Shown one piece after another: positions 1 through 33,108 of a DNA stretch of 33,108 nt. The notes beneath the pieces are model-generated. The model was not told the DNA's origin. It searched no databases and worked only from the letters and a program-made list of their open reading frames with translations. Both the position numbers and the translations under genes were made by a program. The stretch lies in the IMG/VR virus record IMGVR_UViG_3300032227_000522, positions 1 through 33,108 of that record; one strand, 5' to 3'. Numbering within the stretch: position 1 is the first letter of the stretch; each line of letters begins with the position of its first letter. The DNA comes from a virus (Duplodnaviria; Caudoviricetes).

Positions 1-123
1 CGGCCTGCTGTGGAACTACGCCGTTACCAGCGAGTTTTAGTTCGGATACCCGGGAAAGACCGTGGCTGGTAATCCAGCCTTCGGGTAGCCCCATCATCCA
101 TTCAGTAAATCGGCTGGAAAGGC
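1..123. repeat. Terminal direct repeat, identical to 32986-33108 (circular assembly overlap)
   Basis: The first and last 123 nt are identical, and an ORF reads in frame across the junction. Confidence 0.95.
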
Positions 124-895
124 GGTGTGCGCCTTCCCTGCCATCGGGGTTAGTTGGATCGGGCGAGGGCCGACCGATTATCGCTTCCCAGCGGCGGATT
201 GCTGGTTCATACTTGCCCCAGTCAATTGAGCCTTGCTTAGCGCCGTCCACTTGGTCTTCTAGACGGCCCTTGAGCGCACCGTTGGCACGTTCCTTTGCCG
301 TCGATCCATTTGAACTGCTTGTCCGGGGAGTACCCAGAAGCGTTATTTGCCCACTGCTTAGTACGGCGCGAGCGATTGAGTCGGTTTGTACCACGCCGTC
401 ACGGATCCGTTCCCCAGTTCCGTCCTTGCCGTCCCTAGCTGCTGGGGTAGGCATGAGCGTGAGTTCATTGACAACGGTTTCACGCAGGTTGCGGTAGCCA
501 CCCGGCGATCGCTTCTTCAACTCCGCAATCTGTTCCGGGGTTTTGATTTCGCGGTGTTCCATCGTGTTCGGGGTCGGCAGGTAGGAGGCGCTTACCTCGT
601 CCCACGATTCGAACTCGCGAGGCAAAATACCCTGCGCCAATTCAATCGCCTGTTCTAGTTGAACCCCAGACGGTTTGGTCGGGTGGGTTACGGCCCCACG
701 CGAGTTTCGCTGGCTCGACGCGGTAGTCGGGGTGGGCAGCAGGGAGGTAGCAATGCTCTCGGAGACCGGTAGACCGTTCTCAAAAGCCAGCGTTACCGCT
801 TGGTCGGCAACCTTAAGCATCCGATTGCGTTCCTTCGCTTGCTTCTCGCTAATAGCGCCGCCGGTTGAGTCAGTCACTGCCGGGGTTCGCAACAT
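1..895 (-). CDS. C-terminal half of split C5-cytosine DNA methyltransferase (TRD-like repeats plus motifs IX/X); crosses the circular junction and stops at 32939-32941; ~313 aa
   Basis: Not in the ORF track; translated by hand. GAGGAGGCG-ATG at 895, MLRTPAVTD...LLPTP...YLPTP...LMPTP...LLGTP...RLSSRFTEWMMGLPEGW...LAGNGVVPQQA...NLND*. The stop overlaps the RusA start. Confidence 0.85.
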   Translation of the reverse strand, partial: MLRTPAVTDSTGGAISEKQAKERNRMLKVADQAVTLAFENGLPVSESIATSLLPTPTTASSQRNSRGAVTHPTKPSGVQLEQAIELAQGILPREFESWDEVSASYLPTPNTMEHREIKTPEQIAELKKRSPGGYRNLRETVVNELTLMPTPAARDGKDGTGERIRDGVVQTDSIARAVLSSGQITLLGTPRTSSSNGSTAKERANGALKGRLEDQVDGAKQGSIDWGKYEPAIRRWEAIIGRPSPDPTNPDGREGAHRLSSRFTEWMMGLPEGWITSHGLSRVSELKLAGNGVVPQQA

Positions 896-1463
896 CGCCT
901 CCTCGGGGATAGGCAACAATGAAGACCCTGAAGCGTTGGTGGGGTGCGCCGGCGTCCGAGGCGCGTACACCTTCCCATTTCGCGTCGTACCCGATGTCGG
1001 CCAAGTCCCCGAGAACAGCACCGAGCGCGTTGAGAACAGGTCTGCCTCCTGCTTGCTCCAATATTTCAGGTTCGTATTCCACTCCGCCATCGGCTCGGGC
1101 GGATAGCAATCCTCGCACATTTTCAATTACCACCAATCTTGGTCGGAGTATGTTGATCGCGTGTGCGAACTCCGACCAGAGTCCGCTACGAGTTCCATCT
1201 TTGATTCCAGCGCGTTTCCCAGCAAGCGATAAATCTTGGCAGGGAAAGCCACCAGTAAGAATGTCGACCGGCTCTACTTGCGTCCAGTCCACTTTTGACA
1301 CGTCCCGGTAGTTCGGTACGCCCGGGAAGTTAGCCTCCAGCACCTTCGACGGTGCTTCATCCCATTCGCAATGCCAAACCACCCGGGACGGCAGTACCGA
1401 GGTCAGCGCAAGGTCAAGGCCGCCGTAACCGCTGAAAAGCGACCCGACCTTCAACTCACGCAC
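870..1463 (-). CDS. N-terminal (catalytic) half of split C5-cytosine DNA methyltransferase, motifs I-VIII
   Basis: SLFSGYGG (I), GGFPCQDLS (IV), IENV (VI), HQRFRVFIVA (VIII), then a stop codon. Confidence 0.92.
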   Translation of the reverse strand: MRELKVGSLFSGYGGLDLALTSVLPSRVVWHCEWDEAPSKVLEANFPGVPNYRDVSKVDWTQVEPVDILTGGFPCQDLSLAGKRAGIKDGTRSGLWSEFAHAINILRPRLVVIENVRGLLSARADGGVEYEPEILEQAGGRPVLNALGAVLGDLADIGYDAKWEGVRASDAGAPHQRFRVFIVAYPRGGDVANPGSD

Positions 1464-2100
1464 GATCGAACACCGCGAGAAGTTCTGCTCCGAGTTCGTA
1501 GGGTACGCGAGAACGTTCCCGGGCGTTCTTCAATCCCTGCGTTCCGGTCTTTGATCCGCGTGGGGCCGCCTCGTGGCAATCGCCACCCGGCTTACACATC
1601 GTTCGAGGTTTCCAGCCCGGTACAGAACCCCACAAATCGGTCGGCTTCTGACGTTCGTCCCCATAAGTGCAATAGATGACCGTGCGCCTTTCTAGCCCGA
1701 CCAAAGGTGGAAGTTTGCGAAGCATCCCACGAGGGTTCTCAATCAAGAATCCAAACCGAGGTTCGAGTTCCACCGCGAGCGCCCGGGCGTGGGCTACCAG
1801 CGTCTGATTGAAAACGGCAGCCTCGGTTCGGGCAATTGGGAATTCCCCACCCTGTTTCCAGTGGTGGCTCATTGAGGCAACCGAGAACGCGGTGCAAGGA
1901 GGGGAAGCCCACACGAAGTCGGGCTTGCCATACTTGGCAATCAGCTCGTCCGCGTTTAGTTCCAGTATGTCGACAGTTTCCGTGACCTCGAAGGACGGAT
2001 CCAGTTCGAACGTGATGACGGTGTGTCCGGCATCCTTGAACGCTTGGGTCGACGAACCTGTACCGGCGAAGAAATCGAAGATGAGCAGTTTGTCGGTCAT
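1456..2100 (-). CDS. Second, compact C5-cytosine methyltransferase-like protein
   Basis: FDFFAGTGS, WASPPC, IENPRG, QKPTDLW. ATG at 2100 overlaps the upstream stop (ATGA). Confidence 0.8.
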   Translation of the reverse strand: MTDKLLIFDFFAGTGSSTQAFKDAGHTVITFELDPSFEVTETVDILELNADELIAKYGKPDFVWASPPCTAFSVASMSHHWKQGGEFPIARTEAAVFNQTLVAHARALAVELEPRFGFLIENPRGMLRKLPPLVGLERRTVIYCTYGDERQKPTDLWGSVPGWKPRTMCKPGGDCHEAAPRGSKTGTQGLKNARERSRVPYELGAELLAVFDRA

Positions 2101-2435
2101 GACGAGCCACTCCATTCCATTCGCATAATCGCACCAAGGCTACGGCCCACGTCCAACCGATCGCGTAGAACCCTAAGACCCTCACGCCCAGCGCGTAGCA
2201 CCTGCTCCGCCGTTTCCATAGCTGCGAACTGCTCCTCGGTAGCGATGTCCGCCGTGTACCGTCTTACGTCAACGGATCCGGTAGCGGTCAGGAAGGCTCG
2301 TGCGAAGTCTCGCTTGTAGCGGAGTCGGGCCGCGGTGAACTCGGCGTCCAACCGTTCCACCTCCTCCGACTGCTCTTCGAGCGCCCGGGAGATACGCCCG
2401 AGCGTTTCAATGATTGACGCCGGGGTTAGTTCCAT
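2097..2435 (-). CDS. Hypothetical coiled-coil protein in the recombination module
   Basis: 112-aa ORF translationally coupled on both sides. Confidence 0.7.
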   Translation of the reverse strand: MELTPASIIETLGRISRALEEQSEEVERLDAEFTAARLRYKRDFARAFLTATGSVDVRRYTADIATEEQFAAMETAEQVLRAGREGLRVLRDRLDVGRSLGAIMRMEWSGSS

Positions 2436-3205
2436 CAGTTGCCGTCCTTTAACTCCGACTTACGAGCTGAGAGTGCCTTGCGCTCAACTTCGCTCATAGC
2501 GCGTCGAGCAGTGATGGCGTTGTAGATTTTCATCAAGTGCTCTTCGGTCGGGGCTTTCGCAATCAAGCCCATCACGTCCTCTGTAAGCTCTTCGGGCTTG
2601 TCGGCGCTCGCCGGTGTCACCGTGGTCGCGTCAGGGTCTTCACGGTCAACCTCGTCGTTCCCAAGGGCTACCTGCTGAGGAATGTCCGCCTGAATGTCCT
2701 CGACCGGCTCTGTACCGACCAAAGTGCGAATTACCAGCGCGTCCGTCTGGCCCTTGTTGTAGAGCGACAAACCGAACTGGTCACCCAGCGCAATCGCGGC
2801 GCGTTTGATTGAAAGCGAAATCGCCGACTTGTAAGCGAGGTCGTGAGCGTCCGCCCGGGACGGCTGGTTCTGTGCCGACCCCACGGATCCGTTCTCATAG
2901 TGCGCTACGGTCTGCCCTGCCGAGTTTCGAACTGTCAAACGCACCAGCGCCCGGTACGCCACATCCCATGCCACGTACTCCTTGCCGGCGCGGTTTGTTT
3001 TGACCTCTGAGGTTTCGAAGAGGCAGTCGACGCTAGCCACTTCGATGTCGAAGTTCCCAAACCCGAACATTCGAATTAAGTGGGCTGTTATGTCCTGCTG
3101 GGAAACGTGCGAGTGTCCCTTGCCGTCACGCAGAACGCGTGTCGGTTTGATTGCGTTGAGCAGGTGCTTTACCTGCTCGGTTGTGAATTGTCCACGAATG
3201 TCCAT
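2435..3205 (-). CDS. Rad52/Rad22-family (Sak-like) single-strand annealing protein
   Basis: SHVSQQDITAHLIRMFGFGNFD, YRALVRLTV, HDLAYKSAISLSIKRAAIALGDQFGLSLY; adjacent to an exonuclease. Confidence 0.85.
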   Translation of the reverse strand: MDIRGQFTTEQVKHLLNAIKPTRVLRDGKGHSHVSQQDITAHLIRMFGFGNFDIEVASVDCLFETSEVKTNRAGKEYVAWDVAYRALVRLTVRNSAGQTVAHYENGSVGSAQNQPSRADAHDLAYKSAISLSIKRAAIALGDQFGLSLYNKGQTDALVIRTLVGTEPVEDIQADIPQQVALGNDEVDREDPDATTVTPASADKPEELTEDVMGLIAKAPTEEHLMKIYNAITARRAMSEVERKALSARKSELKDGN

Positions 3206-3206
3206 T

Positions 3207-3818
3207 TCAGATGCCTTCCTTGTCTGTTTGTGAATAGAACACTAGCTCCTGCTGAAGGCGCTCTGCGACCTCAACAAGTTCAGCGATCATCTTTTCATCT
3301 CGTTCGAAGATGACCGTCTTCGGTTCGAACCATGCCGGGACGAATTGCCCATTCTGCTCGACCCGAAGAATCCATGCGAATACGCACCGCGAAGCGCCGG
3401 TGACATACAACTGCCACTGGACTTGGCGGCGGTAGTGAATGGGGATGGACTTCTCAGTACCCCAATCCTTGCCTGTGGTTTTGACCTCGGCGATTGTGTC
3501 GTGGTCAAGCGACAAACCGTCCGGCGTTGCGAATTGCCAGCGGTTTGCCAAACCGTCAGCAGCTATAAGCCAGTCGTTGGGAAAGATACCCCACTGGTCT
3601 TTGAGCGAAGCGACAATCCATGCTTCGTTGTCGCGCCCGAACGCCATGTATGCGTTGTCCTCGAAAGGGGTCGGGTTATTGCGCTCGTTGATGATTTCTG
3701 CGTAGCCGGACGGCGTTGCGGCCTTTGCCACGGTGGTTGCGGAAACCCCGGTGTCGCGGATCCGCTTCCATTCCTCCATGTCCGTCGATCGGACGAGGAA
3801 TCGGGGATGTTCAATCAT
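3207..3818 (-). CDS. YqaJ-like (lambda-exo family) viral recombinase exonuclease
   Basis: EEWKRIRDTGVSAT, MAFGRDNE, ATPDGL, AEVKTT, QVQWQLYV. Start moved to ATG 3818 (RBS GAGAAGGC) because 3830-3912 looks like promoter plus structured RNA. Confidence 0.88.
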   Translation of the reverse strand: MIEHPRFLVRSTDMEEWKRIRDTGVSATTVAKAATPSGYAEIINERNNPTPFEDNAYMAFGRDNEAWIVASLKDQWGIFPNDWLIAADGLANRWQFATPDGLSLDHDTIAEVKTTGKDWGTEKSIPIHYRRQVQWQLYVTGASRCVFAWILRVEQNGQFVPAWFEPKTVIFERDEKMIAELVEVAERLQQELVFYSQTDKEGI

Positions 3819-3838
3819 GCCTTCTCTTTTCATTAGGT

Positions 3839-3912
3839 GGGGCAGGTCGGTAGGACTGACCAACCTGCCCCGGGCGGTCGGGAAGGCGTCGACCGCACTC
3901 CCCAGAGTATCA
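3839..3912 (-). promoter_or_regulatory. Extended -10 promoter (TGaTACTCT, 3904-3912) followed by two tandem RNA hairpins (3874-3896, 3839-3871)
   Basis: A 7-bp perfect stem with loop ACGCCUUCC, and a 13-bp stem whose single irregular pair is G-U only on the minus strand. Confidence 0.6.
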
Positions 3913-3946
3913 CGGTACTCGATACCGCCGACATCAAATAAGCGTG

Positions 3947-4075
3947 TCAAAGGAACACCACCAAGGCGATGACCAAGACCACAAAGTTGACGGCAGCTAG
4001 TAGGACGTTCGCTCGGGCCAGAAACTGTTGTCGCTTCCGGTTGCGAACACGATCGCGGATGGGGCTACTGGTCAC
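3947..4075 (-). CDS. Small membrane protein (42 aa)
   Basis: GTG start; basic N-terminus and hydrophobic C-terminus VLLAAVNFVVLVIALVVFL. Confidence 0.55.
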   Translation of the reverse strand: MTSSPIRDRVRNRKRQQFLARANVLLAAVNFVVLVIALVVFL

Positions 4076-4235
4076 GGTTCTCACGCTCCGCCCGGTAGAT
4101 GCGACCATACTCAACGAGCATCCGCCAGTAGCAGAGCGCGGTGAAGATGTAGAAGCCGTCACCGATGTCGAAAGTATCCTTGATGCCGATGAAGAGCGTC
4201 CCAGCGAGCGCGTAGGCGATGAATCTAATCTCCAT
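4065..4235 (-). CDS. Small membrane protein (56 aa)
   Basis: MEIRFIAYALAGTLF...; RBS GGAGGAGAAAG before ATG 4235. Confidence 0.6.
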   Translation of the reverse strand: MEIRFIAYALAGTLFIGIKDTFDIGDGFYIFTALCYWRMLVEYGRIYRAERENRDQ

Positions 4236-4557
4236 CTTTCTCCTCCCACTTCTTCTTAAGCGCCGCGAAGGTCGACATTGAGTCCCGGGAGAGTAGGCCA
4301 ACCTCCACCATCGCTACCACGTCCATGATGTTGCCACCGTGGGTTACGAGCGCGAAAAGGAACGAGGACTCGCGTATCGCCACATCGGGCGGTACAGGAG
4401 TGCCGTTGATTGCGGTGATGATTGCTTCGCTGATGAATGCCGACTTGCGGTACTCAACGAGTGCGTTCACGATCGCGTCCGAGATTGATTGCGGTGGCAT
4501 GACCTCCTTGAAACGGTCAGTCCATTGCTCGGGAGTTTCGACTGGTTCGAGGTTCAC
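4225..4557 (-). CDS. Hypothetical protein
   Basis: GTG start overlaps the upstream TGA; MNLEPVETPEQW... Confidence 0.65.
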   Translation of the reverse strand: MNLEPVETPEQWTDRFKEVMPPQSISDAIVNALVEYRKSAFISEAIITAINGTPVPPDVAIRESSFLFALVTHGGNIMDVVAMVEVGLLSRDSMSTFAALKKKWEEKDGD

Positions 4558-4919
4558 TTTGCCACCTTGATTCCGGCGGTCGCGAAAATGGTCTCGGGCT
4601 TGAAGCCGTCGACGACCTTCCAGACTCGGCACTTACGACCGAACCGGGTCAAGCCGTATTCGCCCGACCACTCGATGACCCCAGCGTCAGCAAGTTCTGC
4701 TCGACGCGATCGCACCGATTGCGGTGAAGCGAAGGGGTGCAGTTCCTCGTGGGCGTGGCCCTCGAACTTGTGAAACAGTTGCTCATCGGTCAGTTGCTCA
4801 CCGTAGAGCGCGAAGAAGACCGCAATAGCAGTCTGGGATGGGCGGTAGACCGAGTCGGCCGCCTCGTGCGATGTTTCCGGATCCGTCTTACGAGCGCCCG
4901 GGATAAATGAGAACTTCAT
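4554..4919 (-). CDS. Winged-helix-like DNA-binding protein (ARxTDPxTSHxAA family)
   Basis: ARKTDPETSHEAA, LTDEQL, SVRSRRAELADAGVI, GRKCRVW; RBS GGAGG. Confidence 0.75.
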   Translation of the reverse strand: MKFSFIPGARKTDPETSHEAADSVYRPSQTAIAVFFALYGEQLTDEQLFHKFEGHAHEELHPFASPQSVRSRRAELADAGVIEWSGEYGLTRFGRKCRVWKVVDGFKPETIFATAGIKVAK

Positions 4920-5068
4920 TTGATGCCTCCTGTCCAAATGCCCTGCTTGATGTTTTCAGCGTGTTCAACTCCACACGCCCAGATGAGATAAGCGTCGGCT
5001 ACCTGCCACCGACCGGTGGGTGTCATCCCACACTCAGCGCAGGTCGCGCCGTCCCCTAGTACCTTCAT
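4916..5068 (-). CDS. Small putative Zn-binding protein (50 aa)
   Basis: Hand-translated MKVLGDGATCAECGM...WACGVEHAENIKQGIWTGGIK*. RBS GGAAGG; the stop overlaps the next ATG. Confidence 0.65.
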   Translation of the reverse strand: MKVLGDGATCAECGMTPTGRWQVADAYLIWACGVEHAENIKQGIWTGGIK

Positions 5069-5171
5069 GGTTTGCCTTCCTATGAACCGCCTCTATGCGG
5101 TGAGCCTAGGTTAGCATCCGATTTCCCCGGATTGGACACATTTGCGAATTTTGATTTCTGGATCCGTAATA

Positions 5172-5272
5172 GTGAAAACGTTAGTTTTCACGGTCGGGTC
5201 GGGTCGGGTCGGGTCGGGGTCAACGAACCTCGCCCGATGTTCGCCCGAACGCCGTCCGAACTTCTTACGAAC
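5172..5272. other. Putative replication origin: inverted repeat GTGAAAAC-N4-GTTTTCAC (5172-5191), (GGGTC)n tract (5192-5221), 11-bp-phased CGAAC iterons (5224-5272)
   Basis: CGAAC at 5224, 5246, 5257 and 5268, and CGATG at 5235. The block is non-coding, lies between divergent genes and has AT-rich flanks. Confidence 0.6.
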
Positions 5273-5288
5273 TAATAGTTGTATGGAG

Positions 5289-5330
5289 TTGATGTATCTA
5301 TAAATAGATGCTAGACTCATCACGTAAGGC
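5289..5330 (+). promoter_or_regulatory. Sigma-70/SigA-type promoter TTGATG-17-TAGACT with GTAAGGC leader
   Basis: -35 at 5289-5294, extended -10 TGc-TAGACT at 5312-5317; inverted repeat ATCTAT-AA-ATAGAT in the spacer. Confidence 0.7.
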
Positions 5331-5353
5331 AAACCGGACAGAAAGGCAACAAA

Positions 5354-5626
5354 ATGGAAAGCAACAAACTCCGCACCGAGAACGTCTCGGGACTCTCGAT
5401 TGGCTATTACGCGACCGAGATAATCGACATCTACATGACGCCATCCTTCGACCCCAAGAACTATGTGGGACGCAAGGCACTCTTCGAGACCTTCGAAGGA
5501 CGCATCCTTGAGGGAACGCTCGAACTCAAGTCCGCTCGAGTTCACGCCATGATGGTCATCCGCTTCGAAGACGGAATGTGGGCAAACATCGGCTCGTGCC
5601 TGTACCTCGCAGACTGGGCTAACTAG
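5354..5626 (+). CDS. Hypothetical protein (90 aa), the only plus-strand gene; self-contained cassette
   Basis: Has its own promoter, RBS GAAAGGCAACAAAATG and terminator; C/G-ending codon bias. Confidence 0.8.
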   Translation: MESNKLRTENVSGLSIGYYATEIIDIYMTPSFDPKNYVGRKALFETFEGRILEGTLELKSARVHAMMVIRFEDGMWANIGSCLYLADWAN

Positions 5627-5633
5627 CCCTACC

Positions 5634-5671
5634 CGAGAAGAGCCTCAGCCAGAAGGCTGGGGTTCTTCTCG
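5634..5671 (+). terminator. Hairpin terminator, possibly bidirectional, between convergent units
   Basis: 17-bp stem CGAGAAGAGCCTCAGCC / GGCTGGGGTTCTTCTCG with two G-U pairs; AGAA loop. Confidence 0.75.
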
Positions 5672-5680
5672 TTCGCTGGT

Positions 5681-5707
5681 GCGCCAGTCGCGCCAGTCGC
5701 GCCATTC
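5681..5707. repeat. Three tandem copies of GCGCCA(G/T)TC
   Basis: gcgccagtc gcgccagtc gcgccattc. Confidence 0.8.
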
Positions 5708-5721
5708 ACACAAAGCTGGCG

Positions 5722-5811
5722 CTACTGGCAGGAATCGCACTGCAGGAAGTCCATGGGGTCGACCGGTACGGCGTACCCACCAACTCGCTCGGCTAATTCC
5801 TCACCATTCAC
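5722..5811 (-). CDS. 29-aa micropeptide MNGEELAERVGGYAVPVDPMDFLQCDSCQ
   Basis: Hand-translated. GTG start overlaps the holin stop (GTGA); terminal CxxC. Confidence 0.65.
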   Translation of the reverse strand: MNGEELAERVGGYAVPVDPMDFLQCDSCQ

Positions 5812-6008
5812 TTCGTCAGACCGAAGGCAGGGTCGTTCGGGTTGAGCCAACGGATCGCGACCGGGATAACCGCAATCCAGACGGCGTTTGCCACCGCGTA
5901 CCAGTCCGCCGTAGTGAACTCAACGGGCAACTTGCCGATTGCGAAAACCGCACCGAGGGCCGTGGCGAGAAGGCTACGACCGTAACTTGCCAGAATGGCT
6001 GTGTTCAT
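5808..6008 (-). CDS. Holin-like membrane protein
   Basis: Two hydrophobic segments, RWLNPNDPAFG C-terminus, position in the lysis cassette, RBS AAGGAG. Confidence 0.8.
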   Translation of the reverse strand: MNTAILASYGRSLLATALGAVFAIGKLPVEFTTADWYAVANAVWIAVIPVAIRWLNPNDPAFGLTK

Positions 6009-6069
6009 TGTTTCTCCTTGTTTGGGGTCAACTATCTAGGGTGACCGTCCCGGGCGCTTGCGGCGCGTT

Positions 6070-6342
6070 TTACAAACCGAGCAGTTTCGACACAATCGGT
6101 GCAAGCACCGCCAGCAGACCAAAGCCACCAACGGCCTGCCAAATCCTCGACTCGACGGCACGGATCCGCTCCTCGTGGTCGGCGATTTGCTTCTCTGTTG
6201 TGTCCTCAAACTTGCTCATGCGGTCTTCTGTAGCCGGCATCGAAAGCGACAGCCCCATCAGGATTTGTTTCATCTCCTGCAAGTCCCGATGCACGTCTTT
6301 CAGCGTGACCCGGATACCGCCGTCGTTGTCCTCCGTTACCAT
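6070..6342 (-). CDS. Lysis-cassette membrane protein (coiled coil plus C-terminal TM)
   Basis: DHEERIRAVESRIWQAVGGFGLLAVLAPIV. Confidence 0.75.
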   Translation of the reverse strand: MVTEDNDGGIRVTLKDVHRDLQEMKQILMGLSLSMPATEDRMSKFEDTTEKQIADHEERIRAVESRIWQAVGGFGLLAVLAPIVSKLLGL

Positions 6343-6686
6343 TCCGTCGACTCCACTAGAAACTTCTGAAGCGCACGAACCGATCGCGTGTCAAAGGTCG
6401 GCGAGGCAGGAACGCCAAGGAACAACTGGAACGCCAACCGTAGGTCGCGGCCCCACTCGCCGGTTTGCTGCAAGCCCAGTTTCTTCTGGAGCGCCTTGAC
6501 CGTCTTGGGGTCGAGTTCCCGGGTCTGCTTTACGCCAAGGAGGAATTGTAGTGCGCCAATTGTGTCTGCGTCGAGAACCCCGGTCGGCTTGAAAATGGGT
6601 CGGCTAACCGTTACTGGTTCAGCAATCGGCTCGGACGAATCCGTCACGACTTCTTCGACGGCTTCCACCGGTTCTAATTCGCTCAT
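6336..6686 (-). CDS. Stand-alone peptidoglycan-binding-repeat protein
   Basis: Four imperfect TG.(L/W)D..T..ALQ..LG repeats; ATG 6686 overlaps the endolysin stop. Confidence 0.7.
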   Translation of the reverse strand: MSELEPVEAVEEVVTDSSEPIAEPVTVSRPIFKPTGVLDADTIGALQFLLGVKQTRELDPKTVKALQKKLGLQQTGEWGRDLRLAFQLFLGVPASPTFDTRSVRALQKFLVESTEW

Positions 6687-7270
6687 CCGATAACCGCCCA
6701 TGTACGCGGCCCCACGATTCCGTCCGCAGCTAGCAGGTGGCTCTTCTGAAACTTGATAACCGCCCGGCGTGTCAACGGCCCGAAAATACCGTCCGCGCTG
6801 ATTCCAAGTTTGCGTTGCAGGTACTTGACCTCGTCGCCGCGAGAACCCATCTTGATCGTGCGTAGTGAAGGAGCCGGGGCAGAGCCACCACCCGATTTGA
6901 GTAAAGGCGCAGGGTCAACAAGTTGCCCAGCCTTGTTTGTGATTGAAAAGTGCAGGTGTGGGCCAGTGCTGTTTCCGGTGCTTCCCGACAAGCCGACCCT
7001 TTGACCTTGAGAAACGCGTTGACCGTTGGTCACGTCGAGACGCGAAAGGTGCAGGTAATAAGAGTTTCTTCCATCGGCGTGGTGGATTCGAACGTTGATG
7101 CCATTCGCGGCGGAGCGTTCAGCTCGGGTCACAATCCCATCCTCAGAAGCCCAGATTGTTTCGCCGGTAGGACAGTTGAAGTCAATCCCGGGCAGACCAG
7201 AACCTCGGCGGACGTGGGCTGCGAAGTCGTCGTTGATTTTCGACGTTTTGCACGGACGGATGTAAGTCAT
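6683..7270 (-). CDS. Endolysin: M23 peptidase plus PG-binding domain
   Basis: GIDF, YYLHLS, GSTGNSTGPHLHF; C-terminal ADGIFGPLT...ADGIVGPRTW. Confidence 0.9.
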   Translation of the reverse strand: MTYIRPCKTSKINDDFAAHVRRGSGLPGIDFNCPTGETIWASEDGIVTRAERSAANGINVRIHHADGRNSYYLHLSRLDVTNGQRVSQGQRVGLSGSTGNSTGPHLHFSITNKAGQLVDPAPLLKSGGGSAPAPSLRTIKMGSRGDEVKYLQRKLGISADGIFGPLTRRAVIKFQKSHLLAADGIVGPRTWAVIG

Positions 7271-7277
7271 GGTTCTC

Positions 7278-8207
7278 CTATGTGATGTTTACCCACGCGC
7301 TGGTGGCGTTGTTGTATCGTTTTGCTGTTGTAAGACTAACCCACTGCCCACTTGCTTGGTCGTAACGTTTTGCCGTGTTGATTGCACCCCACGTGGATCC
7401 GCTACGGCGGTAACCATAAGAGGTCGGCGTAGTTGAGATGACGTTCGAACGAATCGACGCCGGTTGCGAACCGTGAGCGTCCGACACAGCATTCAAAGCG
7501 CCCACCCGGAAGTAATAGAGCGTCCCAGAGTTCAGACCAGTAACCGTCAGGGTAGTAGCCGTCGATCCAGTATCGGCAATCGAACCGGCAAGAGTGGCAA
7601 AGTTCGAAACGGTAGACCACTCCACTCGGTAACCGTTGATTGCCAAACCACCAGTTGTACCGGGCGTCCAAGCCAAATCAACCGCACCGAAGGTCACGCT
7701 GTCCACCGCCGAGGTGAGCGTCGGCGCTCCCGGGATTGTATTGAAGTAAATCGTGCCGCGAAGTTTGCTGTTCCACGTGGAGTTGGTCGTCCAGTCCGAT
7801 TTCTCGAGCCACGTAGTTCCTGTGCCACCTCGGTAGAAACCGACCCCGGTGGATCCGTCATCGCAGTGCTGGCCGTAGTAATAAGTTGTGTCAGCGACTA
7901 GTGCTTTGGTCAGACCCTTGTTTGTCTCGTATCGAGCAGAAACGTCATCCGCTGTTCCGGCTGGATTGAACTGGCCCGAATAAACGTCTCCAGCACCATT
8001 CAGGTTGTTGACCATCAGGATTCGTTGTGCGCCACCCGAAGCCCAGACCGTGACCGACTCGGTCAAAAGAGGCTGGAAACCCACGTCAGGTGAAACGTAG
8101 GACGCGTTCGAACCGATTGAAAAGTCTGTCATGGCTCGCCAACCAGTCCATGCAAAGAACGGCTTAGAAGTACCCGAAGCCCCGGTGGAAACGCTATCGA
8201 AAGCCAT
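7278..8207 (-). CDS. Minor tail / tail-fibre protein with fibronectin type III domain
   Basis: PGAPTL...LAWTP...GYRVEWS...TVTGLNSGTLYYFRVGALN. Confidence 0.8.
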   Translation of the reverse strand: MAFDSVSTGASGTSKPFFAWTGWRAMTDFSIGSNASYVSPDVGFQPLLTESVTVWASGGAQRILMVNNLNGAGDVYSGQFNPAGTADDVSARYETNKGLTKALVADTTYYYGQHCDDGSTGVGFYRGGTGTTWLEKSDWTTNSTWNSKLRGTIYFNTIPGAPTLTSAVDSVTFGAVDLAWTPGTTGGLAINGYRVEWSTVSNFATLAGSIADTGSTATTLTVTGLNSGTLYYFRVGALNAVSDAHGSQPASIRSNVISTTPTSYGYRRSGSTWGAINTAKRYDQASGQWVSLTTAKRYNNATSAWVNIT

Positions 8208-8217
8208 CAGTCACCGC

Positions 8218-9120
8218 CTACCAGAACCAGAGGTCGCCGTCAGCCATTCCCGAAGTCGGTGCGGTCGCTTGGACATACACACCAATCCCGGTGCGAGCCG
8301 TGGGCTTAGTTGTACCGCCTGTGCCACCTTTGGTCAAAGGAACGGTTGGCAAACGATCGCTGGAAACCGTGCCAGAAACGATGTCCTCGCCGGCGTGGGT
8401 GTGGGCGAGCGCCGCGACCCCAAGGTTTGTCCGTGCGCTAGCTGCGTCAACGGCCCCGGTTCCACCTTTGGCAATCGAGACGGTTGGGATACGACCGATG
8501 TCGAGAACGCCAGAAATGATTGCTGCGGCATCAAAAGTGGAGGGAACAACATCTGCCCACGCGGATCCGTTGTAAACCTCGAGGGTTGAGTTGGTGGTAT
8601 TCCAACCGAAGATGCCTTGAGTGCCGGTGGGACGTGTAGCCGTAGCCCACGTGTCAATCAGGAAGGTTCGTCGATCGGAAACGTTGCCAGAAACGATGCT
8701 GGTAGCGGAAGCAGCGACCGCCACGTCAGCAATCGGGAACTGGAACACCCCGGTTTCCGTCTGGGTAAGGCTGGGTCGAGCTGGGCTGACCGCCGCCGTG
8801 CCTTTTACGACTGCCAAAATAATCGAATTGACGCTCGGGTCGAGGGTCAAAACAATCGTGTCGATTCGAGGGTTCGATTCCGAAGCAACTATTGTCAGCG
8901 AAACTTCTGCCGAGTTGTTGTAGCCGTGACCGCGTACCACTGCAAACCCAGCAGGTACTTTGACGGTCATTCCTGATCCGTCACCGTAGGGCTGTAGGGC
9001 CGTGCCGCTTGGTGTCGAGTTCACGCCCGATCGACCGCCGGTCACAAGGTTACGAATCAGGGTCGTATATTGAGCCTCGGTTGTGTCTACACCCTCAAAT
9101 GGGTAACTCGTCTGTGCCAT
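8218..9120 (-). CDS. Minor tail protein
   Basis: MAQTSYPF, NPRIDTIVL, GGTGA repeats, TAPTSGMADGDLWF end. Confidence 0.85.
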   Translation of the reverse strand: MAQTSYPFEGVDTTEAQYTTLIRNLVTGGRSGVNSTPSGTALQPYGDGSGMTVKVPAGFAVVRGHGYNNSAEVSLTIVASESNPRIDTIVLTLDPSVNSIILAVVKGTAAVSPARPSLTQTETGVFQFPIADVAVAASATSIVSGNVSDRRTFLIDTWATATRPTGTQGIFGWNTTNSTLEVYNGSAWADVVPSTFDAAAIISGVLDIGRIPTVSIAKGGTGAVDAASARTNLGVAALAHTHAGEDIVSGTVSSDRLPTVPLTKGGTGGTTKPTARTGIGVYVQATAPTSGMADGDLWFW

Positions 9121-9141
9121 GTATTCCCCTAACGCTCTCTT

Positions 9142-9303
9142 CTATGATAACGCGCCGGACGGCGTTACATCGGTAATCGACTCATTGCACACGCCACAAA
9201 CCACGCACGGATCCGTCCCGGGCGCGAGTACCTCAATCTGCTGTTCTGCATTTCCACAACCAGCGGTGTGGCAGTTAACGGTAAATGGTGTGTATTCGTC
9301 CAT
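9142..9303 (-). CDS. Small Zn-ribbon tail-associated protein (53 aa)
   Basis: CHTAGCGN...CGVC; RBS GGAGG before ATG 9303. Confidence 0.7.
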   Translation of the reverse strand: MDEYTPFTVNCHTAGCGNAEQQIEVLAPGTDPCVVCGVCNESITDVTPSGALS

Positions 9304-9305
9304 GC

Positions 9306-10214
9306 TTATCCTCCTCCGCTTGATGAAGTCATTTGTGTCGCCAGCCAATGCACCGGGAAAGATAAAGTTCTGTTGACTCGGTCGGGAGCGTTGTCAAAAG
9401 AGTTAATTGTCATTCCGGTAGATGTGACGCTTGCTACCGCTGTGACATAACCACCACCACCAGAAACGTTGTTTGCCTTTGTAGCCGAGACGATTGGTGC
9501 TTGAGTAAATCTGCCAACTGGGAATGTCACTGTAGTGCTACCAAATGTTGAGTTTGATACAGAGATGGTTGCTGACCCAGCAGAGGAAGAGAAAGGCTGA
9601 ATCGTTTGAGGCTGGGTAAGCCCACCCTTTGAATATCCAAAGACCTGCAAAGTGCCAGTCCCAGTTATGCCGCTGAGAATAAGTGTGAAACCATCGTGCG
9701 TCTTGTTTGCATTCCAAGTTCCACCTCCTTGTGCAAAGTGAGTGCTGTCTTGAGATTGCGCTACTGCTCGGCTTCGCGTTGTTGAAAGTTGGGGAGCGAA
9801 GACCTTAATTTCTCCACCACCACCTGTCGTTGACATTCGACCGACTCGAATTGCACTGACCGTTCCACCCGACGCGACAAAGCCACCTCCAGAAAGTGCC
9901 TCTTGATAAGAGCTTGCATATGAAGTGGCCGAGTCGTCTGTTCCGTTGGCGCGAAAACGAATGGTGACTGCAGCATCCGAAGTTCCAGAGATGAAATTCC
10001 AATTGACTAAATAATTAGTAAAAGCAGAGGTGAAGACACCGTTAAGGCTCACGGATCCCACGCTCGAGAAAGAAACAACCCCATCCCCGGTAAAGGATCC
10101 GTTTACAACCGAGGTCGGTACGATCGGGACTAACCCTTGAGGTATCGCCGTAATCGTTGTGGCTATTTGTTCCCACCCGGCAGAGGTTTTCACATAGGTT
10201 TCACGGGCTACCAT
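9306..10214 (-). CDS. Tail fibre / receptor-binding protein with a lectin-like C-terminal domain
   Basis: VSLNGVFTSAFTNY, TVTFPVGRFTQAPIV...VHWLATQ; rich in S/T/G. Confidence 0.75.
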   Translation of the reverse strand: MVARETYVKTSAGWEQIATTITAIPQGLVPIVPTSVVNGSFTGDGVVSFSSVGSVSLNGVFTSAFTNYLVNWNFISGTSDAAVTIRFRANGTDDSATSYASSYQEALSGGGFVASGGTVSAIRVGRMSTTGGGGEIKVFAPQLSTTRSRAVAQSQDSTHFAQGGGTWNANKTHDGFTLILSGITGTGTLQVFGYSKGGLTQPQTIQPFSSSAGSATISVSNSTFGSTTVTFPVGRFTQAPIVSATKANNVSGGGGYVTAVASVTSTGMTINSFDNAPDRVNRTLSFPVHWLATQMTSSSGGG

Positions 10215-10215
10215 T

Positions 10216-12765
10216 TCACGCTCCTAAATATTCGAGGATGAGACGTGCGCTGGTGATGTTGAGCGCACCACCCGAGTTTTGCGTTCCTTGGATTCTGATT
10301 ACATCATTAGCCGTTAGTCGTTCCGAAGTAACTGCAACGCCCGAATCGTTCGTGCTTGCAGCAATCGAACCTGAAATTAGGTTACCCCAAATTGCAGTAC
10401 CGTTCTGCGTTATTTGAATCTGTCTGTAACCTGTTCCGTTAAGCGCCCACGATATTTGACCTGTGATTGAGTAACGTCCGGTCAAAGGAACGGTTACTGC
10501 ACCCGACGAAGATACAAAGCCACCCGTGTTTTCAGTAATAGTTGAATACGTCACAACGGTAGTCGTGTTGTTACCAACCGACTGAGTTGCCGTTCGGATT
10601 GTGTCAAAACGAGGAACAGCACCGACCACGTTCTGGGCCGAGTCGGTATCAATCCAAATGTCACCAATGTTTCCACCGCCCGGCTGGGTCGCTTGGGAAT
10701 AGACCCTTGGCACAGGCGTTCCCGATCGCGTGAACTCTGGAGCGTCGATATGACCACTCTCATTGATACCGCCGACCTGAGTACCATCCGAGTTATTGAA
10801 ACGAGCGATTGGATAGGATCCGTCGATGTCCTCGTTTGCGGTCACGGTGAGCGCAGGAGTTACCTCGTTATTGTCGCCGCCAATGTCAATGTAGGCCGAG
10901 ACATTCGCGCCTTGAGTGTTGAGAACTCCGTTGAATTGTGCGTTGACAATCGTTGGGTTTGTAATCGTTGCACCAACGGTAGCAACGACTCCTGCTTCAG
11001 CCGCCGTCTGGTTCTTCCACAAACCAGAAGCGGAATCGTAGGCGAGGACATTGTTGTCGGCTACGGACACAATCAGCACGTCATGGAGTTCGCGCAGTTG
11101 AAAACCGTTCTGCGGTCGAATAAAGATTTCACCGTTGGACGGGTTTGCCCGGGTAACGATACCAATGAAAACGAGGTGCGCCGGGGCTACAGGCTCATTT
11201 GCCAGACCGTAGATTAGGTTTCCGGCAGTACCGAGCCAGACGGGATCCCCAGCGGTAGCCGTCGACGTGTTTAGCCCGGCAAGTAGACCTTCCGTAATGA
11301 CGAATCCCTTACCGTTGTGGGCCAGCGTAGAAGCAATCAAACCCATCGTTTTCGAAGAGGTCTCTTCGGTCGCGTTGCTCGCTTTGCTCACGATTATGTT
11401 CGTGCCGTTTGCCGAGGAGACGTAAACGGCCTGACCCTTGGTAAGCGCCTCGCCAGCCTTTACCTCGTGCTTTAGCTGCGAAGTCCACAATGCATAGTTA
11501 TCGCTCCACTCAGCGTTGTAGTTCGTGGAGTCAATCTTCGACAAGATTTGCCCGGCGGTACCGCCGACTGGCAAACCGCCTGTCACGGATCCGCCAGAGC
11601 CTCCTTCTTTTAACTCGACAGCGTTGAGGCGCTTCGGGGTCGTACTTTCGCGCCTAGTAATAAGCGCATCAAAATCAACGCCTGACGGATCCCCAACCGT
11701 TGCCCCGATACGAATACCGTCCGAGCCGACCGTGATTGCCGTTTCCGTAACGGTCGCTGAAACTTCTTGATCGCCCACAACGACCGTCACGCGGTCGCCG
11801 AGATACCAGTCGCGCCCATAGGTCATGGTCAAATCGGAAGAGGGCAAAACGCTGACCGAAGTCATAGTGCGTCCACCGTCCGCGATTGTTTCTAGCCCAG
11901 CCTGATTTAGAACGTCTGGGTCGGCCTCGTTATTCTGGTCGACAAAGGTTTCGATTCGCCGATTCCACAAAGTCTCCGCGGCGAGCGACTCCGTATCGGA
12001 AACCTCAAGGAACGTGCGCGAAGTACCCTGCCCAGTACCGCCAACAATCGCCCGGGTGACGGAAGGCACACCGTAGCCGTAGGTTGACTTCGAAAGCGTA
12101 TCGTTCACTACGTCCAGACGGATTTCGCTGGTGCGATCCGTCGGTTCGTAGCAAGAGAACTCAAGCAAGTCCCCGGATTGCTTAATCTGAAAACCGATCG
12201 GGTCGATAGAGCCAATCTCAGAAAGTACCTCGCCCAGCACCTTGAAACGTGCCGTCTTAAAGACCGTAGAACCCAGCCCCACGTCAGCAGCTAGTGAAAG
12301 GAACGGAATCTCACGCTCCGCTGGTGCAGACGGCCCAATGTTCGCGTCCACGTATCCGTACATCACCGTCGACGCGAAACCCGACCGCGCATCGGACTCG
12401 GTTGTTTGAGCCTCTACGTCAGCCGTTCCCGGGGTCGGGTAGGCAAGGCGCTCGCCAAGAATAACGGCATCGTCCACGCCTTGAATCGTCCAAATACCCA
12501 CCGGGTCGTTAGGGCTGACTTCTTTGACCGCCGAGGTCGTATAGCCCGACATCAGTACGCCAGTCTCGCCGGTAACAATAATCCCTGCACCGGCAGCGCG
12601 AAGCTCGTCCGCTATCGGGTCGTCCGCCGGAAGCGTTATCTCCCACGTTCCCACGTTGTTGAAGCGCTGTGCGATTTTCAACCCGGGAAGGTTGTGCATC
12701 GCTATTTGCCCCACGCGGTTCAGGTTGATGTCACGTACTTCAACCACAAGGTCGCGCACGTCCAT
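10216..12765 (-). CDS. Baseplate hub/Tal-like minor tail protein with long C-terminal fibre domains
   Basis: RFNNVGTWEITL, YGRDWYLGDRVTV, GLPVGGTAGQILSK, ELHDV; follows the Dit-like gene. Confidence 0.85.
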   Translation of the reverse strand: MDVRDLVVEVRDINLNRVGQIAMHNLPGLKIAQRFNNVGTWEITLPADDPIADELRAAGAGIIVTGETGVLMSGYTTSAVKEVSPNDPVGIWTIQGVDDAVILGERLAYPTPGTADVEAQTTESDARSGFASTVMYGYVDANIGPSAPAEREIPFLSLAADVGLGSTVFKTARFKVLGEVLSEIGSIDPIGFQIKQSGDLLEFSCYEPTDRTSEIRLDVVNDTLSKSTYGYGVPSVTRAIVGGTGQGTSRTFLEVSDTESLAAETLWNRRIETFVDQNNEADPDVLNQAGLETIADGGRTMTSVSVLPSSDLTMTYGRDWYLGDRVTVVVGDQEVSATVTETAITVGSDGIRIGATVGDPSGVDFDALITRRESTTPKRLNAVELKEGGSGGSVTGGLPVGGTAGQILSKIDSTNYNAEWSDNYALWTSQLKHEVKAGEALTKGQAVYVSSANGTNIIVSKASNATEETSSKTMGLIASTLAHNGKGFVITEGLLAGLNTSTATAGDPVWLGTAGNLIYGLANEPVAPAHLVFIGIVTRANPSNGEIFIRPQNGFQLRELHDVLIVSVADNNVLAYDSASGLWKNQTAAEAGVVATVGATITNPTIVNAQFNGVLNTQGANVSAYIDIGGDNNEVTPALTVTANEDIDGSYPIARFNNSDGTQVGGINESGHIDAPEFTRSGTPVPRVYSQATQPGGGNIGDIWIDTDSAQNVVGAVPRFDTIRTATQSVGNNTTTVVTYSTITENTGGFVSSSGAVTVPLTGRYSITGQISWALNGTGYRQIQITQNGTAIWGNLISGSIAASTNDSGVAVTSERLTANDVIRIQGTQNSGGALNITSARLILEYLGA

Positions 12766-13616
12766 TAGTGCAAGACTTCCTTACGAATCTGCCACGCGAT
12801 TGTGATTACGGTCGCTGAGGTTGCCCCGGTAGCGACAACGGCAAGGTCTGAGAGTCCGGAAGGGAATCGGAGCATCTTCGGGGACGGCCCGAGGGATCCG
12901 TAGTGGTTTGCCCCGGTAGCGTCCACAACCGTTCCGTTCACAGAATCGACCGTGATGGTTTCTGTTGAAAGTATGGTCTCGTCAAACGACCAACCGCGAC
13001 CGTCGCTTGTTGTGATTTCTAGCGTGTCGATGTCGCCTTTGAAGGTGACCGTGGGTAGCGCTTCCACATCGCCGATATTGTCGATGGTTACGTTGCCGAT
13101 CACGTTCGAGGACGAGACGCGAAGTTCAGCAAGGTCGGGAATAAGCGAACGGCCCGAGAAACCGGCGTTGGTCAAAATAATCTGTTCGCTTGTTTGTGAC
13201 TTCCAGAAAGGGTCGGGGCATTGGAGGGTAAGCACCCAGTTCGCAAATAGGTCGTTTTCATCTTCCCCACGCGAACCCTCTGCGCCACCAACGTAGTAGC
13301 CGGTCAGTTCCCAAGAGTAACCGTCCTCATAAACCGCTACAACGGTCACAGGGCCGGCTTTGAGAAGCCGTGACACCCGGCGTAGCGCATCCTCTACGAA
13401 CGCCCGAGAATCGCCCACAACGGTTATGGGGATGTCTACAGTACGCACGGCGCGTCGAGCGTGACGGAATACGCCACCATCGGTAGCCGATTGGTCGATA
13501 CGCACCTCGGCTTGTGGAATAGAGAAACCAGCAATTCCCGACCGGGCGATGTAAACGGATCCGTCAAACGCAATCGTGTCGCCGTTCGCGCCGCGAAGAG
13601 AAAGTTGCACTACCAA
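12765..13616 (-). CDS. Distal tail (Dit-like) protein
   Basis: Immediately follows the tape measure gene; LTLQCPDPFW, NIGDVEALP. Confidence 0.85.
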   Translation of the reverse strand: MVVQLSLRGANGDTIAFDGSVYIARSGIAGFSIPQAEVRIDQSATDGGVFRHARRAVRTVDIPITVVGDSRAFVEDALRRVSRLLKAGPVTVVAVYEDGYSWELTGYYVGGAEGSRGEDENDLFANWVLTLQCPDPFWKSQTSEQIILTNAGFSGRSLIPDLAELRVSSSNVIGNVTIDNIGDVEALPTVTFKGDIDTLEITTSDGRGWSFDETILSTETITVDSVNGTVVDATGANHYGSLGPSPKMLRFPSGLSDLAVVATGATSATVITIAWQIRKEVLH

Positions 13617-15403
13617 CCTGCCACCACCTTTGCCCGGCGCATAGCGCTCAAGAGTTCCTGCTCACCGTCAAGAGTTGCGTTCGGGGCCGCGTTGTAAATG
13701 ATAGTTTGACCGCCAGCACGGTCGAGAGGGGTAACCGTTGCTCCCCGGGGAAGCGTAAGGATTTCTGCACCCTTTTCGCCGACCATAACGGATCCGCCGC
13801 TAGTGAGCGTTCCACCCTTTGCCAACTTCGGAATCCTAGGAATATTAAAACCGATTGTTTGCCCACCGAATTCCGGCACCCAGTCTGGTACGTCAATCTT
13901 TATGGAGTTGAGACCATTGATGACTTTGTTAATCATGTCGATTATGAAGTTGACCGGCGGTTTGATGAAATCGATGATTGACTCGAATGCTTTACCGACA
14001 ATCTCGCCCAGTCCACTAAAGACGGCTACGGCGGTGTCTGCTACAACGTGGAAAGCCTTAACGATGAAGTCAACGACTGGTTTGATTACGTTTAGCCAGA
14101 GAACTTCAAACGCGCCACCGATTGCTTTGAGCGCTGGTTTGATTGCGTTATCCCAGAGCCACTCGGCCGCCATCGCGAGTAGCGCGAAGCCGATCAACCA
14201 CGCGGTGATGATTGGGTTGATGATGTAGTCCCACAGGAACTTGAAAGCGGCCCCGATGAAATCGAAGATGGGTTTGAGGACGGTTTCCCAAAGCCAAGTC
14301 CACGCCATAGAAATAGCGTCGACCATTATTTGCCACGTGTCTTGGAAGAAGGTGGTCTCGTTCGCGAGGTAAATAATCACACCGATGAGCGCACCGATCG
14401 CGAGCGATATCATTCCAATCGGGCTGGCAATCCACGCCGCCGTCAGAGCCAACTGGGCCGTTACCGCACCCCAGAGAACCGGCATCAAAGCGATAAAGGC
14501 AGGAATGAGAGTCACAAGAATAACCGTGCCTATTCCAGCCAGCACCGGGATAATAATTTGAGGGTTATCGACCATCCATTGGAAAACCGGAATCACGGTC
14601 GTATTCATAAACGAAGCCAGCCCGGTAACCGCCGGGAGGAACGCTTGCCCGATTGACGCGGACAGGTTGGTGAACTGCGCCGCCATGATTCGTTGCTGGT
14701 TAGCCAGCCCACCCGAGGTTCGTTCGAAGTCACCAGCTGCAGCACCGGTCTGTTCATAGATAAGCGCCTGAGCTGCCAGAATCTTCTGTTGCGGAGTTAG
14801 CGCTTCCTTAGTGGTCATAATCAAGCCAAGGGAGAGTGCCTTATTTCGCAAAGACCAATCGTCCAGCAGAATTCCGTATTTACGGATCGGTTCAGCCTCA
14901 CCGCGAAGCGCCGCACCAATTGCGACGATTGCTTCTTCCGGCGAAGTGTTATTGAACGACGCAAGGTCGGACGCGGTAGTTGCCAGCCCGGTAGCGAAGC
15001 CAGCGAGGTCGTCTCCAGAAAGCCCGGCGGCGTTTCCAAAGATACCGAACGTTTTAGCGGCGTTGAGTGCTTCGAGTTGGGATTGTCCTAAAGCGGTGGA
15101 TGCGCCTTTTGCGAACGAATCAATCTTTCCAAACGAAGTCCCGAAGATTTCCCCGACGGCGCTCCCGGCTTCAGCAAGGTCAGAAGCGGCCCCAATCGAG
15201 TCCTTGACGTAAGAACCAATCGCGGCGATACCGATAGCGGCGGCAATTGGGCCAGCGAACTTCTTGAGCGAACCCAGCATTCCTGCGCCGAGGGCTTCAC
15301 CGCTGATCGCGCCAGCGCCACCCATTTCCGAACTAATAGCCGCGGCAATTCCGGTCGTGGTTGGAATAATCTGGACATACGCCTCCGCAATGCGTTCAGC
15401 CAT
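13610..15403 (-). CDS. Tape measure protein (~597 aa, short)
   Basis: IAEAYVQIIP N-terminus, DLASFNN, Trp-spaced repeats, IPKLAKGG...VGEKGAE. Confidence 0.92.
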   Translation of the reverse strand: MAERIAEAYVQIIPTTTGIAAAISSEMGGAGAISGEALGAGMLGSLKKFAGPIAAAIGIAAIGSYVKDSIGAASDLAEAGSAVGEIFGTSFGKIDSFAKGASTALGQSQLEALNAAKTFGIFGNAAGLSGDDLAGFATGLATTASDLASFNNTSPEEAIVAIGAALRGEAEPIRKYGILLDDWSLRNKALSLGLIMTTKEALTPQQKILAAQALIYEQTGAAAGDFERTSGGLANQQRIMAAQFTNLSASIGQAFLPAVTGLASFMNTTVIPVFQWMVDNPQIIIPVLAGIGTVILVTLIPAFIALMPVLWGAVTAQLALTAAWIASPIGMISLAIGALIGVIIYLANETTFFQDTWQIMVDAISMAWTWLWETVLKPIFDFIGAAFKFLWDYIINPIITAWLIGFALLAMAAEWLWDNAIKPALKAIGGAFEVLWLNVIKPVVDFIVKAFHVVADTAVAVFSGLGEIVGKAFESIIDFIKPPVNFIIDMINKVINGLNSIKIDVPDWVPEFGGQTIGFNIPRIPKLAKGGTLTSGGSVMVGEKGAEILTLPRGATVTPLDRAGGQTIIYNAAPNATLDGEQELLSAMRRAKVVAGW

Positions 15404-15788
15404 GACCACCACCTCTCGCCGGGTTCATCCTCTTTAGAATACTGTCTATCTCGTCCCGAGTGCGAACGCGACTCGGAGCAATCCTGCTGGTTACATTCTC
15501 CCACGGACGCTCCATAGGTTTGCCCTTCTTTGAGTTCAAACGAAGCGTCAAGTCGTAAATGTTTGCCAGCACCATCCACTCGTGAGAGGCAGGGTATCGC
15601 CAGCCACCAAGGGAAGCGGCGAGCAACGTGGACGGATCCACCGTGAGCGCCTCTACGAGGTGCGTAGCCTCACGCCACGAGATAGAACGACCCACCTCGC
15701 TAAAACCGACCGCATAACGCCTTCTGAAGTCTGAATACAGGGCCGTGGGATGGTCTTGCTCCAGTTCCAGAAGGCGATCTATTCCGGG
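15396..15788 (-). CDS. Tail assembly chaperone, frameshift extension (gpT-like)
   Basis: Lies in the -1 frame relative to the upstream chaperone, between it and the tape measure gene. Confidence 0.8.
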   Translation of the reverse strand, partial: PGIDRLLELEQDHPTALYSDFRRRYAVGFSEVGRSISWREATHLVEALTVDPSTLLAASLGGWRYPASHEWMVLANIYDLTLRLNSKKGKPMERPWENVTSRIAPSRVRTRDEIDSILKRMNPARGGGHG

Positions 15789-16015
15789 AGTGAAGCGCCT
15801 TGAGTCCATTCCTTAATTACGTCCGAGAACTCCGAGACGCTCATAGCGTCAAGCGCTTCGAGCGCCGGTGACTTCTCGCCAAGCGTCTCTTCCAGAATCA
15901 GGAACACACGGTCTTCCTCGTCCTTAGCTGCTTTACGCGAGCGACGGATTACACCTGCAGGGATATCTTTGAGAGCCGGGATTTCGAATTCTTTATTGTC
16001 GTGCTTGAATTTCAT
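15779..16015 (-). CDS. Tail assembly chaperone (gpG-like)
   Basis: 78 aa, follows the major tail gene; IPAGVIRR, ALDAMSVSEFSDVIKEW. Confidence 0.85.
   Translation of the reverse strand: MKFKHDNKEFEIPALKDIPAGVIRRSRKAAKDEEDRVFLILEETLGEKSPALEALDAMSVSEFSDVIKEWTQGASLPE
15782..15788 (-). other. Putative -1 ribosomal frameshift site C CCG GAA
   Basis: CTC CCG GAA TAG at the end of the chaperone gene; a -1 slip gives CCC GGA ATA GAT (PGID...). Confidence 0.65.
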
Positions 16016-16036
16016 GGGTAATACCTTCCGGTTGTT

Positions 16037-16074
16037 CTAGCCCGGGTCGACCAATTAGCCGACCCGGGAACTAG
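16037..16074 (-). terminator. Hairpin after major tail gene
   Basis: CCCGGGTCG-N10-CGACCCGGG flanked by CTAG repeats. Confidence 0.6.
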
Positions 16075-16081
16075 AGGCTTC

Positions 16082-16609
16082 TTAGGCTTCGAACTCCGAG
16101 TAGAAGACATCAGCCGAGCGACCGTCGACGGCGTAGGCCGTGATGGTGATGCCGTAGCCGATTGCTTCGCCGTTGGTGTAGTTCTGAGGGTCGACTGCGG
16201 TGACCTCGCCAGAGGGAACGTAGTGGCGGATTACCTTGTCGTCATCAACCACGTCGAAAACGAACGAGCGACGGCCGCCGGTAGCGCCCGGGTTGACCTC
16301 GACCTTGCCGCCGGTAACGGTGACCCCGAAGTAAAGCTCGAGAGCGTCCAGCGACGTTTCGATGAGCGTCAACTTGTAGGTCAGCGACGAATCGGTGATG
16401 ACGGTGCGAACGAGGTCGCTGTTCTGCCATGCGTTGATCGCGGTGGTCGATTTCTCCGGGGTGAATTCCAAACCGTCAGAGTTGAGGTATCCGACCTCGG
16501 TAAAGCCGGTGAGTGCCGAGTCCGACGCGGTAGGCGCGGTCGCGGATGTTTCACCGTAGTAACAAGCGCCGGTTACACCAACGCGTACTTTGCTGGCCGT
16601 AAGTGCCAT
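16082..16609 (-). CDS. Major tail protein
   Basis: VRVGVTGA, VGYLNSDGLE, INAWQNSDLVR, GYGITITAY. Confidence 0.92.
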   Translation of the reverse strand: MALTASKVRVGVTGACYYGETSATAPTASDSALTGFTEVGYLNSDGLEFTPEKSTTAINAWQNSDLVRTVITDSSLTYKLTLIETSLDALELYFGVTVTGGKVEVNPGATGGRRSFVFDVVDDDKVIRHYVPSGEVTAVDPQNYTNGEAIGYGITITAYAVDGRSADVFYSEFEA

Positions 16610-16621
16610 GATTTCTCCTTG

Positions 16622-17029
16622 TTATTTATCCTGCGCCATAACGACAACATTGAAGGTCAAATATCTCTGCTCTTCAATTCCATCGTTGTTGACTCGCGTC
16701 GGCGCAGATGTTGCGTCGATACGTTTAAGTGTACCGCCTACGCAGTTACGCACCACGGATTCCACGATACGAGCGAGCGTGTTTGCGTCACCATAATTAG
16801 CGGCGTAAATGTTCACGCCCAGTCCTTCGGTTCGCAAAAGTTCGGGAATGGTAGTTGATGCGCCTTGCGAACGAATCGTGACAATCTTCCCGGGGTACGG
16901 CTCAAGGTTTGGTGGCGGTTTCTTTACCGATACAAACACGTCCTCCGCTACAGGATCCGTTTCGAGAGCCAAAGCCTCAACAATACGATCGACAAGGGCA
17001 AGTTCTAAATCTGGGAATATTGTGTTCAC
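16622..17029 (-). CDS. Tail terminator
   Basis: Position just before the major tail gene; IFPDLE N-terminus. Confidence 0.75.
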   Translation of the reverse strand: MNTIFPDLELALVDRIVEALALETDPVAEDVFVSVKKPPPNLEPYPGKIVTIRSQGASTTIPELLRTEGLGVNIYAANYGDANTLARIVESVVRNCVGGTLKRIDATSAPTRVNNDGIEEQRYLTFNVVVMAQDK

Positions 17030-17289
17030 GTTGTGAGTCCTTTCAGAACAGCAGCTACTCGCCCATGCTCCGCTTCAGACCAGTGCGCTCGCGGATCCAT
17101 TGTTGAAACCTCCACAATCACACGGTTCTGGTTCTGGCGCGGTGCATCCACTTCCCAACCGCTACCAATTGCGTCCCGGACACGGTTTGCCTGTTCGACC
17201 ACTACTTCCTCGACCTCAGAAGAGCGCAACAAGTTACCAACGCCAGCACGATCAAGACGAATTTTAATTGCGCGAAGAGAAAGGCTCAT
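17026..17289 (-). CDS. Neck / head-tail connector-region protein
   Basis: IRLDRAGVGNLLRSSEV...EAEHG; ATG 17289 overlaps the upstream stop. Confidence 0.75.
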   Translation of the reverse strand: MSLSLRAIKIRLDRAGVGNLLRSSEVEEVVVEQANRVRDAIGSGWEVDAPRQNQNRVIVEVSTMDPRAHWSEAEHGRVAAVLKGLTT

Positions 17290-17618
17290 GCCAAACGCCT
17301 CCGCACCTTGACAATTACAAACTCCACCGGGCGACCGAACGGTGACTCCCACTGAACAACGGATCCGTCCTTGACCCAGCGTTCTCCACGAATCTCAAAC
17401 TCGTCGAACTCGTCCACTTCAGCCGGGAGAGGAACGTAGACCGTAGCAGACTGGATTACCGGGTTTTCAGTAGCGAGTACCGGTTCGCTGGTGCTGTCAT
17501 ATTCAACTAAGCACTCAGTAATCTCGTAAGAGACAATCGTCTGCTCGGGCATTCCGTAAGAATCTACAGCCCCGGCGGTTCTGCCGATGACCGTAACGGT
17601 TTCAGTTCCCCTAAACAT
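17286..17618 (-). CDS. Head-to-tail stopper
   Basis: ETVTV...DSYG...IRGERWVKDG...WESPF. Confidence 0.8.
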   Translation of the reverse strand: MFRGTETVTVIGRTAGAVDSYGMPEQTIVSYEITECLVEYDSTSEPVLATENPVIQSATVYVPLPAEVDEFDEFEIRGERWVKDGSVVQWESPFGRPVEFVIVKVRRRLA

Positions 17619-18021
17619 TAATCCAAATGTCTAGCGCGGAGTCGGCTCGCCAGCCAAGGTCAACCTCGAAGGCTTTACCGCGTGTGTCGGGCCGAAGGTT
17701 GGCAACCTCCGCGTCGGTCATAAACAAACCAGACTGATTGCCAAGGAAGGTGCGCGATTGTGAGAAAGCGCCGACCGTTTCTTGTACGGTGCGGACAAAC
17801 TCAGGGTTACGGAGTAGGCGCGTAACCATTGCCACTACGACCGGAATGACACGTTCGATAGGAAGCGTGTCGTTGTCGATCCGTGCTTGGATTCCCGGGT
17901 AGGTCGCTAAAACAACCTGTTCCGCGTCACCAAGCAATGTTTCGACAAGGTTTTCATCAGTGGGTACGTCGTTACCAATCCAACGGCTGGTTACATCAAT
18001 GAAAGAAGTCCAAGTTGCCAC
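17611..18021 (-). CDS. Head-to-tail adaptor
   Basis: MVTRLLRNPE...ETVGAFSQS; follows the capsid gene. Confidence 0.85.
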   Translation of the reverse strand: MATWTSFIDVTSRWIGNDVPTDENLVETLLGDAEQVVLATYPGIQARIDNDTLPIERVIPVVVAMVTRLLRNPEFVRTVQETVGAFSQSRTFLGNQSGLFMTDAEVANLRPDTRGKAFEVDLGWRADSALDIWINV

Positions 18022-18042
18022 GATTTCTCCTTGTCAAAACTA

Positions 18043-18077
18043 TGGGGATGGCCGCGTATAGAAGGCGACCATCCCCA
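18043..18077 (-). terminator. Hairpin after major capsid gene
   Basis: TGGGGATGG...CCATCCCCA inverted repeat. Confidence 0.65.
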
Positions 18078-18108
18078 CCAGTTTGTTACTGAGCGAAGTC
18101 GCTAATGA

Positions 18109-18981
18109 TTACGGCGTTTCGTCGTTGGTGATTTTGGTGAATGCGTCGAGGTCTCCGACACGGAAGCCAATCTCAATTTCAGCAAGAACGGCAAACATAT
18201 TCTGCTGGAAGAGGTTGATCGTGTTTTCGCCGTCGACCAGAGTGGCCTGATCGCTGACCTTGATGACAACGTCTTCGACCGAACCCCAAACAGCCTGCGA
18301 CCAGTCTCCACCAAATCCAACGGTGGGGATTGTCGATTTGTAGGCAGCGCGCGACTTGAAGACCGGACGGCCCAGAATCGAACCGATGCTTCCTTCAGTC
18401 GTGACGTTGTTCAGGAACAATGGGCGACCAATGTCGTCGACCGTGTTGAGGATGATCGACTCGAGTTGAGGCGAGACGATGAATCCGTTGTGGTCAAATC
18501 CCTCAGCGTTGACCGTGGTGACCGAGTCAACGAATGCGGAGTAAGTTCCGGCGAGGCTTGCGATGTTGATTGCCGTTGCGGATGCCAGCGTGTCAAAGTC
18601 AGACCCGGGCGCAGTTCCAAAGAACACGGTCGAGTCGAACTTCTTAGCGAGGGCTGCTGGGAGGCGGTCAACGAGTGCGCCGTAGAGGGCAGGGATATCG
18701 CGACGGAACTCGTTTGAGAACGTCTCGATAACAGCCAATTTGTAACCGCGCAGAATCTTGGTCTGTGCAGTTCCGTTGCTGACTGGCTTGGACTCAGTTT
18801 CTTCAACCCACGAAGCGGTCGGCTCGCCGGTGATGACCGCGATGGTCGATCCGTTTCCGGGGAGTGCGATGCGACGTGCTGCGGTCTGAACGACTGAGTT
18901 CTCAGTCATTCGACTGAGGATTTCAGATGAAACGGACGAAGGAAGCGTAAGCCCCGACGATCCTCGGTTGATATCAACCAT
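18109..18981 (-). CDS. Major capsid protein (HK97 fold)
   Basis: ASWVEE, KLAVIETFSNEF, GGDWSQ, NLFQQNMFAVLAEIEIGF. Confidence 0.93.
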   Translation of the reverse strand: MVDINRGSSGLTLPSSVSSEILSRMTENSVVQTAARRIALPGNGSTIAVITGEPTASWVEETESKPVSNGTAQTKILRGYKLAVIETFSNEFRRDIPALYGALVDRLPAALAKKFDSTVFFGTAPGSDFDTLASATAINIASLAGTYSAFVDSVTTVNAEGFDHNGFIVSPQLESIILNTVDDIGRPLFLNNVTTEGSIGSILGRPVFKSRAAYKSTIPTVGFGGDWSQAVWGSVEDVVIKVSDQATLVDGENTINLFQQNMFAVLAEIEIGFRVGDLDAFTKITNDETP

Positions 18982-18994
18982 GTTTTATTGCTCC

Positions 18995-19480
18995 TTAGAG
19001 AAGAGAACCAATCGCGTTTGCGAATGATTCAGCGGTGGAAATTGACTCCGATACTTCACGGCCCTGACGAGCGTTCGGTTTCGGGGACTTGGGACTGGAC
19101 TGGTCAGCGACCAATTTCAGAAGTGCGTCAGCCTGTGACTCAATCTCTTCTCGTGTCGTCCCGGTCAAAAGTTTCACGGCCTCAGCCATGATTCCCTTTT
19201 CCGATGCAACTTCAAGACGAGTTCGCTCGGCGCGTTCTGCGGTGAGTTCTGCTTCGACTTGTGCCAAACGCTCGGCGCGTTTCTCGTCTTCGCTCTTCAG
19301 CGATGATTCGTATTCACGCCACCGGTCGGCAGCTTCGACATTTGACTTGGCGCGTGATTCCCATTTCCGGGCTTCACTCTTCCAGTCGGTGTCGTCTGAT
19401 TCAACCACATCACTTTGCGGTGTTGTGTCCTCGGCTTGCACCTCGGGCGTTGGTGTTTCACTGTTCAGTTCTTCAGTCAT
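18995..19480 (-). CDS. Capsid scaffolding protein
   Basis: DWKSEARKWESRAK, LLTGTTREEI; acidic coiled coil before the capsid gene. Confidence 0.9.
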   Translation of the reverse strand: MTEELNSETPTPEVQAEDTTPQSDVVESDDTDWKSEARKWESRAKSNVEAADRWREYESSLKSEDEKRAERLAQVEAELTAERAERTRLEVASEKGIMAEAVKLLTGTTREEIESQADALLKLVADQSSPKSPKPNARQGREVSESISTAESFANAIGSLL

Positions 19481-19495
19481 GAGAACCCCTCCATT

Positions 19496-19536
19496 TCCGT
19501 GCGGATTGAGCCGTGCGGCCTGATATTAGAGTAACA
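19496..19536 (-). promoter_or_regulatory. Extended -10 (TGtTACTCT) and two CC-GCAC-GG mini-hairpins in the scaffold leader
   Basis: GCCGCACGGC (19510-19519) and TCCGCACGGA (19496-19505). Confidence 0.55.
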
Positions 19537-19569
19537 GAGTTTTAGCGTTGGACGGTATTTCGGGCGTGT

Positions 19570-20367
19570 CTAAATTCCAGTTCGGATCCGTCGAACTTCG
19601 TTAAAATAGTTTCTCCTCGTGAACGCGAGGTCGGGGTAAGCCTTCAGGAAGTCCCGGGTGAGGTTCTTGCCAGTACGACCACCAGCTGCTTTCCATTCCT
19701 CCAGCCACCTTGGGAAGATTTGGTCACGGCGGATTGCGATTCGCTGTTGAGCCTCGGCTTGCAGGTCTTCGAATTCACGATAATACTCTGGGCGGTCTAC
19801 CGCTACCTCATCCCACTCGGGAACTACGGTGCAACGGCAATGGTCGTGGTAGGCCGTAATCTCTGGTGAGAAGGTAGAGAAAGAATTGACCGCGGCGTAC
19901 AGGCAGAAAGTGCAAGCGGTAGGGGAAGCAACGCGCCGGTACTTTGCCCGGTCGTTTTCGATGTTGAGAAGTAGGGAATCACGATCGACGTTGAGAACGG
20001 TTTTAGAAACCATGCCAGAGAAGATTGTTGTGGCGGTCGCGTAGTCGCCGGTTACAACCAGACGCGAGGTGGTGTAGCCGACAGCGGAGTCCGTAGCGTC
20101 GACAAGGTCGGGCAAAACAATCTCGGGTGTAAATTCTGTTCGTAACCCAGCAGCTAGTCGCTGGCTGGTGAAATACGCTGAGGAGAGGACTCCTGCAACC
20201 CGGGAGTAGTTATCAATCAGGGCCGGCGTTACTTCACGGAGCGTACCTGCAACGCGAGACGGATCCATGGAGCGAGCGATTGTCATAGCCCCAATAGCAT
20301 CAGCCGTCACGAGAAGTGCGAGGTCGTTCATCGCCTTCTGGTGGGCTTGACCGCTACTGAATGACAT
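19570..20367 (-). CDS. Minor head / capsid maturation (MuF-like) protein
   Basis: YRRVASPTACTFC...YHDHCRCTVVP, between portal and scaffold. Confidence 0.8.
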   Translation of the reverse strand: MSFSSGQAHQKAMNDLALLVTADAIGAMTIARSMDPSRVAGTLREVTPALIDNYSRVAGVLSSAYFTSQRLAAGLRTEFTPEIVLPDLVDATDSAVGYTTSRLVVTGDYATATTIFSGMVSKTVLNVDRDSLLLNIENDRAKYRRVASPTACTFCLYAAVNSFSTFSPEITAYHDHCRCTVVPEWDEVAVDRPEYYREFEDLQAEAQQRIAIRRDQIFPRWLEEWKAAGGRTGKNLTRDFLKAYPDLAFTRRNYFNEVRRIRTGI

Positions 20368-21757
20368 CCGGAGCGTTTGCTATTTCGACGGCCAGCGCGT
20401 TGTTCTGCTGGACGGCGCTCGCGGCCTGTGCGAGTTGTCCGATGATGTTCGTAGCCTGTGCCTCTTTGATTTCTTGGCGCAGGACGTACCGGTCGGCTTC
20501 TGAAAGCCCGATGCGCTGAAGAGTGATGTCTGAAGTAGCCGGGAGGACTCCAGCGGCGATCAACTTGGTGACCTCGTCGGCGGCGGCAGCCCGGGTTGGG
20601 GTCGAAGCGTCACGCCATACTGGGCGCACCGATTCAAAACCCTCTGGAAGTACGGAGGTGTTATTAGCGACCAAATAAGAGAGCCGGGCTACCTCAGTCC
20701 ATGCGTTGCCAAATTGACGTTGCCGGCGTTCAGCGCGTTTGACGAGGCGCGACTCCATTTGTCGGATTGCGTCAGCGGACGAAGGGTTGTCTGTCTGAAA
20801 TCCGAGATAGGCGGTCGGGATTGCGGTTTCCGCAGCGAGTTGAGTAGCCAGCGCCCGGATATAACTCATGTAAGGCTCGGGCGAGTTAGCCGAGAACTGA
20901 CCAACCTGCGGCATCTGAGAGTCTTCTTCGTTGTACGGTACGCCGAGCAAACGGCCCTGAATGACCGACCAAGAGTTGAGTGGGTTTCCGTCCTCGTCTT
21001 GAAACAAGTCTTCGCGAGCGCCGAGAACGTAGCGCTGGGGTGCGGAGTAGAATTCCCGGGAGATTTCTGCACCGAGGAATGTACGCATTGCGGAGTCGAT
21101 GAGGTATTTGACTGCCGGCGTGATTTCCGATCGTCCTTTTGAAGAACCAGCGGACGGCTGGTTAACCATTTGCGCTACTAGAACGCGACCGAGGCGGTGT
21201 TCGTCCCGGTCAACCTCTACCCAGTCGCCGTTGAAGTAGGCAACGGTAATGTTTGCGTTCTCGGTGTAAATCACTCCGCCGATTGTGTTGCCTCGGTCAT
21301 CGCGATCAACGAGCATTGCGGTTTCAACTCGTCGACGGCGTAAATCCCAAATTGAGGTCATGCGCGATGGCGGTTCGACTGTAACAAGTGGTGAGGGTTC
21401 TCCCTCCGTACCCGAACCCACGACCAAGTAGCCCACGCCGTAAACGAGTGCGTCGTTGTGGACGAGGGATCCGTCCGAGTCGAGGTTGTTAGCGCGGTAA
21501 ACGCTGTTTAGACCGTACTCATCGCCGTTGTACCAGCCCTCGAACTCCAAGCGTTCCTCGAGAACCTGCACGGCGGTACGCGCCCACCCGACAACCGTTT
21601 CAACGCCGGTTAGCTGCGGTGGGATTGAGATGCGTAAATCTTTGAGACGATTCTTGCCTTCGTAGTAAGCCCTCTTTTCCGAGTTCTTAAATTCGTATTC
21701 ATCGAGTCGATTCGAAAGAGCCGCGGCGATTGCGGATTCTTCTGAAGAGAGAGTCAT
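20354..21757 (-). CDS. Portal protein (SPP1 gp6-like)
   Basis: YYEG, GRSEIT, REFYSAPQR, NPSSADAI, WRDASTPT. Confidence 0.93.
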   Translation of the reverse strand: MTLSSEESAIAAALSNRLDEYEFKNSEKRAYYEGKNRLKDLRISIPPQLTGVETVVGWARTAVQVLEERLEFEGWYNGDEYGLNSVYRANNLDSDGSLVHNDALVYGVGYLVVGSGTEGEPSPLVTVEPPSRMTSIWDLRRRRVETAMLVDRDDRGNTIGGVIYTENANITVAYFNGDWVEVDRDEHRLGRVLVAQMVNQPSAGSSKGRSEITPAVKYLIDSAMRTFLGAEISREFYSAPQRYVLGAREDLFQDEDGNPLNSWSVIQGRLLGVPYNEEDSQMPQVGQFSANSPEPYMSYIRALATQLAAETAIPTAYLGFQTDNPSSADAIRQMESRLVKRAERRQRQFGNAWTEVARLSYLVANNTSVLPEGFESVRPVWRDASTPTRAAAADEVTKLIAAGVLPATSDITLQRIGLSEADRYVLRQEIKEAQATNIIGQLAQAASAVQQNNALAVEIANAPDVIQ

Positions 21758-23277
21758 AGAACCACGGCCCTTCTGGACGTTCCGGTTTTGGCATTTTCCA
21801 ATTGATGGTTACGTGCGCCGTTAGCGAGAACTGCACACGCTAGTAAGTCTACTTTACGAGAGCTTGATTTCTTCTCTTTGCGAAACGAGCCTGATTCCGT
21901 TGCCACCGCATTGCTCACGTGCCGGGTAAGCCTCGGATCGCCGCCGTGACCGATCGACTTCGCAACTATGTCTGCCACAAACTGCTGGGCCATAGGCGCG
22001 ATGCGGTGATTGGTCGGTGGGATACGCTCTACGCGCTTACGCCAGCGTTTTGACCATTCAAGAACATCGGGTTCGTAGAAAGAAGGGTCTGCCCACAACA
22101 TTTTCACGTCATAGCGGTCAAACATTCGCTCGATGACTTTATTTACCTCGTACCGGTCGACCGTCCATTCTGGGTCTTGAGTATCGGGTTCGAAAAGTGC
22201 CTCGACCTGCAAAAGCCCGGTGACCAAATCGCAAATTACAAGCCCGGTGGCATCCCCAGAAACGGATCCGTCGAATCCGGCGACAACGGAAGCGCCGTGG
22301 GGAATGGTTGCGTTTTCGCGTAACGCCTCTTTCCAATGAAACGGTGAAATAAAATCTTCCCCGGCGAGACGTACCCACTGGTTGAGGCGATAGCGCTGGA
22401 AGCCGGCAAAACCCGAAGACCCGGCTTCTTTGATTGACGATTCGAAATCGCCGTAATCCATAAGCCCTTCAGCAAGGTTGGGATTTGCCAAACGCCACGT
22501 TTCCGAATCGGTAGGGTCGGCAGCGTCACCGGCTTCCCACCACCAGAACCCGAAGGAAGGGTCGTCGATTTCCCCGGTAGCGATTCGCTTGCCGTGCGTG
22601 TAAAGACGGCCCAGCAAGGTGTCCATATTTCCACCAGCCGTTGTAATCGCCACGACCAAACTTTCCGGACGGTCGGCGGATCCGGTGGTGAGCGCTTCGT
22701 AGAGTTCGTCACCGCGCTTATTGGTCGGTGTAGAGGGCCAAGCGTGAAGTTCATCCGCTACGACCAAGGACGGCGCGAGACCGTGAGCCTTCATAGCGTC
22801 AGCGGACAGCGCTCGGTAAATACCGCCGGTCGCTTTGTTTTCGAGCGCATCGCGGTAAGGAGTAATCACACGCATAAGCGCCGGGTTTCGCATTACTTGG
22901 TCACGCGCTTCCCCGAAGACGATACGAGCCTGTTGACGGTCGGCTGCCGCGGAGTAGACCTGTGCGCCTTCCTGACCGTAGACCAAATGCTCAAGCGCGA
23001 GCGCCGTGCCGAGCAGGGACTTGCCGTTCTTCCGGGGAAGGCCGACCAAAGCGCGGCGATACTTCAAAAGCCCCGTCGACTGATCCGTTTCGAGGATGCG
23101 GTTCATAAGCCAGCGTTGCCAATCGGTAAACGCCAACGGTTCACCAGCCTTGAAGCCCCGGGAAGCCGTCATCAGCAATTCCGCAAACTCAGAAACATCC
23201 TCGCCACGGCTAGTAGCCGATTCGCTGGGAACGTGAAACGCCGGACGCCACAACTCCGACGGCTCGGGGAGGCTCAC
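21754..23277 (-). CDS. Terminase large subunit
   Basis: Walker A PRKNGKS, Walker B VVADELH, ITTAG, GFDGS, KVDLL. Confidence 0.95.
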   Translation of the reverse strand: MSLPEPSELWRPAFHVPSESATSRGEDVSEFAELLMTASRGFKAGEPLAFTDWQRWLMNRILETDQSTGLLKYRRALVGLPRKNGKSLLGTALALEHLVYGQEGAQVYSAAADRQQARIVFGEARDQVMRNPALMRVITPYRDALENKATGGIYRALSADAMKAHGLAPSLVVADELHAWPSTPTNKRGDELYEALTTGSADRPESLVVAITTAGGNMDTLLGRLYTHGKRIATGEIDDPSFGFWWWEAGDAADPTDSETWRLANPNLAEGLMDYGDFESSIKEAGSSGFAGFQRYRLNQWVRLAGEDFISPFHWKEALRENATIPHGASVVAGFDGSVSGDATGLVICDLVTGLLQVEALFEPDTQDPEWTVDRYEVNKVIERMFDRYDVKMLWADPSFYEPDVLEWSKRWRKRVERIPPTNHRIAPMAQQFVADIVAKSIGHGGDPRLTRHVSNAVATESGSFRKEKKSSSRKVDLLACAVLANGARNHQLENAKTGTSRRAVVL

Positions 23278-23636
23278 TCCAACTCCGGGCGCTTCGGGTC
23301 GGCTTTATCCTTACGCCCATAAACCTCTGGCATATGATTTTCGAGCCACCACTTCGCCGCAGTCCAGTTTCCGTTCTGGGCCGCTTTCTGCACGACCGTG
23401 ACATTGCGAACGATAGCGTCCGCCCGAGCCTTCTTCAGCGCTTCCCAGAGGCGCACAGCGCCGTCCAGCGTTTCATCTACCTCGCCAGTATTTGCCCGGC
23501 GTTCGACCTCGACCTTGCCCTGCTCCAGTAGCGCGTAAACCACCGTCACCGACAACTCGGCAAAATGACAGGCCGTCTCCAAATCCGAACCCGATCGGAG
23601 TACGCGCTCCAACTCGGAGAGTTTATTCTCGTCCAT
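23274..23636 (-). CDS. HTH-like protein, possible second small-terminase-type subunit
   Basis: GSDLETACHFAELSVTVVY (HTH-like), WTAAKWWLE...YGR. Confidence 0.65.
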   Translation of the reverse strand: MDENKLSELERVLRSGSDLETACHFAELSVTVVYALLEQGKVEVERRANTGEVDETLDGAVRLWEALKKARADAIVRNVTVVQKAAQNGNWTAAKWWLENHMPEVYGRKDKADPKRPELE

Positions 23637-24198
23637 CGTCTTCCACCTTCTTCTTCTTCCTCGGGGCCGGCTTCGATTCTGGGATAACCACTACGCGAAG
23701 ACGATCCTCGCGTCGACGCTGAAGTTCGTCCAGCGCGTCCAAAGTACGAACCTCCGCCAAACCGAGTCGCGCCCGGTCGGTCGGCGAAAAGCCCAGCGCA
23801 GAAAGCCACGCCGTCATTTGCGATCGCAATTCCTTTAGCTGCGTGACATAGGGATGCGAAACGAACGAGCCGTTTGGCAAAACATAATGGCGCGGTACTT
23901 CACCAAGAGCCAGCGCTCGGCGAAGATACTCCGCCTCGTCCGTAGTCCGGCAAAGCAACTCCATAACCGCATAGTCGCCGTTCGGGGAGAGCCACTTCTC
24001 GCCAGCCGACCAAAGCCTATCCCAGAGGGCGGATCCGTCTAGCCCGAGAGTCGGACGCGGTGGAATAGAAGTCATCGGCGGTAATCCCTGCCCCGGCTTC
24101 TGCGGTGCTGGAAGCGGACGGCGGCCCGGGTTGCCCAGCGCTCGTTTCACTTCCGTCGGCTTAGGCGGTCGCCCAGCCGGTCTGCCTGTCCCTGTCAT
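23623..24198 (-). CDS. Terminase small subunit (P27 family)
   Basis: GRPPKPTEVKRALGNPGRRPL, HPYV, LGFSPTDRARL. Confidence 0.9.
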   Translation of the reverse strand: MTGTGRPAGRPPKPTEVKRALGNPGRRPLPAPQKPGQGLPPMTSIPPRPTLGLDGSALWDRLWSAGEKWLSPNGDYAVMELLCRTTDEAEYLRRALALGEVPRHYVLPNGSFVSHPYVTQLKELRSQMTAWLSALGFSPTDRARLGLAEVRTLDALDELQRRREDRLRVVVIPESKPAPRKKKKVEDDGRE

Positions 24199-24204
24199 AC
24201 TTCC

Positions 24205-24236
24205 TCCGTGCGGATGATTTGTACCACCGTGCGGTG
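24205..24236 (-). promoter_or_regulatory. Two CC-GCAC-GG mini-hairpins in the terS leader
   Basis: CACCGCACGGTG (24225-24236) and TCCGCACGGA (24205-24214, overlapping the GGAGG RBS). Confidence 0.55.
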
Positions 24237-24269
24237 ATACTCGATGCTAACACCCTTCGAACATAAATG

Positions 24270-24410
24270 CGGTTGTACCCCTCTGGGGTTTCGCGACCGT
24301 CTGCGTAGGCTAACCGCGCCGCGAGAGTGGGAAGCGGGGAGGAGGGGGTCGCCCCTCCCCTATTCGAACGTTTATTCGATAAAAGGGCCGTATTTGGCAA
24401 GGCCGCCTGT
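24270..24410. other. Probable cos/packaging-initiation region
   Basis: Non-coding gap between HNH and terS containing GGGGAGG...CCTCCCC, the layout typical of cos phages with an HNH cofactor. The exact cut site cannot be read from the sequence. Confidence 0.5.
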
Positions 24411-24411
24411 T

Positions 24412-24765
24412 TTAGAGGCGTCGACGGATCCGTTGCGCTTGTTTTGCCTCGTGTGCGTCGTTTGAGGTCTTGTAGCGGTGGCAGTGCGGTGCGACACGAT
24501 CGTGGACTGCTTTGAGGTTCTCTAGCGCGTGGTCGTCACCGGCTACCACGTGGTCGACCGTGTCAGCGCCGCCTTCACCACAAAGGTAGCAGATTCCTTT
24601 GTCCCTGCGTAGGACTACCTGCCTCCGGGTAGACCAGTCCCGGGGGAGGCGTTCCTTCCGGGTGGATCCGTAGTAGGGGATTCTCTTATGGGGGAGGCAT
24701 CTTCCTTGGTAGACCGCGTGGTCTCTGCACCCGGGTTCTAGGCATGGTGTTGGGGCTAGGGCCAT
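24412..24765 (-). CDS. HNH endonuclease (terminase cofactor type)
   Basis: CLEPGC, VLRRDKGICYLCG, TVDHVV, NLKAVH...CHRYKT. Confidence 0.88.
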   Translation of the reverse strand: MALAPTPCLEPGCRDHAVYQGRCLPHKRIPYYGSTRKERLPRDWSTRRQVVLRRDKGICYLCGEGGADTVDHVVAGDDHALENLKAVHDRVAPHCHRYKTSNDAHEAKQAQRIRRRL

Positions 24766-24938
24766 TATTTGTCGCCGTCTTCTTCCCACCGGAACACTTG
24801 CATGAGGGCTTCGTCTGCCTCCGCTTCGAGAACGTCGAGGAGCGTGGCAGGGTTACAGCGGTGCGCTTGTCGCCAGTCCTTCACGCGATCGTAACGCCAA
24901 GTGACTATGCCAGCCCCACAGGAGCATTGCTCTCTCAT
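24765..24938 (-). CDS. Small protein (57 aa), probably leaderless
   Basis: Hand-translated MREQCSCGAG...WRQAHRC...EEDGDK*. TACACT sits 6 nt before the ATG; TAATG overlap with HNH. Confidence 0.6.
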   Translation of the reverse strand: MREQCSCGAGIVTWRYDRVKDWRQAHRCNPATLLDVLEAEADEALMQVFRWEEDGDK

Positions 24939-24962
24939 GGTCTTAGTGTATCGGCGCAGAGG

Positions 24963-24998
24963 GAAACCCCACCCAGCGTGTCGGCTAGGTGGGGCTTC
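24963..24998 (-). terminator. Intrinsic-type terminator after the 25008-25523 gene
   Basis: GAAGCCCCACCTAGC-N6-GCTGGGTGGGGTTTC; G-U pairs favour the minus strand. Confidence 0.75.
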
Positions 24999-25007
24999 GG
25001 GTTGGGG

Positions 25008-25523
25008 CTAGTAGGAGAGGAAGGTGAGGCGCTTGACCGTGTCTACCGCGTAGTGCCAGTTGGATTCTGCGTAGGAGTGGAGGCGTTCCTTCTCAGCGAT
25101 GTCGATTCCCAGCATTTCAATGGCGAGTAGGGCTTTCTCTGCCTCGGCGATGTAGCGCTTGCGGTCGTTGAGGAAGTCCTGCGCCTTGAGCATTTGCACC
25201 TCGTGGGGTTCGATGGTGTGGGTCAGGCTGAGGTTGATGCCGTAGGAGGTGTTTACCTTGTCCATTGCCTCCGTGTAAGCGGTGCGCTGGAGGCGGTAGT
25301 AGGCGACCGTCCAAGGTGCGGTGGGTTCGCTCTTGGTCTCGGCGAGGGTAGCGACTGCCTTGTCGTACTGCTCGAACCAGCGGTCAATCTTGGTCATTGC
25401 GTCTTTGTAGGTCTTGGCGCTGTCGCCGTGACCGTTCTTTTCGAACTGCCAGTTGCCCCGACCGGGGTTGGTAACGGTAAAGCCGCGGTAGTTCCGGGCT
25501 TCGGTCTTTGTGATCGTGTCCAT
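25008..25523 (-). CDS. Hypothetical protein (171 aa); self-contained cassette
   Basis: RBS AAAGGAAGGCAACACCATG, own promoter and terminator, strong C/G-ending codon bias. Confidence 0.8.
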   Translation of the reverse strand: MDTITKTEARNYRGFTVTNPGRGNWQFEKNGHGDSAKTYKDAMTKIDRWFEQYDKAVATLAETKSEPTAPWTVAYYRLQRTAYTEAMDKVNTSYGINLSLTHTIEPHEVQMLKAQDFLNDRKRYIAEAEKALLAIEMLGIDIAEKERLHSYAESNWHYAVDTVKRLTFLSY

Positions 25524-25555
25524 GGTGTTGCCTTCCTTTGGGTTGTTGCCTTGCG

Positions 25556-25597
25556 GCCTTACCTCTAAACGATACCGTTTATCTGGCAACAGTGCAA
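25556..25597 (-). promoter_or_regulatory. SigA-type promoter TTGCAC-17-TATCGT with GTAAGGC leader
   Basis: -35 at 25592-25597, -10 at 25569-25574, GTAAGGC at 25556-25562. Confidence 0.7.
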
Positions 25598-25642
25598 CTA
25601 CGGCGTGGCAATAGATACACGCCAAATCTCGGCACGGATCCG

Positions 25643-26788
25643 TTAGCCCATCAGTTCCCGGGGTGTTTCCCAAGGCGCGTGGTGACGGCCCATATGACCG
25701 TAAGCCGCCAGCGATTGGTAGCCGTGGAAGGTACGAAGCCCGAGGTCACGGATAATCCCTTCCGGGGTTAGGTCGAACGCCAGCGAAATGGCGTCGGCGA
25801 TAAGTTCATCGTCCCCAGTGCCAAAGGAGTCCACGTAGACCGCCACAGGCTTTGCCACACCGATCGCGTAGGCAATCTGCACCTCGCACCGGTTAGCCAT
25901 TCCAGCAGCTACGACCGTCTTCGCAATCCACCGCGCCGCGTAAGCGCCAGAACGGTCGACCTTCGACGGATCTTTCCCCGAGAACGCTCCACCGCCGTGT
26001 CGGGCCATGCCGCCATAGGTGTCGACAATAATCTTTCGCCCGGTAAGCCCGGCATCGCCTTGTGGGCCGCCAATCACAAAGCGCCCGGTCGGGTTGATGA
26101 GAACTTTCACGTTCGTCCAGTCGAGTTCGTAGGCATCCCCGAATTCCTCGAGAATAGGCTCGATGACGAATTCGCGCACATCGCCGCGGACGGTTTCGAT
26201 GTCTACATCGGCACGGTGCTGGGTTGATACCACCACGGTATCAATCGTGACCGGTAGGGATTCGAGATAGCCGACGGTGACCTGCGTTTTGCCGTCCGGG
26301 AGCAAGTAATCAAGGTTTCCCTCTTTGCGTTCGTGGGTAAGGCGCTGGGCGAGGCTGTGCGCGATCGTTATTGGCATCGGCATAAGCTCTTCGGTTTCAT
26401 CGGTGGCGTACCCGAACATCATGCCTTGGTCGCCGGCCCCAATTGTTGATGGGTCGTCTGAGGCGTTGTCTACCCCTAGCGCGATGTCGGCGGACTGCTT
26501 TCCAATAGCCACGTTGATGCCGCAGGTTTCTGCGTCGAAACCGTACTCCGATGAGGTGTAGCCGATTCTGGCGATTGTTTTGCGGACGATTGCTGGCACG
26601 TCAATGACGGCGCTGGTTCGAAGTTCCCCGAAGACGTGGACTTGCCCGGTAGTGAGCGAGGTTTCGACGGCTACTCGGGAGTTCGGATCCTGTTCAAGTA
26701 CCGCGTCCAGAATGGCGTCGCTGATTTGATCAGCCATCTTGTCCGGGTGGCCCTCGGTGACCGATTCGGATGTGAATAAGCGAATCAT
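25643..26788 (-). CDS. metK: S-adenosylmethionine synthetase
   Basis: [57 protein letters not shown]; full length at 381 aa. Confidence 0.97.
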
Positions 26789-26799
26789 GGTGTTCCTTC

Positions 26800-28014
26800 C
26801 TACGATTCAGCGAGGATGAAGTTTGTGTCCTCGCCGGTTGATTCGAGTTTAGGCGTAATGCCTGTTAGTTGCTGGTATCGCCGACAAATGACGTCAACGT
26901 ACTTTGGGTCGACCTCGATAGTACGGCAGGAGCGACCTAGGGTTTCGCAAGCGATGAGGGTAGACCCCGAACCGCCAAAGCCGTCAAATACGATGTCGTT
27001 CTGGTTGCTTGAATTCAGGATTGAGCGCTGCAATAGGTCGATGGGCTTCATGGTCGGGTGGTCTGTGCTTTTCGAAGGTCGATCGTATTCGAAAATCGTG
27101 TCTTGCTTGCGGTCGGGTACGGCTTGGTGCGCGGCCCCGGGAGACCAACCGTAGAAGATTGCCTCGTGCCGGTAGTGGTAGTCCGATCGACCCATCACCA
27201 GCGAGTTCTTGACCCAGATAAGGGTTTGTCGCCAAATGCCCAGTTCTGTAAGTGGGATGCAGAAGGCTTGGAAGGCAGGGCCAGACGGTGCGTAAACGTA
27301 CCAGCAACCGCCCGGGCGCGTGTAAGAGTTGGTCAGCGAGAAAGCGTCTCGTAGGAAGCCCTCGAGCATTGCGGTGTCCAAGTCATCGTTTTCGATTGTC
27401 AGCGCGTCTTTGGTCTTGCCCACGTAAGCGACTCCGTAAGGCGGATCCGTTAGGACTAGGTCAATGCGTTCTTCCCCGAGCAGTTTCTCGTAAGCGCCGT
27501 CCTCTGTGGAACTACCGCAGAAGACCTTGTGACGGCCCAGAATCCAAACATCGCCGGGCTTGCTGATTGGGTCTTTAGGTGGCGGAGGTACATCGTCCAC
27601 TTCGTCCCCGGTAGCCGTTTCTAAATCGGTACTGCTGTAATCTTCCCCGAATTCGAGAATGTCGACATCGAAGTCGTGAAGGCGTAGTTCTTCGAGTTGC
27701 CGGTTTAGTACGTCTTCGTCCCACTCGGCGAGTTCAGCGGTGCGGTTGTCGGCGAGGGCGTAAGCCTTCAGCATCGTCTCGTCCCATTCCGCTGGGGCTA
27801 CGACCGCGTCGACCGTCTTCCAGCCGAGTTGAGTAGCAGCTAGAATCGTGCCGTTCCCAGCGAGTACCGTACCGTCCGCCGCTATCACAATCGGTTTACG
27901 TTGCCCGAACTTGTCGAGGCTGGCCGTAATTGCTTTCAGGTTTCGCTCGGAGTGCTTCCGGGCGTTGTTCGGATCCAGAATCAGCGAGCTGATTTCTTTG
28001 TTTTCAATATCCAT
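26800..28014 (-). CDS. ParB-like N-terminal domain fused to N6-adenine/N4-cytosine DNA methyltransferase (beta class)
   Basis: DPNNARKH...FGQRKPIV...ALADNR (ParB/Srx fold); [26 protein letters not shown]. Confidence 0.92.
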
Positions 28015-28015
28015 T

Positions 28016-28138
28016 TCAGCCTTCCATGTGGCATTCGCACCTGCAAATGTCCACGCTTGTGGTTTCTATCTTTGACCGGTACTCCCCGGGGCAATCGGTG
28101 CAGTGTCGCTTACCGAGACACCAGCCAAGTACCTGCAT
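28016..28138 (-). CDS. Small Cys/His-rich protein (40 aa)
   Basis: MQVLGWCLGKRHCTDCP...CRCECH; begins just after the tmRNA-like RNA. Confidence 0.55.
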   Translation of the reverse strand: MQVLGWCLGKRHCTDCPGEYRSKIETTSVDICRCECHMEG

Positions 28139-28145
28139 GAAGTCG

Positions 28146-28225
28146 TGGACGTGTGGGGAGTCGAACCCCAGTCCGATCGTCGTTCCCTCTCGGGTCTTAC
28201 GCCGTCGAGTAACCGTTACACGCCC
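28146..28225 (-). ncRNA. Miniature tmRNA-like RNA (tRNA-like domain only, Ala identity, no tag reading frame)
   Basis: GGGCGTG-TAACGGTTACTCGA-CGGCGT-AAGA-CCC-GAGA-GGG-AACG-ACGATCG-GAC-TGGGG-TTCGACT-CCCCA-CACGTCC-A: 7-bp acceptor stem with G3:U70 and A73, stemless D-loop ending TCGA, GAC linker, canonical T arm. Confidence 0.85.
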
Positions 28226-28232
28226 GTCCACT

Positions 28233-28418
28233 TCAGTCTACAGACCGCAGGTGACGCGCTGGGTGATCCGTTTGCGCCTTTTCAGTTTGCGTTTTGCGGT
28301 TCGCAATTGCTAAACCGCTCCCGACTACCGCCAGCGTGACAATAAAGAAGATGGCGAGCAGTATGACCAGCGTCACAAGGACACCAGCCATAACGCTCGC
28401 CAATTCCCAAATCCACAT
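28233..28418 (-). CDS. Small membrane protein (61 aa)
   Basis: Long hydrophobic N-terminus; TAATG overlap with the SSB stop. Confidence 0.65.
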   Translation of the reverse strand: MWIWELASVMAGVLVTLVILLAIFFIVTLAVVGSGLAIANRKTQTEKAQTDHPARHLRSVD

Positions 28419-28804
28419 TAGAACGGCGCTTCGACCGATGCCGGTGCAGGGCTGGCCTGTGCGGTTGCTTGCCAATCCGAGCCTTTAGCCATTCCCGGCT
28501 CGAGCGCGACACTAGCTGCGTTGACGGTCAGATTGTAATACTTCTTTCCGTTGGACTCCGAGGCGAGGGTGACTTCCGTTCCGGTAATCACAACGCGATC
28601 GCCTTTCTTAAACTGCGTGAAGTCGACCTCTGTGCCGTAGGCGGCCCGAACGGTACGCCACGTGCGACCGACCGTTTCCCATTCGTTGGTGGCTTCGTTC
28701 TTCTTGCTGTGCAACTCAACGACCTTCATGCCCCACTTGGGGTGCTGGTCTTCCGTAGCCGACCATGGATCGACGAATCCGGTGAACTCAATCTTTGCCA
28801 TCAT
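28418..28804 (-). CDS. ssb: Single-stranded DNA-binding protein (OB fold)
   Basis: IEFTGFV, WETVGRTWRTV, KKGDRVVITG, C-terminal EAPF. Confidence 0.75.
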   Translation of the reverse strand: MMAKIEFTGFVDPWSATEDQHPKWGMKVVELHSKKNEATNEWETVGRTWRTVRAAYGTEVDFTQFKKGDRVVITGTEVTLASESNGKKYYNLTVNAASVALEPGMAKGSDWQATAQASPAPASVEAPF

Positions 28805-29249
28805 ATTCCTTCCCCAGCAATATCTTCATCGCCAGTTCTTCTTGGCGCTTTGTCATCAGCGCCACTTCCATTGCCCGGGTCATCACGATTGGTGTCCCTT
28901 CGTCCCCTGCCTTGTCGACAGGAACTTTATCAATTTTATCCTCGACCACCGACATGATTGTCAATGTTTCACGTGAAACATTACGGCGAGGTTTTCGAGG
29001 TTTCCGGGGTTTCCGGATGGTGTTCTTAACAGCCGGGTCTTTCCAGACATAGCGCGGCGGAGACGGCGGTGATTCGGGACGGTCAAGTATCTCGTCCCAG
29101 CGTAGGAGAGTAAAAGACCAGCCCGGCGTAGGACGCGATTCCGATAATGCCTCTTTAGATATCCTCTTAACCACGTCAGCATAATTCTCGCCTTCCTTTC
29201 CCAGCAACTCGACGGTCGCCCATTGGTGAAATATCTTGTCCATGTCCAT
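28788..29249 (-). CDS. Hypothetical protein with an RKP repeat; contains the parS site
   Basis: 153-aa ORF that fills the gap between its neighbours. Confidence 0.6.
   Translation of the reverse strand: MDMDKIFHQWATVELLGKEGENYADVVKRISKEALSESRPTPGWSFTLLRWDEILDRPESPPSPPRYVWKDPAVKNTIRKPRKPRKPRRNVSRETLTIMSVVEDKIDKVPVDKAGDEGTPIVMTRAMEVALMTKRQEELAMKILLGKEYDGKD
28965..28980. promoter_or_regulatory. Perfect chromosomal-type parS site TGTTTCACGTGAAACA
   Basis: Exact match to the canonical bacterial parS; the palindrome extends to 20 bp (28963-28982). Confidence 0.85.
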
Positions 29250-29258
29250 GTTGTTATC

Positions 29259-30446
29259 CTAGACCACACGTAAATCCGTGAAGGCATCTCCGTCGGTAAT
29301 AAGTGTCAGCCCACCGCGCACACCAAGGTCACCGGTCTTGTGACGCCACCACGTCGATTCCGATTCAAACGTAGGAACGCAGATGACCGTGCGCCCACGC
29401 TTCGTCTGGATCGAGAACTCATGCTCGTGACCGTGGAATAGGAAGGAAGCGGCCCCAGCGGATTGGAAGTTAAAGGTTTGCCCTTTCCACCACTCCATCG
29501 ACTTGCCACGCGACCACTGGTGACCGTGGGCCAACGTCATAACCGTCGATCCACATTCCCGGGTCATAAAGGACTCGTCGTTTTGCGGTACGAACACCGA
29601 GACGTGCGAATAGGTGTCAGGATTCATCTGGAAAGCGTCCGCAAGCGAAACCGCCGACTCGGTCGCGTGACCGTCATCGGCGCGTGTGGCTTGGAAGCGT
29701 TGGGTTTCATCGTGGTTACCGTTCACCACGGAAAGTTCGACCCCGGGAGCATCTAGGAAGCCGTCGACGGCGTACTTCATCATTCGTCTGAAGAGCCGGT
29801 ACTGCTCCGTGACGGTCAGGGTAGTGCGCCACATATTGCGTCCGTTTTGCGATACGTTTCCCTCGCAGGAATCGCCGCCAAAGTAGATGTGAACCTTGTC
29901 GATTGACCGGGTACGGCGAAGACGGCGGTACTCCGCTACGGCACGATCAACGGACTCAACGAATGCCTTGACCGTTCCCTCGGCCCCATCCCCGTCCATC
30001 TTCCCTAGCTGCAGGTCGCCAACTAGTAGTTGGAAAGTTCCTGTGCCGGTTGATTCGACTCGCTTTACCGGTCGCCGCTTCTCCACCGAGGCAATAATCT
30101 CGTCCAACTTGAAAGTGGCTGTGATCGGCTCAACGATGAACTTGTAATACCAGACTGGCTTTGTGGTAGCGTACTTCTGGTCGGGCCGATCGCGTGTCCA
30201 GCCAGCCGTATTGTGCCGAGATTCCACTAAGCGCACCCGGTAGCCCTTCGGAACTACGCCGCCGTTCGCCCTGACGAAGTTAGCCATGTCATCTTCGGTT
30301 TCTAGCTGCTGATCGGTTGTGGCGGTGATGGTTGCCGTTTTAGGATCGTGCGGTGCATACTCCGCCGTGAAATTGAACTGGCGAGGGTCTATCTTCCCCG
30401 AAGGCTCGTTTACCGCTGGCGTTGATAACGCGTCCCGGATATTCAT
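29259..30446 (-). CDS. Metallophosphoesterase (calcineurin-like) domain protein
   Basis: GDLQLGK, GGDSCEG, VNGNHDE, AHGH, GHEH. Confidence 0.85.
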   Translation of the reverse strand: MNIRDALSTPAVNEPSGKIDPRQFNFTAEYAPHDPKTATITATTDQQLETEDDMANFVRANGGVVPKGYRVRLVESRHNTAGWTRDRPDQKYATTKPVWYYKFIVEPITATFKLDEIIASVEKRRPVKRVESTGTGTFQLLVGDLQLGKMDGDGAEGTVKAFVESVDRAVAEYRRLRRTRSIDKVHIYFGGDSCEGNVSQNGRNMWRTTLTVTEQYRLFRRMMKYAVDGFLDAPGVELSVVNGNHDETQRFQATRADDGHATESAVSLADAFQMNPDTYSHVSVFVPQNDESFMTRECGSTVMTLAHGHQWSRGKSMEWWKGQTFNFQSAGAASFLFHGHEHEFSIQTKRGRTVICVPTFESESTWWRHKTGDLGVRGGLTLITDGDAFTDLRVV

Positions 30447-30673
30447 AGCCAGTCCTTGTGGCGGCCTTTGCGGTGCTGGGTGAATGGGTGGTGGCTGACC
30501 GGCATTCCAAAAGGCTGAAGCCGGCGGATGATTTCTGTAGTTGTCAGCGTGGATCCGTAAAACTCAATCACGGCGGCGCGGTCTTCAGCGTCGAGCGCAA
30601 ATAGCCACTCGCAATAAGCGCATTTACGATCGGATTCGATTGGTGCGTTAAGTGCGTCCCTTATTTTGCTCAC
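30443..30673 (-). CDS. Small putative DNA/Zn-binding protein, probably leaderless
   Basis: CAYC...QHRKGRH; TAGGAT sits 6 nt before the GTG. Confidence 0.7.
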   Translation of the reverse strand: MSKIRDALNAPIESDRKCAYCEWLFALDAEDRAAVIEFYGSTLTTTEIIRRLQPFGMPVSHHPFTQHRKGRHKDWL

Positions 30674-30711
30674 GTTTCAATCCTAACTTGAAGGTTAATG
30701 ATTCCCCGAAT

Positions 30712-31104
30712 TTACGATTCGAGCGCGGTATCTATCCGCCACTCTTCTTTCCACTCGCCACGGCCTAAAGCGTCCATCTTTGACGGATCTGTTTCTTCCC
30801 CAGAGAAGAAGCGCTTTGTTTCGATTTCAAGAACCCGATCGCGCATGTCGCTGAACGCTTGGTATTCAACCTGCCGGGCTTCTGCCCTTCGCTTCCGGTT
30901 TAGTTCATCGACCCCGATAATGATTTGTCGAGGAGTGAGGTACTCGGTGCTGTTCCTGAAGTGCTGGAACATTACGGTCGTGGCATCTTCGAAATCTAGT
31001 TCTCCGATAACCATGAACCATGCCTCGACGGTTTCTGTGCCGACCGTCCGGTTGTCGATTGCGGAGGCCATGGTCAGCAGCTTCGCGACTTCGGTTTTAT
31101 TCAT
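30712..31104 (-). CDS. Replicative helicase loader/inhibitor-like protein (G39P-like N-terminus)
   Basis: MNKTEVAKLLTMASAIDNR...EAW...LDFEDA...HFRNSTEYLTP; downstream of the initiator. Confidence 0.7.
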   Translation of the reverse strand: MNKTEVAKLLTMASAIDNRTVGTETVEAWFMVIGELDFEDATTVMFQHFRNSTEYLTPRQIIIGVDELNRKRRAEARQVEYQAFSDMRDRVLEIETKRFFSGEETDPSKMDALGRGEWKEEWRIDTALES

Positions 31105-31249
31105 CAAGGTTGTTCCTTCCAATTTCGCTGGCTACCCACGACTTGAATAGCGCGTCGATCCTTTGCTCCCGGGTCGCTGGGTGGGATTCTTGGCATACAC
31201 CGTCCTCGCGTAGCCCACCGCAAATCGGGCAGTTAGTCAGTTCGCTCAT
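31097..31249 (-). CDS. Small Zn-finger-like protein (50 aa)
   Basis: Hand-translated MSELTNCPICGGLREDGVCQESH...; RBS GAAGGAG. Confidence 0.6.
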   Translation of the reverse strand: MSELTNCPICGGLREDGVCQESHPATREQRIDALFKSWVASEIGRNNLDE

Positions 31250-31397
31250 CGGATTCTCCTTCCATCATCTTCCGCAACGCTTCGTCCATTCCATTCGTGA
31301 ATTCGTCAATCAGCGCTTGCCTTTCAGCTTCGCTCTTTCTCTTCTCAATGAACTTCCACTTTCGCTGTTCAGGCGTTAACCAGAATTCGTAAACCAT
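31233..31397 (-). CDS. Small hypothetical protein (54 aa)
   Basis: Hand-translated MVYEFWLTPEQRKWKF...; TGATG overlap with the rep stop. Confidence 0.6.
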   Translation of the reverse strand: MVYEFWLTPEQRKWKFIEKRKSEAERQALIDEFTNGMDEALRKMMEGESDERTD

Positions 31398-32023
31398 CAA
31401 GCCAGTTCCTTCCTGTCCGTAGCCTCCGCGTTTGCGAAGACCTGCACTACCGAGAGGTTCTGGGCCGCCTTAGTTGTAGCCGGCGCACGAACACCCCTCG
31501 ACCTTGAATCGCTGAATACGCGGCGCATCCAGTTCTTCCAAGTCCTATCCCAATCCAACTTTGTGGCCCCAGCCCCAGCCTTCGAGACCCAGTAGTCGAC
31601 GAAGTGATCCGTGTGGGCTATTACATCCAAGCCCGGGAATTCTGTCTTAGCCCAGCGCACCAGTTCGTCGTTGGGTTTCCACTCCGCTGCGAGGCGCGTA
31701 GCCCGAGGAGACGAACCCGATCGGCGTTCCCTAGCTGCTTCACGCTCCGCCAGCACCTTCTCTTTGACCGGCTGGTACTCGTGCCAATCCTTGAATTGGT
31801 AGCCGTCCTCTTCCCGATACCACAAACCGACCGTTACAAGCTTGTCGGCGAGCGCCATTCCATCCCCGGTAAGCACCTCGATGATCGGATCCGGGACGAA
31901 GCCGTCCGTTAGTTGTTGCCCCGACCATGAACCGGCGCGTACCCACAGCCCCATGGCGGAGTTACCAGCCATGATGACCTTCGGGTTGAGCGCAAGGTTA
32001 TCGTCCACTTTGAACCACGTCAC
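31397..32023 (-). CDS. RepA-like replication initiator
   Basis: WFKVDD...GLWVRAGSW...LTDGFVP...GLW...YQFKDWHEYQP; C-terminal FVDYW...KLDWDRTWKNW; GTG start at 32023. Confidence 0.8.
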   Translation of the reverse strand: MTWFKVDDNLALNPKVIMAGNSAMGLWVRAGSWSGQQLTDGFVPDPIIEVLTGDGMALADKLVTVGLWYREEDGYQFKDWHEYQPVKEKVLAEREAARERRSGSSPRATRLAAEWKPNDELVRWAKTEFPGLDVIAHTDHFVDYWVSKAGAGATKLDWDRTWKNWMRRVFSDSRSRGVRAPATTKAAQNLSVVQVFANAEATDRKELA

Positions 32024-32042
32024 TTTGCCTTCACTTGCCTTT

Positions 32043-32369
32043 CTAGTTTTCGACGGCACGAATGCCACCGTCAGTTGTCAAATACACGAGTCCATGTACG
32101 GAGTGCATTATTGGCGTCTCCGCCGGATTGGCGTACTTGCTGATTTTCACGCCTCGGGCCAGCGCTTCCGTTTGTAGATCGTGTTCGACTCTACCGTTGA
32201 GAATAGAGTCTAGCCAGACGAGGTTTGCGATTTCGTGCTTGCCACCGCCCATGCCACGGTTTGCCCGGTGGTGCGGTACTAGCGTGTCCGATTCAAGTCC
32301 CGAGTAGGCGCAGACGTGACCGTCCCGACGGTCGAGCGCAGCTAGTAGCGCCTTCGGAACGGAACTCAT
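32043..32369 (-). CDS. HNH-like protein
   Basis: RRDGHVCAY...PHHRANRGMGG...NLVWL...NGRVE. Confidence 0.7.
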   Translation of the reverse strand: MSSVPKALLAALDRRDGHVCAYSGLESDTLVPHHRANRGMGGGKHEIANLVWLDSILNGRVEHDLQTEALARGVKISKYANPAETPIMHSVHGLVYLTTDGGIRAVEN

Positions 32370-32569
32370 AGGAAGTCCGCCTTGATTTCCCGGGCGAGCG
32401 CTTGAGCGTCCTGTTCCGATACGCCGTAGGCAAGGATCCGTTGCTCGAGTCGTTTTACCTTTGCCGATTGCTCTTGGCGTTGGCGGCCCTGCCGGTACTT
32501 CAACTGCGTCTCGCGGTGCTTCTCCCGGCACTGCTCGCACCGACATCCGCGTCCATAACCGTGCGCCAT
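32366..32569 (-). CDS. Small Zn-binding protein (HG..GCRC..C family)
   Basis: HGYGRGCRCEQCRE. Confidence 0.7.
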   Translation of the reverse strand: MAHGYGRGCRCEQCREKHRETQLKYRQGRQRQEQSAKVKRLEQRILAYGVSEQDAQALAREIKADFL

Positions 32570-32946
32570 TATTCTGCCTCCCCAATCAAAATGACCGTGG
32601 TAGCCCCAAAGTTCGATGTGGACTTGAAAATCTGGGCGTTCACAATCTGTGTGTCATCATCATAGGCGACACCGTTCAGCGCGTCACAGACAAGCTTGGC
32701 GAGATTGTCCCAGTCCGATCGACGGCGGTCGGGCATCATGAAGCCCATCCGGATTTCGACATCCCCGACCATTTTGACGATTTTGCCGTGGGTAGCCATA
32801 GAAGCCATGGCGTAGGCTTCAGCGATTACTTGCTCCGCTTCGACCGTCTTGGTCGGCGTGTAAACGTGACCGCTTCTTGCCATCCGAGGTCGCGCCTTTG
32901 GCACGGGCCGTCCTTCGACCACAAAGCGCACTTCGTATTCAGTCAT
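32569..32946 (-). CDS. rusA: RusA-like Holliday junction resolvase
   Basis: GRPVPKARPR, DWDNLAKLVCDALNGVAYDDDTQIV; ATG at 32946. Confidence 0.9.
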   Translation of the reverse strand: MTEYEVRFVVEGRPVPKARPRMARSGHVYTPTKTVEAEQVIAEAYAMASMATHGKIVKMVGDVEIRMGFMMPDRRRSDWDNLAKLVCDALNGVAYDDDTQIVNAQIFKSTSNFGATTVILIGEAE

Positions 32947-32985
32947 TGAGGTTGATTCCTTCCAATAGGGTGGCGAGCGCAAGCG

Positions 32986-33108
32986 CGGCCTGCTGTGGAA
33001 CTACGCCGTTACCAGCGAGTTTTAGTTCGGATACCCGGGAAAGACCGTGGCTGGTAATCCAGCCTTCGGGTAGCCCCATCATCCATTCAGTAAATCGGCT
33101 GGAAAGGC
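32986..33108. repeat. Terminal direct repeat, copy of 1-123
   Basis: Exact match to the window start. Confidence 0.95.

Follow-up and report, generated by a model that had tools for sequence, protein, structure and literature searches.

The recurring palindrome ACGGATCCGT in the phage sequence analysed here (the window, 33,108 nucleotides) does not stand alone, being one face of a wider pattern of methylation-type words. The sites of these arrays number fewer than neutral without opening long gaps between them; they are either conserved or have a substitute close by, and they sit over words that the genome otherwise forbids. Our preferred interpretation, to which we would give a little less than an even chance, is that they are regularly spaced methylation marks selected against a 'missing-self' host defence, both the methylation and its reader being postulated from sequence. 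By its 123-bp terminal repeat, the window can be recognised as a circular assembly that is complete at 32,985 bp (Table 1).

All eight perfect copies of ACGGATCCGT listed in the original prediction were recovered at the same positions. The GGATCC hexamers number 40, and in 32 of them ACGGATCC is present on one strand or both (17 + 23 = 40 strand-hits). Of the motif forms, GGATCC and the 8-mer do reach the predicted density of about one copy per kb, whereas the 10-mer occurs once per ~4 kb. Nor is the unit a fixed 10-mer: the AC and GT flanks vary separately, both being present at eight of the 40 sites, one at 24 and neither at eight. Across 200 codon-preserving shuffles, the mean (maximum) was 0.16 (2) for ACGGATCCGT, 9.1 (20) for GGATCC and 2.1 (7) for ACGGATCC, so the enrichment claimed earlier survives (8, 40 and 40, respectively). 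A stricter null, which also penalises 96 words avoided by the genome (nine sampled states, intergenic copies fixed), gave 2–3, 11–24 and 8–15. Part of the excess is therefore due to escape from forbidden words, while about four-fold is left for the 8-mer. CCCGGG (45 vs 9.5) and GCAGCTA (20 vs 2.7) were also enriched over codon shuffles. The 40 GGATCC sites are read as G-S in 19 cases, R-I-R in five and x-D-P in 12, with four outside the gene set used; the translations contain the R-I-R (401) and N-G-S-V (2883) readings, and the supposed T-D-P copy at 9207 sits in a 68-codon ORF that we did not count as a gene. That the array is selected, as had been proposed, is also indicated by conservation of the best-flank sites in 23 of 35 aligned cases vs 9.6 expected, a figure for which the three underlying comparisons overlap.

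In its make-up, the array combines GATC with an overlapping GGNNCC word of the kind otherwise purged, and with AC/GT flanks. By count, GATC in the window is at 0.79 of neutral (21% rarer), yet it is the evenest-spaced of all 4-mers: its long-gap excess is 269 bp vs 1687, none of 100 shuffles being as low, and its short gaps are depleted (13 vs 25.8). Thus, a word that looks mildly avoided by count has a strongly selected spacing, and site counts alone mislead. GGCC and AGCT failed the long-gap test in the window, and the union of three words was less even (CV 0.89). On the circle, CCWGG and GGWCC are absent, while CCCGC occurs once, CCCGT nine times and AGATC four times. GGNNCC words number 58 vs 153, those left being GGATCC (40 vs 10) and GGCCCC (14 vs 12), with the remaining 8 of 10 variants totalling 4 vs about 131. 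The variants retained are the ones overlapping GATC or GGCC, and GGATCC may have been spared through the protection that methylation at its overlapping GATC would confer. The zero count of GGGCCC also follows from avoidance of GRGCYC and so does not fix where a protecting methyl would sit.

Table 1. Features of the window and of the motif arrays
Feature	Position	Strand	Remarks
Terminal repeat, 123 bp	32986..33108	.	repeats bases 1-123
C5 cytosine methyltransferase, first (catalytic) chain	870..1463	-	PF00145, E 1.5e-38
C5 methyltransferase, second chain, 391 aa, overlapping frame	1..1126, across the circle's join to 32939	-	five tandem LxTP modules
Second C5-methyltransferase-like gene	1456..2115	-	phrog_757
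ParB-N6/N4 methyltransferase	26800..28014	-	tested; does not co-vary with motif
MetK (SAM synthetase)	25643..26788	-	not in motif-bearing relative G001
GGATCC array, 40 sites (32 with ACGGATCC on at least one strand)	401..32441	.	CV 0.68, p 0.005
GATC array, 119 sites	157..32720	.	CV 0.67, longest gap 844 bp
Companion arrays on the circle: 93 GGCC, 44 CCCGGG, 14 GGCCCC/GGGGCC	1..32985	.	GGCC CV 0.67; CCCGGG CV 0.70
GCAGCTA/TAGCTGC, 20 sites	436..32344	.	AGCT overlapping GCWGC, often CTAG; CV 0.55
ACGGATCCGT in methyltransferase second chain	401..410	.	read as R-I-R
ACGGATCCGT in Rad52/22-like gene	2883..2892	.	read as N-G-S-V; identical in G001
ACGGATCCGT between tail genes	9207..9216	.	its GATC borders the longest GATC gap (9210-10054, 844 bp)
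ACGGATCCGT in distal tail (Dit-like) gene	13555..13564	.	
ACGGATCCGT in head-closure gene	17359..17368	.	identical in G001
ACGGATCCGT in large terminase gene	22262..22271	.	identical in L001 and L002
ACGGATCCGT in HNH gene	24424..24433	.	identical in L002
ACGGATCCGT just 3' of metK	25634..25643	.	

Relatives of this phage space GATC, AGCT, CCWGG, GGCC or CCGG likewise, and GATC gap caps cluster at 0.75–1.1 kb. We scored a sample of 78 non-redundant sequences, using those with mean gaps of 250–1100 bp and taking CV<0.7 as even. Even spacing was found in 25/42 sequences for GATC, 13/33 for AGCT, 20/46 for CCWGG, 13/37 for GGCC, 11/31 for CCGG and 4/40 for TCGA, compared with 0–6 of 24–70 for 21 control words; in the long-gap test on 30 whole records, 18 of 101 test pairs fell below the 5% level vs 3 of 234 control pairs, the six test words having been picked mid-analysis on overlapping data and related phages not being independent. 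A single genome, G390, has as many as six separately spaced words. Where a GATC has been lost, a gained one lies closer than expected: 168 bp vs 274 between the window and G001, and 352 vs 807 between G396 and G397. GATC sites whose loss would leave a larger gap were no better conserved (0.48 vs 0.50, 63 sites), nor was flank quality related to site isolation (rho 0.08). Among phages 70% identical, the state of a spaced word flips between zero, even and dense, and no phage gene common to all evenly spaced phages was found.

Restriction-site avoidance and orientation bias are familiar from phages such as T7. The phages described here share with them the zero counts of CCWGG and GGWCC, the survival of sites overlapping a methylated word, and words confined to one strand, as in G017, whose coding strand has no CCAGG while CCTGG climbs to 74 vs 35–37 (CV 0.57). 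Avoidance alone might then shape the arrays, if two-site enzymes purged close pairs, forbidden words escaped into GGATCC and CCCGGG, and sites overlapping a methylated word were tolerated. Such a scenario agrees with the depleted short gaps of GATC, with the forbidden-word null, which doubles GGATCC and CCCGGG, and with the high CCSGG found where CCWGG is zero; many type II enzymes are described as requiring two sites (PMC4081073), and candidate host islands encode Sau3AI-like, HpaII-, MvaI/BcnI-, LlaMI- and BpuJI-family enzymes. We nevertheless regard it as rather unlikely. By simple reasoning, avoidance can only lengthen gaps and is unable to shorten long ones below neutral, so their filling counts in favour of selection for spaced marks; neither this filling nor the positive keeping of sites is predicted by avoidance. 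Densities exceeded a hard-core bound in 27/27 even GATC and 18/18 CCWGG cases, the bound being our own one-dimensional model and the cases having been chosen by CV. Under the forbidden-word null, ACGGATCC stays well below its 40 strand-hits, and sister phages simply delete every GATC.

Two unrelated lineages converge on the same ACGGATCC(GT) word, and avoidance alone cannot give the GGATCC count seen in the second of them. This phage, G415 (36% GC, with integrase genes), has its nearest cultured TerL in a Butyrivibrio phage; 16 of its 17 GATC are GGATCC (0.79 expected), it holds 14 ACGGATCC (0.11 expected), and its GATC sites have a mean gap of ~1.7 kb and a CV of 0.31. The corresponding values for G412 are 7/7 and CV 0.15, both phages having been found through a protein query. 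In G413, 14/14 CATG and 18/18 TCWGA overlap GATC, ~5- to 7-fold above chance, and both words are evenly spaced (CV 0.42 and 0.45). In both G413 and the window, the words formed by the fixed flanks are precisely those purged elsewhere.

A role in modification or self-marking had been part of the original prediction, and it is also what we favour; its proposed basis in the phage ParB-methyltransferase and MetK did not hold, as neither co-varies with the motif. In the relative G001 (TerL 93% identical), neither gene is present at the syntenic position, yet the motif is kept (18 ACGGATCC vs 1.1 expected), which means that MetK is not required. Relatives of the window's ParB-methyltransferase occupy 19 loci with 28 GGATCC vs 70.8 and five ACGGATCC vs 8.3, and those of a second such gene occupy 79 loci with eight GGATCC vs 111.7, so GGATCC is avoided over all 98 loci. 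No ORF of the motif-bearing G415 matched the window's methyltransferases or MetK. Granted, the unrelated motif-bearing G037 also has a ParB-methyltransferase (34% identical), and motif density in the window is ~2x that of the cassette-less G001. However, given also the several words spaced separately and the flips of state, it seems most improbable that ACGGATCCGT represents targets of this enzyme fed by MetK, or binding sites of a packaging or organising protein.

Family searches of the ORFs revealed three methyltransferase genes in the window, one of them in two chains. The first chain of the latter is a candidate writer of some marks, and the five tandem LxTP modules of the second are likely target-recognition domains. 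We take this gene to resemble M.EcoHK31I and the multispecific Bacillus phage methyltransferases, with which it shares an overlapping two-frame layout and tandem recognition modules, but here module content fails to predict the spaced words: no mapping between them was found, except for one module with AGCT (8/10 vs 5/38). The second C5-methyltransferase-like gene is present also in G001 and G388, and G413 has it at 42% identity.

Under the spaced-mark reading, ACGGATCCGT would be the favoured form of a regularly spaced methyltransferase-type site array, kept while most restriction words were purged. The marks, presumably 5-methylcytosine added by the host of the preceding infection or by the phage's own two-chain enzyme, would signal 'self' to a host defence that attacks DNA without a methylated site for more than about 1–2 kb. 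Each site would be costly in hosts with an ordinary restriction enzyme, and redundant sites would be lost; a site in a long gap would pay off in hosts with a scanning, methylation-repressed effector. This effector, with a C5 methyltransferase as its partner, might resemble DISARM, MORC+Z1 or DndH, and the AC/GT flanks may be those preferred by writer or reader.

One prophage with 59% TerL identity suggests Microbacteriaceae as hosts. Candidate host islands contain C5 methyltransferases beside DrmA/DrmB, MORC+Z1 and DndH-like genes; DrmA/DrmB stood beside a C5 methyltransferase in one of 20 loci examined (L386). Few of 201 Nanopelagicaceae genomes encode a candidate reader: Z1 was found in 5, a DrmB-type domain in 3, DndH-like genes in 2 and C5 methyltransferases in 37. 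As the original prediction had asked of the host, the motif is absent from candidate chromosomes: 20 stretches of 20 kb from 10 genomes, which may not include the true host, held one ACGGATCC in 400 kb, and no even spacing of such words was found there. DISARM (DrmAB with DrmMII) and DndFGH/SspE resemble the effector supposed here in needing no cognate cut site and in being held back by a self mark (PMC9142583; PMC8053081; PMC10853773), DISARM being described as repressed by methylation (PMC9142583). The known C5 motifs of DISARM, CCWGG and MTCGAK (bioRxiv 2021.12.28.474362), correspond to two words spaced in relatives, CCWGG and TCGA, but CCWGG is missing from the window. The parts of the DISARM and Dnd literature drawn on here give no distance rule for DISARM and describe no phage-side spacing adaptation. 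[quoted passage not shown] The flank preferences measured for M.HaeIII and M.AluI (PMC11879396) do not match the phage flanks, and the favourite GGCC flank of G005 is the one that M.HaeIII disfavours.

If the mark were instead a phosphorothioate, a fraction of sites would be modified and best-flank sites would be kept at the spacing tolerated by DndFGH or SspE. GATC, GGCC and CCGG are known phosphorothioate motifs with about 10–15% of sites modified (PMC11931770), a spacing rule has been proposed for DndFGH/SspE (PMC8053081), and DndFGH bound to DNA that carries the mark reportedly leaves neighbouring sites alone (PMC10853773). Still, we find this very unlikely: DndC occurs in 0/201 Nanopelagicaceae and in 3/151 Microbacteriaceae relatives, all three with large genomes, and AGCT, CCWGG, TCGA and CATG are not among the motifs given in the portion of PMC11931770 used here.

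The closest known likeness is HIP1 (GCGATCGC), which is cyanobacterial, as are alternate HIPs such as GGGATCCC (PMC4390886; PMC5861425). Both HIP1 and the array are GATC-centred palindromes with fixed flanks, lie in all frames, are non-randomly spaced at a density near one per kb, are linked to methyltransferase sites and are conserved beyond codon constraint (here, the overlapping comparisons above). The at least 15-fold over-representation expected of a HIP is reached over codon shuffles, but drops to ~4-fold under the forbidden-word null, and the signature at 1–2 per kb of a cellular chromosome was not found in the sampled candidate hosts. Unlike HIP1, the array is phage-specific, its core word is rarer than neutral, and several words are spaced at once, on a scale of 0.3–2 kb vs 10–90 kb, in a genome purged of restriction words. 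In the ratchet of methyl-directed repair that Elhai proposed for HIP1, sites are both created and protected up to ~1 per kb; an array of this origin would be a by-product of repair or a mild gain in fidelity rather than a defence pass. Under this model, site numbers should saturate at about one per 1000 nt, with further fixed bases at the flanks (PMC4390886), in line with the GATC gap caps; it also predicts the conservation and local replacement that we see, and MutH-domain Sau3AI-like and MutL-like MORC genes are present in host islands. We find it improbable, all the same, since MutS_I occurs in 0/5 candidate host genomes, the sampled host chromosomes lack the pattern, evenly spaced phages share no common gene, words are spaced separately in G390 and less evenly in union in the window, and the fixed flanks form exactly the purged words.

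Chi, DNA uptake sequences and mycobacteriophage stoperators are also short, dispersed, over-represented words written into genes, and Chi is a self signal that stops a translocating nuclease. These words are non-palindromic and polar or intergenic, or else host-chromosomal, whereas the window motif is palindromic, non-polar, mostly coding and phage-only. Stoperators are asymmetric, follow the direction of transcription, lie mostly between genes and have a cognate repressor; we rejected such an array here (21 vs 30 orientations, 36/40 sites in coding sequence, no repressor or integrase family among 52 ORFs) and also Chi or a DNA uptake sequence, the word being palindromic and not enriched in candidate host chromosomes.

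Overall, phages are expected to lose restriction sites, and here a minimal regular set is kept. It is tempting to suppose, though we would put this somewhat below an even chance, that a 'password lattice' exists in phages from at least two bacterial phyla, namely the smallest set of methylation sites without a gap above about 1–2 kb, placed in overlaps that shield it from ordinary restriction enzymes. Such a lattice would be the footprint of widespread uncharacterised missing-self defences able to gauge how far away the next methyl mark lies, with specificities and range readable from phage genomes. Under either cause, repair or defence, counts of sites alone mislead, as GATC illustrates. If the cause is repair, these phages would offer a natural test of the one-site-per-kb HIP1 model in hosts apparently without MutS. 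If it is defence, they would open a sequence-only route to methylation-sensing systems, their motifs and their reach, and the self/non-self question for DISARM-, Mza- and Dnd-type systems would become testable with simple spacing constructs.

The counts put forward in the original prediction hold: the window contains eight copies of the ten-mer (the form carrying both the AC and the GT flank), 40 copies of GGATCC, and 32 GGATCC sites with the 8-mer ACGGATCC. The enrichment also exceeds coding demand, as predicted, with 200 codon-preserving shuffles giving means of 0.16 ten-mers, 9.1 GGATCC and 2.1 ACGGATCC. A null that additionally penalised 96 avoided words produced two to three ten-mers, 11–24 GGATCC and 8–15 ACGGATCC in nine sampled states. 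Together, the two nulls rule out amino-acid or codon demand as the cause, and the higher counts under the second mean that part of the excess is an escape from forbidden words. The preference for flanks is specific to GATC: in the window, G lies 3' of GATCC in 72/103 cases vs. 55/169 for other ATCC, and T lies 3' of GATCCG in 51/72 vs. 9/55 for other ATCCG. Since the AC and GT flanks vary separately, the unit is not the ten-mer, which represents the case where both flanks are optimal.

The motif sits in a genome that avoids restriction sites to an extreme degree. The window has no CCWGG or GGWCC (about 71 and 74 expected), CCCGC occurs once (83 expected), CCCGT nine times (85) and AGATC four times (59), and 23 of the 64 six-base palindromes have a zero count. 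GGNNCC as a whole is reduced to 58 (153 expected), and the forms left are only GGATCC (40 vs. 10.0) and GGCCCC/GGGGCC (14 vs. 12.2), i.e., the two that overlap GATC or GGCC via the same cytosine; of the remaining eight variants, four copies are left, with about 131 expected, a loss to which shorter or degenerate avoided words (GGWCC, GRGCYC) also contribute by removing several of them. The close relative G001 (TerL 93% identical) shows the same pattern. Such a distribution induces us to read the surviving forms as protected by a putative overlapping cytosine methylation. As a separate observation, CCWGG and CCSGG tend toward mutual exclusion in the window, G001 and the further records G403, L196, L200 and L205; CCSGG often reaches 1.6–2.8 times expectation where CCWGG is zero, and is near zero where CCWGG is evenly spaced.

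Pure avoidance, in which sites are simply lost to restriction, explains the array in part: it accounts for the loss of short gaps and for a portion of the excess, and leaves gap filling over. GATC in the window (119 copies vs. about 150 neutral) is depleted of short and of long gaps alike, and is more evenly spaced than any other of 133 four-base words (CV of the gaps 0.67, z −3.6, longest gap 844 bp), with GGCC, CGCG and CCGG next in rank; further even words are GGATCC (CV 0.68, p 0.005), CCCGGG (0.70, p 0.007) and GCAGCTA (0.55, p 0.003). Since a plain sign test of longest gaps did not tell test words from control words, we used a long-gap test instead, in which long gaps are compared with those at neutral density; gaps shorter than these cannot result from site removal. 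The GATC excess beyond three neutral gaps was 269 bp in the window, vs. a shuffle mean of 1687 bp, with 0/100 shuffles as low; GGCC and AGCT of the window did not pass. Across 30 whole records (the near-duplicates G022, G025 and G397 and the high-GC outgroups G408 and G016 being left out), 18/101 pairs passed for six test words, picked mid-analysis and not beforehand, vs. 3/234 for sixteen control words. Among cultured phages, GATC was not even in phiC31, Philonius and Hum25 (CV 1.03, 0.96 and 0.92), no word fell below p 0.02 in Arian, and phiPsal1 had a CV of 0.64, yet failed the long-gap test.

We defined the even state as CV < 0.7 at mean gaps of 250–1100 bp and scored it in 78 non-redundant phage sequences. 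It was found for GATC in 25/42, AGCT in 13/33, CCWGG in 20/46, GGCC in 13/37, CCGG in 11/31 and TCGA in 4/40, compared with 0–6 of 24–70 for 21 control words. All six test words are even in the relative G390; G017 has 32 AGCT with gaps of 521–1999 bp (CV 0.32), and G005 has 41 GGCC (CV 0.42) with neither GATC nor AGCT. Phages about 70% identical display three GATC states: zero, even and dense. In three overlapping comparisons, 23 of the 35 aligned best-flank GATC sites were conserved, where codon-level divergence predicts 9.6; conservation did not vary with the size of the gap that loss would open. Gained sites tend to lie near lost ones (168 vs. 274 bp and 352 vs. 807 bp, both without p-values).

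Several other features of these relatives deserve a comment. The dense state (G002, G010, G012, G019; GATC at 1.6–2.1 times neutral) is seen in phages that have relatives devoid of GATC, and in G002 it is accompanied by the GATCC(G) flank bias, with GGATCC rare. In G017 (L111, L112), many words are confined to one strand (GCCC 2 vs. 89, CCAGG 0 vs. 19.5, GCTAC 0 vs. 41), resembling orientation-based evasion of type III-like enzymes; the bias is weaker in G002, G004, G014 and G019. In G005, 95% of the 82 strand-wise 3' flanks of the 41 GGCC sites are purines (YGGCCR context), and a gene for a PAPS-reductase-domain protein adjoins ParB-domain and acetyltransferase genes.

The motif also arose convergently in an unrelated lineage. 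Of 18 loci from a motif-pair scan of viral contigs, only L098, from the 35% GC phage G037, joined the motif with GATC avoidance, all ten of its GATC lying in GGATCC. A protein query found six relatives, two of which share this state (G415 and G412), while the other four have 0–2 GGATCC each. G415 (98% complete) carries 17 GATC at a mean gap of about 1.7 kb (CV 0.31), 16 GGATCC vs. 0.79 expected, 14 ACGGATCC vs. 0.11, and only three ATCC outside GATC vs. 85–89; in G412, GGATCC covers 7/7 GATC (CV 0.15). In G413, a sibling of G415 (L561, L562), each of the 14 CATG is part of a CATGATC (expected: 2.8 in overlap and 45 outside, where none is found), and 18/18 TCWGA overlap GATC, each word being evenly spaced at 1.6–2.1 kb. 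ATCC and CAGA of G413 likewise survive almost only in GATC overlaps. Among cultured phages, the TerL closest to that of G415 belongs to a Butyrivibrio phage (45%), which makes a Bacillota host likely. A metagenome scan covering 15/64 parts returned at least 120 loci; in the 46 that reach 5 kb or more, the extra 8-mers numbered 47 vs. 22.5, and the top loci were GATC-rich without even GATC spacing. In the GATC-rich contigs L594, L640, L619 and G408, GGATCC is at 3–12 times expectation with random spacing, a state unlike that of the window.

Closed by a 123-bp terminal repeat, the window forms a circle of 32,985 bp, a complete siphophage assembly in which nearly all genes are on the minus strand. 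Its genes include those for terminases, portal, capsid and tail proteins, an M23 endolysin, RusA and MetK, as well as Rad52/22 and YqaJ recombination genes. The methyltransferase genes are those of a ParB-N6/N4 enzyme and of a two-chain C5 enzyme, plus a second C5-like gene. Among 52 ORFs, none matched an integrase or repressor family. The matches to the capsid are almost all from actinophages, and the top cellular TerL match (59%) lies in a prophage of a Cryobacterium genome, suggesting that the host may belong to Microbacteriaceae.

Features of the window phage with their coordinates
Feature	Position	Strand
Second chain of the two-frame C5 methyltransferase, with five tandem LxTP modules	1-1126 + 32939-33108	-
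Gene whose G413 homologue (42%) is a candidate GATC methyltransferase	1456-2115	
Two adjoining genes matching small-terminase families phrog_4102 and phrog_83	23274-24198	-
metK; no homologue among the other phage records clustered	25643-26788	-

The proposal that the motif serves a ParB-methyltransferase supplied by MetK was not borne out. G001 lacks both genes at the syntenic position (about 0.5 kb in place of the 2.4-kb stretch) and keeps the motif, and the expected co-variation is absent, GGATCC being avoided around relatives of the ParB-methyltransferase (28 vs. 70.8 in 19 loci; 8 vs. 111.7 in 79 loci). G415 carries the motif as well, with no ORF that matched MetK or the methyltransferases of the window. 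On such evidence, we reject this pair as the cause. The two-chain C5 enzyme is a plausible candidate writer of marks. Its LxTP modules fall into about 13 recurring classes, shuffled among 80 homologues. Among 32 records, even CCWGG was confined to carriers of the two-chain enzyme (11/18 vs. 0/14, a comparison confounded by record sampling), the sole gene-content association found; of 91 tests of modules against words, one gave an association (module 5 with AGCT, p 1.2e-4), and apart from it the modules show no correspondence to the spaced words. Even spacing occurs without the two-chain gene in G396, G397, G014 and G005.

Among the rivals, Elhai's repair ratchet (PMC4390886) is the strongest; it too saturates near one site per kb, fitting the observed gap cap. 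It has to contend with the separate spacing of several words, with flat host chromosomes and with missing MutS. A host-wide signature did not appear: twenty 20-kb stretches from 10 candidate hosts (400 kb) held one ACGGATCC and no spacing comparable to the phage. MutS_I was matched in 0/5 candidate hosts, and the small candidate-host genomes G173, G179, G191 and G274 matched neither MutS_I nor NucS_C; thus, no known mismatch-repair route was found there. A name search for host methyltransferases gave generic names only. In 201 Nanopelagicaceae genomes, many of them incomplete, we counted C5 methyltransferases in 37, Z1 domains in five, DrmB-type domains in three, DndH-like proteins in two and DndC in none. 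Twenty host methyltransferase neighbourhoods hold ordinary enzymes (Sau3AI/MutH, HpaII, MvaI/BcnI, LlaMI and BpuJI families), together with genes of the DrmA-DrmB, MORC+Z1, DruE-like and DndH-like kinds. Of the candidate host islands, L386 has DrmAB with a methyltransferase, L385, L376 and L381 have MORC+Z1, and L382 and L388 have DndH-like genes. Several complete Nanopelagicaceae chromosomes share a variable defence hotspot at about 390–510 kb (L370–L387), where C5 methyltransferases adjoin DISARM, MORC+Z1, DruE-like, DndH-like, type III and IIG genes.

Published support for a defence-based mechanism is partial. One source describes a repression of DrmAB by methylation (PMC9142583); according to a preprint cited there, defence strengthens as unmethylated motifs increase and does not scale with the number of sites in the phage. 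For DndFGH and SspE, a rule of spacing has been put forward as speculation (PMC8053081). C5 methyltransferases have flank preferences of about 100-fold, to which, for the model enzymes, the phage flanks do not correspond (PMC11879396).

In the open-access full texts searched, restriction sites at regular spacing are nowhere described for phages. Chi is a dispersed self signal, and the window array is alike in this respect while falling outside that class, as it does for stoperators and uptake sequences. It likewise works in the manner of HIP1 (PMC5861425), without belonging to it. We place the array within restriction-driven genome shaping. Every site would be costly under ordinary restriction and beneficial where a methyl mark halts a scanning effector; under both pressures, the phage may converge on the smallest set of sites that still covers the genome, placed in contexts that are protected and well methylated. 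Overall, it is tempting, and possible if somewhat short of probable, to regard the array as the trace left by a new class of defence that measures distance.

Follow-up and report, generated by a model that had tools for sequence, protein, structure and literature searches.

A stand-alone tRNA-like domain of tmRNA within an open, closely spaced reading frame of a siphovirus-type genome

The window, by which we mean the whole stretch of DNA analysed, corresponds to one whole IMG/VR record; it is 33,108 bases long and has direct repeats at its termini. CheckV estimates its completeness at 51%; relatives with terminal repeats that are rated 100% measure 30.7–35.2 kb. The gene content is of the siphovirus type. 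The major capsid protein matches mostly actinophages and the relatives come from freshwater runs, which together point to a host that is probably actinobacterial. Searches of the genome for tRNA genes, SmpB, a tyrosine integrase (PF00589) and a serine recombinase (PF07508) gave 0 matches.

The locus of interest is a tightly tiled set of genes on the minus strand. An ssb-like gene, so named by its appearance as no family match was found, overlaps by 1 nt the start of a 61-aa ORF (28233–28418, minus strand). This ORF has a hydrophobic N-terminal half and is called in public collections, where it falls in a cluster of 3. Its stop codon sits 1 nt before the GTG start of an open frame of 71 codons (28016–28231, minus strand), whose own stop in turn lies 1 nt before the start of a gene for a ParB-domain DNA methyltransferase (26800–28014, minus strand; phrog_498, E 4e-130; phrog_620; PF01555). 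Directly after the methyltransferase there is a complete S-adenosylmethionine synthetase gene with all three Pfam domains (25643–26788, minus strand), and two further methyltransferases are encoded at 870–2115.

Inside the 71-codon frame, and on the same strand, lies an RNA element that extends from 28225 to 28146 and measures 80 nt when counted to the discriminator base. The 5′ strand of its 7-bp acceptor stem (GGGCGUG/CACGUCC) comprises G1–G7 (28219–28225), including the G of a G3·U70 pair; the 3′ strand, part of the match to the Rfam tmRNA model RF00023, occupies 28146–28153 together with the discriminator A at 28146. The D-loop (28205–28218) is 14 nt long, has no stem and ends in UCGA. It is followed by the P2 helix and its cap (28174–28204). 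P2 consists of 6 bp with one bulged A, formed by pairing of 28204–28199 with 28180–28174, and the cap, which stands where the whole mRNA-like domain would be, consists of 18 nt: AAGA and AACG, as an A-rich internal loop, on either side of CCC-GAGA-GGG, a GNRA-type hairpin of 3 bp (28194–28185). A GAC connector (28173–28171) and a T arm of 5 bp with a 7-nt loop (28170–28154) fill positions 28154–28173. The DNA 3′ of the RNA reads CGA; the 3′ end is thus ACGA and CCA is not encoded. Each of these parts, from the acceptor to the terminal ACGA, lies where the initial annotation had placed it.

RF00023 covers both ends of the RNA with a score of 47.7 bits (E 4.7e-16), only 0.7 bits above the cut-off of 47, and 25 nt of the window RNA replace 318 positions of the model, which include all of the pseudoknots and the tag frame. 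The tRNA model RF00005 gave 0 matches at E 0.1, and a D stem and an anticodon arm are both missing. ARAGORN reported no tmRNA in the genome and no match to the RNA. The RF00023 match is the only tmRNA match in the whole genome, no second copy of at least 14 nt was found elsewhere in it, and the search for a separate coding piece of a two-piece tmRNA gave nothing beyond this one match. These results support the reading of the initial annotation that the RNA is a stand-alone tRNA-like domain (TLD) of tmRNA in the standard gene order.

The folding energy of the single sequence contributes little. Shuffled sequences fold as well (z −0.46; 56 of 200 shuffles were equally stable), the drawn fold lies 1.4 kcal/mol above the minimum free energy, and mean pair probabilities are 1.0 for the acceptor, 0.92 for the cap and 0.72 for the T arm but only 0.30 for P2. 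P2 is weak by energy but is supported by compensatory change in relatives. Contigs of the runs X2–X4, from two studies, replace G24·U50 by U24–A50 and so alter both sides of the helix; X4 additionally changes U27–A46 to U·G, and the remaining listed changes of X2–X4 are all within loops. These contigs and X13, from a third study, are known solely from difference tables and 30-letter ends, which were read by hand. None of the 13 sequencing runs listed is an RNA run, which has no bearing on expression. The relative with the same RNA site, G057, has a G·A mismatch in place of the G24·U50 pair. The third cap pair is C–G in the window, A–U in G057 and U–A in locus L022, with a GNRA loop each time. 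The D-loop is 2 nt shorter both in G057 and in the contigs of runs X2–X4.

To place this copy among others, we scanned IMG/VR with a sequence pattern. The 15 of 64 parts covered gave at least 119 loci. Of these, 67 represent complete genes with a TLD only, which are 75–95 nt long and comprise 53 distinct sequences; the other 52 are not TLD-only and mostly resemble the 3′ ends of longer genes. Scaled from an estimate of 550 stretches, IMG/VR would hold roughly 300 TLD-only loci, a lower bound because the pattern misses both the RNA of mycobacteriophage DS6A and most of the window phage's own clade. In 67 of the 68 pattern hits with a 7-bp acceptor the third pair is G3·U70, which the pattern had left free. 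A model-free count on 52 sequences, made outward from the fixed C–G base of P2, found P2 pairs 1–6 paired in 100, 98, 90, 92, 87 and 81% of cases, against 39–48% expected across sequences. The two free T-stem pairs were paired in 52 of 52, and all four Watson–Crick forms were seen. In a model-fitted alignment of 61 sequences, which is biased towards structure and for which acceptor pairing served as a selection criterion, 97.5% of cells were paired as against 39–53% for slid partners, and 16 of 23 pairs vary on both sides (two 95-nt members are excluded from alignments A1 and A3). Such dense compensatory change indicates selection on the RNA fold.

The cap is the most variable part of the family. 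Among the 61 members, 32 have a 3-bp hairpin with a CNNG loop, 6 a GNRA loop, 9 another 4-nt loop and 14 another shape; the commonest single form, CCG-CACG-CGG, is found in 21. Eleven of the 61 genes include the CCA, and ARAGORN called none (0/61). Nine sequences other than that of the window served to build a family model, on which the window RNA scores 51.1 bits, where members range from 48 to 103, which makes the window copy one of the weakest members by model score.

The carriers are phages and prophage-like regions. A stricter pattern applied to 185,579 GTDB genomes gave 10 loci, 8 of them in Actinomycetota by record title and 8 beside phage genes (four or fewer ORFs were tested per locus). 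Five of these 10 loci were sampled for a full ssrA gene, and all five bacterial genomes have one. One Pseudonocardia genome (G001; loci L123 and L131) has, in addition to the full ssrA, a pair of TLD-only copies that differ from each other and lie on separate contigs, both with phage genes. Copies at L127 (4667–6622) and L128 (6002–7092) lie within tRNA arrays in prophage-like regions of Streptomyces and Cellulosimicrobium, the former region with 19 tRNA matches. The viral carrier records contained neither full-length tmRNA (0/49) nor SmpB (0/50; 8 records at least 90% complete); these checks took in 49 of the 54 listed loci and excluded five contigs of 4–5 kb. As the carriers have no SmpB, the partner protein must be that of the host. 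tRNA genes are present in 20 of the 54 carrier records, in seven of them as arrays of at least 15, and the other 34 have none.

A BLASTN search of the RNA against cultured phages matched 55 records, none of which reached 80% coverage. The cultured Streptomyces phages LuckySocke (101 bits; OR725497.1, 17977–18057; locus L264) and BRock (89 bits; NC_048650.1; locus L265) carry unannotated TLD-only copies among their tRNA genes, and BLAST hits of the same kind were seen in the phages GiJojo, pSt2308 and Alone3 (PP725410.1, PV588686.1 and OR725492.1). The family is thus widespread and covarying, is missed by ARAGORN and stands unannotated in cultured phages whose laboratory hosts are harmless.

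The novelty implied by the initial annotation did not hold, as RNAs of this kind were described in 2009, reportedly in the primary paper of Mao et al. on the DS6A TLD-only RNA, and the DS6A RNA falls in the same family. We located it at JN698994 28478–28560 (tmID 11587; Phage__Mycobacterium.9), and it scores 59.7 bits on family model R1, which was built from neither DS6A nor the window. By this sequence comparison the window RNA can be classed as a member of the DS6A family. Both are phage genes in the standard order with G3·U70, A73, a stemless D-loop, and a P2 whose cap combines an A-rich loop with a hairpin of 3 bp; the DS6A RNA, like the window RNA, is 83 nt including its last three bases and does not encode CCA. 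The two RNAs are nevertheless only 56% identical. DS6A has the common CCG-CACG-CGG cap whereas the window RNA has the rarer GNRA type, and the D-loop of the window RNA is longer and its P2 shorter and bulged. The DS6A copy stands between genes, and its genome encodes an integrase; the window copy is enclosed by an open, coupled frame, and no integrase is encoded beside it or elsewhere in the genome.

In the literature, 'Mycobacterium phage DS6A (TLD only)' is listed and described as 'little more than the TLD' (PMC4131195, Hudson, Lau and Williams 2014; PMC11915505), and it is the one phage example given in the accessible text of both papers. A DS6A-like molecule, chargeable or not, is stated to inhibit tmRNA strongly, perhaps by titration of SmpB (PMC4131195); the inhibition is repeated in the 2025 database paper, which adds CDS-less plastid genes (PMC11915505), and according to these two citing papers it was observed for the host tmRNA in E. 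coli. The supplement of PMC11915505 has no 'Phage' or 'DS6A' entry, and the underlying tmRNA database may list further phage copies. No published family beyond DS6A was found in a literature search whose coverage leaves out most subscription journals. The TLD-only kind of phage tmRNA was thus known before; the size of the family, the copies in cultured phages and the in-frame nesting described below do not appear in the searchable papers.

Other known systems differ more. Standard one-piece tmRNA (ssrA, RF00023) has the same acceptor stem, D-loop, P2 base, GAC and T arm, but its pseudoknots and tag frame are absent from the window RNA; full-length tmRNAs, including phage ones such as that of mycobacteriophage Kumao, are 367–411 nt long and encode tag peptides. 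CDS-less tmRNAs of mitochondria and plastids, with plastid genes of about 65 bp in Mallomonadaceae, occur with SmpB (PMC11915505). They too have no tag frame, but each is the only tmRNA of its organelle and has a targeted SmpB, whereas the window RNA belongs to a virus and would work in a host whose own ssrA is intact. A two-piece (permuted) tmRNA differs in that the window RNA has the standard order, a P2 closed on itself and no separate coding piece.

We compared the locus in 50 of 80 terminase relatives, with terminase identities of 62–97%. Nine of the 50 have family-model matches, among them three of the six near-complete ones, and none has a full-length tmRNA (0/50). Eight of the nine copies are at a different site, before HNH or small terminase genes; those compared have RNAs 57–66% identical to that of the window (terminases 66–74% identical). 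The ninth, in G057 (terminase 93% identical), is at the same site and 87% identical, with flanks that are less conserved than the RNA (small ORFs 72–75%; ssb-like gene 82%); a separate comparison gave 69% identity for the 61-aa ORF. At loci L022 and L102 the RNA is 88% identical to that of the window although the terminase is just 30% identical, which points to horizontal exchange. In the X13 contig all 86 of 86 bases are unchanged, although the sequence on both sides has diverged. X13 was considered as a case of the RNA in a foreign context and rejected, since the two genes that flank the RNA are the ones that carry on in the letters at the contig's ends; it is a relative rather than a transfer. 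Two small phages (L243 and L244, in G014 and G015) have a terminase of 30% and an RNA of 88% identity, and their M23 endolysin domain is 48–52% identical to that of the window, which suggests that their hosts may be related to that of the window phage. Origin of the RNA by deletion between direct repeats of a full tmRNA was also considered and found no support: only repeats of 5–8 nt were found, differing in each of six genes.

The initial annotation had identified the RNA correctly and had overlooked the open, translationally coupled frame around it. The 71-codon frame passes through the whole RNA and the same frame is open in G057 (73% identical). After the RNA it encodes a Cys/His-rich body of 40 aa, counted from an ATG at 28138 (28016–28138, minus strand), which belongs to a family of phage proteins of 38–42 aa and, from its motif, probably binds metal. 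Comparison of the last 42 codons with G057 gave 7, 5 and 19 changes at codon positions 1, 2 and 3, similar to the 9, 3 and 19 changes in the upstream ORF. A full HMM search of 1.84 billion proteins gave five matches, including proteins of 38 and 42 aa that share the Cys/His motif; the named homologues are P0014, P0017 and P0015. Searches with the 71-aa frame by word index, by exact look-up and in the ESM Atlas gave blank or weak matches, so that the family surfaced only in the full HMM search, and a collection of called genes held neither the 40-aa nor the 71-aa form. On the strength of the third-position bias and of the homologues with the Cys/His motif, the part of the frame that follows the RNA can be taken as a real gene.

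Seven other viral contigs carry the Cys-rich gene without such an RNA within 1.5 kb. In all seven (about four independent contexts) the gene starts between −4 and +1 nt from the upstream stop. In the lineage of the window the start that is coupled in this way is the in-frame one before the RNA, at −6 in the window (GTG) and X13 (ATG) and at −5 in G057 (GTG) and X2–X4 (TTG). The −5 starts coincide with the D-loop that is 2 nt shorter, and the reading frame is thereby preserved; this shift across the variants is a single evolutionary event. In four of four variants of the lineage the start is conserved and the frame stays open across the RNA, against a chance level of 12 in 51 unrelated members that have a start within 9 nt and an open frame. 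L022 and L102, which do not carry the Cys-rich gene, lack a start at −6, and a stop interrupts that frame. The simplest history for these arrangements is that a small Cys-rich gene with a coupled start codon received the RNA as an in-frame insertion just after that codon, and this is what seems to have happened.

Whether ribosomes use this frame is a more finely balanced matter. In favour are the coupled position of the start before the RNA and the case of G057, which has no start codon between the RNA and the conserved protein body. On the other hand, the window ATG at 28138 lies just after the RNA, at the usual start position of the protein family, and X13 and X2–X4 likewise have an ATG directly after the RNA. 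We give an even chance to translation running through the RNA, as the first 31 codons of the Cys-rich protein, on uncut transcripts. In-frame nesting would be a further instance of a sequence that is at once a structured RNA and a coding region. The nearest likeness is with tRNA genes nested in protein genes, where a tRNA-shaped RNA is read in frame within coding sequence; here the nested RNA is a fragment of tmRNA and homologues of the host gene exist without it. Our literature search, with most subscription journals outside its coverage, found no report of such nesting for a tmRNA fragment.

The RNA might also be made separately. A putative −10 element, TAGACT (28235–28240, minus strand), ends 9 nt before G1 and doubles as the last codons of the upstream 61-aa ORF; a promoter role is suggested by its sequence. 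It is present in all four variants (window, G057, X13 and X2–X4). Across the family, TANNNT ends at most 9 nt from G1 in 13 of 49 members, compared with 2–8 per other 10-nt bin. A scan for sigma-70 promoters and terminators listed nothing near the RNA on its strand, TAGACT included. The conservation of TAGACT and the excess of TANNNT make a short RNA-only transcript possible alongside that of the operon.

G3·U70 is the determinant for alanyl-tRNA synthetase (AlaRS), and a function as a competitor of tmRNA can be proposed by analogy with DS6A. Host RNase P and 3′ nucleases would cut the RNA from the operon transcript, or a nearby promoter would make it; the CCA-adding enzyme would complete its 3′ end and AlaRS would charge it through G3·U70. 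The charged RNA would then bind host SmpB and EF-Tu, leave less SmpB for tmRNA and enter stalled ribosomes but provide no tag, with the outcome that fewer phage proteins would be tagged and destroyed. SmpB contacts the D-loop and the A of the connector, and a complex of truncated tmRNA, SmpB and EF-Tu binds the ribosome (both PMC8363625). Titration of SmpB by the window RNA would agree with the published behaviour of DS6A. That the RNA is excised, alanylated by host enzymes and competes with tmRNA for SmpB and stalled ribosomes, so lowering tagging, is the account that we favour, with a somewhat better than even chance of being right. The low model score and weak P2 of the window copy speak against it, as does the finding that just three of the six near-complete terminase relatives have a copy.

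Titration reportedly needs no charging, and yet G3·U70 is kept in nearly every family member. Ribosome entry by the family RNAs is therefore likely, judging from this conservation, and opens the possibility of rescue rather than blocking: on a stalled ribosome the nascent chain would pass to the charged RNA with SmpB, and release of the complex would follow, by drop-off and Pth, by ArfB-type hydrolysis or after several rounds that each add alanine. The phage would thus regain ribosomes while the protein is not degraded. We regard such rescue without a tag as possible but clearly less probable than competition. The retention of A73 along with G3·U70 (67 of 68) suits it, as do the tRNA genes and arrays of many carriers and the persistence of CDS-less organellar tmRNAs beside SmpB. 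In vitro, peptide can be transferred to an RNA that consists of the TLD alone (PMC3895274, citing Shimizu and Ueda 2006), but the sole functional report in the accessible text of PMC4131195 and PMC11915505 is of inhibition. Among the 25 larger carriers, Pth is found in none, and an RF-1-domain protein of 137–151 aa is present in two (G017, 20740–20928; G026, 70308–70496), both with tRNA arrays, and missing in 23, including the window genome; these counts have no control set of non-carriers beside them. We take the two RF-1-domain proteins to be ArfB-like by their size. To our knowledge, no release route after translocation is known for an RNA of this type. The question raised is whether phages shut off or redirect host ribosome rescue, and the cultured carriers make it directly testable.

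The nesting suggests a refinement of competition in which the two uses of the sequence exclude each other, with translating ribosomes unfolding the RNA, which would fold and be excised only when translation falters. If this were true, an anti-tagging RNA would be released exactly when ribosomes stall, a translation-gated switch made from a tmRNA fragment. We consider it unlikely.

The RNA may, with low probability, serve instead as a decoy that absorbs defence nucleases which cleave tRNA or tmRNA, or as a stand-in whose alanine-accepting function survives cleavage of anticodon loops and of the mRNA-like domain. It has neither an anticodon loop nor an mRNA-like domain, several carriers have copies within tRNA arrays, and its distribution among relatives is patchy; but an RNA without the usual cleavage sites would presumably be poor bait, the window genome and 34 of the 54 carrier records have no tRNA genes, and the conserved parts are the SmpB-type D-loop and connector. 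It is just as improbable that the RNA is a nearly neutral module, mobile among actinophages and tolerated because it is excised from transcripts or read in frame. The differing sites within the clade would fit such a module, as would the RNA identity of L022 and L102 set against the lower RNA identities found where terminases are far more alike. No mobility gene or flanking repeat was found at the RNA in the genome, however, the compensatory change implies selection on the fold, and X13 retains every RNA base between diverging flanks.

That the RNA is a relic (a degenerate tRNA, what is left of an attP site or of a decayed ssrA gene, or one half of a tmRNA in two pieces) is very improbable: ssrA is a common integration site (PMC11915505) and the Rfam score barely passes its cut-off, but both ends are present and paired in the standard order, no integrase or recombinase adjoins it or was found in the genome, as the initial annotation had argued against an attP copy, the single tmRNA match has no second copy and no tRNA-model or ARAGORN counterpart, and membership of a covarying family already largely refutes decay.

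Several further RNAs and one further locus were noted in passing. Longer variants of 95–101 nt with an extended cap occur at L061 (582–679), L078 (582–679) and L242 (G100, 7464–7564); G100 is a member of the window phage's own clade. L047 has the sequence of L009 minus two bases of the acceptor 3′ strand, through decay or an assembly error. The common cap core CGCACG is also found near the 3′ end of three of six full-length actinobacterial or phage tmRNAs (L136, L137 and L002), a hint at the origin of the cap. In the window itself, two overlapping ORFs lie ahead of the tape measure gene (15396–16015, minus strand), the downstream one matching a tail assembly chaperone. The Microbacterium phages Dismas and Quenya encode an unannotated 92-nt RNA with an alanine acceptor, a T arm and a diverged middle (34–36 bits), which precedes tRNA-Gln and HNH; a Salinibacter phage has a similar weak match to the family model, and the RNAs of this diverged type lie at L262 (1139–1230), L263 (1139–1230) and L266 (1137–1232).
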